A stretch of 64,000 nucleotides of DNA, taken from assembly GCA_964520345.1 (NCBI GenBank), contig CAZFMY010000027.1, positions 1,589 to 65,588 of the forward strand, given 5' to 3'. Numbering within the stretch: the stretch's first letter is position 1; every line of letters starts with the position of its first letter. Below the pieces are notes generated by a model, which did not search any database, had not been told where the DNA came from, and saw only the letters and a program-made list of their open reading frames with translations. Of this stretch, positions 1 to 64,000 are shown in pieces. The position numbers and the translations under genes are program-made. This DNA is from an uncultured Gemmatimonadaceae bacterium. GTDB lineage: Bacteria > Latescibacterota > UBA2968 > UBA8231.

Positions 1-113
1 AGAGATAGGCACCGTATACGAAGCAGAGCAGGACAAAGGGCAGCGGTGCGGTACGCGCCTCCGTCAGAGCATTTGCCAGCTGCTGCGAAAACGTATTTGG
101 CGCTGTTCCGGAT

Positions 114-1487
114 TCAGGCAAAAAACTGCGGATAGGGTTTGCCTTCCGCCTCGCGTTTAACCAGGCACATCAGCTCCATGGTATGGTAGTCGCCCCACAT
201 TGCCGACTCGCCGCAGGGGATCTTGCGTCCCCTGGGGATATAGTCCCAGCCATTGGGGCGGTGATAGATCGCGTGGAGGGTGATGCCCTGGTGTTTGGGG
301 TCGGTTGACATATAGGGCTCGGCCAGGAGTGCGCGGGCGATAGTGAAGGCCGCGGCGCGGTAGCGGTTGCCTCTGGCCTTGTCGCCTTTGGCCAGGAAGT
401 AATTGCCCAGGCGCAGGTAGCCCTGGCCGGAGATGGCGGCGGCCGAGCTGTCGAGTGGTTCTATATCGTTGTAGGGGTCGGAGGGTTTGCTGGTTATTTT
501 GCCGAATGAGGCCACTCCAGGTGCACCGGTGTCCCAGAAGGGGATGCCATCGGCGAAGCTCTCGGCGATGTGGAATTCGGCGGTGGCGATGGCTGCCTTT
601 TCCATCATCTTGATCAGTGTGCGCTTAGAGCCGAAGGGTTTGAGCTCGGAGTCTTTGAGCACGGTGAAGTACTCGAGTTGTTCGGCGTAGCCTGTGAGCA
701 CCCAGGACAGGCCGCGGGTCCAGGTCGAGAACGGGGTATAGCCCTGTTGGGTGCTGGGGCAGCGGTACTGGCCGTCGTGGGTATTGAAAATCGATTCGTG
801 GACTACGCGTCCAGGGACGTCCCAGACGTCGCGCCCCTCGCCGTAATAGACGTTGAAACGGGCGTTGGTGATGGCGTGTTCGACCAGGCGGCCGAGAAGA
901 CTGATGGCCTTGTCGCCCTCGCCCATCAGCACATGACCGAGTTGGTGCGCGGTGCCCAGGATCCGCAGCGAGCGCATGGTGTCGGAGAAGAGCGAATGCG
1001 GGCCGTTGAAAGAGTGAATGAAACCGGTGCCATAGGCGGTTTCGGTCCAGCGGGCAGCCTGTACCGCGCCCGAGAGCTTGATGGCCAGTTCGTAGAACTC
1101 GAGTTCGCGCTGGTCGTGGGGGATCCGGCCTTCGAGGATCAGGCGGCGCAGATTGCCGTAGGTGGAGAGGTTGTTGAAGCCGTGATCGTGGACGCCGACG
1201 TGCGAGACATGCGGAGCCATCTGGGCGATGGTGCGCTCGCGGCCCAGTTCGAGGAAACGCTGGTCATCGGTCATGTCGTATTGCAAGATCGCAGAGCCGT
1301 ATTGGAAGCCCTGTGTCCACTCGGTCCAGCCGCGGGTGGTATAACGGCCTTTCTGTGTGAAGACCGGGGTGCCGTGGTCGGGATTCCATTTCTTGTCGAG
1401 GTCGAGGATTTTGGCGGCGGTGAGATCGAGGAACTTGTCTATGGCGGGAAGAAGTTTCTTGGCCTTGAGGTGCCGGTCTGGTTTCAC
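114..1487 (-). CDS. GH88/GH105-like unsaturated uronyl hydrolase, leaderless
   Basis: 457-aa ORF. By-eye matches to Bacillus UGL (GH88) blocks: W-T..GF, HDHGF, STWTRG, DSSAAAI, and C-terminal MWGDYH..EL. No N-terminal signal peptide. Confidence 0.75.
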   Translation of the reverse strand: MKPDRHLKAKKLLPAIDKFLDLTAAKILDLDKKWNPDHGTPVFTQKGRYTTRGWTEWTQGFQYGSAILQYDMTDDQRFLELGRERTIAQMAPHVSHVGVHDHGFNNLSTYGNLRRLILEGRIPHDQRELEFYELAIKLSGAVQAARWTETAYGTGFIHSFNGPHSLFSDTMRSLRILGTAHQLGHVLMGEGDKAISLLGRLVEHAITNARFNVYYGEGRDVWDVPGRVVHESIFNTHDGQYRCPSTQQGYTPFSTWTRGLSWVLTGYAEQLEYFTVLKDSELKPFGSKRTLIKMMEKAAIATAEFHIAESFADGIPFWDTGAPGVASFGKITSKPSDPYNDIEPLDSSAAAISGQGYLRLGNYFLAKGDKARGNRYRAAAFTIARALLAEPYMSTDPKHQGITLHAIYHRPNGWDYIPRGRKIPCGESAMWGDYHTMELMCLVKREAEGKPYPQFFA

Positions 1488-1756
1488 TTGTTTGCTCCTT
1501 TGTCAATAGTGCGGAAAGATAGGATGGGTAATGGTTGAGGTCAATAATGGATCTAATAGTGGTTAGTGGTGAGATGGTTTGTTAGTTTTTGCAGCGAATC
1601 TGGCGATTGGTGTCTACCAGGGTCTATCCCCGGCGCTTACTACTGCCTTCGCCTCATATTCTCTGAAGGTCTTGAGTGAAATCATGGAAATTGAGAGTGG
1701 TTCGTGGGATAGTCCTGGCGGACCTCAGGTCTTGGAAAAACCAAAGGTGATATCGC

Positions 1757-4282
1757 ATGAGTATAGTGGAAGAGGGCATCGAGATCAGATTGAAAGAGGA
1801 AGAAGGCATCGGACGTGTGGCTTGGCCGTTGACCAGAGGTGTGCCGCTGGCACAAGGAGCCGTGATGGATGTCTCGGGTCTGTGGCTGGCGGACGGTGAA
1901 GGGAAGGTAAAGGCGGCCCAATTTAAGGTGCTGGGACGCTGGCCGGATGGGAGTGTTAAATGGGTCCTGGTGGATTTTCAGGGAGATGTGGAAGCGGGCG
2001 GAGAGGCGGTCTACAGGTTGAGATACGATGTCGGTAAAGAGTCTTTGGAGTTCAGCGGCGTGAAGGTCTCAGAGGATGGGGATCGCATCGAGGTGTGCAC
2101 GGGACCGCTGCGTTTTGGCATTGGCAAAAGGACCTTTGCACTTTTCGATGGAGCAGAGTTGGGCCAGCGAGACCAGGGGCGGTTTGTCCCCGAGGTGGAG
2201 GTTGTGGCTCGGGGCGGCGGAGATGCCTGGGCGCGAGTTTCGGAGTCGGAATTTCTCGGCGGGACCCAGCGTCGTATCTACGGAATGGGGGGGGAGTGTC
2301 TGGCTTCCGCAGGGGTGGAGGAATATGCAGTGGAGGTAGAGGAGGCTGGACCGCTCAAGGTTGTGGTCTGCTGTCGGGGAGCGTATGAATCGACAGCGCC
2401 GATGCACCACTATGCGGGCTATCGGCCGCTGCGCTTTAGAACCCGGATCTACGCTTATGCCGGAAAATCGCAGGTGCGGGTGGTGCATACAGTGATTGTC
2501 AGTTCCAATCCGCGTGAAACCGAAGTGGAGGAATTGGGACTGAGGGTGCCGCTGGTGACGGAGGACGAAGGACGTTGTCTGCTGCAGGCGGGGCGGGTGA
2601 TGGAAGGGGCGTTGACACCGGGCCGCTACGCACTGCTTTCGCAGCGATTGGATAATCATTTCTGCTTGGAGGAGTACGAGGGAGTCGAGCGCGTGGTGCG
2701 CGCGGAGGGGGAGCGGGCCGGCGGATGGATTTGCGCGGAGAATGGCCGTGCTGGGGTTGGGGTGGCTTTGCGCTATATGGCCGAAGAGTATCCCAAGGCG
2801 CTGGGTGTGGGGGCTAAGGGGATCGATATCTATCTGTGGCGCGATCCGCACGGCGAGCGGTTGAGCATGAAGCGCTATGCGGAGGAAGTGGCCTGGCACG
2901 AAGGCGAGGGAGTCTATGCCGATGGCACTGGAACGGCCAAGAGCAGTGAGTTTTTCGTCGATTTCTTTCACGCGGGCAAGGCCGATGGGGAGCAATTGCA
3001 GGCGCTTTTGCACCAACCCCAGATCAGTGTAGACCCGGCCTGGGTGGCGCAAAGCAGAGCGGTCGGTGAGTTGGCGACTGACGCGAGTTTCCCCAAGTCA
3101 GATCGCATGCTGAGGGGCTTTGTGGCGTGGATGAAGGGGCATATAGAACGCTATCGCTGGAATGGCTTCTTCGATTGGGGCGATGTGATGGCCACCTGGG
3201 AAGAAGCGGCCGGCGGGTGGCGCTTCAAGGGGCGCTGGGGCTGGTGCAATAGCGAATGGGATCCTCGGCACGGCGTGTGGTTGCAGTATCTGCGCACTGG
3301 TGCGGGGCACTACTACGACCTTGGCGAGGCGATGACTCGCCATTCGCTGGATGTCGATACCTGCCATTATCATCCGTTCAGACCCTATATGGTCGGCGGC
3401 TCTTTTCGCCATAGCATGGATCACTTCGGAGACGAGCCCTGTGCTTCTCACACCTTCATCGATAACTGGGTAGACTATTACTATCTGAGCGGAGATGAGC
3501 GAGCATTCGAAGTGCTGCGCGAAGCGGGGGAGTTTTTTCTGCGCTATCGCTGGAGCGAAGACCCGCGCTATAGTTTCAGTCTTCGCTCGATCGGCAATGT
3601 GCTGCGGGGCCTGATCTATCTCTACGAACTGACGGCGGAGGATCGCTTCATCCGCCGCGCCGAGGAGGTCTACGACGCTATCGCTCGCGGTCAAAGTGAG
3701 GACGGCAGTTGGCATAAGCGTTTTCAGATAAGCACGGAGGACAAACTGCCCGATCAGGGTCCCTACGGCATGGCCACCGAAGGCACGACGACGGCGGTGG
3801 AGATGGGTACTGCGGCCCCGTTTAGCGACGAAGAGTATATGGCGCTGGGCGGTAGTTTCGGTCAGCTGAAGCGGATTTTGCCCTACGAAGAGCAAAAGGG
3901 CTACCAGACGCATTATTTGATGATAGGATTGGAGCGATTGCATCGGTTGACCGGGCGAGAGGACGTGGCCGAAGTTTATCTGCGAGCAGTCGATTGGTTT
4001 TGTGGTGGCAAGGGGGTTTTCGATGCGGACTTCGCTTGTGCGCAGAGCTATCATGGAGTGCTCTGCGGCGAGTTGGCCTACGCCTGGCGACTGACAGGAG
4101 AACGGAATTATCTCGAGGTGGGCCAGAAAGTCCTGGCTAATCTGATCGAACGCCAGAATTGGAGCGACAATCCCGACTACCGCGGTGCGGTGGATATGCA
4201 TCCCACTGCGCTGAGTCTGATTTTCTTTGGCGTTCCCTTCTTGTTGGGAGCGTTGGAAGAGGCTGGGCTGGGGGAGGAATAA
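1757..4282 (+). CDS. Large leaderless polysaccharide lyase/hydrolase-like protein, possibly PcRGLX/YetA (PL26)-like
   Basis: 841-aa ORF. The N-terminal pattern WPLTRGVP..G....L.....G....Q......WPDGSVKWVLVDF and the central W/D/H-rich block (RWNGFFDWGD..NSEWD) recall exo-rhamnogalacturonan-lyase-like proteins. The CDS is secure; the family assignment is from memory only. No signal peptide. Confidence 0.5.
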   Translation: MSIVEEGIEIRLKEEEGIGRVAWPLTRGVPLAQGAVMDVSGLWLADGEGKVKAAQFKVLGRWPDGSVKWVLVDFQGDVEAGGEAVYRLRYDVGKESLEFSGVKVSEDGDRIEVCTGPLRFGIGKRTFALFDGAELGQRDQGRFVPEVEVVARGGGDAWARVSESEFLGGTQRRIYGMGGECLASAGVEEYAVEVEEAGPLKVVVCCRGAYESTAPMHHYAGYRPLRFRTRIYAYAGKSQVRVVHTVIVSSNPRETEVEELGLRVPLVTEDEGRCLLQAGRVMEGALTPGRYALLSQRLDNHFCLEEYEGVERVVRAEGERAGGWICAENGRAGVGVALRYMAEEYPKALGVGAKGIDIYLWRDPHGERLSMKRYAEEVAWHEGEGVYADGTGTAKSSEFFVDFFHAGKADGEQLQALLHQPQISVDPAWVAQSRAVGELATDASFPKSDRMLRGFVAWMKGHIERYRWNGFFDWGDVMATWEEAAGGWRFKGRWGWCNSEWDPRHGVWLQYLRTGAGHYYDLGEAMTRHSLDVDTCHYHPFRPYMVGGSFRHSMDHFGDEPCASHTFIDNWVDYYYLSGDERAFEVLREAGEFFLRYRWSEDPRYSFSLRSIGNVLRGLIYLYELTAEDRFIRRAEEVYDAIARGQSEDGSWHKRFQISTEDKLPDQGPYGMATEGTTTAVEMGTAAPFSDEEYMALGGSFGQLKRILPYEEQKGYQTHYLMIGLERLHRLTGREDVAEVYLRAVDWFCGGKGVFDADFACAQSYHGVLCGELAYAWRLTGERNYLEVGQKVLANLIERQNWSDNPDYRGAVDMHPTALSLIFFGVPFLLGALEEAGLGEE

Positions 4283-4283
4283 G

Positions 4284-5783
4284 ATGGCCGAGCGTCCGAA
4301 TATCGTGCTGATAATGACCGATCAGCAGCGCTTTGATACCATCGGCGCCTGGGGTTATGACCATATGACGACTCCGGCCCTAGATCGTTTGGTGGGGGAA
4401 GGACTCTCCTTTCGCCGCGCTTTTTGTCCCGGGGCGACCTGCGTGGCCTCGCGTGCGGCTATTTTCACCGGTATGTATCCGCACAACACCGGCGTTTACA
4501 GTTTTGATCACTGGGCCGATCACCGCAACTGGGTGCAGGATCTCAACGACGCTGGTTATCATTGCGTCAATATGGGCAAGATGCACTTTAGCCCGCGCGA
4601 TGTGGCCGGAGGTTTCCACGAGCGGGTCATCGTCGAGAATCCGACTTCCAAGCATCTCGACCTCGGTGGAGCCGACGACGATTGGGGTCGTTTCTTGCGG
4701 ATTCACGATCAGCAACGGCCCAATGATCGCAACAAGACCGATCCTGCGTGGCTGGAAAAATATCAGGGCGTGCCCTGGCATCTGGAAGAGCGTTTCCACT
4801 CGGATGTCTTTATCGGCGATTCGGCGCTGAGCTGGATCCGCGATTATCGCGGTCGGGGACCGTTCTTTCTGCAGGTGGGTTTCACCGGTCCACACGAGCC
4901 CTGGGATCCATTGCCCAGGCACCTGGATCTCTACGAGGGGCGGGAGATGCCGCCACGGATTTTCCGCGACGGGGAGTTGGAGGACAAGCCCCCTCAGCAC
5001 GCGGCTCATAAGGAGATGCATGCGACGACCGGACACGAGTCAGTGATCGATATGTACTCGCCGAGCGAAGAGGATATCGCTCGGATGCGGCGGCACTACT
5101 ATGCCAAGATCACCACCGTAGATGAGCAGCTGGGGCAGATCGTCGAGGCACTGGAAGAACGGGGTTTACTCGAAAATAGCCTGCTGATTTTCTGCTCCGA
5201 TCACGGCGAGTTGTTGGGAGATCATACGCTGGCCTACAAGTGGCTGATGTACGATCCGATCGTGCATATTCCACTGATCGTGCGCGATAGCCGCCATGAG
5301 GATTCAGCTGGCCAGGAAGTGCAAGATCTGGTTTCGCTGATGGACCTGGGGCCGACGATCCTGGCGGCGGCGGGAATCGAGGCGCCGAGTTATCTGGAGG
5401 GACGTTCATTGATGCCCTATCTAGAAGGTGCGGACGCGAGTGTTGCGCCACGGGAGTGGGTGTTTTGCGAGGATAACTATCAGGTGATGATGCGCGGTGA
5501 ACGGTACAAGCTCGTCTACTATATCGGTCAGGAAGCGGGCGAATTGTACGATTTAGAGCGCGATCCCCACGAGTTATGGAATCTCTGGGATAGCTCTGAA
5601 GATCTGGAATTGAAGAATCGGCTAGTGGCCTGCCTGCTGCGCTGGTTGGCATCCAGTACCTACTACAATGCCGGCTACCGCCGCCAGCGCACTCGCCAGT
5701 ATGGAATGCGCTGGCCGAGCCCGGAGGATGCCTTTCTGCACGGGGGACGGGGTCGGCCAGGACCCCGCTCTTTCGATCTTTAA
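4284..5783 (+). CDS. Sulfatase (formylglycine type), leaderless, CxAxR variant
   Basis: Start chosen at ATG 4284 (GGGGAGGA Shine-Dalgarno (SD) sequence upstream), 1 nt after the previous stop. N-terminus is MAERPNIVLIMTDQQR. Active-site box is C-V-A-S-R-AAIFTG, with ELYDLERDPHE near the C-terminus. Confidence 0.85.
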   Translation: MAERPNIVLIMTDQQRFDTIGAWGYDHMTTPALDRLVGEGLSFRRAFCPGATCVASRAAIFTGMYPHNTGVYSFDHWADHRNWVQDLNDAGYHCVNMGKMHFSPRDVAGGFHERVIVENPTSKHLDLGGADDDWGRFLRIHDQQRPNDRNKTDPAWLEKYQGVPWHLEERFHSDVFIGDSALSWIRDYRGRGPFFLQVGFTGPHEPWDPLPRHLDLYEGREMPPRIFRDGELEDKPPQHAAHKEMHATTGHESVIDMYSPSEEDIARMRRHYYAKITTVDEQLGQIVEALEERGLLENSLLIFCSDHGELLGDHTLAYKWLMYDPIVHIPLIVRDSRHEDSAGQEVQDLVSLMDLGPTILAAAGIEAPSYLEGRSLMPYLEGADASVAPREWVFCEDNYQVMMRGERYKLVYYIGQEAGELYDLERDPHELWNLWDSSEDLELKNRLVACLLRWLASSTYYNAGYRRQRTRQYGMRWPSPEDAFLHGGRGRPGPRSFDL

Positions 5784-5789
5784 AATGCG

Positions 5790-8219
5790 ATGAACACGGG
5801 TGTGTTGTATCGAGTGGCGATAGTACTCTGTCTGCTGTTCGGGGTGGGGTTGCGCTTTATCGGGTTGACGCGGGGGGCGAGCGATTTTGCCCCGCATACC
5901 GGAACTGAATATTACCATTTCCATCCCGACGAGGGGACGCTGGTTCGGACTGCCAGTGTTGTGGTCGATCCTTTCGATCCGCCCTTTACGGCCTATGGAC
6001 TCCTGCCGGTATACGTTTTGCGCGGAGCACTATGGGTGCAAGGTCTGGAGGCTCCGGATCTCGGGCGGGTGGAAGAGCGGCAACGCGTTTTTGTGACAGC
6101 CCGCTTTCTCTCCGCGCTACTCTCAAGCCTGGTTCTGGTAGCGACCTGTTTGCTGGGGGCGAGGTCCGCACTTGCGCTCGGGCGCGGGCCGACGCTCTTG
6201 GGGTTGGCCTTTATATCTTTCGCGCCGGGTGCTATCCAGCAGGGACATTTCTTCATCGTCGATGGAGTGTTCACGACTCTGTCGCTGGGCATACTGCTGC
6301 TGATCGCACAGGTGGTGCGGACCGGTGCGCTGCGTTGGTATTTGCTTGCTGGGTTGTTGATCGGTTTGTTGGGGGCGGTGCGTTATAATGGTCTGGCGCT
6401 GGGGTTGGTGCTTGCGGTGGGTCATTTTATCAGATCGGGAGAGGGATTCTACGAGCGCTTGCGCAGACCGGGACTCTGGCTGGCGGGGGGCTTGGCGCTG
6501 GTCACGGTTGTGGCGTTGCAGCCCTACCTCCTGGTCCATCCTGCGATTCTCACACGTGCTGAAACCAATGCCGACTTTGCGCTATCGCTCTCCTTTGCAC
6601 GCCTAGAAATCTTGCAGCCCTGGACGCTCGTAGATTTCCACGCGGTGCGCTATTGGGATCATTGGTTCGGGCTCTGGCCCTGGATTTGTGGTTGGCCACT
6701 GACGCTGGCGATGATTGCGGGTGCGGGCTATATGGTGTGGTTTGGCACCGGCCTGCAGCGCTTGGTACTTCTGTGGTGCGGATTGTACTTCCTCATCGTT
6801 GGAGCGGTGCCGGTCAAGGCGGTGCGGTATATGGTGCCGATCCTGCCGGTCCTAGGTCTGTACACCGGTGTGTTCTGTGCGGCGTTGTGGCGGCGTTGGC
6901 GTTTGGTGGGGGTCTCGACGGCGGTGGGGCTTGTGGTGTATGGGGCGGTATATGGTCTGGCTTTTGCCCGCGTATATATAGATGAGGATAGTCGGATCCA
7001 GGCCGGTCGCTGGATCGCAGCCCAGGTGCCGGCAGGCCGTCGGGTCGGTCTGGAGGCAGGCGCTTTTAGTCTGCGGGATCTGGTCGATTCGCAGGTGCAC
7101 CCGCACAGCTTTCTCAATATCTCCGGATTATTTTATGGCTCAAACTATATGCTATGCGGTCAGCAGGTCGATTATATCGGCGATCGCTTGGAAGAGATGG
7201 ACTGGTTAGCGCTGGTGGAGGAAAATCGTGCGGTACAGTTTCGCTCAGTGCCCGAACTCTTCCCGGTAGTGGAAGATTTTTACGCCCGATTGTTGGCGGG
7301 AAATCTGGGTTTCGAGCCAGTGCAGCGTTTTGCGGTGGAGGTTGAGGTAGGGGGATTTAGATTCCCTGGCAGGCTCGCCGAGCCTTCGTTTCTGGCCTAC
7401 GACCATCCGTCGGTGCGGATTTTCAAACGACGCGAGGAGGTAGTGTTGCAGGAGGCCTTGGCGGCCTGGCGGTCCGAAATAGCCGGAGTTAAGGCTTGTC
7501 CCGATCGCTTGCTGAAGCAGATGGCTCAAGTGCTTGAAAGTGGAGCGCCCAGCGAAGCGCTGGGAATAGCTGAGCAGATTCAGACGCGTTATCCGCGCTC
7601 GGCTTTGGTGCATTTGCTGGCGGCAGAGGCCCACCGGCACTTGGGGGATGAGATCGGCGCAAAAGCAGCTTATGGGCGCTATTTACCTGAGGCGAGCGAG
7701 GGACATGTGCAGTATTCGCCTTTTGCTCACTACGTTCCCGGCGATGCGGCGCTGGCTTGTGCCGAGTTGGGTTTGGAGTCTCTGGCTCTGAGCGTGCTAC
7801 GGCGTGGTGTAGAAGAGATCAGCCCCCGGGGAGTGAATGGGCCACAGGAGGTGGCAGAGTCGTACTTGAAAGTCGGGCGCTGGTTGGTGGAGCACGGGCA
7901 TCTCGGACTCATGGAAGAGGCATGCGAACTCTCGCTGAATATTCATCCGCACAAAGCGGCGTACAATGTGCTGGCGGAACTAGCCTACGAGCGCGGGGAA
8001 TACGAGCGTGCGATTGCGCGATTGAAACGATCTCTGACGCTCGACGAGGCACAGGGCTATGCGCACGCAACACTCGGCAAGGCGCTTCTGGACCACCGTG
8101 CGGACCCGGAAATAGCGCTGGGGCATCTAGCGCGTGCCGTGGAGTTGGATCCGGCCCAGAGAGTCGAGTTCGAAAGGTGGATCGCAATGGCGCGTGCCCG
8201 GCTTAGTACGGAGCGTTGA
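5790..8219 (+). CDS. GT-C fold (GT39/PMT_2-like) membrane glycosyltransferase with C-terminal TPR domain, paralog 1
   Basis: 809 aa. Polytopic N-terminal half with an acidic first-loop motif (FHPDE) and IQQGHFFIVDG. The C-terminal roughly 250 aa has TPR-like repeats. About 40% identical by eye to the next gene. Confidence 0.7.
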   Translation: MNTGVLYRVAIVLCLLFGVGLRFIGLTRGASDFAPHTGTEYYHFHPDEGTLVRTASVVVDPFDPPFTAYGLLPVYVLRGALWVQGLEAPDLGRVEERQRVFVTARFLSALLSSLVLVATCLLGARSALALGRGPTLLGLAFISFAPGAIQQGHFFIVDGVFTTLSLGILLLIAQVVRTGALRWYLLAGLLIGLLGAVRYNGLALGLVLAVGHFIRSGEGFYERLRRPGLWLAGGLALVTVVALQPYLLVHPAILTRAETNADFALSLSFARLEILQPWTLVDFHAVRYWDHWFGLWPWICGWPLTLAMIAGAGYMVWFGTGLQRLVLLWCGLYFLIVGAVPVKAVRYMVPILPVLGLYTGVFCAALWRRWRLVGVSTAVGLVVYGAVYGLAFARVYIDEDSRIQAGRWIAAQVPAGRRVGLEAGAFSLRDLVDSQVHPHSFLNISGLFYGSNYMLCGQQVDYIGDRLEEMDWLALVEENRAVQFRSVPELFPVVEDFYARLLAGNLGFEPVQRFAVEVEVGGFRFPGRLAEPSFLAYDHPSVRIFKRREEVVLQEALAAWRSEIAGVKACPDRLLKQMAQVLESGAPSEALGIAEQIQTRYPRSALVHLLAAEAHRHLGDEIGAKAAYGRYLPEASEGHVQYSPFAHYVPGDAALACAELGLESLALSVLRRGVEEISPRGVNGPQEVAESYLKVGRWLVEHGHLGLMEEACELSLNIHPHKAAYNVLAELAYERGEYERAIARLKRSLTLDEAQGYAHATLGKALLDHRADPEIALGHLARAVELDPAQRVEFERWIAMARARLSTER

Positions 8220-8220
8220 G

Positions 8221-10782
8221 ATGTTTTTGCCGGATCGTCGGATCGAGATTGTGCTGGTTGTTGCAATTGCGCTGATCGCGGGGTGGGTGCGTTTCGTCGG
8301 ACTGACGCGGGGGACCAGCGATTTTGTTCTGTCCGAGGCAAGCAACGGGGGGGTGAATTCTGCATTTTACACGTTTCATCCCGACGAGCAGACACTGATC
8401 AATGCGGCGCTGGCCCTGGATTGGCGCAGCCCTATTGATCCACCGCTAACCGCCTACGGTCTGCTCTCGCTTTATATGGCCCGCGCGGCTCTGTATGGAG
8501 AACGGACGCTTGATACAGAGCCGGCAGCGCGGTCGAGAATCTACCTGCGGGTACGCCTGCTGGCAGCGTTGCTATCGTGCGCTTTGCCGGCTATGGTGTT
8601 CTGGTTGGGCCGGAGGGTCATGGGCATGGGGCCGGCGCTTCTGGCTGCAAGTTTTACGGCCTTTACTCCGCTGGCCATACAGCAGGCGCATTTCTTCACA
8701 GTCGATGGAATATTCGCTTTTTTCGCACTGGCATTTTTCTGTGCGTTGAGTTGGGCGCTGGAGCGGCCAACCCGCGTTCGTTATCTGCTGGTTGGCCTGA
8801 TCATCGGCGCGGCGGCGGCGGTGCGGTTGAATGGAGTACTGCTGGGGCTGATGCTGGTGGTGGGGCATTGCTCCATGGATTGGCGGCAAGTACCGACGCG
8901 GTTGAGAGATCCCAGACTCTGGTTAGCGGTGGGCGGGGCGCTCGGCGTGCTTTTGCTCCTGCAGCCCTATCTGCTGCTGGATCCGGGTCGTCTCACGCGC
9001 GTGCATACGACCAATGACTTCGCGTATTCTTTGCAGGTGGCACAGGGAGAAGTACTGCGGCCCTGGTCTCTGGTGGATCTGCACACTGTGCCCTATGCGC
9101 ACTATTGGACCCACCTGTGGCCGCAGAGTGCGGGTTGGCCGCTGACGTGTTTCTTCGCCGGGGGATTGCTTCTGGCGCTATGGCGTCGCCGGGCTGATCC
9201 GATGCTGGTCTGGTGCTTGGTGTATTTTGCGCTGGTGGGCGGTTTGCACACTAAACACGTTCGCTACCTATTGCCTTTGTTGCCCTTCTTGAGTCTCTTT
9301 GCCGCGGACCTGTGTCGGGTACTGTGGAGTCGGCAGCGTCTGGTTGGAGGGGTGGGTGTGGCACTGCTGGTAGGGTACACGGTGTATTTCGGTTTGGCCT
9401 TTAGCGCCATCTATCGGGACGAGGACAGCCGGATCCAGGCCGGACGCTGGATCGCGGCAGAAATTCAGGCCGGATCGCGAATTGGGGTGGAGGCAGGAGG
9501 TTTTTCAATGCAGTCGCTTATCTCGGCGCGAGAGTTTACTCGTACTGGCCTCAATATGGGTACGCTCTTTGCCACTCGGGGTTATTTAGGCTGTGCGGCT
9601 GCAGCGAATTTCCTCGCCGAACGCGTGCTGACGATGGATTATATCGCCGCCGTAGATGTGAATCGCTATAGACAGTTCAGAGACGCACCTGGAGTCTCGC
9701 CGGTGGCCAGTGCGTTCTATCGCCGACTCTGGGATGGGACGCTCGGCTTTGAGCGAGTCCAGCGCTTCAAGGTCTATCCGCATTTTTTGGGGGTGCGTTT
9801 TGCAGATGATGCGGCCGAGCCTTCGTTTCTGGGCTACGACCATCCGGCGGTGTCGGTTTTCCGTCGACGTGAAGATGCGGTCGCAGTCTGGGCGGATTGG
9901 CAGCGGGAGGTGGTGCGGGATCCGCGCTGTGCCGATGCGGCGCTTGGGGCAGTGGGCGATCTTTTTCACACTGGTGATTGGCCAGAGGTACTGGCGGCAA
10001 TCCGCAATCTGTGCCAACAATATCCGGACCAGTACAGCCTTCATTTTATCGAAGCTATGGTATGCCACCATCTGGGTGATGTCGATGGGGAGCGGCAGGC
10101 GATGGGTCGCTATTTAGAACGAGTTCAGCAGGTTCCCGATCTCTTTCCCTGGGCGACGAGCACAACGCTGCTAGTCGCCGGATTGCCCGATGTGTCGCTG
10201 GCTGTATTGCGTCATGGAGCCCAATGGGCTGCGAAACTCGAACCGGGGTTGCGGCATCAGATGGCGAACTCCTTTGTGCTGGTTGGCGGCCAGATGCAGG
10301 ATCTGGGCTATCTGTCTCATGCGGCTACGGCGTATCGTCTGGCAGTCGATCTCGCACCGGGTGCTGCGACCTACATTGCGCTGGGAATGGTAGAGCATCT
10401 GCAAGGACGTGTCGAGGAATCTTCCCAAGCCTATCAGCGGGCGATCGAGTTGGATTCTGCCAATGCAATTGCACGGACGAACTATGGTTGGACTCTCTAC
10501 CTCAAGGGACGTCCTGCCCAGGCGGAAGAACAATTTCGCCAAGCTTTGGCGCTCGGATCGCAGAGTGCTGCGGCGTTTAATTTGGGTTTGGTGCTATTGG
10601 CACAAGGACGGGAAGAGGAAGCGCTGAAGGCGTACGGACAGGCGGTGGTAGCGCACGGCGCAGAAGAGGCGGTGCGGTTGGGGGCGGTAGAAGAGTTGCG
10701 CGCAGAGGTGGAACGTGGAGGAGGGGTGGGACGAACCATTTTGCAGCGCTACTGGGATGCGGGGCCCGATTCGTATCGCTGA
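8221..10782 (+). CDS. GT-C fold (GT39/PMT_2-like) membrane glycosyltransferase with C-terminal TPR domain, paralog 2
   Basis: Start set at ATG 8221 (MFLPDRRIEIVLV...), which aligns with the paralog 1 N-terminus and lies 1 nt after its stop. Shared blocks: FHPDE, DPP.TAYGLL, IQQ.HFF.VDG, DEDSRIQAGRWIAA, AEPSFL.YDHP. TPR repeats at the C-terminus. Confidence 0.7.
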   Translation: MFLPDRRIEIVLVVAIALIAGWVRFVGLTRGTSDFVLSEASNGGVNSAFYTFHPDEQTLINAALALDWRSPIDPPLTAYGLLSLYMARAALYGERTLDTEPAARSRIYLRVRLLAALLSCALPAMVFWLGRRVMGMGPALLAASFTAFTPLAIQQAHFFTVDGIFAFFALAFFCALSWALERPTRVRYLLVGLIIGAAAAVRLNGVLLGLMLVVGHCSMDWRQVPTRLRDPRLWLAVGGALGVLLLLQPYLLLDPGRLTRVHTTNDFAYSLQVAQGEVLRPWSLVDLHTVPYAHYWTHLWPQSAGWPLTCFFAGGLLLALWRRRADPMLVWCLVYFALVGGLHTKHVRYLLPLLPFLSLFAADLCRVLWSRQRLVGGVGVALLVGYTVYFGLAFSAIYRDEDSRIQAGRWIAAEIQAGSRIGVEAGGFSMQSLISAREFTRTGLNMGTLFATRGYLGCAAAANFLAERVLTMDYIAAVDVNRYRQFRDAPGVSPVASAFYRRLWDGTLGFERVQRFKVYPHFLGVRFADDAAEPSFLGYDHPAVSVFRRREDAVAVWADWQREVVRDPRCADAALGAVGDLFHTGDWPEVLAAIRNLCQQYPDQYSLHFIEAMVCHHLGDVDGERQAMGRYLERVQQVPDLFPWATSTTLLVAGLPDVSLAVLRHGAQWAAKLEPGLRHQMANSFVLVGGQMQDLGYLSHAATAYRLAVDLAPGAATYIALGMVEHLQGRVEESSQAYQRAIELDSANAIARTNYGWTLYLKGRPAQAEEQFRQALALGSQSAAAFNLGLVLLAQGREEEALKAYGQAVVAHGAEEAVRLGAVEELRAEVERGGGVGRTILQRYWDAGPDSYR

Positions 10783-11046
10783 TCTTATTGTGCACTTGAC
10801 ACGATTGGGCCTCTGCGGCTTTTTGTGCGAAGGACCGGAGGTTGATATGATCATTTCAAAAGGGTGTTTGGCAATACCGGTGCCGGAATTTCGGCTCTCG
10901 AGTTGGGCGTTGTATGTGTTGGAATCTGGTGGACGAGGACCAGGGGGCCGTAGAGATAGAGGAAGAAGTGCCGCGCGCGCCCGATCTGGTGTCCAGGATT
11001 CGCAAGGATCGGTGGTGGCTGCGATAAGAGCGGATCGCCTGTTGAG

Positions 11047-12702
11047 ATGAACGGGGCCGATCTTTTTGCTCAAGGCCTCAAAGTCCGGGGAGTGGAGTGG
11101 GTCAGTACCCTCTGTGGTCATGGTCTCAACGAGATTTATGCTGCCTGTTTAAGGGCGGGTTTGCGACTTGTTGATGTGCGTAACGAGCAGACGGCGGCCT
11201 ATATGGCTGAGTGTGCTGGCCGACTCACTGGTAGGGTTGGGGTTTGTGCCATAAGCAGCGGTGTAGCGCACGCTAATGCGCTGACCGGTGTGCTCAATGC
11301 TCACTTCGATGGGGCGCCGATCCTGCTTTTGACCGGGTGCGGCCCTCTGGCGACGGCCGGGATGGGGCATTTCCAGGACTTCGACCAGGTGGAACTGGCA
11401 GCGCCGATTTGCAAATACGCCCGGACCCTGAGTGCGCCCGAAAGAATTCTCGATGATCTGCACGCAGCCTGGGAGGCTGCGCTGATGGGGCGGCCAGGTC
11501 CGGTGCATCTGAGTTTTCCCATGGATCTGCAGACGGCTGAGGTAGATGAACGTCTGGGGCCGCCCGGTCTCGATAATCCGTCGCTCGTTCCTTGTACCAG
11601 AGGTTGTGCTGCACCGCTGCCCACTCTTGTGGACCTGAGGCGGGCAGCCGAATTACTGGCGGCGTCTGAGCGCCCCCTGATCGTGGCGGGGAGTGGTGTG
11701 TTTTACGCGGGCGGCGAAGAGCACTTGGCCGAATTTGCCGCAGCCTTTGCCGTACCGGTCTGTGTGCCTATCTGGGATCGGGGAGCGGTTCCGGGGCCGA
11801 TGGACGAATATCTTGGGGTCGTTGGTGCGGCTAGTGGAGGACCAGATTTTTTGCGCGATGCGGATCTGCTGATCGTATTGGGTGCGGCGGCGGATTATCG
11901 CGTGGGGTATTTGCAGGGTGAGGCCCGAGTTATACGAGTGGATCTGGACCCGGGGCGCCGGACTCAGTTACGGCGGGTGGATTTGGAGGTTGCGGCCGAT
12001 CCGGGACTTTTTCTGGCGCACTTGGAGGATGCGTGTATCGCAGCGCAGTTGCGCGGTTTCGAGGCCTGGCTCGACGAGGCGAAGCGGCGGCGGGACGAGT
12101 TTTGCGCGCTGATGTGGAAAGAGCCCAGTTCCGAACAAGAGGACGGACTGCACGCATTGGATATCATCCGTGCTCTGGATGCGATTCTCGATCCGGAGGA
12201 CGTCGTGGTTGTCGATGGCGGCAATATTGGCCAGTGGTTTCATCAGACGCTAGCGCGACGACGTTACCCAGGCCACTGGTTGAGTTGTGGTGCCAGCGGC
12301 GTAGTTGGCTACGGTATCGGTGGTGCTATGGCTGCGCGCTTGCTCTATCCCCGGCGGAGAGTGGTGCTGCTAAGTGGAGACGGGTCTGCGACTTTTAACT
12401 TGACCGATTTGGAATGCGCTGCTCGGCAGGAGTTGCCCTTTTTGATGATCGTTGCCGACGACCAGAGCTGGGGTATTACCGAGGTTGGTCACCGAGAGCG
12501 CTATGGTCAGGTGATGAGCAGTACGTTGGGGCCGGTGGAATTTGCCGAGGTCGCGCGTGGGCTTGGTGCTGTGGGCACCCGAGTGGAGCGGGCTGACGAA
12601 CTCGAAGAGATATTGCGCCGAGGTTTGACTGAGCGGGTTCCGGCTCTGGTGCACGTACCGGTAGTTGGTGGTATGCCCACAGCTGGAGATACGTTGAAAT
12701 AG
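11047..12702 (+). CDS. Thiamine-diphosphate-dependent enzyme (acetolactate synthase / oxalyl-CoA decarboxylase superfamily)
   Basis: 551 aa. N-terminal PYR domain with the catalytic Glu context VRNEQTAAYMAE, and RPGPVHLSFPMD. The C-terminal ThDP motif is GDG-x24-DD (12376..12462), with DD in place of the usual NN. Confidence 0.85.
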   Translation: MNGADLFAQGLKVRGVEWVSTLCGHGLNEIYAACLRAGLRLVDVRNEQTAAYMAECAGRLTGRVGVCAISSGVAHANALTGVLNAHFDGAPILLLTGCGPLATAGMGHFQDFDQVELAAPICKYARTLSAPERILDDLHAAWEAALMGRPGPVHLSFPMDLQTAEVDERLGPPGLDNPSLVPCTRGCAAPLPTLVDLRRAAELLAASERPLIVAGSGVFYAGGEEHLAEFAAAFAVPVCVPIWDRGAVPGPMDEYLGVVGAASGGPDFLRDADLLIVLGAAADYRVGYLQGEARVIRVDLDPGRRTQLRRVDLEVAADPGLFLAHLEDACIAAQLRGFEAWLDEAKRRRDEFCALMWKEPSSEQEDGLHALDIIRALDAILDPEDVVVVDGGNIGQWFHQTLARRRYPGHWLSCGASGVVGYGIGGAMAARLLYPRRRVVLLSGDGSATFNLTDLECAARQELPFLMIVADDQSWGITEVGHRERYGQVMSSTLGPVEFAEVARGLGAVGTRVERADELEEILRRGLTERVPALVHVPVVGGMPTAGDTLK

Positions 12703-12796
12703 AGGGTGGGAAGGCGCACCGTTAGTACGCGCTTAGTGCTCGAGGGTTTGGGGTTGCATCATTTATAGCGGTGGGGCCTGGTTCTTATGCGCGGGC

Positions 12797-13480
12797 TTAT
12801 CCTTCGTCGCGTACGAGGTTGACGAGGAGTTTGACTGCAGCTTCCGGGTCTACTTTTTCCGTATTAATCGTCAGGTCGTAGAGCAGAGGATCGTCCCAGT
12901 CGACCTGATGAAAATTGCGCAGATAGTTTTGTCGCCACTGGTCGTGTTGCTCGACCAGTTTTTGCGCCTGCTCGGTACTGACGTCGCGGTGTTGGATTAC
13001 CTCTTTGACCCGCATCTCGAGCGGAGCGACAATCTTGATATGACAAGCATCCGGATGATCGGCGAGAATGATCTGGCTGGCCCGACCGACCAGAACCGCC
13101 TTGCCGGTCTGGCCGAAGTCCTGCACCAGAGTGGTGATGAGCAATTGGTACGTGCCGCGATCGAGATAGGTGTTGCTGCTGCTGTCGTTTTCGCGCACAT
13201 AGGAGAACTCGAGTCCGAATTCGGGCGCATAGGCTGCTGCCGAAAGAGGGAAGGTCCCCGGTGCGACTTCGGGAACCAATAGTCTTTTGAGGAAGAATTT
13301 TAGTCGTCCTTCGCCCTTCTCGTCGTAGTGCTCGACTTCTTCGACCGAGGTATCGGTAATACTGGCGATTTCTTCGATTAGGTGACGGTCGACCAGTTCG
13401 TAGCCGAGCTCAGAGGCGGCTCGTTCGGCGATCCAGTCGCCGCGGCTGCCGATTTGGCGGGCAACAGTGATGACTGTCAT
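12797..13480 (-). CDS. Cytidylate kinase-like family protein (PF13189-like)
   Basis: 227 aa. The N-terminus ITVARQIGSRGDWIAERAASELGYELVDR is typical of the Cytidylate_kin2 family. Function unknown. Confidence 0.6.
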   Translation of the reverse strand: MTVITVARQIGSRGDWIAERAASELGYELVDRHLIEEIASITDTSVEEVEHYDEKGEGRLKFFLKRLLVPEVAPGTFPLSAAAYAPEFGLEFSYVRENDSSSNTYLDRGTYQLLITTLVQDFGQTGKAVLVGRASQIILADHPDACHIKIVAPLEMRVKEVIQHRDVSTEQAQKLVEQHDQWRQNYLRNFHQVDWDDPLLYDLTINTEKVDPEAAVKLLVNLVRDEG

Positions 13481-13621
13481 AAGCGTATCCTCAGCTTGGA
13501 GATAGAGGTCTGATCCAGGTACGGATTACATATTATAAGAGTCAGAGGCCGGGTATGTCAATATTGTCTATCGGGCTCTGTCCCGGTTTGCATCGGGCAG
13601 ACATAGTGGGTTGAGTATTGC

Positions 13622-14701
13622 TTATTGCACTTCTGGCCCAATGCGAATCGAATGAGTTTTGATGAGGCAGTAGACCGGATCGCCTGGTTTTAGTTCCAAT
13701 TCTTCGATTGCTTCAAGAGTGGTCTTGGCTGCTAGTCGTCGCCCGACGTCTATATAGACCAGCTCTTTCCCTCCCACATCAGTGATTTCGCTGATCGTTC
13801 CTTTCAAAGCGTTGCGGACGCTGAGGCCCACTGGGCGCTGGCGGGCGAGAATGATATCGTCGGCGCGGATGCCGATGAAGAGGCGGCTACCGGCGGGTTG
13901 GTTGCAGTAAGGGATTTTCAGCTCTTGGCCCTGGCAGCGGACCTGAGAGATGCCGCGTTGGGGGTCGGATAAAACGATTTCAACCGCCAGGACGTTTTCG
14001 AAACCGTGTTCTTCGACCAGGGGCAGGACTTCGGCGTTGGTCGCGATTTTGAAGAAGTCGCCGTGGGCGACGACTCGGCCTTTGTCAACGACGATGACTT
14101 GGCCAGTTAACTCCAGTATCTCGGCGACCGAGTGGCTGACGTAGATAATGGGGATCTCCAACTCGTCGCGAATGTGGCGCAGATAGGGGATGATTCGACT
14201 CTTGAGGCCCTGATCGAGCGAGGCCAGGGGCTCGTCCATCAGCAAAAGGCGTGGTGAGGAGAGCAGGGCACGGCCGAGTGAAACGCGCTGGCGCTCACCA
14301 CCGGATAGATGAGTTGGTCGGCGTTTGAGTAGTGCGCCAATTTCGAGCAGATCGACAATTTGGTTCAGTTCGAAGCGGCGCTCAAGTGCGGGAACCAGGT
14401 CGCGGCCGTAGCAGAGGTTTTCTTCGGTGCTCAAGTGGGGAAAGAGCAGATCGTCTTGGAATACGTAACCGATACCGCGTTTGTCGGGAGCAAGGTCGAT
14501 GTGCTGGGTCGATGAGTAGACGAGTTCGCCGTCTATTTCGATGGTGCCGAAATCTGGCTGGAAGAGGCCGGCGATCATATCGAGCAACGTGGTTTTTCCG
14601 GCGCCCGAGGGGCCGTAGATAGCAGTGACCGGATAACGGCATTCGATGTCGACGTCGAGTGCGAAGTGGGCGAGTTGATGTCGCAGGCGAAGGCTCAGCA
14701 T
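13622..14701 (-). CDS. modC: Molybdate ABC transporter ATP-binding protein
   Basis: Walker A GPSGAGKTT, signature LSGGERQRV, Walker B LLLMDEPL, and a C-terminal TOBE-like domain. Sits downstream of modA and modB. Confidence 0.9.
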   Translation of the reverse strand: MLSLRLRHQLAHFALDVDIECRYPVTAIYGPSGAGKTTLLDMIAGLFQPDFGTIEIDGELVYSSTQHIDLAPDKRGIGYVFQDDLLFPHLSTEENLCYGRDLVPALERRFELNQIVDLLEIGALLKRRPTHLSGGERQRVSLGRALLSSPRLLLMDEPLASLDQGLKSRIIPYLRHIRDELEIPIIYVSHSVAEILELTGQVIVVDKGRVVAHGDFFKIATNAEVLPLVEEHGFENVLAVEIVLSDPQRGISQVRCQGQELKIPYCNQPAGSRLFIGIRADDIILARQRPVGLSVRNALKGTISEITDVGGKELVYIDVGRRLAAKTTLEAIEELELKPGDPVYCLIKTHSIRIGPEVQ

Positions 14702-14702
14702 A

Positions 14703-15377
14703 TCAGCTCTGGTGCAGGCGTCGGGCGGACCACTCGCTGGCGATAAGGGCCAGGAGCGAGAGCGCGATGGAAATCAGCACCAGGCCTAGGGCGCGATCTT
14801 CGCCGCCGGGTTGGTTGAGATAGGTATAGATGGCCGAGGGAATCGTGCGGGTCTGGCCGGCGATATTGGCGGCAAAGGTAATCGTGGCGCCAAATTCGCC
14901 CAAAGAGCGGGCGAAGGTCAGCAGTGAGCCGACCAGGATTCCAGGCAGGGCCAGGCGCAGGGTTATCGTAAGAAATGTGTGCAAAGGGCCGGCACCAAGG
15001 GTGCGAGCGACGCGTTCGAGGCGAGGATCGACGTTTTCGATTCCTAGGCGCACTGCGCGCAGCATCAGCGGAAAGCCGACGACGGCCGAGGCCAGGGCTG
15101 CTCCCTTCCAGTCGAAGGCCAACTCGAGACCGATCGCGTCGAGCAAGGGGCCGAAAGTCCCGCGGCGGCCGAAGAGCAAGAGTAGCAGGTAACCCGTGAT
15201 GACGGGAGGTAATACCAGGGGTAGGTGGCAAAGACCGTCGAGCGCTATTTTGAGTGGGAATTCTTTTCGGGCCAGCAACCAGCCGAGGAGTATGGAGGGA
15301 GCGAGGCTCAATAGTACCGCACAAAAGGCCACGCGCAGCGAAAGCCAGAGAATTTGCCACTCCTCAGCGGTAAGCAC
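14703..15377 (-). CDS. modB: Molybdate ABC transporter permease
   Basis: The ORF is open to 15635. However, the ModB-like sequence begins at GTG 15377 (V-LTAEEWQILWLSLRVA), which overlaps the modA stop by 14 nt. EAA-loop-like ARSLGEFGATITFAANI. Confidence 0.85.
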   Translation of the reverse strand: MLTAEEWQILWLSLRVAFCAVLLSLAPSILLGWLLARKEFPLKIALDGLCHLPLVLPPVITGYLLLLLFGRRGTFGPLLDAIGLELAFDWKGAALASAVVGFPLMLRAVRLGIENVDPRLERVARTLGAGPLHTFLTITLRLALPGILVGSLLTFARSLGEFGATITFAANIAGQTRTIPSAIYTYLNQPGGEDRALGLVLISIALSLLALIASEWSARRLHQS

Positions 15378-16248
15378 GTTTTGTCTCGGATATAGTGAAG
15401 CCGTGTTTGCGGTAGAGATCGGTGGCCAGATCCGAACGCAGGAATTCGAGCAGACGGCGGGTTGCAGGGGTGGTGCGGCCTTTGACGATGGCCATCGGGT
15501 AGGTGATAGGCCGGTGCAACGAGTCGGGTATGGTCGCCATAATTTCGCTCCGGGTGCTCTGGGCGGCGTCGGTGGCATAGACCAGGCCAACTGCGCACTC
15601 GCCGCGTTCGACATAGACCAGTGCCGCGCGGACATCTGGAGCGGCGGCGATCCGACTTTTGAGCGCCGGCCACCAGCCCAGGTGTTCCAGGGCTTCGCGG
15701 GCGTAGAGGCCGGCTGGGACGTGGTCGGGGTCGCCCAGAGCTAAACGGCCGGAAAAGGAGGTGGGGAAGGCGAAACTCTTCTCGATGCGAATGGGGAAGG
15801 TTGCTCCTCGGGAGGCGATGACGACCAGCGCATTGCCGAGCAGGTCGGTGCGACTACCGCTTTCGATGTGGCCCCGTGTCTGAAGGTAGTCCATCCACTC
15901 GGCATTGGCGGCGAAGTAAATATCGGCCGGAGCTCCGGCTTCGATTTGTTTGGCCAAGATCGACGAACCAGCAAAGGAAAGGCTCATGCTTGGATAGTGA
16001 GGGGCCAATTCAGTGAGCGCCGAGCCCAAGCTGGCGGCGGCGAATACGGTTTGGGCTGGAGCTGTCCTGGTCCAGAGCACAAGCAGCAATGCGCTCAGCA
16101 TTATAAGTATAAATGCAGATCTAAAGTATTGGTCGGAGTTCGTACTCGTTTTGCAGATGCGGATTGGGGTTATTTGCAGGTTGGTCGACCTCGCCTGCGG
16201 CATGTACGCCCGGGTATCCATACCGAGTATGCGATCGTAGTTAGCCAT
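15364..16248 (-). CDS. modA: Molybdate-binding periplasmic protein (start uncertain)
   Basis: The mature part TVFAAASLGSALTELAP is typical of ModA, with a hydrophobic signal segment MLSALLLVLWTRTAPAQ. Candidate starts are at 16248, 16203 and 16101. The first overlaps the helicase stop by 8 nt. Confidence 0.8.
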   Translation of the reverse strand: MANYDRILGMDTRAYMPQARSTNLQITPIRICKTSTNSDQYFRSAFILIMLSALLLVLWTRTAPAQTVFAAASLGSALTELAPHYPSMSLSFAGSSILAKQIEAGAPADIYFAANAEWMDYLQTRGHIESGSRTDLLGNALVVIASRGATFPIRIEKSFAFPTSFSGRLALGDPDHVPAGLYAREALEHLGWWPALKSRIAAAPDVRAALVYVERGECAVGLVYATDAAQSTRSEIMATIPDSLHRPITYPMAIVKGRTTPATRRLLEFLRSDLATDLYRKHGFTISETKRAYR

Positions 16249-18598
16249 TGGTCCAAAAGCCCTCGAGCGATTCGGCGATGTGGGCGGTATCGCTCACCCG
16301 GTGTACGGTGCGCCAATGCGGGGGAAAGAGCTTGCGGTAGCGGCTCTGGCCGAAGCGCCGGTCTACGAGCAGTATCGCCCCGTGGTCGGTAGCGGTGCGG
16401 ATAACGCGGCCGGCCGCTTGCAGGACGCGATTCATGCCGGGGTAGGTGTAGGCGTATTCGAAACCAGGTATTTCGCGCTGGTCGAAGTAGTGGCGGATCA
16501 GGTCGCGTTCAAGGCAGATTTGTGGCAGTCCGACGCCCACAACCACGGCACCGACTAGGCGCTCGCCGACCAAGTCTATGCCTTCGCCGAAGATGCCGCC
16601 CATCACGGCAAAGCCCACGGTGGTATCGGGATTATCCTCGTTGAAGACGGCGAGAAAAGCCTCTCTTTCTCGCTCGGACATACCGCTTTCCTGGGTCAGG
16701 GTTGCGATTGCGGGATTTGCTTCGACAAAGCGTTCGACTACTTCATCCATATAGCGGTAGGAGGGAAAGAAGGCCAGGTAGTTGCCCGGGCGCTGGTGGA
16801 TGAGGTCGGCGATCAATTCGGCGATATCGCTGTACGTTTCGCTGCGTTTTTTGTAGGTCGTTTCGATGTGGTCTGCCAGGAGCAGGCGCAAGTTGTCGGG
16901 TGGGAAAGGTGAGGGCAGTTGCAGCATTCCATCTCCTTCTTCGCCACCGAGCAGGTCGCGGAAATAGTCGAGGGGCGAGAGGGTGGCCGAGAAGAATACA
17001 GCGGCACTGCCGCGTTCGAGGGCCCGGCGGATATTTTTGGATGGATCGAGGCAGAAGAGCCGGAAGTATACCTCCTTGTTTTCTTTCTCGGCATAGGTGG
17101 TATAATGTTCGTCGAAGAGTTCGGCGATCCGTTCGAAGCCCAAGGCCCGGAAATAGAATTCGATCAAGTGGTCCCAGAACGGGAGAGCGCTTCCTTGTGC
17201 GAGGACTTTTTCCGCAGCTTTTAACGCGTTGTGTACCAGCGCTATCAGGTCGGTGGAGAGTTTTGGGTCAATCCAGGATGAACCATCCCCTTCCTTCTCG
17301 ACCTTTTTGCCGAGTTTGACGAAATAGCGATTGAGTGCGTCGAGCTTCTTGCCGAGGTCGGGGTGGGTCTTGCCGACCTGGCGTTTGAGTCCCAGGATTT
17401 CGCTCTTGTAAAGTGTGGCTGAGAACATTTCGCGCGCCCGATCGACGAGGTTGTGCGCTTCGTCGATGAGCAAGGCGTATTCACCTTTCGCATCCTGGAA
17501 GAAACGCTTGAGGAAGGCTCGTGGATCGAAGACATAGTTGTAGTCGCAGGTAATGATATCGGACCAGAGTGAGAGATCGAGCGAGAATTCGAAGGGACAG
17601 ACCTTGTGTTTTTGCGCGTGTTCCTCGATGCGTAGCCGGGTAAAGGCATCGTGGGTGAAGATATCTTCCAGGGCATCGTTGATACGGTCGTAGTAGCCCT
17701 GGGCGAACTCGCATTGCTCGGGGTCGCAAGAACTGCCTCCGTTGGGTTTGAAGCAGATCTTGTCGCGGGCCGTCAGGGTTAGATTCTTGATGCGTGCCCC
17801 TCTTGCTCGGATTTCATCGATCGTTTTTTCGACGACGGTACGGCCCACGGTTTTGGCCGTCAGGTAGAAGATCTTTTCGGCATGACCCAACGCAAGGGCT
17901 TTTAAAGCCGGAAATAGGGTCGAGACCGTCTTGCCGATTCCAGTGGGAGCCTGGATGAAGGCGCGTCCCTGGTTCTCGATGGCGCGGTAAGTGGTTACGG
18001 CGAGATCGCGCTGGCCTGGTCGGTACTCGGCGAAAGGGAAGTCGAGAGCTTGAAGCGAGCGATCGCGCTCAACGCACCACTGGTGGTAGATTCGCGCCCA
18101 GTGCAGGTAGCGCTCGACGAGGTCGGAAAAGAACGCGGCGAGTTCATCGAGCGAGAAAGAGCGGCGATCTTCGTATAGCTGCCAGGTTTCGAGCTGCAGG
18201 TAGGTGAGCTGGACATCGATGCAGTCGAGGCCACTTTGTTCGGAGACGATAAAGGCGTAGACCTTGGCCTGAGCCCAGTGTGCGGGGTTTGCGGGAGGGA
18301 GTTCTTCGAACTCGGCTTCGGTGGTCTTGATTTCCTCGATGAGGACGGTATCGCCTTCGGCGAGCAGTCCGTCTATGCGACCGCTTATTTCGAGGGTGAT
18401 CGCCTCGGTGTCGACGAGGTAGGAGACAGGGACTTCCGACTGGTAGCCGGCGGGTCGAGCCCGCTGGACCTTCTGATGTCCGCGAGTGCCTTCGATCATG
18501 CGATCGGGTTGGGCGAAGCCTCCAGAGACCAGATCGCCTGAGCGCAGCACGAAACCGATGAGTTCGCGGACCGAGGTTTTGAGCAGGCGTGGGGGCAT
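16241..18598 (-). CDS. PD-(D/E)XK nuclease domain fused to XPD/DinG-family Fe-S DNA helicase
   Basis: 785 aa. N-terminal motifs are D..(GRIDGL), EEIK and QAKVY (RecB/Cas4-like). Helicase motifs are Walker A APTGIGKT and DEAH (LIDEAHNL). Four Cys (KIC, SSC, EQC, KVC) lie between motifs I and II, as in XPD/DinG. C-terminal Helicase_C_2-like block. Confidence 0.85.
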   Translation of the reverse strand: MPPRLLKTSVRELIGFVLRSGDLVSGGFAQPDRMIEGTRGHQKVQRARPAGYQSEVPVSYLVDTEAITLEISGRIDGLLAEGDTVLIEEIKTTEAEFEELPPANPAHWAQAKVYAFIVSEQSGLDCIDVQLTYLQLETWQLYEDRRSFSLDELAAFFSDLVERYLHWARIYHQWCVERDRSLQALDFPFAEYRPGQRDLAVTTYRAIENQGRAFIQAPTGIGKTVSTLFPALKALALGHAEKIFYLTAKTVGRTVVEKTIDEIRARGARIKNLTLTARDKICFKPNGGSSCDPEQCEFAQGYYDRINDALEDIFTHDAFTRLRIEEHAQKHKVCPFEFSLDLSLWSDIITCDYNYVFDPRAFLKRFFQDAKGEYALLIDEAHNLVDRAREMFSATLYKSEILGLKRQVGKTHPDLGKKLDALNRYFVKLGKKVEKEGDGSSWIDPKLSTDLIALVHNALKAAEKVLAQGSALPFWDHLIEFYFRALGFERIAELFDEHYTTYAEKENKEVYFRLFCLDPSKNIRRALERGSAAVFFSATLSPLDYFRDLLGGEEGDGMLQLPSPFPPDNLRLLLADHIETTYKKRSETYSDIAELIADLIHQRPGNYLAFFPSYRYMDEVVERFVEANPAIATLTQESGMSEREREAFLAVFNEDNPDTTVGFAVMGGIFGEGIDLVGERLVGAVVVGVGLPQICLERDLIRHYFDQREIPGFEYAYTYPGMNRVLQAAGRVIRTATDHGAILLVDRRFGQSRYRKLFPPHWRTVHRVSDTAHIAESLEGFWTNG

Positions 18599-18626
18599 GG
18601 TAGACTCTAAGAAAGATATGATATAT

Positions 18627-18649
18627 TTTAAGCGGCGCCATCGCTTAAA
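18627..18649. promoter_or_regulatory. Perfect 8-bp inverted repeat TTTAAGCG-N7-CGCTTAAA in the divergent helicase/mtnP intergenic region
   Basis: Read directly: tttaagcg (18627..18634), gcgccat, cgcttaaa (18642..18649). It lies 29-51 nt upstream of the helicase start. The same 8-mer recurs at 33445 and twice at 36147/36162. Confidence 0.4.
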
Positions 18650-18849
18650 TTTGCGTTTGAATATGGGACGAGAGGATTTTTCCAGTCCATATTTGGTAAT
18701 TCGGTGATGATAACCGATGTACTATTTTTCAGGGTGATACGGATTGAAATTCGTTCGGTAGTTTTTTTCGATCCTGGGAGCGACTGAGCTCTCGTTGGCG
18801 ATGATCTCCCCTAATTTCTACAAAGCTCAAGTCGTGCGAAAGGTATCTC

Positions 18850-19722
18850 ATGAGTGAATCCGTGGTCTTAGGTATCATCGGTGGTTCGGGTTTGTACCAG
18901 ATGGAGGGGGCTGAGACAGTTGCAGAACACGTTCTGGACACGCCCTTTGGCAAGCCCTCCGATGCCATCGTCGAGGCGCGAGTCAGTGGTCGCACGGCTT
19001 ATTTTTTGCCGCGTCACGGCAAGGGGCATCGGCTATTGCCTGCCGAAGTGCCCGCCCGGGCCAATATCCATGCCCTCAAGCAACTAGGCGTGACTCACGT
19101 GCTGGCGGTGAGCGCTTGCGGGATTATGCGCGAGGAGATCGAACCCGGAGATATGGTCGTGCCCGACCAGATCTTTGATCGCACTCGGGGTTCGCGTCCG
19201 TCGACCTTCTTTGGTGAGGGGATTGTTGGCCATCTGCCCTTTGCCGATCCTTTTTGCGCGGAGTTGCGCGAGATCGTCATCGACTCGGCGCAGGGAGCGG
19301 ATGCCAGGGTTCATGCGGGCGGTACTTATATCTGTATGGAAGGGCCGCTTTTTTCCACTCGGGCCGAGTCTCATTTCTATCGCAAGACCGTTGACGCAGC
19401 AGTGATCGGCATGACGGCTTTGCCCGAGGCCAAGCTGGCGCGCGAGGCGGAGCTGTGCTACGCGATGCTGGCGATGGGCACCGATTATGACTGCTGGCAC
19501 GAGGAGGAGGAGGACGTGACGATCGATCAGATCATCGCGGTGATGAAGGCGAATGGCGCGTTGGCCAACCAGATCGTTGCTGAGGTGGTCGCGCGTTTGC
19601 CCGAGCGATCGGATTGCGCCTGTCTGAGCGCTGCCCAATACGCGATTGTCACTGATCGGGCGATGATTTCGGCCGAGGCGAAGGAGCGGTTGAGAGTACT
19701 CTACGGGAAATATCTGGACTGA
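18850..19722 (+). CDS. mtnP: S-methyl-5'-thioadenosine phosphorylase
   Basis: 290 aa with GIIGGSGLY, TPFGKPSD and YFLPRHGKGHR motifs of MTAP / purine nucleoside phosphorylase family 2. Confidence 0.85.
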   Translation: MSESVVLGIIGGSGLYQMEGAETVAEHVLDTPFGKPSDAIVEARVSGRTAYFLPRHGKGHRLLPAEVPARANIHALKQLGVTHVLAVSACGIMREEIEPGDMVVPDQIFDRTRGSRPSTFFGEGIVGHLPFADPFCAELREIVIDSAQGADARVHAGGTYICMEGPLFSTRAESHFYRKTVDAAVIGMTALPEAKLAREAELCYAMLAMGTDYDCWHEEEEDVTIDQIIAVMKANGALANQIVAEVVARLPERSDCACLSAAQYAIVTDRAMISAEAKERLRVLYGKYLD

Positions 19723-19723
19723 G

Positions 19724-20818
19724 ATGGCCGATCTTTTCAGAATAGCACTCATAGGCGTGGGGCGGATCGGGATCTTTCACGCTCGGCATGTGCAGGAATT
19801 GGCGCGCGAGCGCGGAGATTGCGTGTTGGCAGCTCTAGTCGATGAATACGGCGATTTGGCGGCCGAAGCGGCGAGCGAATTAGAAGCGGATCAGGATACG
19901 CCGATCGACGGATTCAAGGACGTGGAGGAATTGGTTGCGGCCGATGCGGCTGACGGCGCCTTTATTGCCTCGCGCACGGAGAGTCATTATCGGGACGCCC
20001 GGACGCTAATCGATGCGGGATGGCGGGTGCTGCTGGAAAAACCGCTGACCCATTCTTTAGAGACGGCGCGGAAATTGGTCGCGCACCTGGACGCGGACGA
20101 ATTTCGCAGCACGGCGTTGATGCAGGCTTTTATGCGTCGCTTCGACGCACCTTTACTCCACGCCAAAGCGCTGCTGGATCAGGGGGCGATCGGTCAGCCA
20201 TTCAAGATCGTCTCGATCCTCGAAGACCCGGTTCCTCCCCCGACAGGGTATAAGAGCTCGGGTCTGCTTTCGGACATGGCGGTCCATAATATCGATGAAA
20301 TGCTCTGGTTAGGCGGGCGGTTGCCCGAGCGGGTGGCAGGTTTCGGCAATCTGCTCTACAACCAGCAGATTAGCTCGGTCAAAGAAGATTTCGACGATGC
20401 TTCGCTGCAGATCTATTTTCCCGAGGCACTGGTCGGTCAGGTGACGGTGAGCCGCAACCACGTCGCCGGCTATCGCAACGAGACTTGGATTTACGGACCT
20501 GAAGGGGTGGTACACGTGGGAGCTTTCAGTGCCGATCCGCTGATGGTTGCCGTCGAGGCGTTGGGGCGGCGGGGTATGATCGACCAGCGGGAATTCGCTT
20601 TGCGCGACTACGGGCCCGAAGTGCCCGTTTTTATTGAGCGCTTTGGGCCGGCGTACAAGGCCGAATTGTCCTATTACATCGACCAGTGTCGTGCCGGGGC
20701 GCCTTTTGCTGTCGATCATCGAGACGGGCTCAGGGCGTTGGAGATCGCGGTGGTGGGAAGTGGCGCTCTGTTCGAATCCGGGCAGGGTACTGAACTAAAT
20801 CTCAGCGGATGTGATTGA
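19724..20818 (+). CDS. Gfo/Idh/MocA family oxidoreductase
   Basis: 364 aa. N-terminal Rossmann motif IALIGVGRIGIFHA and an EKPL motif (LLEKPLTHS). Starts 1 nt after the mtnP stop. Confidence 0.8.
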   Translation: MADLFRIALIGVGRIGIFHARHVQELARERGDCVLAALVDEYGDLAAEAASELEADQDTPIDGFKDVEELVAADAADGAFIASRTESHYRDARTLIDAGWRVLLEKPLTHSLETARKLVAHLDADEFRSTALMQAFMRRFDAPLLHAKALLDQGAIGQPFKIVSILEDPVPPPTGYKSSGLLSDMAVHNIDEMLWLGGRLPERVAGFGNLLYNQQISSVKEDFDDASLQIYFPEALVGQVTVSRNHVAGYRNETWIYGPEGVVHVGAFSADPLMVAVEALGRRGMIDQREFALRDYGPEVPVFIERFGPAYKAELSYYIDQCRAGAPFAVDHRDGLRALEIAVVGSGALFESGQGTELNLSGCD

Positions 20819-20887
20819 GATCACGTTCTCGATTGGCAGCGCGCTGCACCTTGACGGATGCCCATTATGGGCACACGCATGAGGAGG

Positions 20888-20930
20888 CCCCGTCACACTG
20901 CTCCGGCAGTGTGACGGGGTTTTATTTTTT
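20888..20930 (+). terminator. Rho-independent terminator
   Basis: 13-bp perfect stem ccccgtcacactg / cagtgtgacgggg with loop ctccgg, followed by ttttatttttt. Located between convergent genes. Confidence 0.8.
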
Positions 20931-20964
20931 AATGCCGAAGAGGGCCGCTAGGCCTATGATCGCG

Positions 20965-22245
20965 TTAGCGTCTTTTGCCGCGTGGACTCCTGGTTTTCTC
21001 AATTCTTCTCAGGGTTTGGCTGTCTTGGACGGCATCGTAGATTTTGGCAAACGCCTGAGTGCCGTCGTCTGCGACCGGTACGCACTCGGAGCCGCTTTCG
21101 CAGATGGGCATGGCGTCGCGGGGATAGTCGTTGTGGAGGGCTTGTTTGGAGCAGCCGTAGTAGGTGACTTCGCCGTTGGCACGGGCGTAGCGATAGACGT
21201 GGCGTGGCGGATCGACCCAGCTGTAGTCGACCTGGTATTTTTTCAAGGCCTTCTGATCGACCTCGATGCCCAGGCCGGGCTCTTCCGGCACCCGGTAGTA
21301 ACCGCCGCGTAGCTGGATCGGATCGGTGAGAAGCTGGTGCTTCCAGATATTCATGCAGGTGATGGCCGGCCATTTGGCCTGGGGACAGACCGCTCCCAGG
21401 TGAGCTGCCCAGGTCGTGGTGATGCCCGTGCCGACGAGTTGTAGCCAGAAAGGTTTATTGGCGACATCAGTGACGGCCGATTGCCTGGAGATATTGTAGG
21501 CTCCAGCGCAGACTACGAAGCCGTCGGCAACGTCTTCGTGTAGGGTGGTGAGGATCGGCGGTGATCCGTAGTGCATGGCCACGGGGCGGCGGATTTGATT
21601 GCGAATTTGGGCATTGCCGGCGACGTCGGATTGGGGTATGGGCGTTTCGAGCATGGCTACCTGCTCGTATTGTTCCAGGGTTGCTAGAAATTCGACGGCA
21701 CTGGCGGCATTGCCGAGCGTACCGTTGAAGTCGAGGTCGAGTTTGAACTGTGGCGGCACGGCCTTGATGATGGTGCGGATAGAGTCGTGCAGGTCGTACC
21801 AGGTTCGGGCCTTTAGTTTGGCGGTCATATACCCCTGTTTGACAGCGTCCGCGCACTGGCGGGCCCAGTCTCTGGCCGGCATGTCCATTGCCCACCACGA
21901 GAGCGGGCACCATTCGCGCACTTTGGTACCGAGGAGGCGATAAGCCGGGGTCCCCAGGGCCTTGCCGACTGCGTCGAAGAGGGCCTGCTGGACCCCGGCA
22001 CCCAGGTGGTCTTCCCAGAGTAGGTCACCGGCGGAGCGGCCGACGATGCGTTCTTCAATATCTTCGGGGACCTTGGCCCAAGTGTAGTTGGGGATCGTTT
22101 CACCCCAGCCGATCGTGCCATTGGTGAGGGTGATTTTGCAGAGTTGGACGATGCGCCAATGCGGCAGCCAGTACTGCATGTGCTGGTTGGTGTGGTTGGT
22201 GAAGGGTACGTCCAGGTGAATGAGTTCTACGGATTTGATCTGCAT
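20965..22245 (-). CDS. Enolase-superfamily (mandelate racemase/muconate lactonizing enzyme-like) protein, divergent
   Basis: 426 aa. Capping-domain N-terminus, a KxK motif (AKLKAR), DLDFNG and MLETP metal-ligand contexts. Later catalytic positions are not obviously conserved. About 70 aa of C-terminal extension. Confidence 0.7.
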   Translation of the reverse strand: MQIKSVELIHLDVPFTNHTNQHMQYWLPHWRIVQLCKITLTNGTIGWGETIPNYTWAKVPEDIEERIVGRSAGDLLWEDHLGAGVQQALFDAVGKALGTPAYRLLGTKVREWCPLSWWAMDMPARDWARQCADAVKQGYMTAKLKARTWYDLHDSIRTIIKAVPPQFKLDLDFNGTLGNAASAVEFLATLEQYEQVAMLETPIPQSDVAGNAQIRNQIRRPVAMHYGSPPILTTLHEDVADGFVVCAGAYNISRQSAVTDVANKPFWLQLVGTGITTTWAAHLGAVCPQAKWPAITCMNIWKHQLLTDPIQLRGGYYRVPEEPGLGIEVDQKALKKYQVDYSWVDPPRHVYRYARANGEVTYYGCSKQALHNDYPRDAMPICESGSECVPVADDGTQAFAKIYDAVQDSQTLRRIEKTRSPRGKRR

Positions 22246-22334
22246 CGAAAAAACCTTTCGCCAGAGGTGGGGTGGGCTATATACGGCAAGGGCAGCGCGG
22301 TGTCAAGCGGGGTGAAGCCTTATATTCTCTCACT

Positions 22335-24458
22335 ATGGAAATTCGCCAATTTGCCGAGCGGGTGCTCTTCGGCACGCGCTGGGACGACAAACTCGTTGCG
22401 CTGGATCGCTACGAGGATCAGGCGCCGGGCCTGGGGATCGAAACTCCGCAAGCACCGGGTCGTCCGGTGGGGCTGGGCCTGGACGAGTGGCGCGGGCGGG
22501 ACAAACTCAAGTTCGGTGATGTGCGCAATCTCCACACTGAGAAGGAACGCGGGTTGGTGCTGCACTTTTTCGCCAATCACGAGTTGCTGGCGCTGGAGTT
22601 GATGGCGTTGGCGTTGCTCAAGTTCCCGCAGGCACCGGAGCGGTTTCGCCGCGGATTGGTACAGACCCTCAAAGACGAACAGCAGCACCTGCAGCTCTAC
22701 CTGCGGCGGATGGAAGAGGTCGGAGTAGAGTTTGGCGAGATACCCGTCAGCGATTTTTTCTGGCAGGCGATCGGGCCGATGCAGAGCCCGAAGGAGTACG
22801 TCACCGGCTTGAGTTTGACGCTGGAGCAGGCCAATCTCGACTATGCAGTGCACTACGCCGAAGTGTATCGAAAACTGGACGATCTCAAGACGGCGGCGAT
22901 TCTGGACCGGGTCTATCGCGACGAGATCGGGCATGTCAAATACGGGTTGGTGTGGTTCAATCGCTGGCGAGAGGCAGAATTAAGCGAATGGGAGGCTTAT
23001 CGAAGGGGGTTGCGTCCACCCTTGGGTCCTGCGCGGGCCAAGGGAATCGGTTTCAATCGCCCTGGTCGCTTAGAGGCCGGGCTTTCTCCCGACTATATTG
23101 CCGAGTTGGAGCTCTTCTCGCAGTCCAAGGGGCGTTGTCCAGCCGTCTACTGGTTCAACGGCAACTGCGAGGGACAGGTGGCGCTGGGGCGTCCGGGTTT
23201 TACGCCGTCGCGGCTGGCGGCTGATTTGGAGGACGACTTCCAGGCTCTGCCGATGCTTTGCTCTGCTCGTGACGATGCGGTGCTCTTGCGGCGGAAGCCG
23301 TCGGCGGATTTTCTGCGCCGTTTGCAGGAGTTGGGATTTACAATTCCCGAATTTTTCGAGTATAGTGCGAGCGGTCTGGAGGGTTTTGCCTCGCGCAAGG
23401 TCAATGCGCTCAAGCCCTGGGGTTGGAGTCCGGACAGCGCCCGGTTTCTGGCGCCTTTAGAAGAAGGTTTGCCGTCTGGTGGGGAAGGGTTGTGCTGGAG
23501 CGGAACCATTCGACAGCTATACTCTAAGTCCTGGAGTGCTGATCGTTTAAGTGATTTTCTGGCGGTGCCGGACGAAGATTTTTTCTGTGGTTCGGAGGTG
23601 GTGGGCCTGGGGTGTGCGACCGTCGATGAGGTGCTCTTGGCTCTGGAGCATTTTCGCGCTGCGGGTTTCGGCGAAATAGTCATCAAGGCGATATACGGCT
23701 CAGCAGGTCGAGATCAAATCCACGCTCGCGAAGGCCAGTTGCGCGAGGGGCAGCGCGGCTGGTTGGAGAAGATCTGTCGGCGGCAGGGCCAGGTTGTCGT
23801 CGAGCCGTGGCTCGACAAGGTGGCCGATCTTTCGTTGCACTTCGATATAGAGGCAACGGGGGAAGCTCAGGTGATGGGCTGGACGCGCTTTTTGACCGAT
23901 GATCGCGGTCAGTATCGCGGTGCGTTCGTCCACCAATTCCTCGCTGGTCTCGATATAGAGGTGAAGAGGTTTCTCTATGGCGATGGGCGCGATCCCCGTC
24001 GTTTGAAGCGGTTGGGTGAGCGCTTGGCCGAATTCCTGGCTGGCGAAGTGGCTGCTGCGGGGTATCGGGGTCCGGTCGGCGTCGATGCGCTGGTCTACCG
24101 CGATGGTGGCACGCTGCGCTTGAAACCAATTGTGGAAATCAACCCGCGCACGACGATGGGGCGGATGGCGCTCGGACTCCGGCCAGCAGTTAATTCGGCG
24201 CGTACGGCGCTGTGGCTGGTGCTCTCTCAGCGCGAGGTAGCGCTAGCGGGTTTTGCCGATATTGCGGCGTGTGCCGATCGGTTGGAGGAGCAGTATCCGG
24301 CGCGGCTTTTTTCCAGCGGCAAAGAACTGAGCGAGGGGGTAATCTTTACTACCGATCCCGCTCAGGCCCGCTCTTTCGCCACAGTTTTGCTGGTCGGCGA
24401 GTCGCTGGAAGCGTGCAGGGACTACCTGGCTGCGGTGGGGCTGGTGTTGGTGCGCTAG
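22335..24458 (+). CDS. Fusion protein: N-terminal DUF455 ferritin-like di-iron domain and C-terminal ATP-grasp domain
   Basis: The DUF455 block is HFFANHELLALELMALALLKFP..DEQQH..LEQANLD..DEIGH (two E...ExxH pairs). The C-terminal half has IVIKAIYGSAGR, VVVEPWLD, GVDALVY and VEINPRTTMG, typical of ATP-grasp. An alternative GTG start at 22272 follows GAGGTGG. Confidence 0.65.
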   Translation: MEIRQFAERVLFGTRWDDKLVALDRYEDQAPGLGIETPQAPGRPVGLGLDEWRGRDKLKFGDVRNLHTEKERGLVLHFFANHELLALELMALALLKFPQAPERFRRGLVQTLKDEQQHLQLYLRRMEEVGVEFGEIPVSDFFWQAIGPMQSPKEYVTGLSLTLEQANLDYAVHYAEVYRKLDDLKTAAILDRVYRDEIGHVKYGLVWFNRWREAELSEWEAYRRGLRPPLGPARAKGIGFNRPGRLEAGLSPDYIAELELFSQSKGRCPAVYWFNGNCEGQVALGRPGFTPSRLAADLEDDFQALPMLCSARDDAVLLRRKPSADFLRRLQELGFTIPEFFEYSASGLEGFASRKVNALKPWGWSPDSARFLAPLEEGLPSGGEGLCWSGTIRQLYSKSWSADRLSDFLAVPDEDFFCGSEVVGLGCATVDEVLLALEHFRAAGFGEIVIKAIYGSAGRDQIHAREGQLREGQRGWLEKICRRQGQVVVEPWLDKVADLSLHFDIEATGEAQVMGWTRFLTDDRGQYRGAFVHQFLAGLDIEVKRFLYGDGRDPRRLKRLGERLAEFLAGEVAAAGYRGPVGVDALVYRDGGTLRLKPIVEINPRTTMGRMALGLRPAVNSARTALWLVLSQREVALAGFADIAACADRLEEQYPARLFSSGKELSEGVIFTTDPAQARSFATVLLVGESLEACRDYLAAVGLVLVR

Positions 24459-24865
24459 CGGGTGTATAAGAGCGCCTTTAGTTCCGGTGGCAAGCCGGGT
24501 CGGCCGTTGTGGTTGAGACTGGTGCCGATGAGGCGGCCGTGCAGTACGTGCACCCCGTCGGGTTCTTTGTAGATATCCTGGACAAAGCAGAACCGCAGGC
24601 GACTTTCCGCTACTACGCTCAATCTGACGGTAAAGCGGTCGCCGCTGACTAGGGGGGCTTTGTAGTCGATCTCGACGCGGGTGAGTACGAGGTCGTGGCC
24701 CGCCTCGTGGAAGCGGGCAAAGCTGAGGCCGAGACTGGCCAGATACTGGTGGCGAGCGTGTTCGAGGTAATTCTGATAAACCGCGTTGTTGACAAGGCCC
24801 TGGAGATCGCATTCGTAGTCGCGGACGTCCAGAGTGAGTTCGAAATCGCAGGGTTCGGCGGGCAT
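24455..24865 (-). CDS. Hotdog-fold acyl-CoA thioesterase (YbgC/4HBT family)
   Basis: 136 aa. DVRDYECDLQGLVNNAVYQNYLEHAR is typical of the 4HBT class. Its stop shares a CTAG tetranucleotide with the convergent upstream gene. Confidence 0.8.
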   Translation of the reverse strand: MPAEPCDFELTLDVRDYECDLQGLVNNAVYQNYLEHARHQYLASLGLSFARFHEAGHDLVLTRVEIDYKAPLVSGDRFTVRLSVVAESRLRFCFVQDIYKEPDGVHVLHGRLIGTSLNHNGRPGLPPELKALLYTR

Positions 24866-24945
24866 GTTTTCCTGTGTCTCAAGACCTGATGGTAGCTTCG
24901 GATCGGCTGATTGGACAATAAACGAGCAGTTTTAATCTAGTCACT

Positions 24946-25848
24946 TTAATCCGAGAGGAAAATCCCCAGGACGTAGAATGCACTGGTGGTGATGGTCAGC
25001 GCGACGAAGGCCAGGGTGTGATTGCGGGAAGATCGGCAGGTTGTTGCGCTCTGGTTGTGGGACGGGATTCTGGGCAGGAGTACGAGTGCTGCGAGGAGGG
25101 GCAGGGTGGGGAGATTCAAGGGAGAGAGAAAGAAGTTGTGAGGATGAATCAGAAAGAGGGAAAATTGGGCCAGGACGCCGCAGCAGACGGCCAGCGCACC
25201 GGCCCGCTTTGGACCGATTACGGCGGCGAAGGTTCGTTTTTTCGCTGCCTGATCGGCCGCCGAGTCGGGAAGGGCGAAGGCGATGGCGACGGCGAGCTGG
25301 TGACCGCAATAGGGCAAGATGAAGCCGAACTCGGCGGATGTGTCAGCCTGAACGTAGCAGCCTACTACGGGTAGGACTAAACCCATGCCAAGAGCTTGGA
25401 GGAATTCGCCACCACCGCGGTAGTTGAGGCGTAGTGGGGGGAGGCTATAGGCCCAGAGCAGCAGGGTGCCCAGGGCGAAGAGCAGCAGGGTCCAGGGGCG
25501 GTTGAGGTAAAGGGTGAAGAGGAAGCCCAGAGCGAAGACCAGCACGGCGGCGAGCGCACCGGCGACAAAGAGTGCGCGCGGGGTGAGCAGACCTTGCTGC
25601 AGGACGCGGGAGCCGCCGGAAAACGGGGAGGGCGTTTCGTTGTGGCCGTCGGCACCACGATCGGCCCAGTCGTTCCAGAAGACGATGTAGAGATGCATGG
25701 TCAGACTATAGCTGGCGAGGAGCAAGGCGGTGGTCCAGGAAAAGATCCCACTTTGTTTAAAGGCGAGGAACTGGCCGAAGATCAACGGCAGCGCCAGGTT
25801 GATTTGAGCGGGTGGGCGGGCCGCCTGGACCCAGCTGGAGAATTTCAT
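24946..25848 (-). CDS. UbiA-family aromatic prenyltransferase
   Basis: 300 aa, polytopic, with an Asp-rich motif NDWADRGAD after TM2. Confidence 0.75.
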   Translation of the reverse strand: MKFSSWVQAARPPAQINLALPLIFGQFLAFKQSGIFSWTTALLLASYSLTMHLYIVFWNDWADRGADGHNETPSPFSGGSRVLQQGLLTPRALFVAGALAAVLVFALGFLFTLYLNRPWTLLLFALGTLLLWAYSLPPLRLNYRGGGEFLQALGMGLVLPVVGCYVQADTSAEFGFILPYCGHQLAVAIAFALPDSAADQAAKKRTFAAVIGPKRAGALAVCCGVLAQFSLFLIHPHNFFLSPLNLPTLPLLAALVLLPRIPSHNQSATTCRSSRNHTLAFVALTITTSAFYVLGIFLSD

Positions 25849-25926
25849 AGTTGCTCACAAGATAAGGCGTCTTGTTGAGTCTGGGGAACTTAGCTATTTT
25901 GTGGCTCCGCAAAAAAGGAGGATGAT

Positions 25927-26889
25927 ATGTTCAAAATCTCGGTGTGGCATGGAGATCTTTCGGAATCGTATCTGCGTTATGTGACCCAGCTCGGGGTCGA
26001 TTGTCTGGACTTCGGATCGGGGGACTACTTTCCCGGTGTCAAGGAGCAGGGCTATCCCGATCTCGATGAAGTGCTCAAGATCAAAAAGAAAATCCGTTCC
26101 TGGGGTTTGGATATCAATCGCGTGACACTGCCGGATATGACCGAGCGATTCATGCTGGGAGAGGAAGGTGGTGAGGTGGAGTTGGAGAATGCCGTCAATG
26201 CGCTGAAGGTTTTTGCCGAGGCGAAGTTGCCGATTGCTCGCCAGCGTTTCCATGGCGATACCTTCCAGTGGATGCTCAAGCGCTGGAATTCGCCTCGGCG
26301 CGGCGGCTACGGCTACCGGGCCGAGAGTATCGGTCGAGCCGATCAAAACGAAGGCCCCCCTTCGCACGAGGAATTGAATGCCTGGTGGGAGCGTTTTTGC
26401 CAGGTTTATCAGGCACTGGTGCCCATCGCTGAAGACGGCGATATCAAGCTGGCGATCCACCCCTCTGATTCGCCATTGCCGGATACGCCGCTGGGTGGAT
26501 TGGGATTTCACAAGGTCATCGATGCGTTTCCCAGTCGCCAGGTGGGGTATCTCTACTGCTGCGGCACCCGCGCCGAGGCCGGGGGATTGCCGCTGGTGCT
26601 CGATGAGGTGCATAATTATGGGCGAAAAGGGCGTATTTTCATGGTGCATCTGCGCAATGTACGGGGAAGCTTCGCCACTGCCGGAGGTTTTGAAGAGACT
26701 CTGCTCGACGATGGCGATATGAATATGGCGAAGATTTTATTGGAGCTGGATCGGGTGGGGTTTGATGGGTGCATCAACCCGGATCATATTCCTGCGCTGG
26801 AAGGGGATGAGGGGGTGCTGACGCGGGGCTTGGCGTATTCGGTCGGATATATAAAGGCGCTCTTTGCAATGTTGGCGGCGGTCAGGTAA
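25927..26889 (+). CDS. Mannonate dehydratase (UxuA)-like TIM-barrel protein, paralog 1
   Basis: 320 aa. The C-terminal block VHLRNVRG...F.E..LDDGDMNM..IL..L..VGFDGCINPDHIP matches the UxuA family signature region. AAGGAGG SD sequence upstream. Confidence 0.65.
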   Translation: MFKISVWHGDLSESYLRYVTQLGVDCLDFGSGDYFPGVKEQGYPDLDEVLKIKKKIRSWGLDINRVTLPDMTERFMLGEEGGEVELENAVNALKVFAEAKLPIARQRFHGDTFQWMLKRWNSPRRGGYGYRAESIGRADQNEGPPSHEELNAWWERFCQVYQALVPIAEDGDIKLAIHPSDSPLPDTPLGGLGFHKVIDAFPSRQVGYLYCCGTRAEAGGLPLVLDEVHNYGRKGRIFMVHLRNVRGSFATAGGFEETLLDDGDMNMAKILLELDRVGFDGCINPDHIPALEGDEGVLTRGLAYSVGYIKALFAMLAAVR

Positions 26890-27015
26890 AATCGAAGGTA
26901 TTATTTATCAGTTGTTTCAGCGCATTGCCGACCCTCGGGCTCGAGGAGCGGAAATAATCCCTGCTCCGCTTGAGGTGGCTGAGCGCTTGGACTATGCCTA
27001 TTAAGGGGCAATAGA

Positions 27016-28209
27016 ATGGTCGATACGATGAAGATTGCGGCGATAATCAGTGAATATCGGCCCGGATCGCATGCGGATGTGATCGTCGGCAAGTTTTTAA
27101 GAGGCTTTCCGACCGATGAGGGCTTTTTTGCACCGCGAGTCGAGCTGGCGTCGATGTATATCGATTTGTTCCCCGACAACGATATGAGCCGGGATATGGC
27201 CGAGGAGTTCGAGGTGCCGATCTACAATAGCATTCCGTCGGCGCTCTGCCTGGGAGGCAAGGAACTGGCGGTGGATGGGGTGCTCTTGATCGGAGAGCAC
27301 GGAGATTATGCCTGGAACGAAAAAGATCAACAGCTCTATCCGCGCCGTCATTTTATGGAGCAGATCTGTGGAGTGATGGCGACTTCGGGCAGGGCGGTGC
27401 CGGTGTTTAACGACAAGCATTTGTCGTATAACTGGACCGATGCTAAGTGGATGTACGATCGAGCCCGGGAATTGGGAGCGGCGTTCATGGCTGGATCGTC
27501 GCTGCCAGTGAGCTGGCGCAAACCGTGGGTCGAGCATCCGTTGGAAGCACCTTTGGAAGAGGCAGTGGCGATTGGATTTTCGGGCTTGGATATCTATGGA
27601 TTTCATACCCTGGAAGTGCTCCAGTGCATGGTGGAGCGGCGCCAGGGGGGTGAGACCGGGGTGGAGGCTGTGACGTGTTTGGAAGGAGCTGCGGTATGGC
27701 AGGCGGCGGGTGAACTATGGTCGCGGGAGTTGGCGGAGGCGGCCTGTGCAGAGATCGTAGAGAAGCCCGAGGGGAGTATGGAGGAGCACTGTGAGAATCC
27801 CGCGCTTTTTGCGGTAGAGTATAAAGATGGGTTGAAGGGAGCGGTGCTGATGCTGAATGGCTATGTCCACGATCTAGCTTATGCGGCTCGGGTGGGTGGG
27901 CAGGTACAGGCCTGCGAGTTTCATGCGCAAGGGCATGGTGGACCCATAGGCGCCTATGCCCATTTCAGCTATCTCTCGCTCAATGTCGAGGAGATGTTCC
28001 TGAGTGGTGTGGCGCAGTATCCGGTCGAGCGCACTTTGCTGGTCAGCGGGGTGCTTGAGGCGGCATTGACCTCTCGCTATGAGGGCTATACCCGCCTGGA
28101 GACGTCGTGGCTGGATGTGGCGTATCGCTCGTACGATGATTTTAAGTGGCGTCCGCGAGGTCCTCGCCCGACCGGGGCTTGTTTGGATCCGTGGCCGCCG
28201 CAAAAATGA
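27016..28209 (+). CDS. Hypothetical protein, possibly a degenerate Gfo/Idh/MocA-like fold
   Basis: 397 aa. Motif spacing resembles Gfo/Idh/MocA, but GxGxxG is replaced by IISEYRPGSH and EKP by NDKH. Assignment is weak. Confidence 0.4.
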   Translation: MVDTMKIAAIISEYRPGSHADVIVGKFLRGFPTDEGFFAPRVELASMYIDLFPDNDMSRDMAEEFEVPIYNSIPSALCLGGKELAVDGVLLIGEHGDYAWNEKDQQLYPRRHFMEQICGVMATSGRAVPVFNDKHLSYNWTDAKWMYDRARELGAAFMAGSSLPVSWRKPWVEHPLEAPLEEAVAIGFSGLDIYGFHTLEVLQCMVERRQGGETGVEAVTCLEGAAVWQAAGELWSRELAEAACAEIVEKPEGSMEEHCENPALFAVEYKDGLKGAVLMLNGYVHDLAYAARVGGQVQACEFHAQGHGGPIGAYAHFSYLSLNVEEMFLSGVAQYPVERTLLVSGVLEAALTSRYEGYTRLETSWLDVAYRSYDDFKWRPRGPRPTGACLDPWPPQK

Positions 28210-28218
28210 GGAGGGAAA

Positions 28219-29043
28219 ATGATTAAGATCTCGGGTTTTGCCGACGAGATCGCGGCGGATGCCGATGTGCAGATCGGGACATTGCAGGAGGCCGGACTCG
28301 CCCATCTGGAATTGCGCGCTGTCGGTGGCACGGGCGTGCTGGATATGAGGGCGGAAGATGTGGAGTCGTTTAAAGAGCGGTTGGCGGCGGCGGGAATCGC
28401 GGTTTCGTCCATTGGCTCGCCGATCGGCAAGGTACAGATCCGCTCGGACCTGGAGGAGCACTTTGCACGCTTCGAGATCGCGTTGGCTAGGGCACGGGAA
28501 TTTGCCACCCCCTTTATCCGCGTCTTCTCATTTTACCACCAAGGCGAAGAGCCAGAGGATTGTCGCGACGAAGTGCTGGCGTTTTTTGCTCGGATGGTCG
28601 ATCGTGCGGAGGCCGAGGGGCGGGTGCTCTTACACGAGAACGAGAGCCATATTTATGGCGACGTGCCTGCGCGTTGTGCCGATTTGCTCCGAACCATTGA
28701 TAGCCCCCATCTGCGTGCGGCCTTCGATCCGGCTAACTTCATTGCCTGTGGGGCGGATCCGCTGGCCGAAGCCTGGCCGCTGCTGGATCAGTTCGTTGAT
28801 TATTTTCACATCAAGGATAAAATAGCCGACTCGGGCCGGGTGGTCCCGGCCGGGTGCGGCGATGGGGGCTTACCCGAGATTTTGACTCGGGCGGTAGCTC
28901 GCGGTTTTGCGGGTTTTCTCTCTATAGAGCCGCATCTCAAAGCCGATGATCCCGAGTATGGTGGCGACGGTCCCGAGCGCTTTCTCAAGGCTGTTGCCGG
29001 GTTGCGGCAAGTGCTGGACGGGGCGAGTATCCAAGAGGGCTGA
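28219..29043 (+). CDS. Sugar phosphate isomerase/epimerase (xylose isomerase-like TIM barrel)
   Basis: 274 aa. MIKISGFADEI... at the N-terminus, then LHENE and SIEPH metal-ligand contexts typical of the AP_endonuc_2 family. Confidence 0.8.
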   Translation: MIKISGFADEIAADADVQIGTLQEAGLAHLELRAVGGTGVLDMRAEDVESFKERLAAAGIAVSSIGSPIGKVQIRSDLEEHFARFEIALARAREFATPFIRVFSFYHQGEEPEDCRDEVLAFFARMVDRAEAEGRVLLHENESHIYGDVPARCADLLRTIDSPHLRAAFDPANFIACGADPLAEAWPLLDQFVDYFHIKDKIADSGRVVPAGCGDGGLPEILTRAVARGFAGFLSIEPHLKADDPEYGGDGPERFLKAVAGLRQVLDGASIQEG

Positions 29044-29248
29044 ATGGTGCGGGGGGATGAGGGCTTCCCAATCCCCGGTTCATAGCAGGTCTCCAGTTAT
29101 TAGATACAATACCGATGCTCGCCGATATGTGGCGGAAGTTCTCTGTTGGCACTCAGGTTGACAGGTCGTAGTATTGGATTTGGTTTGCACCGGACCATTG
29201 CGTATCTTGCCCCAGACACAGGTTTTCTACCAAGGAGGATTAAACGCT

Positions 29249-30277
29249 ATGAAAGGTCTCTTCAGCCTCGCGCTGGCCCTTGTGGCCAGTGCCGTCTTCG
29301 CCCAGGCCCCATCGGGTGATCCGTCGATCATCGCCAAAGGTGCCGAGCTAGAAGTGCTCTTTGACGACGCCTTTTTCACTGAGGGGCCGGCGGTGGCTCC
29401 AGACGGCTCGGTTTATTTCAGCGATATCACTTTTACATCTGGATCAGTGATGCAGGCTGGTTATATCTGGCGCTACGATCCCGAGACCGGCGAGACCAAG
29501 ATCTATCGATCGCCGAGTGGTATGTCAAACGGTCTCAAATTTGATGCTATGGGTCGCTTGATTGCTGCCGAGGGTGCCGACTTCGGAGGCCGGAGACTGA
29601 CGCGTACGGACTTGAGCACTGGAAAGGCCGAAATCATTGCAGGGCTTTACGAAGGCAAACCCTTCAATGCGCCCAACGATATTTCTATAGATGAGCAAGG
29701 CCGGATCTACTTCAGCGATCCGCGCTATCTCGGTCATGAGCCGATTTATCAGCCGGTGTTCGGGGTTTACCGCATCGATCCCGACGGTTCGATTGAGCGG
29801 ATCATAACCGATGCCGGCAAGCCCAATGGCGTTTGCGTTTCGCCCGACCAGCAGTCGTTCTACGTGGTTAGCAACGACAACGGCAATACCGATACCTTCA
29901 GCGGTGTGCCCGTACACAAAGGTCGGATGGCGCTTTTGGCTTACGATCTCCACGCTGACGGCACGGCGACCTTCCGAGAAGTGCTGGTCGATTATGCTCC
30001 GCAAGATGGTCCGGACGGTTTGGTAGCGGATGTAGATGGAAACCTCTACGTGGCAGTGCGGGATGTGACGCGGCCCGGTATTGTGGTCTATTCGCCTAAG
30101 GGAGAAGAGCTGGCCTATATCCCCACGCCGGAAGTTCCGACCAATGTAGCGTTTGGTCACGGGGAAGACAGCAAGATTCTCTATGTCACCTACGGTGGTG
30201 GCGCGCCACCCGAAAACCCAGGGGTACTGGCCAAGATCAAGGTCGAGAAGGATGGGTACCACCTGCCGGCCAAATAA
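29249..30277 (+). CDS. Secreted SMP-30/gluconolactonase/LRE-like beta-propeller
   Basis: Start at ATG 29249 after AAGGAGGA. Signal peptide MKGLFSLALALVASAVFAQA|P. Family blocks FTEGPAV, SNGL, PNDI and PDGL. Confidence 0.8.
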   Translation: MKGLFSLALALVASAVFAQAPSGDPSIIAKGAELEVLFDDAFFTEGPAVAPDGSVYFSDITFTSGSVMQAGYIWRYDPETGETKIYRSPSGMSNGLKFDAMGRLIAAEGADFGGRRLTRTDLSTGKAEIIAGLYEGKPFNAPNDISIDEQGRIYFSDPRYLGHEPIYQPVFGVYRIDPDGSIERIITDAGKPNGVCVSPDQQSFYVVSNDNGNTDTFSGVPVHKGRMALLAYDLHADGTATFREVLVDYAPQDGPDGLVADVDGNLYVAVRDVTRPGIVVYSPKGEELAYIPTPEVPTNVAFGHGEDSKILYVTYGGGAPPENPGVLAKIKVEKDGYHLPAK

Positions 30278-30280
30278 TAA

Positions 30281-31990
30281 ATGACCGCACTCGACTGGGC
30301 CGTAGTCCTGGTCCTCAACGGCGGCATCGTCGCCTATAGCCTGTTCACCTTCCGCAATAAGGGAGCGAGCTTCGACTGGTACTTAGCGGCTAAGTCGATG
30401 CCCTGGTGGGTGATCGGGCTATCGGCATTTGGCACCGCCGTCGATAGCGGCGACTACGTCGGCATTGTTGGTGGCTCTTATAAGATGGGCCTTTCGCAAC
30501 TGGCGCAGTGGTGGCTGGGTATCGCCGTGGGGTGGGCGGTGCTCAGTTTCTTCGTCATCGTGCCGATGTATCGGTCCGGGGTTTTCACCAATGCCGAGTG
30601 GCTGGAGTTTCGTTTCGGTCCGGCCGCCCGGCTCCTGGCAGTTCTGATCAATATCCAATCGCGGACCAATGTACTGGGCAATATCTTCTTTTCGATGTAT
30701 CTGGTGCTCAATGTCGTTGCCGGGATCGAGGAGAAGACCTGCTGGCTGGTAGTGGTCGGCGTGGCGATCACTTCGGTGCTCTATATCGTGCGCGGTGGCT
30801 TGCGCGCTGGAGTGCTGACCGACGCGTTGCAGAGCATTACGATGATCGTTGCTTCGTTCGTGCTCTGGGGTTTCGTTTATTCGGGTTTGGGGGGATGGGA
30901 CGGGGTGAGAGAGCGGTTGGAAGTGGTAGAGGAGGGGTTGTCCGATACGCTTTTGCACGTGGGTGGTTATTCGCCCGAGGGCGTGCCTGCGTTGTTGGTG
31001 ATCTTCGGTTTTCTGGTGGTCCTGACGACCTATGCGGTGATTAACCAGTACGAGGCCATTCGTTTTTTGGGAGCCCGTTCGGAGTGGGATTTCAAAATGG
31101 CGGCGTTGGTGGCTAGTATTGCCACGGCGATCTGTCTCTTCTTCAATGTCAGTCTGGGGCCGATGGCACGGGCCCAGTTTCCGGGGCTGGAGTTGGTCGA
31201 TCAGGCCTATCCGCTGATGATCAAGGAGTATTTGCCCGCCGGGCTGGTCGGGCTGGTGGTCGCGGGCCTGGTGGCGGCGGGCTATTCGACGTTCGATTCG
31301 ATCGGCATCGGCATTTCCTCGCTTTTTGTTCGCGATGTCTACGCGCGATTTATCGTCAAAAACGGAGACGATGCGCACTACACCAGAGTCGGCCGCATCT
31401 CGGTACCGTTCATCCTGGCGCTGGGCTTTCTCTATGTGCCCTTTCTCGGTGAGAAGGGGATGCTGCTCTTTTATTTGCGATTGGCCGGGGCGATCGCGGT
31501 GCCGCTGATGACGGTGATTCTTATGGGGGTGTTCACGCGAGTGCATCGCGGGACCGGGATCATTGGTCTGCTGGTGGGACTCGGTTACGGGATCTCGGCG
31601 ATCCTGGCCGATTTCAACGAGTGGCCGCTGCCGGTTTGGTATCAGAACACGTGGTGGACCTATTTGTGGAATATAGTGCTGCCAGCAGCTTCGATGCTGC
31701 TGGCATCGAAGCTGATCGATTTGCAGCGCGGACCGGCTTCCGATGAGGAATTACGCGGGCTGGTCTATGCGCGACACGAAGATCCGGTGGCGCTGCGCGC
31801 ATTGATGGGGGGTCGGCTCAAGGCGCTGAAGGGGACCTGGATAGAGCAGACGCTGATCAAGGCGGAGGTGCGGCCGGAGTATCCGTTTGAAGTCGGCCCG
31901 GAGGGCCCGCAGTGGTATTTGCGCCCGGGGTTGTGGATGGGAGTCTATCTGGCGTTAGCGAGCTTTCTGCTCTTTGTGGTCTTGTGGTAA
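30281..31990 (+). CDS. Sodium:solute symporter family (SSF) transporter
   Basis: 569 aa, about 13-14 TM. N-terminus FDWYLAAKSMPWWVIGLSAFGTAVDSGDY is typical of SSF. Confidence 0.85.
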   Translation: MTALDWAVVLVLNGGIVAYSLFTFRNKGASFDWYLAAKSMPWWVIGLSAFGTAVDSGDYVGIVGGSYKMGLSQLAQWWLGIAVGWAVLSFFVIVPMYRSGVFTNAEWLEFRFGPAARLLAVLINIQSRTNVLGNIFFSMYLVLNVVAGIEEKTCWLVVVGVAITSVLYIVRGGLRAGVLTDALQSITMIVASFVLWGFVYSGLGGWDGVRERLEVVEEGLSDTLLHVGGYSPEGVPALLVIFGFLVVLTTYAVINQYEAIRFLGARSEWDFKMAALVASIATAICLFFNVSLGPMARAQFPGLELVDQAYPLMIKEYLPAGLVGLVVAGLVAAGYSTFDSIGIGISSLFVRDVYARFIVKNGDDAHYTRVGRISVPFILALGFLYVPFLGEKGMLLFYLRLAGAIAVPLMTVILMGVFTRVHRGTGIIGLLVGLGYGISAILADFNEWPLPVWYQNTWWTYLWNIVLPAASMLLASKLIDLQRGPASDEELRGLVYARHEDPVALRALMGGRLKALKGTWIEQTLIKAEVRPEYPFEVGPEGPQWYLRPGLWMGVYLALASFLLFVVLW

Positions 31991-32067
31991 TCGCTTCCGA
32001 GGGACCGGCTGCTAATATTCGTTAGTGTGATCGTGTTCTCCCGGCGGTATCTACTGAATATATACCT

Positions 32068-33252
32068 CTATCCCCCTCTCCGGATTACCTCCAACGTTTC
32101 ATAACAAGCGGCCAGCGGATGGTAGTCTGTTTTCGAAGGCGGGCTTTTCAAGTCATCGTATTTTTGATTGGCCGCGTTGAGAATTCGATACCAGGCGCCG
32201 TATTGGTGATCGACGAAATACCGGTCCGAAAATTCCCATGCCCTGTCGTACCAATCCCAGTAGGTATCGTCCCCCGTTCTCAGGGCCAGAGCGGCGGCGG
32301 CGGCAAAGGTCTCGGAGAGTACCCAGTAGTAGCGGTCGTTGTCTAGGATCTGCCCGTCGGGCGCGAAAGTATAGTGCATGCCTTCCCGCTCTCGGTCCCA
32401 GCTTTTGTCCAGCGCGGTATCGAAAAGGTGCCGGGCTCGGTCGAGGATCCAGGGTGCGGGGCGGTAGCGCTCGAGGATCAGCAACAGCTTAGCCCATTCG
32501 GCGAAGTGACCGGGCAGGTAGCCATAGGGTTTGAAGAGGTTTTTGGGGTCGTCTCGGTTGTAGTCCCAGTCGTGGGTCCAGTCGCTGCGGTAGTGTTCCC
32601 AGATCAGTCCGTCCGATCGATCGGCGAGGTCGATGCAGATACGCTGTGCCAGCAGCTCTGCGCGGTCGAGATACTGGTCTTCCTCGGTGGCTTCATAGGC
32701 GGCCAACATGGCTTCGCACATATGCATATTGGCGTTCTGACCGCGATAGGATGCGATGGCACTCCAATCGCCAGCGGCGATTTCGTCGACATAGAGCTGG
32801 GCGTCTTGTTCCCAAAAGCGTTTTTCCAGCATTTCGTAGAGTTCCGCGGCCAGGGCTGTGGCGCCGTCGATTCCGGCTTTGGCTGCGCCGGCAGCGGCCA
32901 AGAGGACGAAGGCGTGGCCGTAGCAGTGCCGGGTGCCATCTTCTAGTGCGCGGCCTTTTAAAATCCAGGCGAAGCCGCCGTCGGGCTGGCGATGGACGTC
33001 CTGGAGAAAATGGAGTCCGTGGGCGGCGGCCTGGCGATAGTCTGGCTCGTCGAGGGTGATGGTGGCCAGCGCGTAGTTATAGACGAAGCGGCAGGTGCCA
33101 ACGAGGTGTTTGGTCGTCCGGTCATAGATCGAGCCGTCGTCGCGGAGCTGGTTGATATAGCCGCCCAGCTCGTCGTCAATGCAGGTCGGGTGGTAGAAGG
33201 CCATGATGCTAGCGATATGGGCGCGGAGAAAATCGGGGTCGCGGTAGGCCAT
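32068..33252 (-). CDS. AGE-family (N-acylglucosamine 2-epimerase / YihS-like aldose-ketose isomerase) protein
   Basis: 394 aa alpha/alpha-toroid type. Contains HCYGHAFVLLA, NANMHMCEAMLAAYE, WEHY and PGHFAEWAKLL blocks. Confidence 0.8.
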   Translation of the reverse strand: MAYRDPDFLRAHIASIMAFYHPTCIDDELGGYINQLRDDGSIYDRTTKHLVGTCRFVYNYALATITLDEPDYRQAAAHGLHFLQDVHRQPDGGFAWILKGRALEDGTRHCYGHAFVLLAAAGAAKAGIDGATALAAELYEMLEKRFWEQDAQLYVDEIAAGDWSAIASYRGQNANMHMCEAMLAAYEATEEDQYLDRAELLAQRICIDLADRSDGLIWEHYRSDWTHDWDYNRDDPKNLFKPYGYLPGHFAEWAKLLLILERYRPAPWILDRARHLFDTALDKSWDREREGMHYTFAPDGQILDNDRYYWVLSETFAAAAALALRTGDDTYWDWYDRAWEFSDRYFVDHQYGAWYRILNAANQKYDDLKSPPSKTDYHPLAACYETLEVIRRGG

Positions 33253-33469
33253 GTTTACCTCAGTTCTTTCGCTCTTTGGCGATGGTCTTAGCCCGGTAGT
33301 CTGTGTGCTGCCGTTCGTTGATGGGATTTGTCGAGCGCAACGGCTGTCTTTGGCGAACCAGATGGCGGTGGCGCGTTTTGTCGCTAATCCAGTACATAAT
33401 ATTCAAGCGTTGAACGAAATCTATACTGCTATCCGGTGGTTTGGTTTAAGCGAGTCGTGAGCATAGCTC

Positions 33470-34828
33470 TTATCCGGCAAAGCGCAAATATAGTACGTAC
33501 GCGGCCAATCCCAGGATCGAGAGGAAGGAGGCCCAGAGCAACCCGTCTGTTTTTGCTCCGGGCGCGAGTCGGGGGTCCGTGTGCCGATAGCGCAGATAAA
33601 CGATTCCACCGGCGATGATCGGTGCTAGAGAAGCGAGGAAGATCCCGCCGATGGTCAGCAACCATACCGGATTTTGCACCACAAAATAACACAAGGTCAT
33701 CACCGTTGGTGAAACTACGGTGAAGATTCGCATAACGCGGAGGCGGGCGCGGTAGTCATCCTTGGGTATTGCGCCCAGGACCACCATGCTGTCGGCGAAT
33801 ATCCGGGCGCTGCCGCCCAGGCCCGAAACCAGCGTCGAGAAGAGGACGAAGAACGCACCGGCCATAAAGAGCCAGAACGCCCATTCACCGAGCGTTTTGG
33901 TATACATATTGGACAGGATCGCGATGGTTTCCAGGCCATCGGGTTTTTGTCCCAGGCGGTGCAGAACGCCGGCGCCGAGCATATAGAAGGGCACGGTGGC
34001 CAGAGTCAATACGACCAGGGTGAGCCAGACATCGGTTTGCAGAACGCGGATCCAGCCTCTGGCTCGCTGAACCCAGGCATCGCTGGAGTCGGCGGGTCCG
34101 GCGAAACGCGCATAGCCTTTTTCGGTGCACCAGTAGGTATAGGCGATATTTTCGTTGGCGGTTACGCCTGTGGCGCCAAAGGCCGCCAATGCCATGGCGA
34201 TGGCGAAAGAGGGGAAGTCAAAGCTCAGCCCGGCGCGAAGATTGTCCCAGCTGAGGGCGTACTCGGTGAATTGCAAGAGCACCGCGCAACTCAAGGTGAT
34301 CAACGTGAAACTCACCACCATGAGGGTCAGCAGTTTTTCGATCAAGCGATAGGTACCGGTAAGTACGATACCGACGCCCAGGGCGGCCAGAAGCAGAGTC
34401 CACCATTTCGACTCGATGGCGGGTACGGCCTGGTGCACAGCCTGACCGATGCCGCCGTAGATACCGCCGCCACTCAGGTGGCTCGGGATCAGAATCAAGA
34501 GCCAGAAGAGAACGATCCAGGAGACGCCGCCTATTTTGCCCGGCACGTGGTTGAGGGCTTTGAGTCCGGTGTCGCCCGAGGAGATGACACAGCGGCCCAA
34601 CTCGGCCTGGAGTACGCTTTTGCTCCAGCAGGAAAAGAGAATCCACCACAACATCGAAAAGCCGACAGCGGCGCCAAGAGTCGTGGTGAGGATGATTTCT
34701 CCGGAACCGACTACCGAGCCAGCGACGATCAGACCGGGGCCGAGAAATTTCAGCGTTGGACCCAGGCCGCTGGGCGGTTCGCGCGCATCGTCGGGTCGGC
34801 GGGTATAGGGGTCTGGTGTATATTCCAT
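33470..34828 (-). CDS. Nramp-fold (LeuT-like) transporter lacking canonical metal-binding motifs
   Basis: 452 aa. LKFLGPGLIVAGSVVGSGEI aligns to Nramp TM1 (GPG...DPGN), but it reads GSGE where DPGN is expected. No MPH motif in the TM6-equivalent segment. Confidence 0.65.
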   Translation of the reverse strand: MEYTPDPYTRRPDDAREPPSGLGPTLKFLGPGLIVAGSVVGSGEIILTTTLGAAVGFSMLWWILFSCWSKSVLQAELGRCVISSGDTGLKALNHVPGKIGGVSWIVLFWLLILIPSHLSGGGIYGGIGQAVHQAVPAIESKWWTLLLAALGVGIVLTGTYRLIEKLLTLMVVSFTLITLSCAVLLQFTEYALSWDNLRAGLSFDFPSFAIAMALAAFGATGVTANENIAYTYWCTEKGYARFAGPADSSDAWVQRARGWIRVLQTDVWLTLVVLTLATVPFYMLGAGVLHRLGQKPDGLETIAILSNMYTKTLGEWAFWLFMAGAFFVLFSTLVSGLGGSARIFADSMVVLGAIPKDDYRARLRVMRIFTVVSPTVMTLCYFVVQNPVWLLTIGGIFLASLAPIIAGGIVYLRYRHTDPRLAPGAKTDGLLWASFLSILGLAAYVLYLRFAG

Positions 34829-34857
34829 GAGTTTATAAGATGCAAAGGAGAGCGAAG

Positions 34858-35868
34858 ATGCTCAAGATCAGCAAGGGGTTGGGCAATTTAGCACCGGAGA
34901 CACTGCGCTTCTACCGACAGATCGGAGTCGAGGAGGTCCAGGTGCCGGCGCGTTTCAATACTCGTATCAATCTACGGCCTTTGGTGCCGCCAACGCAAAG
35001 CCAGGCCTTCGGGCCGATGCCGCCAGCCTGGGATGAAGACGAATTGCGGCGGATTTGTGATCATGTGCGCGACTTTGATCTGGAACCGACGACGATCGCC
35101 CTGCCTCTCTCGGGGCGGATTCTGATGGGCGAGGAGGGACGGGATGAGGATCTGGACGACGTGGCCGAGCGGGTGGGGATGGCGGGGAGGGTGGGCCTGG
35201 AGGTATTGACCTGGAATTTTACCGCCTTGCGTGCTTCCGAAGGTTATGCGGCGCAGGGGAAGGCGGGCCGGGGTGGTGCGGATTTGCGCGATTTCGACTA
35301 TGCGCGGATTCGCAATCTGCCGCCTTTAGAAGAACTGGGGTCGTACGGTATGGACGAGATGTGGGAAAGGCTTGAATACTGCTTGCGTCGCATCGTGCCG
35401 GTGGCCGAGTCGGCCGGGGTGCAACTGGCGATGCATCCCAATGATCCGCCGGTGCCCGAATACCGCGGAGTGGCGCAACCACTTTGGGACCTCGATGCGA
35501 TGAAGCGACTGGTCGAGGTCGTCGACAGTCCGTCCAACACCATTTTTTTCGATACGGGAGTAACGACCGAATATGGTGAGGATGCGGTTTCGGCAATCCG
35601 ATATTTCGGGTCGCGGAATCGGATTGGTCTGGTTCATTTCCGCAACGTGCGGGTTGCGGAACCCTATTACAGGTACACCGAAACCTTTATCGACGAGGGT
35701 GAGTGCGATATCGTTGCTTGTATGCGGGCTTTTGCCGCAGTGGGCTACGAGGGCGGAGTTGATCCAGACCACACTCCGGGGATCAGCGGCGATAGCGAAG
35801 AGACTCAGATCGGTTGGGCCTATGCGGTGGGGCAGTTGCGCGCCTTGCGCTTGGCGGCCTACGCCTAA
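34858..35868 (+). CDS. Mannonate dehydratase (UxuA)-like TIM-barrel protein, paralog 2
   Basis: Start at ATG 34858 after AAGGAG. The C-terminal block VHFRNVR....Y.ETFIDEGECDIVACMRAFAAVGYEGGVDPDHTP parallels paralog 1. Confidence 0.65.
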   Translation: MLKISKGLGNLAPETLRFYRQIGVEEVQVPARFNTRINLRPLVPPTQSQAFGPMPPAWDEDELRRICDHVRDFDLEPTTIALPLSGRILMGEEGRDEDLDDVAERVGMAGRVGLEVLTWNFTALRASEGYAAQGKAGRGGADLRDFDYARIRNLPPLEELGSYGMDEMWERLEYCLRRIVPVAESAGVQLAMHPNDPPVPEYRGVAQPLWDLDAMKRLVEVVDSPSNTIFFDTGVTTEYGEDAVSAIRYFGSRNRIGLVHFRNVRVAEPYYRYTETFIDEGECDIVACMRAFAAVGYEGGVDPDHTPGISGDSEETQIGWAYAVGQLRALRLAAYA

Positions 35869-36144
35869 GCTTCTTTGCCACCTATGCGGTCAAGTTGTTG
35901 AAGGAAAGGAGTTTTTTGGTCGAAGGCCTGATCTCGGACCAACTACTTGTTGGTCTGGACCTGCGTGCGGCGATCTAAGCCAGGATCTAAGATCCTTTAC
36001 ATTGCTTGCTCGGATTAATACATTATCGTGCGATTAGCTCTTCGTCGCACTGGTTTCGCAAAGATGACCGAATTGAGCGCTGCTGAATTACGAGTGCTGT
36101 AGAAACAATGAGTTGTGAGTTTTGAGAGTAAGGGCGGGTAGCTC

Positions 36145-36172
36145 TTTTTAAGCGAAGATTTTTTAAGCGAAG
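36145..36172 (+). repeat. Tandem direct repeat 2 x TTTTTAAGCGAAG (15-bp period) upstream of nagB
   Basis: Read directly: 36145..36157 and 36160..36172 are identical 13-mers, 20-47 nt upstream of the nagB ATG. Confidence 0.6.
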
Positions 36173-36191
36173 TCTATTCACTTAGGGAATT

Positions 36192-36932
36192 ATGGCCGGC
36201 GGAATCAAGGTGCGCATCCTCGACGACGAGCAGGCCGTGGCCGGTTTTGCAGCTAAGTTCGTCGTTGAGTTGTTGCGTCGTCGTCCCGATGCCGTGTTGG
36301 GCTTAGCTACTGGTTCTACGCCGGAGCCGACCTACGACGAGTTAGTTCGCTTGCACTGCGAGGAAGGGCTCAGTTTCTCCAAGGTGCGCACTGTCAACCT
36401 CGACGAGTATCTCGGTCTCGATGGGGATCATGAACAGAGCTTTCGCTTCTTTATGCAAAAGCACCTTTTCGGGCATCTGGATATTCGTCCCTGGAATACG
36501 TTTATCTTCGACGGGATGGCTCGAGAACCCGAACAAGAGTGTCTGGCTTTTGAGGCTAAGATTCGCGGGTTGGGAGGGGTTGATCTGTGGCTTTTGGGAC
36601 TGGGTGGCAATGGCCACATCGCTTTTAATGAACCGGGCAGTGCTGCCGGGAGTCGTTCGCGAGTTGTGACACCCAATCCGGAGACCGTTGAGGCCAATAG
36701 CCGCCACTTCGCCGATCCCCGTGAAGTGCCGCGTCGGGGTTTGACCGTGGGAGTGGGGACCATTCTCGACGGGCGCAGTGTCGTGCTTCTAGCTACCGGC
36801 GCCCACAAGGCCGAGGCGGTGGTGCGGGCCGTCGAGGGCCCCCGTTCTGCGGATTGTCCGGCCAGTCTGCTTCAAGACCATCCCGATTGCTTCTTTCTGC
36901 TCGATCGTCCAGCCGCTGCACGGCTATCTTGA
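36192..36932 (+). CDS. nagB: Glucosamine-6-phosphate deaminase
   Basis: 246 aa with LGLATGSTP, NLDEYLGL and LGLGGNGHIAFNEPGS motifs. Confidence 0.9.
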   Translation: MAGGIKVRILDDEQAVAGFAAKFVVELLRRRPDAVLGLATGSTPEPTYDELVRLHCEEGLSFSKVRTVNLDEYLGLDGDHEQSFRFFMQKHLFGHLDIRPWNTFIFDGMAREPEQECLAFEAKIRGLGGVDLWLLGLGGNGHIAFNEPGSAAGSRSRVVTPNPETVEANSRHFADPREVPRRGLTVGVGTILDGRSVVLLATGAHKAEAVVRAVEGPRSADCPASLLQDHPDCFFLLDRPAAARLS

Positions 36933-36942
36933 GGGATCTATC

Positions 36943-38124
36943 GTGATTCTGGTACTCAATTGTGGCTCCTCCTCGCTCAAGTTCAGCCTCTTTGACAAAG
37001 AAGAGCGAACGCGTCTATCCGGTCTGATTGAACGGATCGGCGCAGACGAATCCGAACTGGTGCTTATTCGAGGTGGGGAAGAAGAACGGCGCGGTGTCCG
37101 GGCCGTCGATCATGCCGAGGCCATGGATCGGATGCACGAGGTGTTTTGCGAGATTTACCAGGATGCGAGTGCGATCGAAGCGATCGGTCATCGGATCGTC
37201 CACGGTGGCGAGCGATTTGTCGAGGCTACGCTAATCACTCCTGAGGTTGAAGAGGGCATCGCCGCTTGTGCCGCACTGGCGCCGCTGCACAATCCGGCAC
37301 ATTTGGCCGGGATTCGCGCTGCCCGCGAGTACTTTGCTGCCCTGCCCCATATTGCCGTCTTCGACACTGCCTTTCACCAGACTCTGCCCGAGCAGGCCTA
37401 TCTTTATGCGCTGCCCTACGAACTCTACGAGCAAGACGGTATCCGTCGCTACGGTTTTCATGGGACTTCGCATCGCTACGTGGCTCAGCGGGCGGCCGTG
37501 CTTCTGCAAGTCGAATCCTTTACCGGTATCACCTGTCATTTGGGCAACGGGGCTTCTTTGGCCGCGATCAGCAAAGGTCGGTCGGTCGATACCTCGATGG
37601 GATTGACGCCGTTGGAGGGCGTTGCGATGGGCACGCGCTCGGGAGATGTGGATCCGGCTGTGGTTTTTCATTTGGCGCGGCAGCGTGGTATGGAGATAGA
37701 TGAGATCGAGCAGCTGCTCAATAATGAGAGCGGTTTACTCGGGCTCTCGGGCTCTTCGCAGGACATGCGAGAGATCGAAGAGGCTGCCCTTGGAGGTGAC
37801 CAGAGATCGCGGCTGGCGCTGGAAGTTTTCTCTTACCGGGTACGCAAATACATCGGGGCTTATTTCGCGGTGCTGGGTCGGATTGACGCTTTGGTCTTCA
37901 CTGGTGGTATCGGCGAGAAAAGCGCTTCGGTCCGCCGTTGGGTCGTCCAGGGCTTGGAGGGGCTGGGTCTCGAATTGGACCGGGCTCGCAATCGCGCAGT
38001 CTCTGGTGGAGAGGGCGAGATCTCCGCTTTCGATTCGAGAGTGAGAGTGCTGGTGGTGCCGACCAATGAGGAGTTGGTTATTGCTCAAGAAGTTCGGGAG
38101 GTCATCTCTGACGGGGGGCAGTGA
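36943..38124 (+). CDS. ackA: Acetate kinase
   Basis: 393 aa, GTG start. Motifs: ILVLNCGSSSLKFSLFD, GHRIVHGG, AFHQT, RRYGFHGTSH and FTGGIGE. Confidence 0.9.
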   Translation: MILVLNCGSSSLKFSLFDKEERTRLSGLIERIGADESELVLIRGGEEERRGVRAVDHAEAMDRMHEVFCEIYQDASAIEAIGHRIVHGGERFVEATLITPEVEEGIAACAALAPLHNPAHLAGIRAAREYFAALPHIAVFDTAFHQTLPEQAYLYALPYELYEQDGIRRYGFHGTSHRYVAQRAAVLLQVESFTGITCHLGNGASLAAISKGRSVDTSMGLTPLEGVAMGTRSGDVDPAVVFHLARQRGMEIDEIEQLLNNESGLLGLSGSSQDMREIEEAALGGDQRSRLALEVFSYRVRKYIGAYFAVLGRIDALVFTGGIGEKSASVRRWVVQGLEGLGLELDRARNRAVSGGEGEISAFDSRVRVLVVPTNEELVIAQEVREVISDGGQ

Positions 38125-38128
38125 GGCT

Positions 38129-40468
38129 ATGACGGATCGAGGTGCGCTGACGAGTGTTGAACGCAGGGCTGTAAAGGCTTCGCCCTTTGCCGAACTCTAT
38201 CCTCCGGCCGAAAGAATCAAGACCATCGTAGTCAAGAATTTTCCGGCTTTGGGAAAATTGGCGGCGATGCGTTTTGTCGAATGGGTACAGGATCATCCCG
38301 GGGGTGTGGTCTCGCTGCCCACGGGCAAGACTCCGGAGCATTTCATCCGCTGGGTCCAACGATTGACGCAAAATTGGGACCAAGCCGAAGTTCGCAATGA
38401 ACTTGAGCTTGCGGGTATTGACCCGGGGCGCAAGCCGGATCTGCGCACTTTGCATTTTGTGCAGATCGACGAGTTCTACCCGATCGAACCTCGCCAGGAC
38501 AATAGCTTTTACGCGTATGTCAACCGTTTCTACGTGGATGGTTTCGGGTTAGACCCAGCCAAGGCCTCGTTAATCAACTGCACCGAGATCGGTTTGGCGG
38601 CTGGTCAGACGCTGAATGAGGTCTGGCCGAGTGGCGAGGTAGATCTTTCGCTGCGCTACCGCGCAGCCCGCACTGCGCTCGAGCAGACGCAGCAAGATCT
38701 GTTGGAGAGAATCGATCAGTGGTGTCAGGAATACGAAGAGCACATCCGCGCGCTGGGTGGTATCGGCTTTTTTTTAGGGGGGATTGGCCCCGATGGGCAT
38801 ATCGGATTCAACGTCCGGGGCTCGGACCATTTTTCGACGACGCGGCTGACGGAGGTAAACTACGAGACCCAGGCTGCTGCTGCTGCCGATCTGGGTGGGA
38901 TCGAAGTCGCGCGCAAGCGGCTGGTCATCACCATCGGCCTGGGCACGATTACCAGCAATCCCGATAGCTGTGCCCTAATTATCGCTGCTGGCGAAGCCAA
39001 AGCAGGCATCGTCGCTGCTGCGGTTGAGGAGGCCGCCGATATTCGCCATCCGGCTTCGGTGTTGCACCGCTTGCCCGGGGCTCGCTTCTATGTCACCCAG
39101 GGTGCGGCCAAGTTGCTGAAGGAGCGAGAGCGGGTGCTCTTTGCGCAGCAGAAAGAAATCGCTGACGCAAGCGTGGAAAAAATCCTTGTCGATCTGGCCT
39201 TTCGCTTGGGCAAGAGGGTGATTGACCTGAGCGAGGTGGATTTTGCGCAGGATGACTTTGCGACGGAATTGCTGCAGCGACGGCCAGAAAAGATCGATGC
39301 CCTGGTGGGACTGGTGCGGGATCGACTGATGAACAAGATCGGGCGCGGAACCCAGACTTTGTCGGGAACGCGCTTTTTGCATACCGAGCCTCATCACGAC
39401 GATCTGATGTTGGGATATCTTCCCTATATCGTCCGTCACGTTCGCGATGCGACTAACGTTCATTATTTCGTTTGCTTCACGGGCGGTTTTACTGCGGTGA
39501 CAAATGATTTCATTCTCGCCCATCTCGATCGGTTGAAGCAGTTTCTCAAGACTGCTGAGTGTGCCGAACTGCTGGCGGAGGGTTATTTCGATCCCGGTTA
39601 TGAAATCGGCCGCAACCGCGATATCTGGCAGTACCTCGACGGGGTCGCTGCCAACGACCAGCAACTGCGCGACGAGGGGATGGCGCGGCGCTTCTTACGC
39701 AATCTCATCGAGCTATTCGGCAAGGAGGGGGTCGAAGTAAATACCGGGGAGCTGGAGTCTTATTTTACGCAGCATTACCCTGGACAGAAAGACGCCCCGG
39801 AGGTGCAGGCGCTCAAGAGTATGTGCCGCGAGTTTGAAGCGGAATGTATCTGGGGATACTTTGGCTGGGACTGCGCCAATGTCAAGCACCTGCGTCTCGG
39901 CTTTTACACCGGTGATATCTTCACCGGGGAACCGACGGTAGAAGACGATGTGCTGCCGGTGGTGAACTTGCTCGAACGAATCCAGCCCGATGTGGTCAGT
40001 GTTGCACTCGATCCGGAGGCCAGTGGTCCAGATACTCATTACAAGGTGTTACAGGCGGTCACTGAGGCCCTGCGCCGCTACGAGCGGCAGAGCGGTCGTT
40101 CCGATCTGAAGATCTGGGGGTATCGCAATGTTTGGTTCCGCTTCGAGCCGAGCGAGGCCGATATCTTCGTGCCGGTTTCACTCAATATGCTTTCGGTGAT
40201 GCACAGCGCCTTTATGAATACATTCATTTCCCAGCGCGATGCCTCCTTCCCGTCTTACGAGTACGATGGTCCTTTTTCCGAATTGGCTCGACAGGTGCAG
40301 GTAGATCAGTACCAGAAGATCAAAACCTGCCTGGGGCGCGAGTGGTTTCAGGAGCATTCCAGCCCGCTGATCCGCGCTACTCGAGGCCTGGTTTTTCTCA
40401 AAGAGATGGATCTCAGTGAGTTCTACGAGCACAGCCGGGTGCTTAGACAAACCTTTGAAAACAGCTGA
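38129..40468 (+). CDS. Bidomain protein: NagB/6-phosphogluconolactonase-like sugar isomerase domain and LmbE/PIG-L-like deacetylase domain
   Basis: Start at ATG 38129. The N-terminal domain has SLPTGKTPE and GIGPDGHIGFNVRGS. The C-terminal domain has the PIG-L zinc motif PHHDD and a later DPEASGPDTH. Confidence 0.75.
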   Translation: MTDRGALTSVERRAVKASPFAELYPPAERIKTIVVKNFPALGKLAAMRFVEWVQDHPGGVVSLPTGKTPEHFIRWVQRLTQNWDQAEVRNELELAGIDPGRKPDLRTLHFVQIDEFYPIEPRQDNSFYAYVNRFYVDGFGLDPAKASLINCTEIGLAAGQTLNEVWPSGEVDLSLRYRAARTALEQTQQDLLERIDQWCQEYEEHIRALGGIGFFLGGIGPDGHIGFNVRGSDHFSTTRLTEVNYETQAAAAADLGGIEVARKRLVITIGLGTITSNPDSCALIIAAGEAKAGIVAAAVEEAADIRHPASVLHRLPGARFYVTQGAAKLLKERERVLFAQQKEIADASVEKILVDLAFRLGKRVIDLSEVDFAQDDFATELLQRRPEKIDALVGLVRDRLMNKIGRGTQTLSGTRFLHTEPHHDDLMLGYLPYIVRHVRDATNVHYFVCFTGGFTAVTNDFILAHLDRLKQFLKTAECAELLAEGYFDPGYEIGRNRDIWQYLDGVAANDQQLRDEGMARRFLRNLIELFGKEGVEVNTGELESYFTQHYPGQKDAPEVQALKSMCREFEAECIWGYFGWDCANVKHLRLGFYTGDIFTGEPTVEDDVLPVVNLLERIQPDVVSVALDPEASGPDTHYKVLQAVTEALRRYERQSGRSDLKIWGYRNVWFRFEPSEADIFVPVSLNMLSVMHSAFMNTFISQRDASFPSYEYDGPFSELARQVQVDQYQKIKTCLGREWFQEHSSPLIRATRGLVFLKEMDLSEFYEHSRVLRQTFENS

Positions 40469-40686
40469 AATGAGAGGGACCGAGGTGCAGTGTGGAGTGT
40501 GCGTCCCATAACCCGTGTAATTCCAATTTATAATCAGCGTCTGCATATCTATCGTTGTAAGCTCACCGCCTTTACGCAGTGGTTGTTTCGATGAATCGGC
40601 GCAGAGGATGGCCAGAGTTAGTGATAGGGGATCTAGCCTCCAGCGTCGTTCCGGGTTGGTTTTTGACTTGTCATTGTGGGATTAAA

Positions 40687-41526
40687 ATGAGAATCGCCGT
40701 TACCGGTAGCAGCGGCCGTATTGGCCGTTATATAGTACGCGAATTGGTTGCTGCAGGTCACGAGGTCATTGGACTCGATCTCCGATCCCAGGCGGGGAGC
40801 CTGCAGGTGGACCTGACCGAAAGCGGCCAGGTTTATGAGGGGTTAGCGGGTTCTCAGGCTGTCGTCCATATGGGTGCCTGGGCCAATTCCGGACTCGTAC
40901 CCGATACGCGCACGTACTCCGATAATGTCGCCGGCACGTTCAATGTTTTCCAGGCCGCCGCCGACCTGGGCATCCGCCGAGTCGTCTCGGCGTCGAGCAA
41001 TCAGGTATATGGTTTTGCCGGTGCACCGCCCCTCTACGTCCCGGTCGACGAGGACCACCCCTGTCGTCCACTTAATTGCTACGCGCTTTCGAAGATGGCC
41101 GGCGAGCAGGCAGCTGACTATTTCTCCGCGAATAAAAGGTTGGAAATTCTCTCGTTTAGGATTCTCGGCACCCGTACTCCGGCAGAGATCCCTGGTGATA
41201 TGGCCAGGATTGCCGCCGACCCGGCGAGTGGCTGCAAATTGTTGTGGACACGGACTGATGCGCGCGATGTGGCCGTGGCTTGCCGACTGGCTGTGGAGGC
41301 GGATCGGGTGGAATCGGGTCCGTACAATATTGCCGGACCGCGCGTGGTACTGGAAACCCCTGTGCTGGATCTGGTCGCAGAGCATTTTGGGGACCACACC
41401 GAGATTCGCGGTATTCTTGAGACGGTTGATTCGCCGTTGAGTTGTGCGAAGGCCCAGCGAGTTTTTGGTTATCGGCCGCGTTATGCCTGGTCGTTGGGTG
41501 TTGAGCATCCAGAGGAGTTGGAGTGA
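40687..41526 (+). CDS. NAD-dependent epimerase/dehydratase (SDR)
   Basis: Start at ATG 40687 (MRIAVTGSSGRIGRYIV). Contains YALSK (YxxxK). Confidence 0.8.
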   Translation: MRIAVTGSSGRIGRYIVRELVAAGHEVIGLDLRSQAGSLQVDLTESGQVYEGLAGSQAVVHMGAWANSGLVPDTRTYSDNVAGTFNVFQAAADLGIRRVVSASSNQVYGFAGAPPLYVPVDEDHPCRPLNCYALSKMAGEQAADYFSANKRLEILSFRILGTRTPAEIPGDMARIAADPASGCKLLWTRTDARDVAVACRLAVEADRVESGPYNIAGPRVVLETPVLDLVAEHFGDHTEIRGILETVDSPLSCAKAQRVFGYRPRYAWSLGVEHPEELE

Positions 41527-43100
41527 AAGAAGTACGAACCGATATTCTCGTCGCTGGCGGCGGGGTTGGTGGGGTAGCAGCCGCTCTGGCAGCTGTGTCG
41601 CTGGGCAGACGGGTGGTGCTCACCGAGGAGACCGACTGGCTCGGCGGACAATTGACGTCGCAGGCAGTACCTCCCGATGAACATCGGTGGATCGAGTCAT
41701 TCGGATGCACGGCGCGATACAGGAAATTCCGCCAAGGGGTGCGTCAGTATTATCGGGATCACTATCCCCTCAATTTCTCGGCGCAACGCGATCCGCATTT
41801 AAATCCTGGTGCCGGCAGTGTTTCGAAACTCTGTTGCGAGCCGCGAGTGGCACTGGCGGCTCTGGAGTCGATGCTGACGGCTGAACTCGCGCGGGGTCGG
41901 GTAGAGATCTGGCGCAAGTGCAAGCCGACTGGTGCCGAGACCAAAGGAGACCGGATCGTGGCGGTGCGCGTTCTCGATCTGGAAACCGGAGCGCAGATAT
42001 GGGTTCGGGCCGATTACGTGCTGGATGCGACCGAACTGGGAGATGTGCTGGCCCTGGCTGGAGTGGACTATGTTTCGGGTGCTGAGTCGAGTGCGGAGAC
42101 GGGCGAGTTGCACGCACCGGATTCGGCCGATCCAGAAAACGTGCAGGCACTGACCTGGTGCTTTGCGGTCGGCTACGATCCGGACGGAAATCATACGATC
42201 GATCGGCCCAACTATTATGCCCAGTGGCGCGATTACGATCCCGGACTCAGTCCCGCCTGGCCTGGTAAAATGCTGAGCTGGACCTATACCCAGCCGATTA
42301 CCCGCGAGCCGATCACCGCGACCTTCGATCCCGCTAATGGCGAGGGCAGCTTCTGGCGCTATCGGCGGCTCATTGGTCGTCAGCACTGGGCGTCAGGCCA
42401 TGAGCCGCACGAGGTTTCGCTCTGCAACTGGCCACAGAACGACTATTTCGAAGGAAATATTATCGACAAGGACGAGCAAGAGGTTGAGCGGTGTCTGGCG
42501 GCGGCACGCGAACTCTCGCTGAGCCTGTTCTACTGGCTGCAGACCGAGGCGCCACGCCCGGATGGCGGCAGCGGTTTTCCGGGGTTGTATCTGCGGCCGG
42601 ATATCACCGGCACGGCCGATGGCTTGGCCAAAGCACCTTATATTCGCGAGTCGCGACGGATTCGCGCGCTCTTCACGGTGACCGAAAATCACATTGGTCG
42701 CGAGTCGCGGGGGGTAGATCAGGCCGCTTTCTTTGCCGACAGTGTCGGGGTGGGGTGTTATCGGATCGATTTACATCCCTCAACGGGCAGAGACAATTAT
42801 ATCGATATCAGTTCGTTGCCGTTCCAGATCCCACTGGGAGCGCTGGTGCCGATTCGGGTCGAGAACGTGCTGCCCGCCTGCAAGAATCTCGGGACCACCC
42901 ATATCAGCAATGGTTGCTATCGATTGCACCCGGTGGAGTGGAATATCGGTGAGGCGGCCGGATTGCTGGCAGCTTTTTGTCTGGAGCGAGATTATACGCC
43001 GCAGCAGATATGTGGGCGCGAGAAGTTGGTTGAGGAATTCCAGGTGCTTTTGCGCGCTCAAGGCGTCGAACTCGAGTGGCCGACAACTCATCCCGTATAG
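41523..43100 (+). CDS. FAD-dependent oxidoreductase (PF12831-like)
   Basis: GTG start overlapping the upstream stop (GTGA). Dinucleotide motif DILVAGGGVGGVAAALAA. Confidence 0.75.
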   Translation: MKEVRTDILVAGGGVGGVAAALAAVSLGRRVVLTEETDWLGGQLTSQAVPPDEHRWIESFGCTARYRKFRQGVRQYYRDHYPLNFSAQRDPHLNPGAGSVSKLCCEPRVALAALESMLTAELARGRVEIWRKCKPTGAETKGDRIVAVRVLDLETGAQIWVRADYVLDATELGDVLALAGVDYVSGAESSAETGELHAPDSADPENVQALTWCFAVGYDPDGNHTIDRPNYYAQWRDYDPGLSPAWPGKMLSWTYTQPITREPITATFDPANGEGSFWRYRRLIGRQHWASGHEPHEVSLCNWPQNDYFEGNIIDKDEQEVERCLAAARELSLSLFYWLQTEAPRPDGGSGFPGLYLRPDITGTADGLAKAPYIRESRRIRALFTVTENHIGRESRGVDQAAFFADSVGVGCYRIDLHPSTGRDNYIDISSLPFQIPLGALVPIRVENVLPACKNLGTTHISNGCYRLHPVEWNIGEAAGLLAAFCLERDYTPQQICGREKLVEEFQVLLRAQGVELEWPTTHPV

Positions 43101-43108
43101 GAGACTCA

Positions 43109-44107
43109 ATGGCCAAAGTGAAATTCGGTATCATTGGTTGCGGCGCGATTGCCGCCAATTCATTCGCTCCGAGCCTGCTCGCCTCCGAAGAGGCCGAGTT
43201 GGTAGCTGTTTGTCGCCGCGACCGCGAAAAGGCTCAGGCATTTGCCAGAGAATTTGGGGGCTGTGCTCATTACGGTACGGCTGAGGAACTTTTGGATGAT
43301 GAGAATGTCGAGGCGGTAGTGGTGGCGACCCCAACTGATTCCCATTGTGAATACGTGCTCTTGGCAGCGGAGCGCGGTCGGTCCGTACTCTGCGAAAAAC
43401 CGATGGCGCGTGATGCGGCTGAGTGTCGACGGATGATCGAGGCCTGCCGCGACGCGGGAGTCAAACTGGGTGTGGCCTATAGGCGACGACTCTTCCCGCA
43501 GGTCCTCAAGGCCAAAGAGTTGGTGGCCGAAGGGCGGATCGGTCGGGTCGTCTGTGTGCGGACTCACTACAGTGGCTGGACTTCGGTTGGCCCCGACGAG
43601 TGGCGGGTGGATCCTGGTATCGGAGGTGCGATGATGGAGATGGCGGTACATCGTTTAGAGGTTCTACTCAACTTCGCTGCTGCACCGGTGGAGGTCAGCG
43701 CGCTGGTGGAGACGGTGCACCACGAGTGGCCGGTGGACGATACCGACGCGATTTTGTTAAAATTTGCCGACGGGACCATTGGCGTACATTCGACGGTACT
43801 CTGTTCGAATCCCCGCCGCGATATTGCTCATATAGACGGTACTGAGGGACGGATTATGATCGATTCGCTGGAGTTTGGTTCGGAGATCCTGCGTTTGGAG
43901 ACGTCGGCCGGAGTCGAGGAGATCGGTGTTGAGCCGTTGCAAAACCCCTATTTCGACCGGCCGATGCTGGATGATTTCGCTCTTGCGGTACGCGAGGACC
44001 GCCAACCGCTCTGCGACGGAGAGACGGGTTTTGTGGTTCAGGCGGTGGTCGATGCGGCTTTTAGTTCGGCACGGGAGCAGCGAGCTATCAAGGTCGAGCG
44101 GTTATAA
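43109..44107 (+). CDS. Gfo/Idh/MocA family oxidoreductase
   Basis: Start at ATG 43109 after AGGAG. Contains KFGIIGCGAIA and CEKPMA. Confidence 0.85.
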   Translation: MAKVKFGIIGCGAIAANSFAPSLLASEEAELVAVCRRDREKAQAFAREFGGCAHYGTAEELLDDENVEAVVVATPTDSHCEYVLLAAERGRSVLCEKPMARDAAECRRMIEACRDAGVKLGVAYRRRLFPQVLKAKELVAEGRIGRVVCVRTHYSGWTSVGPDEWRVDPGIGGAMMEMAVHRLEVLLNFAAAPVEVSALVETVHHEWPVDDTDAILLKFADGTIGVHSTVLCSNPRRDIAHIDGTEGRIMIDSLEFGSEILRLETSAGVEEIGVEPLQNPYFDRPMLDDFALAVREDRQPLCDGETGFVVQAVVDAAFSSAREQRAIKVERL

Positions 44108-44269
44108 CGAGGCGTATCGACTATTGCTCCGGGTGTGCCGGAATCGGCCGAGGTGCATTTTCGCTAGCTTCGAAGCGGCTTCCCGAACGGTGCAATACCG
44201 CCTCGCTATGGAGCGGCCCGCAGAGTTGGTGGATGTGCGGAGGTTGATGCCAGGTAAAAGGAGATCGCA

Positions 44270-44998
44270 ATGGAAGTGGCGTTAGAAAGAGTTCCTCTTC
44301 AGATCGAAGCGCTCTTCCTCTGTACGGTATTGGTGGTGCTGGGGCTTTTTGTTCTGGCCGTTCGTTTCGCCGCCCAGAGTACGGGTCGGAAAGATGTCGG
44401 GTTGTGGACCGTTCGAGCTGCTTCGGGAGCGGCGATCTGGCTGGCGGCGACCGGTCTGCTGACCCTTACAGGTGTCCTGCGTGACTTCTCGCTGCCGCCC
44501 AATATTCTGGGACTCTTTCTGGTATCGCTCGCCCTGACCGCCTGCGTGGCCTTTTCGCGGGTGGGTACGGCGTTGGTGATAGGTATAGGACCGGTCGGGC
44601 TGATCGGGTTCCAACTCTTCCGCGTGCCGGTGGAGGTTTTCTTGCACGGGATGTATCAGGTGGGTCAGACACCGGTACAAATGACCTACACGGGGCTCAA
44701 TTTCGACATCTTTTCCGGCTTGACTGCGCCGGCGATGGCCTGGTTGGTCTGGCGCGGGCAGGTCGGTCGCTACAGCATCTGGTTGTGGAATGTGTTTGGC
44801 TTGACGCTCTTGCTCGCCATCGTTGCGATCGGAGTGTTCTCTATGCCGACGGAGTTCCGCGTTTTTACGGTCGAGCCGGCCAATACCTTCGTGGCCTATG
44901 TGCCCTATGTTTGGCTGCCGACGGTCTTGGTGCAGGCGGCGCTTTTGGGACACTTGCTGGTTTTCCGCTGGTTGTGGGCGAACCGAGTGAGAAAATGA
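44270..44998 (+). CDS. Polytopic membrane protein of unknown function (about 6 TM)
   Basis: 242 aa hydrophobic ORF with an AAGGAG SD sequence 7 nt upstream. No recognisable family. Confidence 0.5.
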   Translation: MEVALERVPLQIEALFLCTVLVVLGLFVLAVRFAAQSTGRKDVGLWTVRAASGAAIWLAATGLLTLTGVLRDFSLPPNILGLFLVSLALTACVAFSRVGTALVIGIGPVGLIGFQLFRVPVEVFLHGMYQVGQTPVQMTYTGLNFDIFSGLTAPAMAWLVWRGQVGRYSIWLWNVFGLTLLLAIVAIGVFSMPTEFRVFTVEPANTFVAYVPYVWLPTVLVQAALLGHLLVFRWLWANRVRK

Positions 44999-45050
44999 AC
45001 GAATAATTTCACGGATAGAACAGGTTAGATAAAAGAAGTGGAGATAGATC

Positions 45051-46445
45051 GTGCACACGCGACCCAATATTGTCTTCATCCTCAGCGACGACCAGGGGCC
45101 CTGGGCGGCTGGTTGTTATGGCAACGAGGAGATTTGCACTCCTGCTATAGACCGCATCGCCCGGACGGGAATGCGCTTCGACAATTTTTTCGTCGCCACT
45201 CCGGTTTGCTCGCCGAGCCGCGCAACCTTTTTGACCGGGCGAATTGCCTCGCAACACGGGGTGCATGATTGGATTCGCGAAGGCAATATGGGCCAGAATG
45301 TTGCCGCTTATCTCGAGGGGGAGATAGCCTATACTGATATTCTCGCCGAACACGGCTGGATTTGCGGCTTGAGCGGCAAGTGGCATCTGGGCCACAGTCA
45401 GCTCGTACAACACGGTTTTTCGCATTGGTACACTCACCAGCATGGAGGTGGGCCCTACAACGACGCGCCGATGGTGCGCGACGGAGAGCCGGTGACGGAG
45501 CCGGGCTATGTGACGACGGCGATCACGGATGATGCGCTTGCCTTTATCGATCGCCATGCCGGTTGCGATGTCCCCTTTTACTTGAGTGTGCACTATACCG
45601 CGCCACACAGTCCGTGGACCGGGCATCCGCAGGATATTGTCGATGGGTATGACGAGTGCGCATTCGCTTCCTGCCCGCAGGAGGAGATCCATCCGTGGGC
45701 AGTGGGACACCAGCTGAGCGAGAGTTGTCTGGGCAAGCGCGAGATGCTCAAAGGCTATTTCGCGGCGGTGACGGCGATGGATAGGGATATTGGGCGGATA
45801 CTGGATAAGCTGGAGGAGAAGGGCCTGCGCGAGGATACGCTGGTGGTCTTCGTCAGCGATAATGGCTTCAGCTGTGGCCACCACGGTTTCTGGGGCAAGG
45901 GCAATGGCACCTATCCACCGAATATGTACGAGAACTCGATCAAGGTGCCCTTTGTGATCAGCCAGCCCGGGCGGGTGCCTGCAGGGAATGTGGAAGGTGC
46001 AATGGTCAGCGCCTACGACTTTATGCCGACCCTGCTGGACTATCTCGGGTTGCCGCTGCCCGCAGGGATCAACCTGCCCGGAGAGAGCGTGCTGCCACTC
46101 TGGTTAGGGCAGGGAGATACCGGTCGGGATGAGGTGGTGATTTACGACGAGTACGGCTCGACGCGGATGGTGCGCACCGAGGAGTGGAAATATGTGCATC
46201 GCTATCCAGACGGGCCTTGTGAGCTCTACGATTTGGTCAACGACCCGGACGAGCGTGTGAATCTGGCGGGTGATCCAGAGCAGCGTGTGCGGATCAATGA
46301 GTTGTACGCGCGCTTGGAAGAGTGGTTTGAGCGCTTTGTAGTACAAGGTCGTGATGGTCGCGATTTTGCCGTTACGGGTAAAGGACAACTCAGGCCCGTG
46401 GGTGGGAAGTGGGAAGGGAATGATCCATCTTTTGCAGAGGACTAG
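45051..46445 (+). CDS. Sulfatase (formylglycine type), leaderless
   Basis: GTG start. N-terminus MHTRPNIVFILSDDQG, active-site box C-S-P-S-R-ATFLTGR, and ELYDLVNDPDE. Confidence 0.85.
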   Translation: MHTRPNIVFILSDDQGPWAAGCYGNEEICTPAIDRIARTGMRFDNFFVATPVCSPSRATFLTGRIASQHGVHDWIREGNMGQNVAAYLEGEIAYTDILAEHGWICGLSGKWHLGHSQLVQHGFSHWYTHQHGGGPYNDAPMVRDGEPVTEPGYVTTAITDDALAFIDRHAGCDVPFYLSVHYTAPHSPWTGHPQDIVDGYDECAFASCPQEEIHPWAVGHQLSESCLGKREMLKGYFAAVTAMDRDIGRILDKLEEKGLREDTLVVFVSDNGFSCGHHGFWGKGNGTYPPNMYENSIKVPFVISQPGRVPAGNVEGAMVSAYDFMPTLLDYLGLPLPAGINLPGESVLPLWLGQGDTGRDEVVIYDEYGSTRMVRTEEWKYVHRYPDGPCELYDLVNDPDERVNLAGDPEQRVRINELYARLEEWFERFVVQGRDGRDFAVTGKGQLRPVGGKWEGNDPSFAED

Positions 46446-46450
46446 GACAG

Positions 46451-47278
46451 ATGAATTATATCGACGCGCATGTGCATGTGTGGACCGACGATTTTGAAAA
46501 ATATCCGCTGGCCGAGGGTTATCGCGCCGAGGATATGAAACCGCCGACGTTTTTCCCCGAGGAGATCATCGGTCACGGTGCGGCGTCGGGTGTGGATCGC
46601 ATCGTATTGGTGCAGATGAGCTACTATCGTTTCGACAATCGCTACATGCTCAATGTAATGCGCGAGTACGAGGGGGTGTTCTCCGGGATTGCAATAATAG
46701 ATCCCAAGGCCGAACGGCCCGACGATGAGATGCGGCGCTTGGCCAAAGAGGGAGTGCGCGGTTACCGCGTCTACGAGGGAGAACCGGTTGAAAGCTGGAT
46801 GGATGGGGCGGGTTACGAGCGGATGCTGGCCTGCGCAGCGGACGAGAATCTGGCGGTGTGTCCGTTGATAACCTCGCGGGCTTTGCCCGCACTGGCCCGG
46901 CGTTGTGAGCAGTTCCCGGACGCGCCGATTATTATCGACCATCTCTGTCTGATCGGGGAGAACGAACCGATCTGCGCCGATCAGATCACCGCCCTCTGCG
47001 AAATGGCGCAGTATCCACGGGTGATGGTCAAGGTTTCGGCCTTCTATGCGCTGGGGGAGAAAAAGGCCCCGTACATGGACCTGGAGGATATGATCGATCA
47101 GGTGTACAGGGCTTTTGGTGCGGAGCGATTGATGTGGGCCAGCGACTGTCCCTACCAGGTCCAGGGCGGTCACACCTATGCTTCAAGTGTCGAGCTGATA
47201 GAGAAACGCCTGGATTTTATCGCGGAGGAAGACAGGGGTCAGATTCTCCGCGATACGGCGGCGGACTTTTTCTTTTGA
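46451..47278 (+). CDS. Amidohydrolase_2 family metal-dependent hydrolase (lactonase/decarboxylase type)
   Basis: 275 aa. MNYIDAHVHVW HxH motif and a C-terminal WASDCPY block. Confidence 0.8.
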   Translation: MNYIDAHVHVWTDDFEKYPLAEGYRAEDMKPPTFFPEEIIGHGAASGVDRIVLVQMSYYRFDNRYMLNVMREYEGVFSGIAIIDPKAERPDDEMRRLAKEGVRGYRVYEGEPVESWMDGAGYERMLACAADENLAVCPLITSRALPALARRCEQFPDAPIIIDHLCLIGENEPICADQITALCEMAQYPRVMVKVSAFYALGEKKAPYMDLEDMIDQVYRAFGAERLMWASDCPYQVQGGHTYASSVELIEKRLDFIAEEDRGQILRDTAADFFF

Positions 47279-47392
47279 GCGATCCGAGCCTTCGGTTTCA
47301 GTCTGCTAAAGGCTTGGAATACTGCTTCACAGGGATGTTGGAGCGCTGTCTCTCTCTATCGAAGTTCCTGACATAGACCTGTAGCGCAAAAC

Positions 47393-47426
47393 GATCTGAG
47401 CGGAAGCAGGTGCCATCGCTCAGATC
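47393..47426 (-). terminator. Hairpin overlapping the sulfatase stop codon; possible terminator
   Basis: 10-bp perfect inverted repeat gatctgagcg / cgctcagatc with a 14-nt loop. On the minus strand it is followed by GTTTTG, so the T-tract is weak. Confidence 0.35.
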
Positions 47427-48925
47427 TGGTCTTCGTCCAGGTAGTCCATCTCCGGCTTCAGGTTCCAGCGGATCGAGTCCGGTGGTTGCACATTGCGGCC
47501 CCATTCGGCGAGGATCGGTCGCTCGGCGCGCAGCTGGGCCATGCGTTCGCAGATTTGCGCGGGGTCCCAGCCTTCGAGAACTTCGGCTTTGAGCTTTTCA
47601 ACGGTGCCCTGGTGTGCTGGATCGGCGGCGAGGTCATTGAGCTCACGTGGATCGGCGGCGAGGTCAAAGAGCTGGCAGGGCTGTCCGTGGTAGTAGTTGA
47701 GCTTGAAGTTGTCGCGGCGGACCATGCGCTGGAAGATGCCTTCATCGGGGAAGGGACCGCCGGCGCCGGCGGCGTCCTGGCAGAACTCGGAGAAGGCGAC
47801 ATTGTCCCATTCGGTATTTTGCGGGTCGGTCAAGAGCGACAGCAGGCTGCGCCCCCGCGAGTGGGGCAGAGCCGGGCAGCCGAGGGCGTCGATCATCGTG
47901 GCATTGAGATCGAGCGAAGATATGACCTTGTCGCAACGGGTGCCTTCGGGCAGGTGGCCGGGCCAGGCGAGGATCGCTGGAACTTTGGCCGAGTCTTCAT
48001 AAAAGGTCTGCTTCCACCACAGTCCGTGCTCGCCGACCTGCTCACCGTGGTCGGACGAATAGACGATAAGGGTGTTTTCCTCGAGTCCGTTCTCGCGCAA
48101 CGCGGTGAATATCTGACCGATCATCACGTCCATGCGATAGACCAATGCCCAGTAGGCGGCGCGGGCGCGACGGATCTCCTCCTCGCTGACCTCCTCTATT
48201 TCGCAGGCGGTGCGCCAGAGTTGGATATGTGGGTGCAAGTGGTCGCCGAAGGATTCGTGGTTTTTCGGCGGGGTGATTTTTTCGTAGTAGCGACGGTAGT
48301 CTTCGAGTCGGGCGACGAAGGGCTGGTGTGGAAGCATGAAACCGACCGAGAGCGAGAAGGGGTCGGTCGATTCTCCGGCGCGCCTCTGGACCCCGAGGCG
48401 ATTGAGATAGTTGAGAGTAGCGGCGGTGACGTCTTCGTCGTGGACCTGGTAGGCGCTCTGGCCGTGGCCAGAGAGGCGCAGGCTGACCCTCCCCGGGCCG
48501 GCGGTGCCCGAGAGCTGGCCGTGGTTGACACCGGAGCCGCCCATTTGATTGGGGCCGTGGTCGCCAACCAGGCGCTCGGCATAACCGTGCAGCTGATCGG
48601 GGCCTACCGAGTGCATACGGCCGATCAGCGCGGGTCGGTAGCCGCCAGCGCCCATGGCATGGGCGAAAGTGGGAATTCCCGAATCGAGGATATGGGAGTT
48701 GGTCCAAACTTCATTTTCGCAGGGGTAGCGGCCCGAGAGCATCGACATCCGCGAGGGTACGCAGATTGGTGAGGGGCAGTATGTGTTGTCGAGGACTACC
48801 CCGCTTGCGGCCAGAGCATCGAGGTGGGGGGTCTCAACCAGGGGATCGCCGTAACAACCAGTGACGAAGGGGTTGTGCTGGTCGGAGTGGATATAGAGCA
48901 GGTTGGGACGGGTGTTTTTGCTCAT
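47420..48925 (-). CDS. Sulfatase (formylglycine type), leaderless
   Basis: 501 aa. N-terminus MSKNTRPNLLYIHSDQHN, active-site box C-V-P-S-R-MSMLSGR, and LFDLAADPRELNDLAADP. Confidence 0.85.
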   Translation of the reverse strand: MSKNTRPNLLYIHSDQHNPFVTGCYGDPLVETPHLDALAASGVVLDNTYCPSPICVPSRMSMLSGRYPCENEVWTNSHILDSGIPTFAHAMGAGGYRPALIGRMHSVGPDQLHGYAERLVGDHGPNQMGGSGVNHGQLSGTAGPGRVSLRLSGHGQSAYQVHDEDVTAATLNYLNRLGVQRRAGESTDPFSLSVGFMLPHQPFVARLEDYRRYYEKITPPKNHESFGDHLHPHIQLWRTACEIEEVSEEEIRRARAAYWALVYRMDVMIGQIFTALRENGLEENTLIVYSSDHGEQVGEHGLWWKQTFYEDSAKVPAILAWPGHLPEGTRCDKVISSLDLNATMIDALGCPALPHSRGRSLLSLLTDPQNTEWDNVAFSEFCQDAAGAGGPFPDEGIFQRMVRRDNFKLNYYHGQPCQLFDLAADPRELNDLAADPAHQGTVEKLKAEVLEGWDPAQICERMAQLRAERPILAEWGRNVQPPDSIRWNLKPEMDYLDEDQI

Positions 48926-49006
48926 GATTTAACCTTGGAACGAGGTACAGTAAATGAGCCGCAAAAGTAGGAGTCCAATCGGACCCGGTCAAGACTGGGG
49001 TGCGAC

Positions 49007-49023
49007 TTGCCAGCCATTGGCAA
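49007..49023. promoter_or_regulatory. Palindrome TTGCCA-N5-TGGCAA in the divergent sulfatase/SDR intergenic region
   Basis: Read directly: ttgcca gccat tggcaa. Candidate operator only. Confidence 0.3.
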
Positions 49024-49142
49024 TCTCACCATGCTTTATAGCCATCTCGATTGTACTTGCTTGATTTTCGGGGATACTAATCGCAAAAACTTTGTAGGAG
49101 CACCCGGGCTATTGCGGCCTGTGTGACCATAAAGGAGTCTAT

Positions 49143-49919
49143 ATGCGTTCAATCAAAAAAGTGGGTCTTACCGGTGCCAATGGCACGATCGGTCGGGTAT
49201 TGATGGAGGGGTTGGCCAACGAGTACGAGGTTATGGCTTTTACGCGGCGCGAGGTCGATTTTGCCTCGGCGATCGTCAATTTTGAAAATGCCGATGAGGT
49301 CGAGGGTTCGTTCGCGGGATTGGACGCGGTCATTCACCTGGCTGCCGACCCAAGTCCGCTGGCGCCGTGGGAGGCGGTGCGTGAGCACAATATCGAGGCG
49401 ATGTACCAGGTATTGGAGGAGTGCCGACGCGCCAGAGTCAGGCGTCTGGTCTTCGCCTCGACGAATCACACTCAGCATGGCAACACCATTCTCACGACGC
49501 CGGAGACCTTGGATCCAGAGAAGAAACTGAGGATGAAACTGGACGATCTGCCAAATCCCGATTCGCTCTACGCTGTATCCAAACTATTCGGTGAACATTT
49601 GGGTAAACTCTACAGTGAGCGCTTTAATCTCGAATTTGTCGGATTGAGGATCGGTTGGATCGTTGTCGAGAACGATCCAACCATTATGCGCGGTACTGCG
49701 GCCGAGGATTATCTGCGCGCGATGTTTTTGAGTCATAGGGACTGCATTGCGGCACACAAATGTGCCCTTGAGGTGGACACCCGTTATGCGCTGGCCTACG
49801 TGGTTAGCAATAACGGTCGTCGCGTTTTTGATCTGGAGGAGACGCGGGCCGTGCTCGGCTATGAGCCGCAGGACGATGCCGAGACGTATTTCGCTAGTCG
49901 ACTTGGGCTTGACCGCTGA
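49143..49919 (+). CDS. NAD-dependent epimerase/dehydratase-like SDR (uronate dehydrogenase-like size)
   Basis: 258 aa with GLTGANGTIGR, YAVSK (YxxxK), and an AAGGAG SD sequence. Confidence 0.75.
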   Translation: MRSIKKVGLTGANGTIGRVLMEGLANEYEVMAFTRREVDFASAIVNFENADEVEGSFAGLDAVIHLAADPSPLAPWEAVREHNIEAMYQVLEECRRARVRRLVFASTNHTQHGNTILTTPETLDPEKKLRMKLDDLPNPDSLYAVSKLFGEHLGKLYSERFNLEFVGLRIGWIVVENDPTIMRGTAAEDYLRAMFLSHRDCIAAHKCALEVDTRYALAYVVSNNGRRVFDLEETRAVLGYEPQDDAETYFASRLGLDR

Positions 49920-49945
49920 TCTCTTTGGCCCTTCATTTGCCCTTT

Positions 49946-51589
49946 ATGAAAGAGCGGCACCGCAAGGGCAAAAAGCAAGCAAAACCCCCAATCAGTTCTT
50001 CTACTGAGGGCACTCCGCTTGCTCGTTTTTACCACTATGCCGATGGCTCACGCGGACGTCTGATACTACCGGCTCTCGTCGCAATCTCGACGCTATTTCT
50101 CGGCATCTGGACTTTCGATCCCAAGCTTTCTTTGAGCGGCGATAACACCGAATTCATCATTCTGGCGCGCAGTTTGGCTCAGGGCGAGGGATTGGTGCAT
50201 ATCAACTCGCCCGATCCTCAACCGGCAACCAAGTATCCGTTCGGATTGCCGCTCCTGTTGGCACCACTAGCGTGGTTTTTTCCGGGTGATTGGGTGCCGA
50301 TGAAGGCCTGGGTGCTGGTGATTTTTTCATTGGGGATGGGGATCTTGTACCAGTTGGTCAAGGAGCGGGCGGGAGCTTTACCAGCCTTGGCGACGGTAGC
50401 GCTGAGTCTGACGGTGGGTAAGAGCTATCTCACCCACGGGCCAGACGATATCGTCTATGGTCCCCTGTTATTGCACTATGCGCACCAGGTGATGTCCGAG
50501 GCTCCCTATCTGACCTTTTCGCTTTTGGCCTTGTGGCTTATCGAACGAGGTGTCGGGCGCGAGGGGGTTAGGGACAACTGGTGGCTGATTGCTGGATTTG
50601 TTTGCACCATGTGGGCCTATTATATCCGCACCGTCGGTATTGCGCTGGTGGCGGCGGTGCTGGCGTACCTGCTTCTGCGTCGCGATTTTCGGCGTGGGTT
50701 GATGTTTGCAGTGGCGGCTTTTACCTGCTGGTTGCCCTGGACTCTGCGCAATAGAGCGGTGGGTGGCGACAGCGTCTATATAAAGCAGTTGTTTATGGTC
50801 AATCCCTACCATCCGGACCGCGGTCTGCTCGACTTCGGGGGTTTTGTCGAGCGCTTTTTCGCCCACGTCCAGCTCTACCTGACGCGGGAATTGCCCAATA
50901 CACTGGTACCCTATTTCACTGGCGCTGAAACGCTTTTGCACCCTGCTGCGCTCTTGCTGGTCGGCCTCGCGGTCGCTGCGACAACGCTCTGCGTCAAGCG
51001 CGGGGAAAATTTGCTGCTCTTGCTCTATGCCGGTTTCTTCATCGGGGTAGTGCTGCTCTGGCCCTGGCCGGGTGATCGTTTCCTGATGCCGATCGTGCCG
51101 ATATTGATCTTTCTGGCCGTATGGGTTGTATTGTGGGTCCGCGATAGAGTGGCGGTGCACAATGCGGGAGCTGGTCGTTTCTTGGTGTGGGGAATCTTCC
51201 TGGTGTTTTTTTCCGCTACGCTCGGTGGCGTCAAACGTCTGGCCGACTATAGCGAAGCCGATTATCCGCCCCAATGGAGCCGCTATTACCAGGCTGGCCA
51301 GTGGCTCAAAACCCATACGCCGGAAGATGCTATTGTGCTTTGTCGCAAGGGCTACTGGATGTCTGTAGTCTCGGGTCGGCGCTGCATCGGCTTCCCGTTC
51401 AAGGAGCCCCCAATAGTGCTCGAGCATATGGAGCGAGAAGCGGTCGACTATGTCGTGCTCGAGAGTTTGGGTTTTCCGCAGACCGTGCAGTATCTGGTCC
51501 CGACCGTCAATGCGTACCGGGACCGCTTCGAGGTTCAGTGGCAGGACCAGGCGCTGCCGACTTATGTCCTGCGGTTCTTGAGCAAATAG
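49946..51589 (+). CDS. GT-C fold (ArnT/PMT_2-like) polytopic glycosyltransferase
   Basis: Polytopic membrane protein with an acidic first-loop motif LSGDNTEFIILARSL, typical of GT39/GT83-like enzymes. An alternative TTG start lies at 49925. Confidence 0.65.
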   Translation: MKERHRKGKKQAKPPISSSTEGTPLARFYHYADGSRGRLILPALVAISTLFLGIWTFDPKLSLSGDNTEFIILARSLAQGEGLVHINSPDPQPATKYPFGLPLLLAPLAWFFPGDWVPMKAWVLVIFSLGMGILYQLVKERAGALPALATVALSLTVGKSYLTHGPDDIVYGPLLLHYAHQVMSEAPYLTFSLLALWLIERGVGREGVRDNWWLIAGFVCTMWAYYIRTVGIALVAAVLAYLLLRRDFRRGLMFAVAAFTCWLPWTLRNRAVGGDSVYIKQLFMVNPYHPDRGLLDFGGFVERFFAHVQLYLTRELPNTLVPYFTGAETLLHPAALLLVGLAVAATTLCVKRGENLLLLLYAGFFIGVVLLWPWPGDRFLMPIVPILIFLAVWVVLWVRDRVAVHNAGAGRFLVWGIFLVFFSATLGGVKRLADYSEADYPPQWSRYYQAGQWLKTHTPEDAIVLCRKGYWMSVVSGRRCIGFPFKEPPIVLEHMEREAVDYVVLESLGFPQTVQYLVPTVNAYRDRFEVQWQDQALPTYVLRFLSK

Positions 51590-51623
51590 ACCGCTTGCCT
51601 CTTCCAGCGTCCAGTATCTATAC

Positions 51624-53561
51624 TTGGGATGCCCTGAATTTTCCCTCCAGTTGCCGTCGGTGCCCGTGATTCGACATTCCTCGCTGCTTGTATTCTCCTC
51701 CTATCTGGTTGTTAGTCTCATCTTCACCTATCCGCTGGTGCTGCATTTGACGACCCACGTGCCCGGTGAGGTGGCGGGTGATGTGCCGGTCTATATCTGG
51801 AATCTGTGGTGGATGCAGCAGGCGTTATCGACGGGGATCTCGCCGCTCTTTTGCGATTATATTTTCGCTCCTTATGGTGTGTCGTTGGCTTTTCACGCTT
51901 TCGTTTTTCTCAAGGCCTTCGTCGCAATTCTCCTTCAGTATTTTTTCACCGCCTGGACTGCCTACAATATTCTGATCCTGGTGACCTTTGCGCTCTCTGG
52001 TTGGACAATGTTTCTGCTGGCGCGCCATCTCAGTGGCGATGCTCGGGCGGCGTGGCTGGCGGGGTTGGTCTACGCTTTCAGTCCCTATATGCTGACCCGC
52101 GGGACAGGCCATCTCAATTATCTCAGCGGCGAGTGGATGCCGCTCTATGCGCTCTGCCTGATCCGCCTTTTGCAAACGCGCGAGAAGCGTTGGGCTTGGG
52201 GCGGCGGACTCTGTCTATTGCTAACGGCGTACTGCGAATACTACTATCTTATCTACCTGACATTATTCACCGTTTTTTATCTGGGATGGCGATTTCGATG
52301 CGATCGGCAAGAGCTCTTGAACTCGACCTTTCTCATTCGTTTCGCACTGATGGGCGCTGGTGCTGTGGTGGGTTTTGCACCGATCCTGTGGGTGCTCTTT
52401 GGTACGGCGCAGAGCAGCTACATATATGGTGGGTGGGGGGCTTCGGCCAAACTGGGGGCGGATCTATTAGCTTTTTTCTCGCCCCCGCCGGGAAGCCTGC
52501 TCTACGGCGATATCAGCGCGGGGCTTTATGAGACGTTCTCTGGTGGAAATGCGGTAGAGGGCACGGTCTTCACTGGCTATGTCGTGCTCGGTTTGAGCGC
52601 AATCTGCATCTGGCGTTTGCGGGGCGATGAGTCGGTGCGGCTCTGGTTGTGGTTGACACTGGTGTTTTTCCTGCTTTCACTTGGGCCCTTGCTGCACGTT
52701 GGCGGAGACTTCGTCTTCGGGATCGGCCCTGTGCGATTCGTCGTGCCATTGCCCTATGTGGTCGTGCGCTATTTGCCGCTGATCAAGGGAGCTCGAGTGC
52801 CGGCGCGTTTCGATATTATGGTCGTTATGGGATTGGCGGTGCTCAGTGCCTACGGGGTGCGCTATTGGCTCGGTCGGGTTGAATACCCCGCACGTTGGAT
52901 AGCGGCAATTGTCCTTCTGGTTGCCTTGGAGTATCTTAGGATGCCCTATCCGGTCGCTGCGGTGGAAATCCCCGGTGCCTATCGGACCATTGCCGGTGAA
53001 AGCGGTGACCGAGTGGTGATGGACGTGCCCCTGGGTTGGCGTACTGGCTGGGGCAGTACCGGGCGCAGTCTCGACCACCAGCAGCTCTTTCAAATCGTTC
53101 ATGGCAAGCGTTTGCTCGGTGGCTTTGCCTCGCGTATTCCCGAAGACGAATTGCGGCGGATGGCCGCTCTGCCGGGCATTGGTCGGCTTCTGGATCTGCA
53201 GGAGCAACTGCCTGCAACTCCTGCGCCGACAGCGGCCCGCAGGCCCTTTATCAGGGCTCAGCTAACAGAGCTTTTAGATCACTTGCCTGTTTTTTTGCGC
53301 CAGCGGTTGATGCGCGAAGGTGCGGTGCGCGACTTCCTCGCCAATACCTCGGCCGAGCGGCGGATTGCAGAGCAGGCTCCGCGCTCGCGTTCCCTGCGCC
53401 AGTTGGTGGATGTGGTGGAGTTGGGATATGTCGTTGTGCATCCGCCCTATAGCGGGTACGCGCCGATTCGGCGCTATCTTGAAACGGGTTTGCCGCTGGA
53501 GAAGTTCTACGATCAAGGTGGTGTGATAGGCTATCGGATCGTCGATGGTATGGATCATTAG
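51624..53561 (+). CDS. YfhO/DUF6311-like polytopic membrane protein (putative GT-C transferase), start uncertain
   Basis: 645 aa. The N-terminus YPLVLHLTTHVPGE..GDVPVYIWNLWW resembles YfhO-type proteins. TTG 51624 or GTG 51666 start, neither with an SD sequence. Confidence 0.6.
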   Translation: MGCPEFSLQLPSVPVIRHSSLLVFSSYLVVSLIFTYPLVLHLTTHVPGEVAGDVPVYIWNLWWMQQALSTGISPLFCDYIFAPYGVSLAFHAFVFLKAFVAILLQYFFTAWTAYNILILVTFALSGWTMFLLARHLSGDARAAWLAGLVYAFSPYMLTRGTGHLNYLSGEWMPLYALCLIRLLQTREKRWAWGGGLCLLLTAYCEYYYLIYLTLFTVFYLGWRFRCDRQELLNSTFLIRFALMGAGAVVGFAPILWVLFGTAQSSYIYGGWGASAKLGADLLAFFSPPPGSLLYGDISAGLYETFSGGNAVEGTVFTGYVVLGLSAICIWRLRGDESVRLWLWLTLVFFLLSLGPLLHVGGDFVFGIGPVRFVVPLPYVVVRYLPLIKGARVPARFDIMVVMGLAVLSAYGVRYWLGRVEYPARWIAAIVLLVALEYLRMPYPVAAVEIPGAYRTIAGESGDRVVMDVPLGWRTGWGSTGRSLDHQQLFQIVHGKRLLGGFASRIPEDELRRMAALPGIGRLLDLQEQLPATPAPTAARRPFIRAQLTELLDHLPVFLRQRLMREGAVRDFLANTSAERRIAEQAPRSRSLRQLVDVVELGYVVVHPPYSGYAPIRRYLETGLPLEKFYDQGGVIGYRIVDGMDH

Positions 53562-53595
53562 GCAGATCAATCGGCATTAGAAAAGGCGGCAAATT

Positions 53596-54324
53596 TTGGA
53601 CTCGACAACGGGTGAGCTACCGACTCTCTTTATCGTTATTCCAGCGCTCAACGAGGAAGAGAATATCGGGCAGACACTCGAGTGCCTTGAGGACCAGGTC
53701 GACCTGCCCTGCGAAGTGATCGTGGTCGATGATCACTCGACCGACGCGACCGGGGAGGTGGTGCGCCGTTTTGCTGAGGAGCACTCCAATGTGCGCCTGG
53801 TGAAGAACGAGGGTCCGCGTGGCTTCAGCAATGCGTTGAAAGTGGGTTATGAAGCCGCTGGCTCCGGTGTGATCGTTACGATGATGGCCGATCTTTGCGA
53901 CGATCCGCAGACGTTGGCCCCGATGTACGAGAAGATTCTCGAGGGCTACGATGTGGTCTGTGGATCGCGTTATATGCCGGGGGGTGGCAAGCGCAACGAG
54001 GATAGCGAGGTCAAGGGTATGTTCTCCCGCTTTGTCGGGCTTTCGCTCCGTCGTTTGGTGGGCGTGCCGACCCACGACGCGACCAACGCCTTCAAGATGT
54101 ACCGCAGTGAGGTGATTAAGAATATCCCTATCGAGGAGGCGGGTTTCGCCTCTTCGATGGAGATTACGGTGAAGGCTTTTTTACGCGGGGCGAAGATTGC
54201 AGAAGTACCGACGGTATGGCGGGGGCGCACGGCGGGTAAGTCTAAGTTCAGCATATTGAAAGGTGGGAAGGACTACCTGCGTTGGTATGTGTGGGCAGTT
54301 CTACTGCGCAAGCACAAATTCTGA
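53596..54324 (+). CDS. GT2 polyprenyl-phosphate sugar synthase (Dpm1/GtrB/ArnC-like)
   Basis: 242 aa, TTG start. Blocks: IVIPALNEEENI, VIVVDDHSTDAT, MMADLCDDP. No C-terminal TM helices. Confidence 0.8.
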   Translation: MDSTTGELPTLFIVIPALNEEENIGQTLECLEDQVDLPCEVIVVDDHSTDATGEVVRRFAEEHSNVRLVKNEGPRGFSNALKVGYEAAGSGVIVTMMADLCDDPQTLAPMYEKILEGYDVVCGSRYMPGGGKRNEDSEVKGMFSRFVGLSLRRLVGVPTHDATNAFKMYRSEVIKNIPIEEAGFASSMEITVKAFLRGAKIAEVPTVWRGRTAGKSKFSILKGGKDYLRWYVWAVLLRKHKF

Positions 54325-54476
54325 AAAAAGACAGAGCGGTTCCGCACTTGTGCTGACTCCGCGGATTTGTGGTACGTGCTCTCGCTGTGTTCGTGTTCGG
54401 TGGCACACTCGCTAGCCGGTTCGTCCATGACGGACGCAGGTTTCTATAGCTAATGGTCAAGGAGTTGCCGGAAATT

Positions 54477-55544
54477 CTAAGCTTCCTCTCGTTCCCTGGT
54501 CGTCTCGACCATCTCCTCTAATGTCCGCTCTATATCGTATGAGTATTCCCACTCGGGGTAGTGCGCCTGGAATTTGCGCACGTCGCTGATCCACCATATA
54601 TGGTCGCCGACTCGGGCCTCATCCGCAAGGGTATAGTCGAGTTCTCTGCCCGAGAGGCGTTGTGCGATCTCGATGGCTTCGAGCATTGAGATATTGGCAT
54701 GGCGTCCGCCGCCGATATTGTAGACTTCTCCTGCGCGGGGATTCTGGTAGAAGTGCCAGAAGGCGGAAACCAGGTCGTGGCTGTGGATATTGTCGCGGAC
54801 CTGTTTGCCCTGGTAGCCGAAGATGGTATACGACCGGCCGCTGACCACGCATTTGACCAGATAGCCCAAAAAACCGTGTAGTTCGGCAGCCGAATGCGCT
54901 GGCCCGGTGAGGCAGCCGCCGCGGAAGGCGGCGGTGTTGAGGTCGAAGTAGCGACCGTATTCCTGCACCAGTATGTCGCCGGCGACCTTGGAAGCACCAA
55001 AGAGGCTGTGTTTGCACTGGTCGATGCGCAAACTCTCGTCGATGCCGAACTCGTAATAGGGATGCATCTGGTCGATCTCCCAGCGAGTCTCGTGTTCTAC
55101 CAGAGGCAATTCGTTGGGGGCGTCGCCATAGACCTTATTGGTGCTGGTAAAGATGAAGGCTGCGTCGGGGCAGAAACGGCGCACGGCCTCGAGGAGGTTG
55201 AGCGTGCCATTGGCATTGACGGTGAAATCGGTAATCGGCTCACGCGCGGCCCAATCGTGAGAGGGCTGGGCCGCGGTGTGGATGACGAGTGCGATCTGCT
55301 TTCCGTACTCCGCAAAGAGTGCGTCGATGGCTCGATTGTCGCGGATATCGATATCGCGGTGTTGGTACTTGGGCAGCCCTGCCTCGAGTTGCTCGCGATT
55401 CCAGGTTGTGGACCCGTCTGCGCCGAAGAAGTACTGACGCATATTATTGTCGATCCCGACAATGTCGAAGCCCTGCTGGTGGAAGAAGCGGGTCGCTTCG
55501 CTGCCTATGAGACCGGCCGAGCCAGTTATAAGGACGACGCTCAA
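54477..55544 (-). CDS. RfbE (CDP-paratose 2-epimerase)-like extended SDR with FxxxK in place of YxxxK
   Basis: 355 aa, TTG start after AAAGAGG. Blocks: [24 protein letters not shown]. The catalytic box reads HSLFGASK. I checked the TTT codon at 54999..55001 on the DNA. Confidence 0.8.
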
Positions 55545-55556
55545 CGGATTACCTCT

Positions 55557-56624
55557 TTAGGTGAAGACGGTGCGGACCAGTTCGTGGTTTTCTGCCAGCC
55601 AGGCATGAATGTCGAAGACGATGTTCCGCACGGATTTTTGTGGTGTCCAACCGAAGGTTGTATTTGTCTTGGTGTTATCGGTGACATAGTAGGGAATGTC
55701 CACTGCTCGAGTCTCCGCGACCGTACCCACTTCGATGGTTCGCCCCGTGGCTTCAGCACAGAGCTGGGTATACTCCACCAGCGAAGTCGAACCCGCGAGT
55801 CCTCCTCCCGCGTTGTAGACCTCGCCGGTCCAGCGCTCGGGTTGATCTTTTTGCTTCTGCAGCAGTTCGAAAAGGTCGTCGGGGTGGAGCAGATCGCGCA
55901 CCTGTTTGCCCTGGCCGCCGAATCCCATATAGCTGAGACTTAATTCGAAGTAGTGATGGGCGACCCACAGGGTGTAGACACCCTGATCGACCTTGCCCCA
56001 CTGGCCCGGCCCGGCGATGACGCCGCAGCGGTTGATCAAGGCCTTCATACCGTAGGTGGCGCAGTATTCCTGGACGAAGAGTTCGGAAGCCAACTTGGTT
56101 GCGCCGTAGAGTGAGCGGTGGCGAGAGGTGTCGAAAGTTTCACCGAACCCCGCTGCGCTAAGGCCTGTGGGCAGGGGGTGGTCTAAGTCGATGCTGAAAC
56201 GGGTTTCTTCCTCGTGCAGGGGTAGCTCGCGCAAAGCGGGTAGTGCATAAACTCGCGATGTAGAGAGGAAGAGAAAGGCGGCAGCGCGTCTGCGCGCCCA
56301 CTCAAGGCAGTTGAGCGTGCCCTTGAGATTGGTGTCGATGAGATAGTCCGGTGTACCGTCGGAGCCGGCGTGGGCGGAGGGCTCGGCCGAGGCATCGATG
56401 AGCAAGTCGAAGTCGCCCTCCAGTGCTTCGAGATCTGCCGCATTGCGCACGTCGCCATGGGTGAATTCGATATTCAGTTCTTTGAAATCCGCCAGATTGA
56501 GTTCCGATCCCCGGCGTTTGAGGTTGTCGAAGGCGACAATGCGGAGTTCGGGATCGTGGCGGCGGTAGCGGCGCGCCAGGCTCGAGCCGACGAATCCGGC
56601 GCCGCCGGTGATGCATAGGCTCAT
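55557..56624 (-). CDS. RfbE (CDP-paratose 2-epimerase)-like extended SDR, canonical YxxxK
   Basis: 355 aa. Blocks: ITGGAGFVGS, RSLYGATK, GKQVRD. The ATG overlaps the upstream AKR stop (ATGA). Confidence 0.8.
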   Translation of the reverse strand: MSLCITGGAGFVGSSLARRYRRHDPELRIVAFDNLKRRGSELNLADFKELNIEFTHGDVRNAADLEALEGDFDLLIDASAEPSAHAGSDGTPDYLIDTNLKGTLNCLEWARRRAAAFLFLSTSRVYALPALRELPLHEEETRFSIDLDHPLPTGLSAAGFGETFDTSRHRSLYGATKLASELFVQEYCATYGMKALINRCGVIAGPGQWGKVDQGVYTLWVAHHYFELSLSYMGFGGQGKQVRDLLHPDDLFELLQKQKDQPERWTGEVYNAGGGLAGSTSLVEYTQLCAEATGRTIEVGTVAETRAVDIPYYVTDNTKTNTTFGWTPQKSVRNIVFDIHAWLAENHELVRTVFT

Positions 56625-57607
56625 GGCAGCGGAGCGTCTGCGCGGATCAGGTTTTCGTTGCGGAGTTCGTCCCAGAACTCAGTGGGAATGTCCTCTTTGA
56701 GCAAATTGAAATTCTCACTGACGCGATCCGGTTGACGCGTACCCGGGATGATACAGGTGATGGCCGGGTGGGCAAAGACGAACTGAGAGGCTGCTGCTTT
56801 GAGATCGACCTGGTGGCGCAGGGCAGCTTCTTCGAGGCCTTTGGCCTTGGCCATGATCTCGGGCGGGGCTTCGCTGTAATTGTAGGTGGCTCCGGGTTGG
56901 GCACCTTTGGCGAGGATACCGCTGTTGTAGGTGCCGCCGGCCATGATGCCGATATTCTTTTCCACGCAGAGCGGTAGTAATTCGTCCAGTGAACTTTGGT
57001 CGAGCAGGCTGTAGCGTCCGGCGAGCAGGAAGCTGTCGAAGTCGCCTGCGCGAGCGAAGCGAGCGAGCATTTCCCATTGATTCATGCCAGCGCTAATAGC
57101 GCTGATGACGCCTTCGCTGCGCAGCCGTTCGAGCGCCGGGTAGGCGCCGGAAATGGCTTCCTCCCAGTGATCGTCCGGGTCGTGGATATGGAGAATATCG
57201 ATCCGATCGACGCCGAGGCGTTCGAGACTTTCCTCGAACGATCGGATAACGCCGTCGTAGCTGAAGTCGAAGACGGGTTTGAAAGGTGGAGGATTGTCGA
57301 AAATCCCTTGTTCGGTATTTTCGCCATCGGTCGGAACCAGGATACGACCGACCTTGGAAGCCAGCACATAGTTTTCGCGGGGTACTCCTTTCAGAGCGAG
57401 GCCCAGGCGATTTTCGCTTTTGCCCGCTCCGTAGAGCGGTGCGGTATCTAATAGGTTGAGGCCGAGGTCAAAGGCGCGGTGGACCACCTGGACGGCCTGC
57501 TCGTCGGGTATGTCGCCATAGAGACCACCCAGGGCGGCGCAGCCTAATCCGAGGCGGGTGACTTCGAGCCCGCTAGTGCCGAGGACGACTTTTTCGAGTG
57601 GATCCAT
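56621..57607 (-). CDS. Aldo/keto reductase
   Basis: 328 aa. Blocks: LGLGCAALGG, LLDTAPLYG, and a C-terminal IPGTRQPDRV. Confidence 0.85.
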   Translation of the reverse strand: MDPLEKVVLGTSGLEVTRLGLGCAALGGLYGDIPDEQAVQVVHRAFDLGLNLLDTAPLYGAGKSENRLGLALKGVPRENYVLASKVGRILVPTDGENTEQGIFDNPPPFKPVFDFSYDGVIRSFEESLERLGVDRIDILHIHDPDDHWEEAISGAYPALERLRSEGVISAISAGMNQWEMLARFARAGDFDSFLLAGRYSLLDQSSLDELLPLCVEKNIGIMAGGTYNSGILAKGAQPGATYNYSEAPPEIMAKAKGLEEAALRHQVDLKAAASQFVFAHPAITCIIPGTRQPDRVSENFNLLKEDIPTEFWDELRNENLIRADAPLP

Positions 57608-57612
57608 GTTTT

Positions 57613-57634
57613 TCCGATACTCCTCCGATACTCC
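57613..57634. repeat. Tandem 11-bp duplication TCCGATACTCC x2 in the AKR 5' UTR
   Basis: Read directly. On the minus strand it gives GGAGTATCGGA GGAGTATCGGA AAAAC ATG, which duplicates an SD-like GGAG. Confidence 0.6.
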
Positions 57635-57710
57635 GTGAAGGGTGTTGAGAAAAGTGAATATAAGCTAAGTTTTAGGACGGAGAAAGCTTGTGCATTCACC
57701 GGCGGGATGC

Positions 57711-57739
57711 TTGACGCTATGAGCGGTATTACTTAGATT
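57711..57739 (+). promoter_or_regulatory. Candidate sigma70-type promoter (TTGACG-17-TAGATT)
   Basis: Hexamers read directly with a 17-nt spacer, 88 nt upstream of ATG 57827. Consensus match only. Confidence 0.3.
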
Positions 57740-57826
57740 AAATCGCCTTTTTTTAACAGGATCGGAAGCGGTTGAATTTAAAAGAGATGCGATTGTTTTT
57801 TGCACTCTTTGGCCGGGGTGGCGACG

Positions 57827-59347
57827 ATGAACTTACTGCTCTTAACATTGCTGATTGGATGCACCCCCGCAGAAGAGGTCCCGCGTTTGGTGGAGGTGGC
57901 AGATACTGCGCCGGACGCAAAGAGGTGGGTTTGGACCGATAGAGAGATGGGTTGGAGATCCTGGAGCCAGGATCTCTTTGAAGAGGCTGGACGTGAGGAT
58001 CGGCCTGTTTTGGTCTATTTGGCGGCCCCTGGGTGCGAGGGGCTGTTCCCGGCGCCGACTCCCGGATTGCGGCGATTGGTAGCGGATGGTTTTATCAGCA
58101 CAAGGGTCGATCCATTCAAACGCCCGGATATCGCAAATTATTACGATACCGGTGGTTGGCCCGCTCTGGCTATAGCGCTGCCGAATGGACGGATTTTCGC
58201 TAGAGCCGTCGATATTCCGCCGACCAATATCGAATCCTATCTCCGTCGATTGCGGCTGGCCTATGATGAACAGCGCGCAGTTCTCATTGATAAGGTCCAG
58301 CAGGCTGGGAAGGTGCAAGACGCGCGGATGCCCTTTGAAGTTGTGGCGGTCTACCGGGCATGTGCAGTGGCTTTCGACTCGCTGCACGGTGGTTTCGGTG
58401 GACCGGCCAAGTTTCTTGAAGCGTCGGTTTTGCGCTTTTTGCTGGCCTATGGCGAAGCGAAAGACGAAGAGCGGGCAATGCAGATGGCTCTGACGAGTCT
58501 GGACGCCGTGCTTGATTCGCCGCTTAGCGATGGTGGTGGTTTCCTGGCCTACTCGTACGCGCCGAACTGGCGCGCTCCTGCGGGCGAGATGGATGGCTTG
58601 GATCAGGCGGCGATGCTACACCTCTTGCTCGAAGCCGGTCAGCCCCGTTATACGGTGGCAGCCAGGGCTTTGCTCGACTTTGTCGAACGCGAGTTCTTTG
58701 ATCCAATCGAGGGCGTGTTTTGGGGACGCCAGGTAGCTCTGCCTCCTTATGAGGATGAGGCTCCTGGTCGGAGAGATAGCTCCAGGGGGTGGTGGACCGA
58801 CCCGACGCTCTACGCCGATCGTCAGGCGGCTCTGATCCGGGCCTGTCTCGCGGCGGCAACTGTGCTCGAGGACGATCGCGCTGCCCGCTTGGCGACTCGA
58901 GCGGGCGACGCATTGATTGCGCGCTGTATTGACGATCGTGGTGGAGTGCGACACGTTTGTGGGGTCGGAGAGGAGAGCATCTCAGGGCTTCTGGTCGACC
59001 AGGCTTTGGTGGCGCTGGCGCTTCGTGATCTGCTCGAGTGGAGCGGGGAAGCGCGCTTTGGGATTGCAGCTAAGCGGGTCGTGCGTTTTATGGAGCAGGA
59101 ACTCGGAGGTCGAACCGCTTTTTATAATCGCGCCGTCGGTCCGTTGCCGCGGTTTTTCGCGCACTGCGATGATGATCGACCCGCTGGAAATGCTCTGGCT
59201 CTTGAATTCTATGGAGAGCAAGGGGATGCCGCGCAATCGGCCAGGCTGATGGAAGGACTTCACCTGGTAACGGAGCCGGACCGGGCGTATAGCTCTTGGG
59301 CGCGTGGCGTTTTGCGCTATGGCGCGATGGCGAAAACATCTCTATGA
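57827..59347 (+). CDS. YyaL/SSP411 (DUF255 thioredoxin-like + alpha/alpha toroid)-like lipoprotein with a degenerate redox motif
   Basis: Start at ATG 57827 gives MNLLLLTLLIGC with a lipobox L-I-G-C. DUF255-like blocks: RPVLVYL....RVDPFKRPDI, GGFGGPAKF. The CHWC box is replaced by CEGL. Confidence 0.7.
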   Translation: MNLLLLTLLIGCTPAEEVPRLVEVADTAPDAKRWVWTDREMGWRSWSQDLFEEAGREDRPVLVYLAAPGCEGLFPAPTPGLRRLVADGFISTRVDPFKRPDIANYYDTGGWPALAIALPNGRIFARAVDIPPTNIESYLRRLRLAYDEQRAVLIDKVQQAGKVQDARMPFEVVAVYRACAVAFDSLHGGFGGPAKFLEASVLRFLLAYGEAKDEERAMQMALTSLDAVLDSPLSDGGGFLAYSYAPNWRAPAGEMDGLDQAAMLHLLLEAGQPRYTVAARALLDFVEREFFDPIEGVFWGRQVALPPYEDEAPGRRDSSRGWWTDPTLYADRQAALIRACLAAATVLEDDRAARLATRAGDALIARCIDDRGGVRHVCGVGEESISGLLVDQALVALALRDLLEWSGEARFGIAAKRVVRFMEQELGGRTAFYNRAVGPLPRFFAHCDDDRPAGNALALEFYGEQGDAAQSARLMEGLHLVTEPDRAYSSWARGVLRYGAMAKTSL

Positions 59348-60243
59348 AGATACTGGTGACAGGAGCGAATGGTTTTTTGGGCCGCAGTCTGCTCACCCTG
59401 GATGGAGAGGTGGAATGGATCGGCTGCGGGCGCCGGAGTGCTGTGGGCGGGATTCCCTATCGCCAAGCTGAATTGGCCGACCGGGACTCAATGGCTGCGC
59501 TGGTTGCCGAAGTGGAACCGGATTGGGTGATTAATACGGCAGCAATGACCAATGTCGATCGATGCGAAAAAGATGCTCGGGAGGCGCGGCAAGCCAATGT
59601 CGAGATTGTCGAGACCCTGGCGGAGGTCTGTGGTGTCACAGGCGTCGGTCTGGTGCAGATTTCGACCGATTATGTCTTCGACGGCAAGGAGGGGCCCTAT
59701 GCCGAAGGAGATAGGACGACACCTTTGTCTCGCTATGGCCAACTCAAACTGGAAAGCGAGCGCGTGCTGGATAAATTGGACCGGACTATGGTGGTGCGGA
59801 CCTTGTGGCTTTACGGCTACGTCCCCCAGGCGGGGTCCAATTTCATCACCTGGTTGCTGAATGCGCTTCCCTGCGGTGAGCCGTTGCGGGTTTTTGCCGA
59901 CCAATGGGGTAATCCGACCTATGCTAATGACCTGGCCCGCGCGCTTGTAGCACTCTGTCGTCAAGAGGCTCGGGGGCTTTTCCACATGGGAGGTACTACC
60001 TTTATGACGCGTTACGAGTTGGCACTCGAAGTGGCGCGTTTCTTTGATCTCGACGGCGAGTTGATTCAACCGGTGCCGACTCAGGAGGCCGGACTTTCGG
60101 CTGTGCGGCCTCTGCGCTCGGGGCTTTGCACCGATGCTTTGGAAGCAGAACTGGGTTATCGGCCGCTGAGTTTTGCCGAGGGGTTGCAGGACCTGGCCAG
60201 CGATCCTCGTTTCCGCCGCGACTTTCCCCGGTTTGCCCTCTAA
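59344..60243 (+). CDS. RmlD/RfbD-like (dTDP-4-dehydrorhamnose reductase family) SDR
   Basis: MKILVTGANGFLG, STDYVFDG and YGQLK (YxxxK). The ATG overlaps the upstream stop (ATGA). Confidence 0.8.
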   Translation: MKILVTGANGFLGRSLLTLDGEVEWIGCGRRSAVGGIPYRQAELADRDSMAALVAEVEPDWVINTAAMTNVDRCEKDAREARQANVEIVETLAEVCGVTGVGLVQISTDYVFDGKEGPYAEGDRTTPLSRYGQLKLESERVLDKLDRTMVVRTLWLYGYVPQAGSNFITWLLNALPCGEPLRVFADQWGNPTYANDLARALVALCRQEARGLFHMGGTTFMTRYELALEVARFFDLDGELIQPVPTQEAGLSAVRPLRSGLCTDALEAELGYRPLSFAEGLQDLASDPRFRRDFPRFAL

Positions 60244-60253
60244 AGAGCCACTC

Positions 60254-60973
60254 ATGGACCCAATGCGGATTTCGCTGATCACACCGACCTACAACGAGCG
60301 AGAGAACCTGACGCTCTTGGCCGAGGAGATCTTTGCCATTGTCGGCGCCGAACCCGATATAGATTTGGAACTGATCGTCGTCGATGACGGATCGCCTGAT
60401 GGCACCGGAGAGGTGGCGGAGGAACTGAAAGCCAGCTATCCCCTGCAAGTGGTGCACCGGGCCGCCAAGCTAGGTCTGGGGTCGGCGGTGATGGCGGGTT
60501 TCGCCCTCTCCGACCGGCCTTATCTCGGCGTGATCGACGCCGATTTGAGTCACGATCCAGCGATATTACCTGAATTGGTCCATAGTCTGCGCGAATACGA
60601 TATCGCCATGGGTAGTCGCTTTGGGGAAACCAGTCGGGTCGAAAAATGGGCCTGGCATCGCAAGTTGACCTCGCAGGTTGGCGTGGGTTCGGCCCGGCTG
60701 CTGACCGGGGCCGAAGATCCGCTCTCTGGTTATTTCTGCCTGCGTCGCGAAGTCCTGGAGGGCTTCGAGTTGACTTCTTCCGGCTACAAGATCCTGCTTG
60801 AGATTCTGGTAAAGGGACGCTACGAAAGGCATCGTTCAGTGCCCTTTGTCTTCCGCAATCGCCAGTTCAGCTCTAGCAAGCTCAATCTACGCGAATACCT
60901 GCTTTTCACTAAACAGATCCTCTACTTCAGTGGCTACAAGCTTTTGCGCCGATCCAAAGGCGGTGGGTCATGA
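60254..60973 (+). CDS. Polyprenol-monophosphate mannose/sugar synthase (Dpm1/Ppm1-like GT2)
   Basis: ISLITPTYNERENL, LIVVDDGSPDGT, KLGLGSAVMAGF and IDADLSHDP, the classical DPM1 family blocks. Confidence 0.85.
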   Translation: MDPMRISLITPTYNERENLTLLAEEIFAIVGAEPDIDLELIVVDDGSPDGTGEVAEELKASYPLQVVHRAAKLGLGSAVMAGFALSDRPYLGVIDADLSHDPAILPELVHSLREYDIAMGSRFGETSRVEKWAWHRKLTSQVGVGSARLLTGAEDPLSGYFCLRREVLEGFELTSSGYKILLEILVKGRYERHRSVPFVFRNRQFSSSKLNLREYLLFTKQILYFSGYKLLRRSKGGGS

Positions 60974-62652
60974 GACTGAGCGTCGTTTTCCTCAGCTATA
61001 ATACGCGTGACTTGACCAAGCAGGCTCTGAGCTCAGTGCTCGATGCAGCCGAATGCATGGAAGTGGAGGTCCTCGTTGTTGACAACGCCTCTGTAGATGG
61101 CAGCGCCGATATGGTAGAGGAAGAATTTCCCCAGGTGAAACTAATTCGCAACGAGGACAATGTCGGTTTTGCGGCTGGCAACAATGTGGCTCTGCGGCAG
61201 GTGGTTGGAGAATATGTGCTCTTGATCAATACCGATACTATTGTGCGGCGGGATGCGTTGCTCACGATGGTGGATTTTTTGGACGCACACCCGGAGGCCG
61301 GAGCTTGCGGGTGCAAAATTCTCGATCCCGATGGCACCTTGCAACTCGACAGCCGCCGAGGTTTCCCAACACCAGTGGCCGCTTTCTGCAAGATGTCGGG
61401 ACTGAGTCGTCTCTTTCCCAATCACCCGGTTATTTCTCGCTATTATATGACCTATCTAGACCCCGAGCAGATGGCGGAAGTCGAAGTCCTTTCCGGGTCT
61501 TGTATGATGGTGCGCAAAACGGTGATAGACCAGGTCGGATTGTTAGATGAAGACTACTTCATGTACGGTGAGGATATTGATTGGTGCTACCGGATCTACC
61601 AGGCCGGCTGGAAAATATACTATGTACCGGATACGGAGATTATTCACTTCCGTGGCGAGAGTGGCAAAGGGGCGCCGCTGAGGATTCTTTATCGCAAGAG
61701 TAAAGCGATGTCGATCTTTGTCAATAAGCATATGGCGCGGCGCTTTCGCTTTTTTCCGCTCTGGCTGCTGCAGGTGGGCATTGCTCTGCACGGAGGTTTT
61801 CGATTCTTCGTCAAGACTGGCCGCACCCTGTCCCTGCCTCTGGTCGATGCGGCGCTGGTGCTCAGCGGATTGAAGTTGGCCCTGGCTGTCCGCTATCACC
61901 AGGATCTTGTGCCTTTTATCTACCCCATCGAGCGGATTGGCAATCTTTTCGGCCTTGATGCCCAGCCGACTCGCTGGCTGACTCCGCCTCCCTATTCGGA
62001 TTTGCAGTGGATCGTAGTCTATGGTGTCGCGACTCTGGTCTGGTTAGTGGCATTCTATGTGTCGGGCCTGTACGATCGTCGTCGCTATTCGGTGCCTTGG
62101 TCGGTGGTGGGAGTTGCACTAGGCTCGGCTTTTATCGTGACTCTGGCGTTCTTCTTCAAGGACTACAACTTTTCACGGCTGGCGACTGCTGCGGCTTTTG
62201 TCTGTAATGCGGTGCTGATTGCCAGCTGGCGTTTTGCCGCGCGTTGGGTATTGCACCAGCGCGGTCGTTCAGGACGATTGCGCACTTTGTTGGTGGGCAA
62301 CGATCAAGCAGCAGTGGACTTTATCGAGTATATCCAACGGACGGGCAGTTCCATCTATGATTTGATCGGCGTGGTCGGCCAGCGACCCGAAGACCAGGAT
62401 CGTCCGCTGGCCGGTCGACCTGTGATCGGTCTGGTCGGTGAATTTGAGGCCCTGATCCGAGATTACGCGATCGACCAGGTGGTGTTTACGCCGAGCACAA
62501 TGTCCGTGCTCTTGGAGCAGATGGGGCAGTCTTGGGATGCGCAGGATCTACGGATCAGCATGGTTCCGATCTCATTTGCGAAGATGGTTGCAAATCGGAG
62601 TGCCAACGAGACCGAACAGCTGCCTCTGGTCAGGATCGGGGTGGGTAGATGA
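60970..62652 (+). CDS. Fusion: N-terminal GT2 glycosyltransferase and WbaP-type N-terminal module (TM helices + CoA_binding_3-like domain) without the phosphoglycosyltransferase domain
   Basis: GT2 blocks: LSVVFLSYNT, LVVDNASVDGS, NVGFAAGNN, LLINTDT. These are followed by about 4 TM helices and RTLLVGNDQAAVDFIEY...DLIGVVG...GRPVIGLVGEFEALIRDYAIDQVVF. The protein ends at LPLVRIGVGR, where WbaP-type enzymes begin their catalytic domain. Confidence 0.7.
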   Translation: MRLSVVFLSYNTRDLTKQALSSVLDAAECMEVEVLVVDNASVDGSADMVEEEFPQVKLIRNEDNVGFAAGNNVALRQVVGEYVLLINTDTIVRRDALLTMVDFLDAHPEAGACGCKILDPDGTLQLDSRRGFPTPVAAFCKMSGLSRLFPNHPVISRYYMTYLDPEQMAEVEVLSGSCMMVRKTVIDQVGLLDEDYFMYGEDIDWCYRIYQAGWKIYYVPDTEIIHFRGESGKGAPLRILYRKSKAMSIFVNKHMARRFRFFPLWLLQVGIALHGGFRFFVKTGRTLSLPLVDAALVLSGLKLALAVRYHQDLVPFIYPIERIGNLFGLDAQPTRWLTPPPYSDLQWIVVYGVATLVWLVAFYVSGLYDRRRYSVPWSVVGVALGSAFIVTLAFFFKDYNFSRLATAAAFVCNAVLIASWRFAARWVLHQRGRSGRLRTLLVGNDQAAVDFIEYIQRTGSSIYDLIGVVGQRPEDQDRPLAGRPVIGLVGEFEALIRDYAIDQVVFTPSTMSVLLEQMGQSWDAQDLRISMVPISFAKMVANRSANETEQLPLVRIGVGR

Positions 62653-64000
62653 GCGGTGTCGGTCGAGTCGGGACACTGTTTTTATGCGTCCTCTGCGTCA
62701 TCTGGGTACTAAAAGCTGGTACCGCACCTGCGCGGGAATCAGGTTTGCAATTGGTGCTGGAAGTACGCGACAATATACATCGAGAGTATGTCGACGAACT
62801 CGACAGTATGCGCATCATCGATGCGGGGCTCGATGGTCTGGTCGCGGGACTGGATGCGGGCGAAAATCTCTACCGCAGCCCAAGGGACCTCGGTGCTGAA
62901 CGAGTAGCGTTGGATGACCGTCGCCAGGTCGATCTGCTGCACGAGGCATTGGAGAAAGTGCAGGTGCAGTATCTAGAATCGGTTCCGTCCGATTCGCTGG
63001 CTCGAGATCTGGTTCGGGGAATGTTGACAGCTCTGGATCCGCACTCGAGTTATTTGGAGGCTGCCGAGTACGCAGAGATGGTCGAGACTTACCGCGGCGA
63101 TTTCGAGGGTATCGGTATCTACTTCGAAGTCCGGCAGGGCCGGCTCCTGGTTATTGCGCCGATCGTTGGTTCGCCCTCTTACGGCAAATTGCGGGCTGGT
63201 GACCATATCGTCGAGATCGAGGGGGTGCCCACTGACGGGATCACGACCGAGCAGGTGATGGAGAAGTTGAGAGGACCTCGTGGTTCGGAGGTACGGGTGG
63301 GCGTCCATCGCCAGGGCCGGGATGCGCTTCTCGAATTTGAAATTCGCCGCGACCGAATCGAGTTGAAAAGCGTACCTTACCGCTTTATGCTTGCAGAGGG
63401 CACGGGCTATGTGCGGATCGTGCGCTTTGCCGAGACGACTGGCGAGGAATTGGGTCAGGCTCTGGATTTTTTGCACCGAGAGGGAATGGAGCGGTTGCTG
63501 CTCGATTTGCGCGATAATGGTGGCGGACTTCTGGAACAGGCAGTAGAGGTAGCGGACTATTTTGTCGACGCCGGATCGCTGGTTGTCTACACCGAAGGGC
63601 GCGAGGCCGATTCAAGGCACGAGTATCGGGCTCGCCGTCCGCTGCGCGACCCGATGGCGTTGGTGGTATTGATCGATCACGGTAGTGCTTCGGCTTCCGA
63701 GATCGTCGCCGGCGCAGTGCAGGATCTCGACCTGGGGTTGGTTGCGGGTCAGACCAGCTTCGGCAAGGGATTGGTCCAGGGGCAGTTTCCGCTCAGGAAC
63801 AACGGCGGACTGCTGCTCTTGACGGTGGCTCGTTACTATACGCCTCTTGGTCGACTGATACAGCGACCCTATTCCGGCGATATCCAGGCCTATATCCAGG
63901 CGGGGATCGACGATGTGGATCCCAACAGCATTGATAGCCTACGGGTTCGCAAGGAAATCTTTTACACCGCTTCGGGTCGTTCAGTTTATGGCGGTGGTGG
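62649..64000 (+). CDS. S41 family C-terminal processing peptidase (partial, runs off the window; not in the supplied ORF track)
   Basis: My own translation from ATG 62649 (ATGA overlap with the upstream stop) is open to the window end. It starts MSGVGRVGTLFLCVLCVIWVL (TM anchor). A PDZ region follows (GIGIYFEV..GSPSYGKLRAGDHIVEIEG), then LLLDLRDNGGG, catalytic GSASASEI and TSFGKGLVQ. Confidence 0.85.
   Translation, partial: MSGVGRVGTLFLCVLCVIWVLKAGTAPARESGLQLVLEVRDNIHREYVDELDSMRIIDAGLDGLVAGLDAGENLYRSPRDLGAERVALDDRRQVDLLHEALEKVQVQYLESVPSDSLARDLVRGMLTALDPHSSYLEAAEYAEMVETYRGDFEGIGIYFEVRQGRLLVIAPIVGSPSYGKLRAGDHIVEIEGVPTDGITTEQVMEKLRGPRGSEVRVGVHRQGRDALLEFEIRRDRIELKSVPYRFMLAEGTGYVRIVRFAETTGEELGQALDFLHREGMERLLLDLRDNGGGLLEQAVEVADYFVDAGSLVVYTEGREADSRHEYRARRPLRDPMALVVLIDHGSASASEIVAGAVQDLDLGLVAGQTSFGKGLVQGQFPLRNNGGLLLLTVARYYTPLGRLIQRPYSGDIQAYIQAGIDDVDPNSIDSLRVRKEIFYTASGRSVYGGG

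Follow-up and report, generated by a model that had tools for sequence, protein, structure and literature searches.

In the 64,000-nucleotide stretch of DNA analyzed here (the window), the gene at 22335..24458 (+ strand) encodes a protein of 707 aa (plus stop codon) in which an N-terminal DUF455 domain with a putative di-iron site is fused to a C-terminal ATP-grasp ligase. The fusion is real and ancient, and both active sites are under purifying selection; its architecture is new, although the folds are known. We propose, with a probability of about 0.45, that the protein is bifunctional: its di-iron domain would activate O2, its ligase would form an amide, and both would act on a single amino-acid-derived small molecule.

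Integrity of the fusion gene

The uninterrupted open reading frame (ORF) extends from 22272 to 24458 (+), and the ATG at 22335, which yields the 707-aa product, agrees with the MEI... N-terminus of nearly all homologues (alignment A1). An initial annotation of this DNA placed both domains on a single polypeptide and called for a check that no frameshift had joined them. The fusion is formed without a frameshift, and the motifs quoted in that annotation (HFFANHELLALELMALALL, DEQQH, LEQANLD, DEIGH, IKAIYGSAGR, VVVEPWL, GVDALVY and VEINPRTTMG) are all present in the translation. A homologue search returned full-length homologues of 48–96% identity, and more than 100 colinear homologues of 700–740 aa were among the matches listed. 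Altogether, the colinear full-length homologues number in the hundreds and derive from assemblies made independently, closed chromosomes of 4.5–7.3 Mb among them; one homologue with 74% identity is from a closed Latescibacterota genome. The fetched loci, from lineages named Silvanigrella, Pedosphaera and Gemmatimonas, are all MAGs. Fusions were recorded at 80 genome loci, and a separate alignment took in 175 fusions (35–74% identity). The domain order is constant among homologues, with DUF455 first and the ligase beginning near residue 265, and the linker of approximately 8 residues is itself conserved (S264, G266, R267 and P269 in alignment A1). The AF2 model of the whole protein had a pLDDT of 90.8 and a pTM of 0.79, the latter suggesting a fixed arrangement of the two predicted domains. 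An artefact, in which a frameshift, misassembly or read-through united two separate genes, is refuted by the unbroken ORF, the colinear homologues, the 175 aligned fusions, the conserved linker and the confident single-chain model, and we give it practically no credence. The possibility that the halves are separate genes in all relatives likewise fell, since the fusion occurs in many phyla.

The two domains and their relatives

The N-terminal domain (residues 1–265; 22335..23129, +), which had been described as an approximately 265-aa DUF455 domain, is a ferritin-like four-helix bundle. It matched the Pfam DUF455 model (PF04305) over residues 40–255 and profile positions 36–246 of 247, with an E-value of 4.4e-45 and 154.6 bits against a cutoff of 34.3. 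The bundle helices of the AF2 model span residues 69–96, 102–129, 152–180 and 184–211, and a separate model of this domain had a pLDDT of 91.2. The putative di-iron ligands are E83, E115-x-x-H118, E164 and E197-x-x-H200; H77, E88 and D169 are likewise conserved. All six ligands are unchanged in 175/175 fusions (35–74% identity), the second-shell residues N81, Q116, Q165, N167 and Y170 are invariant over the same range, and no change in these ligands was seen when the stand-alone DUF455 proteins from Ralstonia and Sinorhizobium were compared with fusions of four phyla. The spacing of the ligands, 32-3-46-33-3, is ferritin-like, and the domain is approximately 100 residues larger than a ferritin bundle, with additional strongly conserved segments such as PLxPxRAKGIGF.

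Foldseek searches with the DUF455 domain returned only ferritin-like matches (bacterioferritin, aldehyde-deformylating oxygenase and R2), all of them weak (E≥0.017), and none with the heme-oxygenase-like (HDO) fold. The label “MiaE-related” used in the initial annotation is correct at the superfamily level, but it does not extend further, as no MiaE entry appeared in the best 50 Foldseek matches; the window protein also had no Pfam or NCBIfam match to MiaE, and its NCBIfam profile match to R2lox was weak (E=3e-4). MiaE, Coq7, aldehyde-deformylating oxygenase, BioE and R2lox have the four-helix bundle and the E / ExxH / E / ExxH site in common with DUF455, but a significant sequence relationship is lacking (best Foldseek E=0.017), and to our knowledge none of them is fused to a ligase. 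The published BioE ligands (E26/E53/H56/E125/E155/H158) give a spacing of 27-3-69-30-3, which differs from that of DUF455 in this comparison of published positions.

DUF455 belongs to a family that occurs in bacteria, plants, fungi and corals. Stand-alone members of approximately 275 aa, such as Ralstonia solanacearum AUS44774.1, Sinorhizobium meliloti UIJ93556.1 and Methylobacillus Mfla_0898, correspond to the same domain from end to end and share the invariant residues H77, E83, E115, H118, E164, D169, E197, H200 and R245. Their identity to the fused domain is only 26–29%, the signatures HFFANHELLA, TLEQANLDY and PLxPxRAKGIGF belong to the fusions, and no ATP-grasp gene lies close to the stand-alone ones. 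In Sinorhizobium, the stand-alone gene adjoins a peroxiredoxin gene. No characterized stand-alone DUF455 protein was found in the literature, which also yielded no functional study of the domain, and neither a curated family model nor a solved structure was found that assigns it a function.

The C-terminal domain (residues 266–707; 23130..24455, +), which had been assigned to the ATP-grasp enzymes as a segment of approximately 440 aa, consists of a pre-ATP-grasp-like N-subdomain, an ATP-grasp core and a conserved C-terminal “FTTDP” subdomain. Its identity was borne out by the fold and by conserved catalytic residues. The AF2 model matched many ATP-grasp enzymes in Foldseek with a probability of 1.00 and E-values from 1e-12 to 1e-9. 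Ranks 1–19 (E=1e-12 to 1e-10) were held by 8ynd from Streptomyces, the pheganomycin enzyme PGM1 (3wvq/3wvr), LdmS/SAOUHSC_02373 (7r8q/7r8p) and BesA (8yi6), with PurK, PurT and biotin carboxylase just behind these peptide and amino-acid ligases. The likeness to the amino-acid ligases is moderate (TM 0.6–0.67 on the target, 13–18% identity). The key residues are K451, the hinge E490-P-W-L493, D584 and E601-x-N603-x-R605, with putative roles set by motif analogy to biotin carboxylase, whose reference motif is E276...E288xN290xR292. Among the 175 fusions, K451 is conserved in 174, E490 in 166 and E601 in 173, and D584, N603 and R605 are found in every one.

The profile-search check proposed earlier thus succeeded for DUF455, which scored above its cutoff, but not for the ATP-grasp half: no Pfam or NCBIfam ATP-grasp model reached threshold for the window protein (best, ATP-grasp_3, E=0.17). 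In relatives, the matches to PF02222 ATP-grasp (2.4e-5) and PreAtp-grasp (3.4e-4) were also below gathering scores, and searches of PDB sequences with the whole protein and the A1 profile produced chance matches only. The ligase clade is large (441 clusters at 50% identity, E<1e-30) and invisible to current HMM libraries, and a function for it was found neither in the literature nor among curated family models or solved structures. With PGM1, 8ynd, LdmS and BesA the window protein shares the three-subdomain fold, including the pre-ATP-grasp-like N-subdomain, the D...ExNxR Mg/ATP motif and the strand lysine, but it has no sequence-level match to them above threshold, carries in addition the N-terminal di-iron domain and the “FTTDP” subdomain, and is encoded outside any biosynthetic gene cluster. 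LdmS is an L-amino-acid ligase (PMC9486568).

Distribution and gene neighborhood

The fusion was found in Latescibacterota, “Gemmatimonadota” MAGs, Verrucomicrobiota, SAR324, Bdellovibrionota, Planctomycetota and Myxococcota, and it is retained in at least 8 phylum-level groups. The majority of the ligase-clade members keep it. Close relatives also include stand-alone ATP-grasp proteins, which show no remnant of DUF455, have intact catalytic residues and are encoded in the same enolase/thioesterase synteny. Since such ligases are scattered through the tree, loss of DUF455 appears to have been repeated. No DUF455 gene adjoined them when their loci were searched for a split gene, and matches of intermediate length proved to be N-terminally truncated fusions rather than new architectures. 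Conversely, a ligase of the fusion type was absent near the stand-alone DUF455 genes of Proteobacteria. A tblastn search of plasmids returned unannotated, “hypothetical” ligase homologues from Bacteroidales and Streptomyces, lone DUF455 genes, and nothing else. The stand-alone ligases in conserved synteny indicate that the di-iron domain is not strictly required by the ligase and, together with the lone DUF455 genes, that coupling is not obligatory.

The fusion gene appears to be monocistronic, as had been noted: a divergent intergenic region of 89 bp (22246..22334) lies upstream, and the next gene on the same strand begins only at 25927. The intergenic region, presumably a shared promoter, contained no sigma-70 consensus. 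The flanking genes are also as described, namely, a divergent enolase-family gene and a convergent thioesterase gene. The former (20965..22245, −) encodes an atypical enolase-superfamily (MR/MLE) protein (MR_MLE_C, E=4e-24). It had been treated as an incidental neighbor, but in the lineage of the window no other gene accompanies the ligase as constantly: it is adjacent and divergent to the fusion gene in 20 of the fetched loci and adjoins stand-alone ATP-grasp genes in L084, L085 and L091 (72–75% identity). The halves are therefore separable, because this gene stays with the ligase even where DUF455 has been lost. The beta-6 Lys is missing from the protein, as is the third Asp of the metal site; the protein scores higher with dehydratase/cycloisomerase models than with OSBS models and has N-acylamino-acid racemases among its closest characterized PDB relatives. 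A non-canonical (His-containing) metal site is predicted for the Latescibacterota enzyme.

The thioesterase gene (24455..24865, −), of the 4HBT (YbgC/FadM) acyl-CoA type (4HBT_2, E=1.9e-15; TIGR00051, E=4e-15, below cutoff), overlaps the 3′ end of the fusion gene by 4 bases. It has the same downstream position in 22 related loci, L085 and L086 among them; this synteny is confined to the lineage. Further upstream are an MTAP gene (18850..19722, +; TIGR01694, 303 bits against a cutoff of 275) and a gene for an IolG-like GFO/IDH/MocA oxidoreductase (19724..20818, +), whose synteny is lineage-specific. In one relative (L002), the oxidoreductase gene overlaps the start of the fusion gene by 19 bp. 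A hairpin with an 18-bp stem followed by a T-run (20884..20923, +) lies between the 3′ ends of the oxidoreductase and enolase-family genes and is a strong predicted terminator, which in the window separates the fusion gene from the MTAP operon that precedes it. MTAP lies within 8 kb upstream of the fusion gene in 14 loci. A link to methionine salvage was considered and set aside as a lead only: the synteny with MTAP is real, but it belongs to one lineage and is interrupted in the window by the predicted terminator.

In the neighborhoods of related loci, an amidohydrolase gene sits between the enolase-family and ligase genes in L084, and a C45 amide acyltransferase/hydrolase gene is present in L085. 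The comparison of neighbors and architectures that had been suggested showed the fusion to be widespread, and across phyla (83 loci) no partner that could hint at a substrate was conserved in all. Neighbors conserved within a single phylum were housekeeping genes (flagellar FliL/M/N, DEAD-box helicase, ABC-F ATPase, macro domain and GAPDH). In Verrucomicrobiota, the gene lies between DEAD-box helicase and ABC-F ATPase genes, an arrangement seen in merely 4–5 closely related genomes.

Proposed function and its alternatives

Most likely, the two domains belong to a single short pathway and share an amino-acid-derived small molecule as substrate. The carboxylate/histidine di-metal site of DUF455 most likely binds two irons, activates O2 and hydroxylates or oxidizes the substrate, an oxygenase chemistry that is extrapolated from the fold. 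The ligase, of the L-amino-acid-ligase or peptide-ligase type, most likely phosphorylates a carboxylate using ATP/Mg2+ (K451, D584, E601, N603 and R605), and the acyl-phosphate would then be handed to an amine to form an amide rather than a thioester. Either the oxidized product of one site would feed the other site, or the ligation product would be oxidized afterwards. The pathway would end in a modified metabolite resembling a dipeptide or an N-acyl amino acid. A metabolite of the cell is likelier than a natural product specific to a strain, because there is no biosynthetic cluster and the gene is inherited vertically in whole phyla.

A bifunctional enzyme is favored because the DUF455 ligands are invariant, their spacing is ferritin-like and the structural matches are all di-iron-carboxylate proteins. 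The ligase probably forms amides, since the top structural neighbors of its domain are carboxylate–amine ligases acting on amino acids or peptides and its D...ExNxR catalytic motif hardly varies. Coupling of the two steps is suggested by the constant domain order, the conserved linker and the retention of the fusion among phyla, and also, by analogy, by the co-localization of di-iron oxidases that modify amino acids with ATP-grasp amino-acid ligases. The 1447 HDO genes described in PMC13185094 are frequently co-localized with such ligases, including mangotoxin MboA with MboC/D. The beta-ethynylserine (BesC and BesA) and mangotoxin (MboA and MboC/MboD) systems share with the proposed pathway a logic of O2-dependent di-iron modification of an amino acid and ATP-grasp amide ligation (PMC13185094). 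Their oxidases, however, have the HDO fold and are separate proteins encoded in strain-specific clusters, whereas the oxidase-type domain of the window protein is ferritin-like and covalently fused, and its gene is lone and vertically inherited. The lineage-specific neighbors (the enolase-superfamily member, the amidohydrolase and the C45 gene) fit amide or amino-acid chemistry. A broader version of the proposal is possible but doubtful, namely, that DUF455 proteins use a di-iron site and O2 to oxidize carboxylates or amines of the amino-acid type, that the fusion channels intermediates between its two active sites to a new oxidized dipeptide or N-acyl-amino-acid metabolite, and that the Latescibacterota pathway adds the enolase-superfamily enzyme.

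The stand-alone ATP-grasp orthologues, with all catalytic residues and the same gene context, and the apparently repeated loss of DUF455 would also fit an autonomous ligase with DUF455 as an accessory module, that is, an iron, O2 or redox sensor, a peroxide/ferroxidase-type protection or an oligomerization scaffold; bacterioferritins as the closest structural matches of the N-domain and the peroxiredoxin neighbor in Sinorhizobium agree with such a role. We consider it rather unlikely, because the invariance of the six ligands, H77, E88, D169 and the second shell is what catalysis on a defined substrate typically entails, the domain exceeds a ferritin bundle in size and in conserved segments, and most of the ligase clade has kept the fusion.

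Modification of a macromolecule is another explanation, in which an amino acid would be attached by the ATP-grasp domain to the side chain or terminus of a protein, in the manner of RimK/TTL, or a ligation to a peptide would take place, as with PGM1, followed or preceded by hydroxylation of that target at the di-iron site. Analogies exist in MiaE, which acts on tRNA, and in the ligation-then-hydroxylation of EF-P and hypusine. A lone, vertically inherited gene in housekeeping-type surroundings in every phylum, the helicase and ABC-F neighbors in Verrucomicrobiota, the use of peptides as nucleophiles by the best structural matches (PGM1 and 8ynd) and the wide occurrence of DUF455 as a lone gene in bacteria are consistent with this explanation. 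It is nevertheless improbable: there is no linked gene for a target, the best 50 structural matches include no RimK-type enzyme, the verrucomicrobial synteny is limited to those few related genomes, and the lineage-specific partners (enolase superfamily, amidohydrolase and thioesterase) are small-molecule enzymes.

In a further alternative, the ATP-grasp domain would be a thioester-forming carboxylate–CoA ligase, DUF455 would be an oxidase in the manner of Coq7 or BioE, and the pathway would be of the acyl-CoA or quinone type; the enolase-family, 4HBT thioesterase and UbiA-family genes that flank the fusion gene would be loose analogues of MenC, MenI and MenA. The thioesterase, syntenic in 22 loci, has a weak MenI match (E=1.2e-10), the best NCBIfam match of the UbiA-family protein is DHNA polyprenyltransferase (E=7.6e-21), and BioE, a ferritin-like di-iron oxygenase, acts on acyl-CoA/ACP (PMC12704756). 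We rejected this menaquinone-like scheme as the main model and regard it as very unlikely, because the MenC/MenI/MenA-type matches are far below curated cutoffs, the UbiA gene is adjacent in five loci only and further quinone genes are absent nearby; moreover, the features of the enolase-family protein disfavor OSBS, no recognized CoA ligase was among the 50 listed structural matches, and the ligand spacing of BioE is unlike that of DUF455.

Ferritin-like di-iron enzymes carry out some of the hardest oxidations in biology, and the reaction of BioE was reportedly assigned only in 2025. The DUF455 family of Pfam is old and widespread and has kept its predicted di-iron site intact, yet no reaction was found for it in the literature; no characterized example of the fusion was found there either, in agreement with the initial annotation. 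The conserved covalent link to an ATP-grasp enzyme of the amino-acid-ligase type narrows the search for a substrate to small molecules with carboxylates or amines, and the fusion is a single-gene construct suited to expression and screening. If the broader proposal for DUF455 is true, the fusion would be a “Rosetta stone” and the first functional handle on the DUF455 family. The fusion family occurs commonly in groups that have been little studied (Latescibacterota, Limisphaerales, SAR324 and Bdellovibrionota), and its product may therefore be an unrecognized common metabolite in these bacteria.

Gene model, fold and distribution of the fusion

The region 22272–24458 (+) is one uninterrupted open reading frame, in which the ATG at 22335 gives a 707-aa protein with the N-terminus MEIRQFAE. 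Alignment showed that almost every homologue has the corresponding MEI as its start, thereby indicating that the initial annotation (22335–24458) had the right gene model; every motif it quoted was also found in the translation. Pfam DUF455 (PF04305) matched residues 40–255 (E=4.4e-45; 154.6 bits, where the gathering score is 34.3), which confirmed the proposed DUF455 domain. The C-terminal 440 residues matched no curated ATP-grasp model of Pfam or NCBIfam at threshold (best, ATP-grasp_3, E=0.17), and PDB sequence and profile searches returned no match to the fusion protein; the original ATP-grasp call had therefore been made from short motifs. Relatives gave sub-threshold matches to PF02222 ATP-grasp (2.4e-5), PreAtp-grasp (3.4e-4) and DUF3182 (3e-4). 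An AlphaFold2 model of the full chain was built from a 30-sequence alignment (mean pLDDT 90.8, pTM 0.79), and Foldseek matched it to ATP-grasp enzymes with a probability of 1.00. Ranks 1–19 (E=1e-12 to 1e-10) were occupied by a Streptomyces ATP-grasp peptide ligase (8ynd/8ynq), PGM1 (3wvq/3wvr), S. aureus SAOUHSC_02373 (7r8q/7r8p) and BesA (8yi6), followed by PurK, PurT and biotin carboxylases. The ATP-grasp call thus stood on the predicted structure, which settles the identity of the C-terminal half, but not on HMMs. Taken whole, the protein belongs both to DUF455 and to the ATP-grasp superfamily.

Among 5.8 billion proteins searched, over 100 colinear homologues were listed at 48–96% identity, almost all of them 700–755 aa long, and scanning a single genome for each GTDB species yielded at least 510 tblastn-confirmed relatives. 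The best 80 of these loci carry full-length fusions, in Latescibacterota (closed 4.5–7.3-Mb chromosomes included), MAGs labelled Gemmatimonadota, SAR324, Lentisphaerales, Nannocystaceae, Silvanigrella, Oligoflexia, Bdellovibrionota, many Verrucomicrobiota (Limisphaerales, Pedosphaera) and Planctomycetota. Searched alone against 1.84 billion cluster representatives, the C-terminal domain matched 3829 clusters at E<1e-3, of which 441 also passed E<1e-30; most of the top 150 were ~700-aa proteins with the ligase beginning at residue 261–285. Intermediate-length matches were rejected as alternative architectures, being fusions truncated at the N-terminus. When 175 full-length fusions (35–74% identity to the window protein) were aligned, the di-iron ligands and accompanying residues E83, E88, E115, H118, E164, D169, E197 and H200 were each conserved in all 175 and H77 in 174; in the ATP-grasp domain, D584, N603 and R605 were each present in all 175, K451 in 174 and E601 in 173 (Asp in the other two). 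Strong purifying selection therefore acts on both active sites. Given the colinear homologues and this conservation, the possibility that a frameshift or assembly error created the fusion, raised in the initial annotation, is negligible, and the fusion is real and old.

Putative active sites of the two domains

The N-terminal domain was modelled (pLDDT 91.2, pTM 0.90) as a long four-helix bundle (helices 69–96, 102–129, 152–180 and 184–211) with extra segments. Its Foldseek matches were weak (best E=0.017) and all ferritin-like di-metal proteins, namely bacterioferritins, aldehyde-deformylating oxygenase, class I R2 and small rubrerythrin-like proteins, with no close solved relative among them; NCBIfam gave a weak match to an R2-like ligand-binding oxidase (E=3e-4). 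The initial description of the domain as MiaE-related holds for the shared fold, but the best 50 Foldseek matches revealed no likeness to MiaE beyond it. When the domain was aligned with stand-alone DUF455 proteins from Ralstonia and Sinorhizobium (26–29% identity) and with fusions of three further phyla, the residues H77, E83, E115, H118, E164, D169, E197 and H200 proved invariant. The putative ligand spacing, E83-(32)-E115xxH118-(46)-E164-(33)-E197xxH200, is of the E/ExxH/E/ExxH type, the classical di-iron-carboxylate pattern of the ferritin-like superfamily; compared by spacing alone, it differs from that of BioE, the newest ferritin-like oxygenase. We infer that the domain binds iron and activates O2. 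The literature contained only incidental mentions and no functional study of a DUF455 protein that we could find; one such mention concerns a Methylobacillus DUF455 protein that decreases with lanthanum present.

In the ligase domain, the conserved residues K451 (on a strand), the hinge E490-P-W-L, D584 and E601-I-N603-P-R605 reproduce the ATP/Mg2+ motif of ATP-grasp enzymes, of which the biotin carboxylase counterpart is E276...E288xN290xR292. The domain is nearest to the L-amino-acid/peptide-ligase clade, at a divergence beyond the reach of any sequence model. SAOUHSC_02373, named LdmS, joins L-Asp and L-Met, and BesA is a gamma-glutamyl ligase. PGM1 couples a non-proteinogenic amino acid with a small core peptide, and SAOUHSC_02373 is described as an L-amino-acid ligase with a suggested role in the sulfur amino-acid metabolism of staphylococci (PMC9486568). 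Since amino acids or peptides are what these closest relatives in structure ligate, the most likely reaction, by analogy, is amide-forming and of amino-acid type. Separately, Bacteroidales "hypothetical proteins" of ~400 aa shared 25–26% identity over 78% of the ligase-domain length (E down to 4e-19), in Prevotella records and in Parabacteroides distasonis NZ_OY725768.1 (locus L088, 5992–7200, with a DUF349 gene on one side and an esterase gene on the other); they seem to form an unannotated branch of this ATP-grasp clade in gut bacteria.

Gene neighbourhood and separability of the two halves

The fusion gene lies 89 bp from a divergent enolase-superfamily gene (20965–22245, −; MR_MLE_C, E=4e-24) and overlaps a convergent 4HBT thioesterase gene (24455–24865, −) by 4 bases. 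A strong hairpin at 20884–20923, with an 18-bp near-perfect stem followed by a T-run, is likely a bidirectional terminator, placed where the enolase-family gene and an IolG-like GFO/IDH/MocA oxidoreductase gene converge at their 3′ ends; it divides the fusion locus from this oxidoreductase and MTAP (18850–20818; MTAP above the TIGR01694 cutoff). From these orientations and the terminator, the fusion gene looks monocistronic, as initially described. Further downstream, a 397-aa ORF (27016–28209, +) without a Pfam or NCBIfam match is kept in 15 related loci (cluster c3), flanked by a UxuA-like/xylose-isomerase-like TIM-barrel gene (25927–26889) and an AP_endonuc_2 TIM-barrel gene (28219–29043). 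GC skew, (G−C)/(G+C), was positive in every 2-kb bin of the window from 1 to 64000 (0.04–0.24, mostly 0.10–0.24) independently of gene orientation, a strand bias that is strong and uniform to an unusual degree.

When ORFs were called and clustered in 83 loci, no neighbour was conserved across phyla, and the blocks conserved within phyla were housekeeping genes (FliL/M/N flagellar genes in Bdellovibrionota; DEAD-box helicase and ABC-F ATPase in Limisphaerales). The recurring Latescibacterota-type order was helicase(−), MTAP(+), [oxidoreductase(+)], [enolase-family(−)], fusion(+), thioesterase(−), with MTAP within 8 kb in 14 loci, the thioesterase in 22, and the enolase-family gene directly adjacent and divergent in 20. 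In locus L002, where MTAP and the oxidoreductase gene occupy 8032–10019, the latter overlaps the fusion start by 19 bp, and MTAP of locus L003 (9032–9925) lies 75 bp upstream of the fusion. Given the sulfur amino-acid link of the structural neighbour LdmS, the upstream MTAP and oxidoreductase may be a lead to methionine/MTA-related metabolism. L003 also carries, a few kb downstream of the fusion gene, a Zorya-like defence locus unrelated to it (13920–21301; ZorA-like, EH_Signature, SNF2/Mrr helicase).

Ligase-only relatives of 438–471 aa were verified on contigs in three cases: L085 (enolase-family(−), ligase(+), thioesterase(−)), which has the window's synteny minus DUF455, L091 (enolase-family(−), ligase(+)) and L084 (enolase-family(−), amidohydrolase(+), ligase(+)). 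No DUF455 remnant was detected by tblastn in these three loci, and their enolase-family proteins are 72–75% identical to that of the window. No catalytic residue has been lost in the stand-alone ligases. A rough neighbour-joining tree places them at scattered positions between fusion clades, suggesting that DUF455 was lost repeatedly. Another apparent stand-alone ligase, P0214, probably represents a piece of a fusion. Conversely, no ligase of this type was found near the stand-alone DUF455 genes on the Ralstonia and Sinorhizobium replicons. The fusion is therefore the dominant state, not an obligatory one.

The enolase-family gene accompanies the ATP-grasp gene with or without fused DUF455, and its product is 80–86% identical in the lineage, against ~73% for the fusion. 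Its closest PDB sequence is 2qde, an MR/MLE protein of no characterised function (6e-17), followed by muconate cycloisomerase-like proteins and N-acylamino-acid racemases (~1e-10). HMMER alignments showed a non-canonical active site: the protein retains the KxK motif (K133 and K135) and the metal ligands D171 and E199, has His224 at the third metal-binding Asp position of MLE/NAAAR enzymes and lacks the beta-6 lysine; it is thus neither a standard two-base racemase nor a standard OSBS. Its C-terminus is extended by ~80 residues, a conserved segment with conserved Cys residues. The L084 amidohydrolase matched NCBIfam PRK09061 below cutoff (E=5.6e-64), a model formerly labelled D-glutamate deacylase in CDD, and L085 also has a C45 amide acyltransferase/hydrolase; these two enzymes hint weakly at amide or N-acyl-amino-acid chemistry.

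Proposed reaction and relation to known systems

As the best-supported reading, we tentatively propose (probability roughly 0.45) a bifunctional enzyme, in which the DUF455 domain would activate O2 at a di-iron site to act on an amino-acid-derived small molecule, and the ATP-grasp domain would form an amide on the same molecule. This reading draws on the conservation of both sites, the constant domain order, the short (~8 residues) and conserved linker (S264, G266, R267, P269), the whole-chain pTM and precedent: amino-acid-modifying di-iron oxidases commonly adjoin ATP-grasp amino-acid ligases (1447 genes for heme-oxygenase-like di-iron oxidases (HDOs), including mangotoxin MboA with MboC/D; PMC13185094). 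The separability of the halves weakens a strict two-step channelling idea without refuting it. An autonomous ligase, to which DUF455 is an accessory, regulatory or protective domain, is an unlikely alternative, and modification of a protein, peptide or RNA is somewhat less likely still. A carboxylate–CoA ligase of an acyl-CoA or quinone-type pathway is improbable: there are weak MenC/MenI/MenA-like neighbours, but these matches all fall far below cutoff and UbiA adjoins in five loci only.

The fusion protein is likened to the HDO and ATP-grasp pairs of the beta-ethynylserine (BesC and BesA) and mangotoxin pathways in how it works, but is not one of them; their oxidases are heme-oxygenase-like whereas its domain is ferritin-like, and, unlike those pairs, its oxidase-type domain is covalently fused to the ligase and its gene lies outside any biosynthetic cluster. 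The finding itself is solid, and the chemistry is our hypothesis. What is new is a widespread architecture that joins two known catalytic folds, one of which (DUF455) is without a characterised member, together with the separability of its halves and its enolase-family partner. A single-gene construct makes the function of DUF455 directly testable.

What the first reader, a model, noticed from the sequence alone, without database searches (positions are those of the whole stretch)
36192..40468. nagB-ackA-(NagB-like+LmbE) operon: amino-sugar module without NagA and with an embedded acetate kinase
Seen: a canonical short NagB, then AckA (10-nt gap), then a 779-aa protein (4-nt gap). That last protein combines a NagB/Pgl-like domain with a PIG-L/LmbE zinc-deacetylase-like domain (PHHDD ... 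DTH). No amidohydrolase-type nagA or pta is present in the window. In the long protein the NagB motif reads DGHIGFNVRGS, with Val at 38813..38815 where NagB has the Glu of FNEP. Established: NagA releases acetate from GlcNAc-6P, and PIG-L enzymes deacetylate GlcNAc-containing substrates. Inference: the LmbE-like domain may replace NagA and AckA may capture the released acetate as acetyl-phosphate. The isomerase-like domain with E-to-V may bind rather than deaminate.
Basis: partly seen in the sequence, partly recalled or inferred. Interest (0 to 1): 0.58.

Follow-up and report, generated by a model that had tools for sequence, protein, structure and literature searches.

The report
Amino-sugar fusion enzyme with dedicated acetate kinase
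Three tightly packed genes encode an ordinary sugar-amine deaminase, an extra acetate kinase and a large untested two-domain enzyme that, in this bacterial group, seems to stand in for the usual enzymes that process N-acetylglucosamine and may even supply the cell-wall amino sugar.

Summary
The window holds nagB (36192-36932), ackA (36943-38124) and a 779-aa NagB-like + LmbE-like fusion, here called LONG (38129-40468). The gaps are 10 and 4 nt, and Val replaces the NagB Glu at 38813-38815.

LONG is a divergent sister of NCBIfam PRK02122. It has more than 6,700 relatives in many phyla, and I found no characterised member.

- **NagA replacement: partly supported.** The HXDD+H metal motif is intact. 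In 140 Latescibacterota genomes, 12/48 LONG-positive genomes have a NagA-like gene, against 73/92 LONG-negative ones. Closed congeners have no NagA at all. However, this genome has a nagA operon on another contig, and in Spirochaetota LONG coexists with NagA and NagB.
- **ackA link: adjacency conserved, function unproven.** This ackA is a canonical but accessory second copy. It lies immediately upstream of LONG in 16 of 17 family genomes that carry it (5 genera). Classical pta is absent, but a PduL-type enzyme is present.
- **"Binds rather than deaminates": not supported.** The E-to-V change is family-wide, the other aligned catalytic residues are kept, and LONG is the only NagB homologue in 19 congeners.

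The genus also lacks GlmS yet has MurA, so LONG may also supply GlcN-6P. The scan found the same operon earlier in another genome (e1-5218049).

The parts
36192..36932 (+). nagB, canonical short glucosamine-6-phosphate deaminase (246 aa)
   Evidence: TIGR00502 254.8 bits, above the 236.9 cut-off. PDB 2bkv 222.8 bits, with NLDEY and NGHIAFNEPGS aligned.
36943..38124 (+). ackA, a canonical acetate kinase (393 aa) that is an accessory second copy in this genome
   Evidence: PF00871 507.7 bits. PDB 2iir 422.7 bits and 1g99 412 bits. Only 37% identical to the genus-wide copy on contig C9. Orthologues lie immediately upstream of LONG in 16 of 17 family genomes.
38129..40468 (+). LONG: 779-aa fusion of a NagB-like and an LmbE/PIG-L-like domain; a divergent sister of PRK02122
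   Evidence: NF002557 198.2 bits, below the 384 cut-off. AF2 model pLDDT 93.1, pTM 0.89. Aligns end to end with a true PRK02122 protein at 26% identity, E 5e-34.
38129..39133 (+). NagB-fold domain of LONG (residues ~1-335), with an insertion at roughly residues 120-195
   Evidence: Foldseek hits to 1ne7, 3hn6 and 2bkv, E ~1e-14, TMt 0.8-0.89. TGKTPE, D114, D222, H224, R239 and K291 are conserved.
38813..38815 (+). Val229 codon, at the position of the Glu in the NagB FNEP motif (E. coli Glu148)
   Evidence: Alignments to NagB structures. This position is never Glu in 35 family members.
39359..40468 (+). LmbE/PIG-L-fold deacetylase-like domain of LONG (residues ~411-779), with a helical insertion and a C-terminal extension
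   Evidence: Foldseek hits to 5bmo (E 2.4e-4) and 4xm0 (E 1.4e-3). The profile of this domain hits diacetylchitobiose deacetylases 8bgn and 3we7 at E ~2e-3.
39392..39403 (+). H422-H423-D424-D425: the HXDD part of the LmbE metal and general-base motif
   Evidence: Aligned to EPHPDD of archaeal diacetylchitobiose deacetylases and to SPHPDD of PRK02122. Invariant in A2.
40037..40039 (+). His637, the inferred third metal ligand (GPDTH)
   Evidence: Aligned to the last His of DPHGTH in a true PRK02122 protein. Invariant in A2. Metal binding itself is inferred.
29174..31990 (+). SMP-30/gluconolactonase-like gene and sodium:solute symporter, the conserved upstream neighbours of LONG in the genus
   Evidence: Pfam SGL and SSF. 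Order SGL-SSF-[nagB]-LONG seen in about 17 of 20 congeneric loci.

Best explanation
nagB, ackA and LONG form one transcription unit for amino-sugar metabolism.

**LONG.** It is a two-domain enzyme. The C-terminal LmbE-fold domain most likely removes the N-acetyl group from GlcNAc-6-phosphate, or a very similar N-acetylhexosamine phosphate, and releases acetate. The N-terminal NagB-fold domain interconverts GlcN-6-P and fructose-6-P plus ammonia. In this Latescibacterota family LONG takes the place of NagA. In many congeners it also takes the place of the short NagB and sits where GlmS is missing, so it is the hub of the GlcNAc-6P / GlcN-6P / Fru-6P node.

**AckA.** It is a dedicated extra acetate kinase inherited together with LONG. 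It links the acetyl unit to acetyl-phosphate, and through the genome's PduL-type enzyme to acetyl-CoA. Whether it runs towards acetate capture or towards ATP formation is not known.

**Shown:** gene order, folds, motif conservation, phyletic patterns and the conserved adjacency.

**Inferred:** the substrates, both catalytic activities and the direction of AckA.
For: **Architecture and motifs**
- The AF2 model is confident and matches NagB and LmbE-like structures.
- HXDD+H is conserved. Its definition comes from PMC4101496.
- The NagB residues Asp, Asp-Gly-His, Arg, Lys and the TGKTP loop are conserved.

**Phyletic pattern in 140 genomes of the phylum**
- A NagA-like gene occurs in 12/48 LONG-positive genomes and 73/92 LONG-negative ones.
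- In genus g19 the three LONG-positive genomes lack NagA, and the three NagA-positive genomes lack LONG.
- Closed genomes G001, G005, G012, G018 and G122 have no NagA homologue.
- In 19 congeners LONG is the only hit to TIGR00502.
- GlmS is absent from the genus, 0/27, while MurA is present.

**Neighbours elsewhere point to GlcNAc metabolism**
- Recurrent neighbours are nagB, a ROK regulator plus ROK kinase, GH18 and SSF transporters.

**ackA**
- It lies immediately upstream of LONG in 16/17 genomes, at 49-75% identity, across 5 genera.
- PduL is present.
- In sister genera a gene for an acetyl-CoA-condensing-enzyme-like protein lies between nagB and ackA.
Against: - No member of this family or of PRK02122 has been assayed, as far as my literature searches show.
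- G000 itself has two NagA-like genes, one of them in a nagA-GH3-glucokinase operon.
- In a Spirochaetota order LONG coexists with NagA (8/10) and canonical NagB (7/10), and with GlmS in the one genome of that order that was checked (G143).
- nagA sits next to LONG in L084 and L089, so LONG is not simply redundant with NagA.
- According to PMC4101496, known LmbE enzymes act on GlcNAc-containing substrates; that these carry the substituent at C1 and are not 6-phosphates is my own reading from memory.
- The Glu that contacts the catalytic His in E. coli NagB (PMC4008608) is missing.
- The phyletic counts are dominated by one genus and are not independent.
- Most congeners have lost ackA from this position.
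Confidence: 0.55

Rival explanations
1. LONG is an additional amino-sugar enzyme with its own substrate. Candidates are free GlcNAc or chitobiose (as for the archaeal diacetylchitobiose deacetylases), GalNAc-6P or ManNAc-6P. On this reading it is not a NagA/NagB equivalent, and the anticorrelation with NagA in Latescibacterota is lineage history.
For: - LONG coexists with NagA, NagB and GlmS in Spirochaetota and other phyla.
- It is a divergent neighbour of nagA in L084 and L089.
- G000 has nagA elsewhere.
- The closest solved LmbE relatives by sequence profile are diacetylchitobiose deacetylases.
- The N-domain scores far below the NagB cut-offs.
Against: - An Arg and a Lys of NagB are conserved in LONG; they are phosphate ligands in NagB by my memory of the E. 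coli structure, which points to a 6-phospho sugar.
- Closed genomes have LONG but no NagA, no short NagB and no GlmS, yet have MurA.
- NagA and LONG are complementary within a single genus, g19.
Confidence: 0.25
2. LONG mainly works anabolically. In GlmS-less cells its NagB-like domain aminates Fru-6P to GlcN-6P, and the deacetylase half feeds salvaged GlcNAc-6P into the same pool. It would then be a housekeeping supplier of cell-wall amino sugar rather than a catabolic enzyme.
For: - GlmS is absent from the genus, 0/27, while MurA is present.
- LONG is universal in the genus, 27/27, and often stands as a single gene with variable neighbours.
- Of the 17 genomes in the phylum without any NagB-family gene, 14 have GlmS. 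Of the 123 with one, 23 have GlmS.
- A NagB that works anabolically is known in Giardia (PMC4281351).
Against: - The Akkermansia NagB cannot aminate under physiological conditions, and that organism is instead a GlcNAc auxotroph (PMC5902328). The same could hold here.
- LONG coexists with GlmS in 4 of 5 genomes from other phyla.
- In this window it sits among catabolic genes: sulfatases, a symporter and nagB.
Confidence: 0.2
3. The ackA next to LONG has no mechanistic tie to deacetylation. It is simply the fermentative, ATP-yielding acetate kinase, co-regulated with a sugar-catabolic locus and inherited with it.
For: - AckA is fully canonical.
- Most congeners do without it at this position.
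- The pathway acetyl-CoA to acetyl-P to acetate is complete with PduL.
- The conserved adjacency could stem from a single ancestral arrangement.
Against: - It is a second copy beside a genus-wide AckA.
- In 16/17 genomes it lies within roughly 25-110 nt of LONG, although sequence identity falls to 49%.
- In sister genera an acetyl-CoA-condensing-enzyme-like gene joins the same operon.
Confidence: 0.4
4. One reading: the NagB-like domain of LONG has lost catalysis through the E-to-V change and only binds the sugar phosphate. Deamination is left to the short NagB encoded upstream.
For: - Glu148 contacts the catalytic His143 in E. coli NagB (PMC4008608).
- A short canonical nagB is encoded two genes upstream.
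- The N-domain is highly diverged.
Against: - 19 congeners have no short NagB at all.
- Residues aligned to NagB Asp72, Asp141 and His143 and to an Arg and a Lys of NagB are kept across the family.
- Glu148 is not conserved in the active Giardia enzyme (PMC4281351).
Confidence: 0.1

Closest known systems
NCBIfam NF002557 / PRK02122 'glucosamine-6-phosphate deaminase-like protein' (~620-660 aa, e.g. Bacteroides BT_0258)
   Same: Same two-domain order, a NagB fold followed by an LmbE fold. LONG aligns end to end with a true member (26% identity, E 5e-34). The HXDD+H motif is shared. BT_0258 is induced with GlcNAc/mucin and is treated as a NagB isozyme (PMC13634575).
   Different: LONG scores 198 bits against a cut-off of 384, and other LONG-family members score 188-222 bits. 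It is about 130 aa longer because of insertions in both domains. FNEP is changed to FNV. DPHGTH is changed to GPDTH, so the first His is lost. I found no assayed member of PRK02122 either.
NagB, glucosamine-6-phosphate deaminase (E. coli, B. subtilis, human GNPDA)
   Same: Same fold (TMt 0.8-0.89). The TG-TP loop, the DE(F/Y) Asp, DGH, an Arg and a Lys are conserved in the alignment.
   Different: The Glu of FNEP is missing. There is an insertion of about 60-80 aa. LONG is fused to a deacetylase-like domain. It scores below the TIGR00502 and PF01182 cut-offs.
LmbE-like superfamily (MshB, BshB, PIG-L, and the archaeal diacetylchitobiose deacetylases Tk-Dac, Ph-Dac and Pf-Dac)
   Same: Rossmann-like fold. 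It has the HXD1D2 + H metal motif with the Asp general base (PMC4101496). The chitin-pathway precedent of an LmbE enzyme deacetylating GlcNAc units applies.
   Different: The spacer between ligands 2 and 3 is 211 residues, against 97-148 in known members (PMC4101496). The Pfam score is below the cut-off. The proposed substrate is a 6-phosphate, which no characterised LmbE enzyme is known to use (from memory).
NagA, GlcNAc-6-phosphate deacetylase (amidohydrolase superfamily)
   Same: The proposed reaction is the same. The two occur in complementary genomes within the phylum.
   Different: Unrelated fold and metal site. This would be non-orthologous displacement, not family membership. G000 keeps NagA-like genes elsewhere.
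GlmS-less, GlcNAc-dependent Akkermansia muciniphila (PMC5902328)
   Same: A peptidoglycan-making bacterium without GlmS whose only Fru-6P/GlcN-6P enzyme belongs to the NagB family.
   Different: Akkermansia has a short canonical NagB and also NagA. Here the only candidate in many genomes is the fusion protein.

Membership tests
NagB (TIGR00502) - short gene 36192-36932 | Score above the curated cut-off, plus the catalytic motifs (DEY Asp; GHIAFNEP) | tested here: met
   254.8 bits against a 236.9 cut-off. NLDEY and NGHIAFNEPGS align to 2bkv and 1ne7.
Acetate kinase (PF00871 / TIGR00016) - 36943-38124 | Full-length match above the cut-off and close similarity to solved acetate kinases | tested here: met
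   507.7 bits, 498.9 bits against a 293.4 cut-off, 2iir 422.7 bits and 1g99 412 bits.
PRK02122 / NF002557 - LONG | Whole-protein score at or above 384 bits | tested here: not met
   198.2 bits. A true member from G026 scores 863 bits.
PRK02122 / NF002557 - LONG | Architecture: NagB domain followed by an LmbE-like domain | tested here: met
   Foldseek hits to both folds. End-to-end alignment with a true member.
NagB family - N-domain of LONG | Profile score above the cut-off (TIGR00502 236.9; PF01182 27) | tested here: not met
   88.8 bits and 16.3-18.9 bits.
NagB family - N-domain of LONG | NagB fold with the catalytic Asp (E. coli Asp72) and the Asp-Gly-His (Asp141, His143) | tested here: met
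   TMt 0.8-0.89. D114, D222 and H224 are invariant in A2 and aligned to NagB structures. The E. coli residue numbers are from memory and PMC4008608.
NagB family - N-domain of LONG | Glu of the FNEP motif (E. coli Glu148), which contacts His143 | tested here: not met
   Val229 in LONG. The position is V/I/M/C/T/L/Q/S/P/D in 35 family members and never Glu.
LmbE-like / PIG-L (PF02585) - C-domain of LONG | Pfam score above the 28.2-bit cut-off | tested here: not met
   19.0-21.2 bits; the match is stretched over residues 420-647.
LmbE-like / PIG-L - C-domain of LONG | HXD1D2 + H metal-binding motif (PMC4101496) | tested here: met
   H422-H423-D424-D425 aligns to EPHPDD of 8bgn and 3we7. H637 aligns to the last His of DPHGTH in PRK02122. 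All are invariant in A2. Metal binding was not tested.
LmbE-like / PIG-L - C-domain of LONG | Spacer of 97-148 residues between ligands 2 and 3 (PMC4101496) | tested here: not met
   211 residues (425 to 637), caused by a helical insertion seen in the model.
LmbE-like / PIG-L - C-domain of LONG | Deacetylase activity on a GlcNAc-containing substrate | not testable with these tools
   Needs an enzyme assay.

The most novel reading that the evidence does not exclude
In Latescibacterota that lack GlmS, NagA and short NagB, the ~780-aa fusion would be the only enzyme at the GlcNAc-6P / GlcN-6P / Fru-6P node. It would then be a housekeeping enzyme that supplies cell-wall amino sugar, either by a GlmS-independent amination of Fru-6P or by deacetylating salvaged GlcNAc-6P. 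Its co-inherited acetate kinase, joined in sister genera by an isopropylmalate-synthase-like condensing enzyme, would form a dedicated branch that recycles the released acetyl group into acetyl-CoA.
Probability: 0.25. Interest if true: 0.75.

Novelty: new variant of a known kind. Interest (0 to 1): 0.56.

Why it matters
The ~780-aa family has thousands of members across Latescibacterota, Planctomycetota, Spirochaetota, Ignavibacteria, Calditrichota, Gemmatimonadota and other phyla. It is auto-annotated as plain "glucosamine-6-phosphate deaminase". I found no assayed member of it or of its sister family PRK02122.

If the LmbE half really is a GlcNAc-6P deacetylase, metabolic reconstructions that score amino-sugar and chitin use by the presence of nagA are wrong for many uncultured polysaccharide degraders.

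The absence of GlmS in about three quarters of the sampled Latescibacterota, together with LONG or NagB as the only route to GlcN-6P, bears on whether these bacteria are amino-sugar auxotrophs. That is useful for attempts to culture them.

The conserved pairing with a dedicated acetate kinase is an unusual and testable link between sugar deacetylation and acetyl-phosphate metabolism.

Tried and rejected
- **Pfam at default threshold** gave nothing for LONG. Only sub-threshold hits appeared at E 10.
- **The search for related loci with the 35-sequence alignment** failed because it had no conserved stretch. It was repeated with 15 sequences.
- **PDB sequence search with whole LONG** found only NagB chains. 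A C-domain profile was needed to reach the LmbE-type deacetylases, and it aligned only the first motif. The third ligand is therefore assigned through the PRK02122 alignment, not through a solved structure.
- **A universally conserved operon partner** across 80 loci from many phyla was not found. No neighbour occurred in more than 9 of 76 loci.
- **Phosphoketolase as the acetyl-P source** was rejected: no XFP_N match.
- **Classical Pta** was rejected: no TIGR00651 or PF01515 match.
- **Promoter and terminator scan** of 35700-40800 gave nothing beyond chance.
- **AckA as a disguised sugar kinase** was considered because ROK kinases sit next to LONG in spirochaetes. I rejected it because AckA is a near-canonical acetate kinase.
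- **AGE-family neighbour as a GlcNAc 2-epimerase** was considered. It scores better as a D-mannose-isomerase-like protein, below cut-off.
- **Literature searches** found no biochemical study of the fusion family.

Full report
**What is in the sequence**

- **nagB** (36192-36932, 246 aa) is canonical. It scores 254.8 bits on TIGR00502, above the 236.9 cut-off. NLDEY and NGHIAFNEPGS align to solved NagB structures.
- **ackA** (36943-38124, 393 aa) is a canonical acetate kinase. It scores 507.7 bits on PF00871, 498.9 bits on TIGR00016, and 412-423 bits to the Thermotoga and Methanosarcina enzymes.
- **The third gene** starts at the ATG at 38129, preceded by GAGG, and gives 779 aa. An upstream ATG at 38066 would give 800 aa, but homologues begin at the 38129 Met.

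The gaps are 10 and 4 nt, so co-transcription is the simple reading. A consensus scan found no promoter or terminator above chance inside the unit. Val229, at codon 38813-38815, sits where NagB has the Glu of FNEP.

**The long protein (LONG)**

- Pfam recognises neither half above threshold.
- NCBIfam NF002557 (PRK02122, "glucosamine-6-phosphate deaminase-like protein") matches at 198 bits, below its 384-bit cut-off.
- An AlphaFold model built on 35 homologues is confident: pLDDT 93.1, pTM 0.89.
- Foldseek matches residues ~1-335 to NagB structures (E ~1e-14, target TM 0.8-0.89). It matches the C-terminal part to LmbE-like enzymes: LnmX 5bmo (E 2.4e-4) and the P. furiosus diacetylchitobiose deacetylase 4xm0 (E 1.4e-3).
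- A genuine PRK02122 protein from a related genome (616 aa, 863 bits) aligns with LONG from end to end at 26% identity, E 5e-34.

That alignment shows that LONG is the same architecture with insertions in both domains. FNEPGS has become FNVRGS, and DPHGTH has become GPDTH. LONG is therefore a divergent sister family of PRK02122, not a member.

The family is large. More than 6,700 proteins of about 780 aa were found, with 293 representatives at E <= 1e-30. They come from Latescibacterota, Gemmatimonadota, Calditrichota, KSB1, Planctomycetota, Ignavibacteria, Spirochaetota, Bacteroidota, Armatimonadota and others. The window's organism is a Candidatus Latescibacterota MAG, judged from the record titles of its congeners.

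**Active sites**

*Deacetylase half.* The defining LmbE motif is HXD1D2 + H (PMC4101496).
- LONG has H422-H423-D424-D425, which aligns to EPHPDD of archaeal diacetylchitobiose deacetylases.
- H637 aligns to the last His of the PRK02122 HXXH.
- All of these residues are invariant among 15 homologues down to 39% identity.
- The ligand spacer is 211 residues instead of 97-148, because of a helical insertion.
- The first His of HXXH is replaced.

*Isomerase half.*
- The TGKTPE loop, D114 (the DEF/Y Asp), D222-G-H224, R239 and K291 are conserved and align to NagB. The roles of these residues in E. coli NagB are from memory.
- Position 229 is never Glu in 35 family members, so the E-to-V change is a family trait and not a lesion.
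- In E. coli NagB, Glu148 contacts the catalytic His143 in the R state and swings to the allosteric site in the T state (PMC4008608).
- Glu148 is listed among the residues not conserved in the catalytically active, mainly anabolic Giardia enzyme (PMC4281351).
- Its loss therefore does not argue for an inactive domain.

**Is NagA missing?**

In the window, yes. In the genome, no.
- G000 has NagA-like genes on C45 (222 bits, cut-off 225.65) and C25 (201.7 bits).
- The C45 copy lies in a nagA-GH3-glucokinase-family operon.

The lineage tells another story. Among 140 genomes of the phylum at >=85% completeness:
- LONG occurs in 48 and a NagA-like gene (E <= 1e-40) in 85.
- NagA occurs in 12/48 LONG-positive genomes and 73/92 LONG-negative ones.
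- In the window's genus, LONG is in 27/27 genomes and NagA in 2/27. Those two belong to the same small subclade as G000.
- Five closed single-contig congeners have no NagA homologue at all, with best hits about 21 bits.
- In genus g19, three genomes have LONG and no NagA, and three have NagA and no LONG.
- Families f2 and f4 have NagA in 46/50 genomes and LONG in 0/50.

These counts are not phylogenetically independent, but the within-genus complementarity is telling.

Against a simple replacement:
- In a Spirochaetota order LONG is in 9/10 genomes, NagA above cut-off in 8/10, and canonical NagB in 7/10.
- nagA is a divergent neighbour of LONG in two spirochaete loci.

**Is the isomerase half needed?**
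- In 19 congeners the only TIGR00502 hit is LONG itself.
- GlmS is absent from G000 and four closed congeners, and from 0/27 genomes of the genus. Only 37/140 genomes of the phylum have it.
- Within family f1, the genera with GlmS are the ones without LONG and without canonical NagB.
- Phylum-wide, 14 of the 17 genomes with no NagB-family gene have GlmS, against 23 of the 123 with one.
- MurA is present above cut-off, so UDP-GlcNAc is needed.
- Canonical GlmU was not found in 13 congeners. The GlmM-like mutases score below cut-off. The route downstream of GlcN-6P is therefore unclear.

Either these bacteria salvage amino sugars, as GlmS-less Akkermansia does (PMC5902328), or a NagB-type domain aminates Fru-6P. 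In both cases LONG is the only candidate at this node in many genomes. Outside the phylum LONG coexists with GlmS in 4 of 5 genomes.

**Acetate kinase**
- The window's ackA is a second copy, 37% identical to a copy on C9. The C9 copy is the one shared at 80-81% identity by five closed congeners, and those congeners lack an orthologue of the window's ackA.
- Within the genus, ackA lies between nagB and LONG only in G000, G015, G016 and G023. Five genomes have nagB directly next to LONG. About ten have symporter-LONG with neither gene.
- At family level the picture reverses. This AckA paralogue occurs in 17/63 genomes across five genera, at 49-75% identity.
- Comparing its coordinates with those of LONG shows it immediately upstream of LONG in 16 of the 17. 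In the 17th, LONG was not detected.
- The order is nagB-ackA-LONG in genus g14.
- In L057 a 466-aa isopropylmalate/homocitrate-synthase-like gene lies between nagB and ackA. A gap of matching size (1.5-2.7 kb) separates nagB and ackA in g16 and g17 genomes, but that gap was not annotated there.
- In L096 the same gene lies between nagB and LONG, with no ackA.

The adjacency is therefore ancestral, long maintained, and secondarily lost in most of the window's genus.

Classical Pta and phosphoketolase are absent. A PduL-type phosphotransacylase is present at 217.7 bits, so acetate, acetyl-P and acetyl-CoA can be interconverted. Whether AckA captures the released acetate or makes ATP during amino-sugar fermentation cannot be decided from sequence.

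**Context**
- In the genus, the conserved upstream partners of LONG are an SMP-30/gluconolactonase-like gene and a sodium:solute symporter.
- Elsewhere the recurrent neighbours are nagB (9/76 loci), a ROK regulator plus ROK kinase (about 8 loci), a DUF4954/DUF6819 protein (8), SSF transporters (7), SGSH-type sulfatases (7) and GH18 (4). These point to GlcNAc and chitin-type metabolism.
- The window itself is a polysaccharide-utilisation neighbourhood with sulfatases and sugar oxidoreductases.

**Verdict**

The best reading is a bifunctional amino-sugar-6-phosphate deacetylase/deaminase that displaces NagA in this lineage, and often NagB as well, and that sits where GlmS is missing. It is paired with a dedicated acetate kinase. 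The activities are inferred. The coexistence with NagA and NagB in other phyla keeps a distinct-substrate rival alive.

The scan met the same operon earlier in another genome (e1-5218049) and reached a similar reading. Both points were re-tested here and both hold in different lineages.

Noticed in passing
whole genome G000 and phylum (not in window): GlmS (TIGR01135) is missing from 103 of 140 Latescibacterota genomes, including closed ones, while MurA is present. GlmS presence is nearly complementary to the presence of any NagB-family gene.
   Followed up: partly
genus of G000 (13 genomes): No canonical GlmU (TIGR01173) above cut-off, and the GlmM-like mutases score only 194-217 bits against a 447 cut-off. 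The route from GlcN-6P to UDP-GlcNAc in this lineage is unclear.
   Followed up: no
L110:12903-14894 (-), also L060, L083, L084, L096, L114: A ~663-aa DUF4954 + DUF6819 protein with a left-handed beta-helix signature recurs next to nagB and near LONG in 8 loci from several phyla. Function unknown. The fold recalls the GlmU acetyltransferase domain (from memory).
   Followed up: no
L096:8509-9894 (+), L057:7428-8828 (+): A 461-466-aa distant relative of homocitrate/isopropylmalate/citramalate synthases lies between nagB and ackA/LONG in sister genera. It scores about 118-130 bits, far below the cut-offs.
   Followed up: partly
G000:C9:15470-16618 (L134:8468-9649): The genus-wide acetate-kinase-family gene is the more divergent copy (314 bits on PF00871 against 507 for the window copy). 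It sits beside an enolase-superfamily (MR_MLE) gene and an alpha/beta hydrolase.
   Followed up: no
G000:C63:16115-18166: A weak NagB-like gene (139 bits, one in-frame TAA reported) lies next to a weak NagA-like gene (124 bits). This may be a second, divergent amino-sugar pair. Similar weak NagB-like genes occur in G015, G016 and G023.
   Followed up: no
window 38066-38128: The public protein collection holds this gene as an 800-aa product starting at 38066, which overlaps ackA by 59 nt. Homologues and the GAGG before 38129 favour the 779-aa start.
   Followed up: yes
distant family members P0145, P0150, P0151, P0153, P0156, P0195, P0202: Some distant LONG-family proteins have hydrophobic, signal-peptide-like N-termini, and several lack the catalytic Asp of the NagB-like domain (E/S/T instead). 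This hints at a secreted or non-deaminating subfamily.
   Followed up: no
window 45051-46445 (+), 47420-48925 (-): Two sulfatases carry the SGSH_C (N-sulphoglucosamine sulphohydrolase) C-terminal domain near the operon. Similar sulfatases recur near LONG in 7 loci elsewhere.
   Followed up: no
window 32068-33252 (-): The AGE-family gene scores better as D-mannose-isomerase-like (248.9 bits) than as N-acylglucosamine 2-epimerase (79 bits). Both are below the cut-offs.
   Followed up: no
window 1-64000: GC skew is positive in every 2-kb bin (0.04-0.24) and most genes are on the + strand, which fits a leading-strand location.
   Followed up: no
window 22272-24458 (+): A 728-aa protein has a DUF455 domain only in its first ~280 residues. 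The remainder is unannotated.
   Followed up: no

Follow-up and report, generated by a model that had tools for sequence, protein, structure and literature searches.

The genes described here form a real neighbourhood that is conserved across uncultured Latescibacterota bacteria, and they most likely serve to load sugars onto a membrane lipid carrier and then to transfer them to an extracytoplasmic target in the cell envelope. The locus lies in a 64-kb stretch (the window) of the genome of a marine Latescibacterota and combines a constant core, including one GT-C glycosyltransferase and one probable lipid-phosphate-sugar synthase, with a variable cassette containing a second GT2 and GT-C protein.

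Organisation of the locus

All 12 open reading frames of the original prediction were found at the positions it gave or a few codons away (Table 1), and nearly all of its family assignments hold against Pfam and NCBIfam models, PDB matches and a structure model. The three ATGA overlaps, at g8/g9, g10/g11 and g11/g12, were confirmed, and g7 and g6 also overlap by 4 nt. The ATGA overlaps suggest translational coupling inside the g8-g11 operon.

Table 1. Genes of the locus, numbered by position in the window.
Gene	Position	Strand	Product	Place in the system
g1	49143..49919	+	258-aa extended SDR, Azf/uronate-dehydrogenase-like	membership uncertain
g2	49946..51589	+	547-aa polytopic PMT_2-type GT-C glycosyltransferase	core
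g3	51624..53561	+	about 633-645-aa GT-C-fold glycosyltransferase, DUF6311/DUF2079 group	variable cassette
g4	53596..54324	+	242-aa soluble GT2, polyprenyl-phosphate-sugar-synthase-like	variable cassette
g5	54477..55544	-	355-aa CDP-tyvelose-2-epimerase-like SDR	variable cassette
g6	55557..56624	-	355-aa CDP-tyvelose-2-epimerase-like SDR	variable cassette
g7	56621..57607	-	328-aa aldo-keto reductase; heads minus-strand operon	core
g8	57827..59347 (probable ATG)	+	about 506-aa predicted lipoprotein, thioredoxin-like DUF255 N-terminal domain	core
g9	59344..60243	+	dTDP-4-dehydrorhamnose reductase (RmlD)	core
g10	60254..60973	+	239-aa soluble GT2, close relative of dolichyl-phosphate-mannose synthase	core
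g11	60970..62652	+	560-aa GT2 with TM helices and PF13727 module, without PGT domain	core
g12	62649..64000 (cut by window end)	+	S41 C-terminal processing protease	probably outside system

The polytopic proteins g2 and g3

Both polytopic proteins had been predicted to be GT-C enzymes, and for each the evidence agrees, though it is of a different kind. Structure prediction was informative for g3, where an AlphaFold2 model built on a 52-sequence alignment (pLDDT 92.5, pTM 0.93) has a GT-C fold: all 25 of the best Foldseek matches in the PDB (E ≤ 1e-3, TM-scores 0.39-0.52) were GT-C enzymes, among them STT3/PglB/AglB, AftD, DPY19 and ArnT. The Pfam result for g3 itself is a weak match to DUF2079 (24 bits, below the cut-off), and its homologues match DUF2079, PTPS_related, PMT_2 and, in one case, YfhO. 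Asp53 in the first loop is near-invariant.

For g2 a single-sequence model reached a pLDDT of only 45 and is unusable. Pfam gave no match for g2 itself, a search of the PDB with its profile returned no GT-C enzyme, and in hhalign the profile aligned with Escherichia coli ArnT at a probability of 0.6%. Of its homologues, however, 25 of 44 match PMT_2 and five match PMT, and the syntenic orthologues P0080 and P0107 exceed the PMT_2 gathering score. The protein is of ArnT-like size, with a polytopic N-terminal part followed by a soluble C-terminal domain of about 100 residues, in which Pfam found no MIR or other protein-binding domain, nor elsewhere in the chain. In the loop after TM1 Asp58 is invariant and Asp66 and Glu69 are conserved in at least 90% of sequences. 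The orthologues that pass PMT_2, the topology and the acidic residues of the first outer loop together support placing g2 in the GT-C class. Two further GT-C genes, of a PMT_2+TPR type, lie 40 kb away in the window.

Predicted lipid-phosphate-sugar synthases and sugar-modifying enzymes

As predicted, both small GT2 proteins group with polyprenyl-phosphate-sugar synthases. Judged by sequence, dolichyl-phosphate-mannose synthase (DPMS) is closely related to g10 and more distantly to g4. The Pyrococcus DPMS (PDB 5mlz) matches g10 over residues 3-219 (1.3e-50, 175 bits), and the DADLSHDP motif of g10 is conserved in all orthologues. The best PDB matches of g4 (Pfam Glycos_transf_2, 3.5e-31) are 5mlz (5e-22) and ArnC (3e-11), and all its orthologues have MAD in place of the usual DAD, so that the first aspartate of the DxD motif is absent.

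Among the sugar-modifying enzymes, g9 passes the equivalog cut-off for RmlD (TIGR01214, 229.7 bits against 224.05; RmlD_sub_bind, 6.3e-72), in line with its prediction as an RmlD-like reductase. The label RfbE-like is right for g5 and g6, since the best solved relative of both is CDP-tyvelose 2-epimerase, RfbE/TyvE (1orr and 9rl0; PMC7851689, PMC13098431), to which they are related over their full length with E-values of 1e-31 to 1e-37 (g5 to 1orr, 1.7e-37; g6 to 9rl0, 2.4e-35). Both differ from it at conserved positions. In g5 a phenylalanine aligns with the catalytic tyrosine of the 1orr YxxxK motif, as it does in 11 of 11 orthologues checked. The YxxxK motif is retained in g6, but TSR takes the place of the TyvE segment TNK, here and in the orthologues; the asparagine of that segment (N125) is essential in TaTyvE (PMC13098431). 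The missing aspartate of g4 and the missing tyrosine of g5 count against the model proposed below. The first gene, g1 (Pfam Epimerase, 7.8e-21), is closest to the NCBIfam model for an Azf-like glucose-6-phosphate dehydrogenase, matching over its full length with 171 bits and missing the cut-off of 400.

The aldo-keto reductase g7 is matched by Aldo_ket_red at 3.3e-51. The g8 protein has a lipobox, MNLLLLTLLIGC (LLIGC), and a weak DUF255/thioredoxin-like N-terminus (Thioredox_DsbH, 23.7 bits, below the cut-off of 27; PDB 3ira, 4.5e-6); its orthologues in L001 and L046 are annotated with PF03190.

The g11 fusion and the S41 protease

The fusion of a GT2 domain with the N-terminal part of WbaP that had been proposed for g11 stands. 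Pfam finds Glycos_transf_2 and CoA_binding_3 and no Bac_transf domain, and residues 348-556 align with positions 30-245 of the 445-position model TIGR03025, so that a GT2 is followed by the four-helix/PF13727 module of large phosphoglycosyltransferases. The TIGR01556 rhamnosyltransferase model scores 65.7 bits, and the rhamnosyltransferase subfamily model is the second-best for the GT2 domain. Remote homologues of 650-760 residues carry an additional Bac_transf domain, as fusions of GT2, four TM helices, PF13727 and Bac_transf. The orthologues are mostly of 557-561 residues (more than 100 among the matches listed), and g11 and those from Latescibacterota stop exactly before the position of the catalytic Bac_transf domain; g11 is therefore not a phosphoglycosyltransferase. 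Its TM-helix bundle and PF13727 domain resemble those of the WbaP-type Lg-PGT and Bi-PGT enzymes (PMC10942596), but here the module is joined to a GT2 alone. PglF-like dehydratases, which reuse the same module (PMC10942596), offer a comparable case.

The protease g12 (Peptidase_S41, 4.7e-44; TIGR00225, 259 bits against a cut-off of 218.6) is cut by the window end; in contigs carrying an identical g11 protein it is 585 residues long and lies between g11 and an FtsX/ABC pair.

Conservation of the locus in relatives

The predicted co-conservation is borne out: the ten genes g2-g11 stand in the same order and orientation in relatives with as little as 42-45% identity in g2. The arrangement is the same in L033 (g2 56% identical) and in L034, L036 and L037 (45%). 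Both points on which the original prediction had said it could fail, the GT-C class of the polytopic proteins and the conservation of the gene set, thus came out in its favour.

The island is nevertheless not one fixed unit. The constant core consists of g2, g7 and g8-g11 and is retained in about 25 species genomes and in L045 (g2 42%), while g3-g6 form a variable cassette that is absent from about 20 of the species genomes examined. In the loci examined g4 is always accompanied by g3. Between g2 and g8 nearly all related loci have g7, at 69-86% identity. In distant relatives g8 is only 34-43% identical, compared with 69-79% for g4, g7 and g10, which marks it as a fast-evolving core gene.

At the edges, g1 adjoins or is near g2 only in the clade of the window and in L045 (64% identity); most relatives lack it, its slot being filled by PPK2/TMEM164 or by an ECF sigma pair, and whether it is part of the system is uncertain. 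The ECF sigma/anti-sigma pair, directly upstream of g2 in several lineages, fits an envelope function; it was not found in the window's own genome. The S41 protease follows g11 only in the window's own clade; it is a clade-specific insertion and probably outside the system.

Several observations point to a looser arrangement. The slot between g2 and g7 takes unrelated inserts (a methyltransferase-like gene, a secreted protein of about 700 residues, a Tricorn/PD40 protein, a fucose isomerase). Many genomes have g2 and g10 without g3-g6, g2 paralogues form tandem triplets in L002 and L030, in L015 the g2 orthologue is separated from g7-g11, and among 41 distant loci of the DUF6311 family, to which g3 is related, only two have a g4- or g10-like GT2 within 7 kb; these last observations also count against the model below. 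Because the synteny reaches unrelated flanking genes as well (a sulfatase, PPK2, FtsX/ABC/TauE and trp genes, with trpE), the co-conservation is suggestive and not proof of one pathway for the three operons, and the conserved order may partly reflect shared ancestry instead of joint function.

Neither Pfam searches of likely-gene ORFs of at least 200 aa nor a hydropathy scan of small ORFs revealed a gene for GtrA, Wzx/Wzy, an ABC-2 exporter or another flippase in the 64-kb window. The Pfam searches also gave no sugar nucleotidyltransferase, no Bac_transf domain and no bona fide 4,6-dehydratase there. The parts listed as missing are thus absent from the window, but the argument drawn from this is weak, since the window is 64 kb of a multi-megabase genome, the FtsX/ABC pair lies directly beyond its end, and known systems often have their flippase and nucleotide-sugar genes at other loci.

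A model for the system and its alternatives

From these genes, their folds and families and their co-conservation we infer, with moderate confidence in the scheme as a whole, a constant glycosylation pathway with an optional second branch. In the core, g10 would work at the cytoplasmic face and link mannose, or a close hexose, to polyprenyl phosphate, a protein encoded outside the locus would flip the product, and g2 would pass the sugar to an acceptor that faces the periplasm. The g10 operon also holds g9, which would catalyse the last step to dTDP-L-rhamnose, and g11, which, rhamnosyltransferase-like and held in the membrane by its four-helix/PF13727 module, may extend on the cytoplasmic side a lipid-linked or membrane-bound glycan initiated by a phosphoglycosyltransferase encoded elsewhere. 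The aldo-keto reductase g7 and the predicted periplasmic lipoprotein g8 accompany this core. In the cassette, g4, a second lipid-phosphate-sugar synthase with the atypical MAD, would provide the donor for g3, the other GT-C enzyme and one very unlike g2, while a nucleotide sugar epimerised at C2 or modified in some other way would come from g5 and g6. Two different lipid-linked sugars would then be made.

It is also possible, though we think it rather unlikely, that the synteny is simply inherited and that there is no single pathway. Here g2 and g3 would be two of many independently acting GT-C enzymes, g10 a housekeeping polyprenyl-phosphate-mannose synthase serving all of them, g9 and g11 a separate pathway to a rhamnose-containing glycan, and g5-g7 (and g1) sugar-metabolism genes tied to the surrounding catabolic genes. 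The conserved flanks, the additional PMT_2+TPR genes, the g2 arrays, the inserts tolerated between g2 and g7 and the rarity of DPMS-like GT2 genes beside distant g3 relatives all speak for this reading. However, ten genes in three units hold their order and orientation at 42-56% g2 identity, in contrast to the varying flanks on the g1/ECF side; none of the loci examined has g4 without g3; and two GT2 lipid-phosphate-sugar synthases matching two GT-C enzymes would hardly be chance.

Protein O-glycosylation of the Ppm1/Pmt type, in which g2 (and g3) would mannosylate secreted or lipid-anchored proteins with polyprenyl-phosphate-mannose from g10, seems improbable. Possible substrates are the lipoprotein g8 or the many sulfatases and hydrolases that leave the cytoplasm: exported polysaccharide-degrading enzymes are abundant in this region of the genome, and the operon always includes the fast-evolving g8 gene. 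The DPMS-like g10 and the matches of g2 orthologues to PMT and PMT_2, both named for protein O-mannosyltransferases, would also agree. But PMT_2 is not specific to protein acceptors, as it also includes ArnT and other enzymes that modify lipid A or glycans; Pfam shows no protein-binding domain in g2, and the scheme has no place for g9 and the rhamnosyltransferase-like g11. Least probable is a stress-induced, Arn-like modification of lipid A or LPS core, in which an ECF sigma factor switches on g2-g4, the SDRs make a modified sugar nucleotide, a GT2 loads it onto undecaprenyl phosphate and g2 transfers it to LPS: the size and layout of g2, the ECF pair of several lineages, the ArnC match of g4 and the adjoining SDR genes would suit it, but equivalents of ArnA, ArnB, ArnD and ArnE/F are not present, the alignment of the g2 profile with E. 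coli ArnT is not significant, the ECF pair is missing from the window's own genome and g10 resembles DPMS far more than ArnC.

Relation to known systems

CsbB/GtcA/YfhO and related systems are established examples of a GT2 lipid-phosphate-sugar synthase that works with a flippase and a GT-C enzyme (PMC5836110, PMC7389260, PMC8035078). The proposed pathway of core and cassette resembles CsbB/GtcA/YfhO, GtrB/GtrA/Gtr and GacI/GacJ/GacK/GacL in that a cytoplasmic GT2 makes a polyprenyl-phosphate-sugar which a polytopic GT-C enzyme transfers outside, and the YfhO match among g3 relatives and the grouping of g4 and g10 with GtrB/ArnC/DPMS-type enzymes add to the likeness. It differs in that the window has no GtrA/GtcA-type flippase gene, and g4 and g10 are short soluble proteins that lack the C-terminal TM helices seen in GtrB and ArnC. 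Unlike these multi-component transmembrane systems it has two GT2/GT-C pairs in one locus, adds RmlD, a PGT-less GT2 fusion, tyvelose-epimerase-like SDRs, an aldo-keto reductase and a lipoprotein, and belongs to a diderm of an uncultured phylum.

The DPMS match and DAD motif of g10 and the PMT/PMT_2 matches of g2 orthologues recall actinobacterial Ppm1/Pmt and eukaryotic and archaeal DPM1 (5mlz), but Pfam finds no MIR domain in g2, which falls below all Pfam thresholds, a protein acceptor is putative here, and no membrane anchor partner was identified for the soluble g10. With ArnC/ArnT the locus shares the GT2 and GT-C logic, nearby nucleotide-sugar-modifying SDRs and, in relatives, stress-type regulator genes upstream. 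The locus is an unusual combination of known types of part, with no new principle.

Results

Organisation of the locus

The gene list of the original prediction was reproduced by the ORF table and the translations. Close homologues carry source names that put the window in Candidatus Latescibacterota, with the older label Gemmatimonadetes on some MAGs. Genes g1 to g12, which run from 49143 to the window end, fall into three transcription units, g1-g4 and g8-g12 on the forward strand and g7-g6-g5 on the reverse strand between them. The ATGA overlaps that had been described are seen at g8/g9, g10/g11 and g11/g12, and the overlap of g7 and g6 is also 4 nt. On one metagenome contig (L038), where the proteins of g4 and g6-g11 are identical to those of the window, g3 (833-2592) is called as two ORFs of 222 and 380 aa and not as a single 631-633-aa ORF, reflecting either a population frameshift variant or an assembly error.

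Features of the locus (g1-g12) and of the remainder of the window
Feature	Position	Strand	Remark
g1	49143-49919	+	ORF table
g2	49946-51589	+	ORF table
g3	51624 or 51660-53561	+	ORF table
g4	53596-54324	+	ORF table
g5	54477-55544	-	convergent unit, ORF table
g6	55557-56624	-	convergent unit, ORF table
g7	56621-57607	-	convergent unit, ORF table
g8	57827-59347	+	divergent unit; ATG start probable
g9	59344-60243	+	divergent unit
g10	60254-60973	+	divergent unit
g11	60970-62652	+	divergent unit
g12	62649 to window end	+	divergent unit
PMT_2-like membrane domain + TPR repeats, 809 aa	5790-8219	+	PMT_2 21.3 bits, under cut-off
PMT_2-like membrane domain + TPR repeats, 882 aa	8134-10782	+	PMT_2 31.6 bits, passes cut-off
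Three sulfatases	4227-5783, 45051-46445, 47420-48925		window remainder
Other catabolic genes: PcRGLX/GH127-like, two UxuA-like, gluconolactonase-like (SGL), GlcNAc 2-epimerase	within 1757-48925
Further genes: SSF symporter, GFO/IDH/MocA oxidoreductases, Amidohydro_2 protein	within 1757-48925
ORF, 800 aa	38066-40468	+	no Pfam match
ORF, 397 aa	27016-28209	+	no Pfam match
ORF, 457 aa	114-1487	-	no Pfam match
Polytopic ORF, 242 aa	44270-44998	+	no Pfam match
Polytopic ORF, 452 aa	33470-34828	-	no Pfam match; Nramp-family metal transporter, NCBIfam 97.8 bits vs cut-off 50

The polytopic proteins g3 and g2

The original prediction had made its reading depend on the two polytopic proteins having the fold of the GT-C class of polytopic glycosyltransferases. 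For g3 a model was obtained with AlphaFold2 from a 52-sequence alignment (pLDDT 92.5, pTM 0.93) and, when compared with the PDB using Foldseek, its fold is GT-C: all 25 of the 25 matches at E ≤ 1e-3 are GT-C enzymes, including STT3, PglB, AglB, AftD, DPY19 and ArnT, with TM-scores of 0.39-0.52, and transporters appear only at E > 0.05. Asp53, in the first loop after TM1, is near-invariant (at least 90% conserved) and provides the acidic first-loop residue of a GT-C enzyme. Relatives of g3 match DUF2079, PTPS_related, PMT_2 and YfhO, and there are precomputed matches to DUF6311 too. A full-text search found no papers on DUF6311, or on DUF2079 together with ‘glycosyltransferase’. A metagenome scan with a narrower alignment returned 80 loci with distant g3 relatives, 41 of them at least 5 kb long. 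A GT2 resembling g4 or g10 lies nearby in only two of these 41 DUF6311-family loci, all from outside the phylum, so that the family does not generally have a GT2 neighbour. Polyprenyl-phosphate-sugar synthases often serve several enzymes and are encoded at unlinked sites, and the scarcity is therefore not unusual.

g2 is assigned with less certainty. Pfam gives no match even at E ≤ 10, and the gathering threshold of PMT_2 (PF13231) is not reached, though 25 of 44 full-length homologues match PMT_2 and five match PMT. Two full-length syntenic orthologues, P0080 (28.9 bits) and P0107 (32.6 bits), lie above the PMT_2 cut-off of 26.1 bits. We accept g2 as a putative divergent PMT_2-type GT-C enzyme, placed there by orthology only, because these relatives match and g2 itself does not. 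Acidic residues are again found directly after TM1, as in the first loop of GT-C enzymes, with Asp58 invariant and Asp66 and Glu69 at least 90% conserved. Comparison of profiles with hhalign gave 17% probability against g3 and 86% over 99 columns against the PMT_2 and TPR protein of the window, the latter being supportive only. Profile searches with g2 and with the g3 alignment against PDB sequences both gave no GT-C enzyme, only chance matches at E > 0.1, and a model of g2 made from the single sequence, with no alignment, was unusable (pLDDT 45). Tandem arrays of three g2 paralogues, ~60% identical to g2, are seen in unrelated contexts in other Latescibacterota genomes (L002, 6565-11623; L030, 8254-12569), so the family has expanded within the phylum.

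The GT2 synthases g4 and g10

The assignment of g4 and g10 as GT2 enzymes holds in Pfam and NCBIfam, with all NCBIfam equivalog scores under their cut-offs for both proteins. g10 matches the structure of the dolichyl-phosphate-mannose synthase (DPMS) of Pyrococcus (5mlz) over nearly its whole length (1.3e-50) and carries the sequence DADLSHDP, in which the DAD motif is conserved. With a DxD motif and its closest similarity to characterised synthases, it is predicted to be a GT2 of the Dpm1/GtrB/ArnC type. g4 would fit this type in part: it matches 5mlz at 5e-22 and ArnC at 3e-11, and residues 96-98 are MAD where polyprenyl-phosphate-sugar synthases have DAD, a change kept in nine of the nine orthologues checked.

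A fusion protein without a phosphoglycosyltransferase domain

g11 consists of a GT2 domain and CoA_binding_3 (Pfam). Residues 348-556 align to positions 30-245 of the 445-position model for exopolysaccharide phosphoglycosyltransferases (TIGR03025), corresponding to the TM bundle and PF13727, and there the protein ends. No Bac_transf domain (PF02397) is found in g11, which is thus not a monotopic phosphoglycosyltransferase (PGT) of the Lg-PGT or Bi-PGT kind. The homologue search that listed its orthologues returned only relatives at least 74% identical; those bearing Bac_transf came to light when 1.8 billion representatives were searched without an index. There, relatives at 35-42% identity mostly measure 650-760 aa, with Bac_transf added in six of the seven scanned. 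Most of the listed Latescibacterota orthologues, more than 100 in number, have 557-561 aa, which argues that the form without the PGT domain is a stably kept architecture rather than a pseudogene. For WbaP, dimerisation and binding of uridine nucleotides by the 4TMH/PF13727 module have been reported; the module is reused in PglF-like dehydratases, and its role is still debated (PMC10942596). A rhamnosyltransferase subfamily model gives the second-best score for the GT2 domain of g11, and this fits the presence of an RmlD gene, g9, two genes upstream.

Tailoring enzymes and other small parts

The RmlD call for g9 stands, as it exceeds the cut-off of the TIGR01214 equivalog (229.7 bits against 224.05). 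Since the score is barely above the cut-off, dTDP-4-dehydrorhamnose is its probable rather than its certain substrate. g7 is an aldo-keto reductase and g5 and g6 are extended SDRs (Pfam/NCBIfam). The label ‘RfbE-like’ that had been given to the latter two is also appropriate, their closest solved relative being CDP-tyvelose 2-epimerase (TyvE). Neither has the full set of residues of that enzyme, Thr/Tyr/Lys with TNK. In g5 the catalytic Tyr position is occupied by Phe (SLFGASK) and TNK is kept; in g6 the Tyr is kept and the TNK of TaTyvE, with an Asn reported to be essential, is replaced by TSR (PMC13098431). Both substitutions are retained in every orthologue with the motif aligned, down to 59-71% identity. 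Such complementary losses could indicate that the two form a heteromer or that their chemistry differs. A lipobox is present in g8, whose N-terminus weakly matches the thioredoxin-like DUF255 (23.7 bits, under the cut-off; 3ira at 4.5e-6).

g1 is also an extended SDR, for which the closest NCBIfam model is the Azf-type glucose-6-phosphate dehydrogenase (171 bits, full length, below cut-off). It is present only in the clade of the window and in L045. Its absence from most relatives had suggested that it is unrelated to the system, a view softened by L045, a distant locus in which a 64%-identical orthologue immediately precedes g2. It may belong with the catabolic genes of the window remainder.

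Conservation of the locus

Conservation was investigated using tblastn with the window proteins on 33 genome loci and further contigs. About 25 Latescibacterota genomes, counted at species level, retain the block comprising g2, the reverse-strand g7 and g8-g9-g10-g11, and in these g2 is 68-75% identical. Complete chromosomes bearing the locus include OX638377.1, OZ220721.1, OZ247580.1 and OY282352.1. The full g2-g11 arrangement, with orientations unchanged, is found in L004 and L033 (g2 56% identical), and also in L034, L036 and L037, where g2 is 45%, g3 ~60% and g8 ~38% identical; in L045 the core of g2 and g7-g11 is kept with g2 at 42%. The set is therefore co-conserved, against the chance abutment that the original prediction had named as its refutation.

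The genes between g2 and g7 are much less constant. g3-g6 are missing in ~20 genomes, and in L027 and L031 g5-g6 alone lie between g2 and g7. In L007, L014, L017 and L024 (~13.7-16.7 kb) the place of g4, after g3, is taken by a methyltransferase-like gene and a ~700-aa secreted protein. The 282-aa methyltransferase-like gene and/or the secreted protein often fill the space from g2 or g3 to g7, which in the window is occupied by g4-g6, also in L010, L022, L023 and L027. In L046 a different polytopic protein, 26% identical to g3, takes the g3 position, and a fucose isomerase gene lies between g7 and g8. The stretch from g2/g3 to g7 behaves like a hotspot of variable content.

The flanks also differ. 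In loci lacking g1, g2 is preceded by PPK2/TMEM164, or by PPK2 and a gene pair encoding an ECF sigma factor and a zf-HC2 anti-sigma factor. In L003, L005, L006, L034, L036, L037 and L046 this pair directly precedes g2 and is oriented like it; no copy is present anywhere in the window, where the gap between g1 and g2 is 26 nt. Downstream, g12 encodes an S41 protease with a PDZ domain. Past the window end, contigs with an identical g11 (L038-L043) carry, after the S41 protease (585 aa), genes for an FtsX-type permease, an ABC ATPase and TauE and then the trp genes. Other clades have FtsX/ABC right after g11, with no protease. We considered the S41 protease as a member of the operon and rejected this, as it follows g11 only in the clade of the window; it may belong with FtsX/ABC rather than with the glycosylation genes.

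The conserved order reaches genes with no plausible link to glycosylation, namely a sulfatase, PPK2 and the trp genes, so part of the synteny signal is inherited chromosome structure. This favours a reading in which the genes are independent modules held together by synteny, which seems to us possible, if doubtful. Against it stand the points that speak most strongly for a joint function: two synthase-like GT2s are matched with two GT-C enzymes, and in the loci compared g4 is always accompanied by g3.

Missing parts and the rest of the window

The window was screened with Pfam, on ORFs of at least 200 aa taken as likely genes, and small ORFs were screened by hydropathy. No GtrA-type flippase, Wzx/Wzy, ABC-2 exporter, Bac_transf, nucleotidyltransferase or true 4,6-dehydratase was found in the window, as had been predicted; the FtsX-type permease and ABC ATPase just past its end are not of the ABC-2 type. 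As an argument these absences are weak. Flippase, exporter and nucleotide-sugar genes are commonly unlinked and the window is ~1% of a 5-7 Mb genome, so the absences carry little weight. An O-antigen or capsule locus is not seen in the window, which has no initiating PGT, Wzx/Wzy, Wzm/Wzt or nucleotide-sugar synthesis genes. The three-component Gtr/Csb systems encode a small flippase with the GT2 and the GT-C enzyme, whereas here neither the window nor the syntenic loci contain a small multi-TM ORF or a Pfam family of the GtrA/GtcA or ArnE/F type.

The window remainder (1757-48925) is mostly devoted to polysaccharide and sugar-acid catabolism. The tandem PMT_2 and TPR pair at 5790-10782 adds to g2 and g3, giving at least four GT-C-type genes in the window; the genome thus has many GT-C enzymes, which could draw on a single source of lipid-phosphate-mannose. 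All 32 two-kb bins across 1-64000 have a positive GC skew (0.04-0.24) and most genes are on the forward strand, so a single replichore seems to contain the whole window. The 64 kb yielded no tRNA gene and no Rfam family, and promoter and terminator scans were not above background.

Discussion

[quoted passage not shown] It has a core in which g10 would feed g2, alongside a rhamnosylation branch of RmlD (g9) and g11. In an optional branch g4 would feed g3, with g5 and g6 tailoring the sugar. The flippase and the initiating PGT would be encoded outside the locus. A more elaborate version, which we put forward as speculative and unlikely, is that the core is a Latescibacterota-specific glycosylation machine, so far undescribed, in which g11 derives from a bifunctional GT2-PGT, has shed its catalytic PGT domain and is now a dimeric membrane scaffold, rhamnosylating a lipid-linked acceptor and anchoring the soluble g10, which would feed g2; the optional branch would use g3, of an uncharacterised GT-C family (DUF6311/DUF2079), with a sugar produced by a heteromer of the half-degenerate g5 and g6. 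The ATGA overlap joining g10 and g11 is the basis for the translational coupling proposed in this scaffold version. That the locus carries out a Pmt-like O-mannosylation of proteins we consider improbable. An Arn-like modification of LPS is very improbable, as no ArnA, ArnB or ArnD is found in the window and the g2 profile matches E. coli ArnT at only 0.6% probability (hhalign).

The logic of a GT2 lipid-phosphate-sugar synthase working with a GT-C transferase is already established (PMC5836110, PMC8035078). This would also be the operating logic here, and current understanding is not overturned. What is unusual is the composition: one locus combines two GT-C enzymes that differ greatly from each other, soluble synthases of the DPMS type, a GT2-4TMH-PF13727 protein without a PGT domain and two tyvelose-epimerase-like proteins each missing a different key residue. 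Several of these are tractable targets: the uncharacterised GT-C family DUF6311/DUF2079 represented by g3, for which a confident model is now at hand, g11 as a 4TMH/PF13727 module that is naturally and stably without the PGT domain, and the g5/g6 pair with its complementary losses of catalytic residues.

To our knowledge the Latescibacterota have no cultured representative and their envelope glycans are entirely undescribed. The locus is one of few multi-gene blocks kept across the phylum, and its variable cassette is of the kind that usually marks diversification of surface structures.
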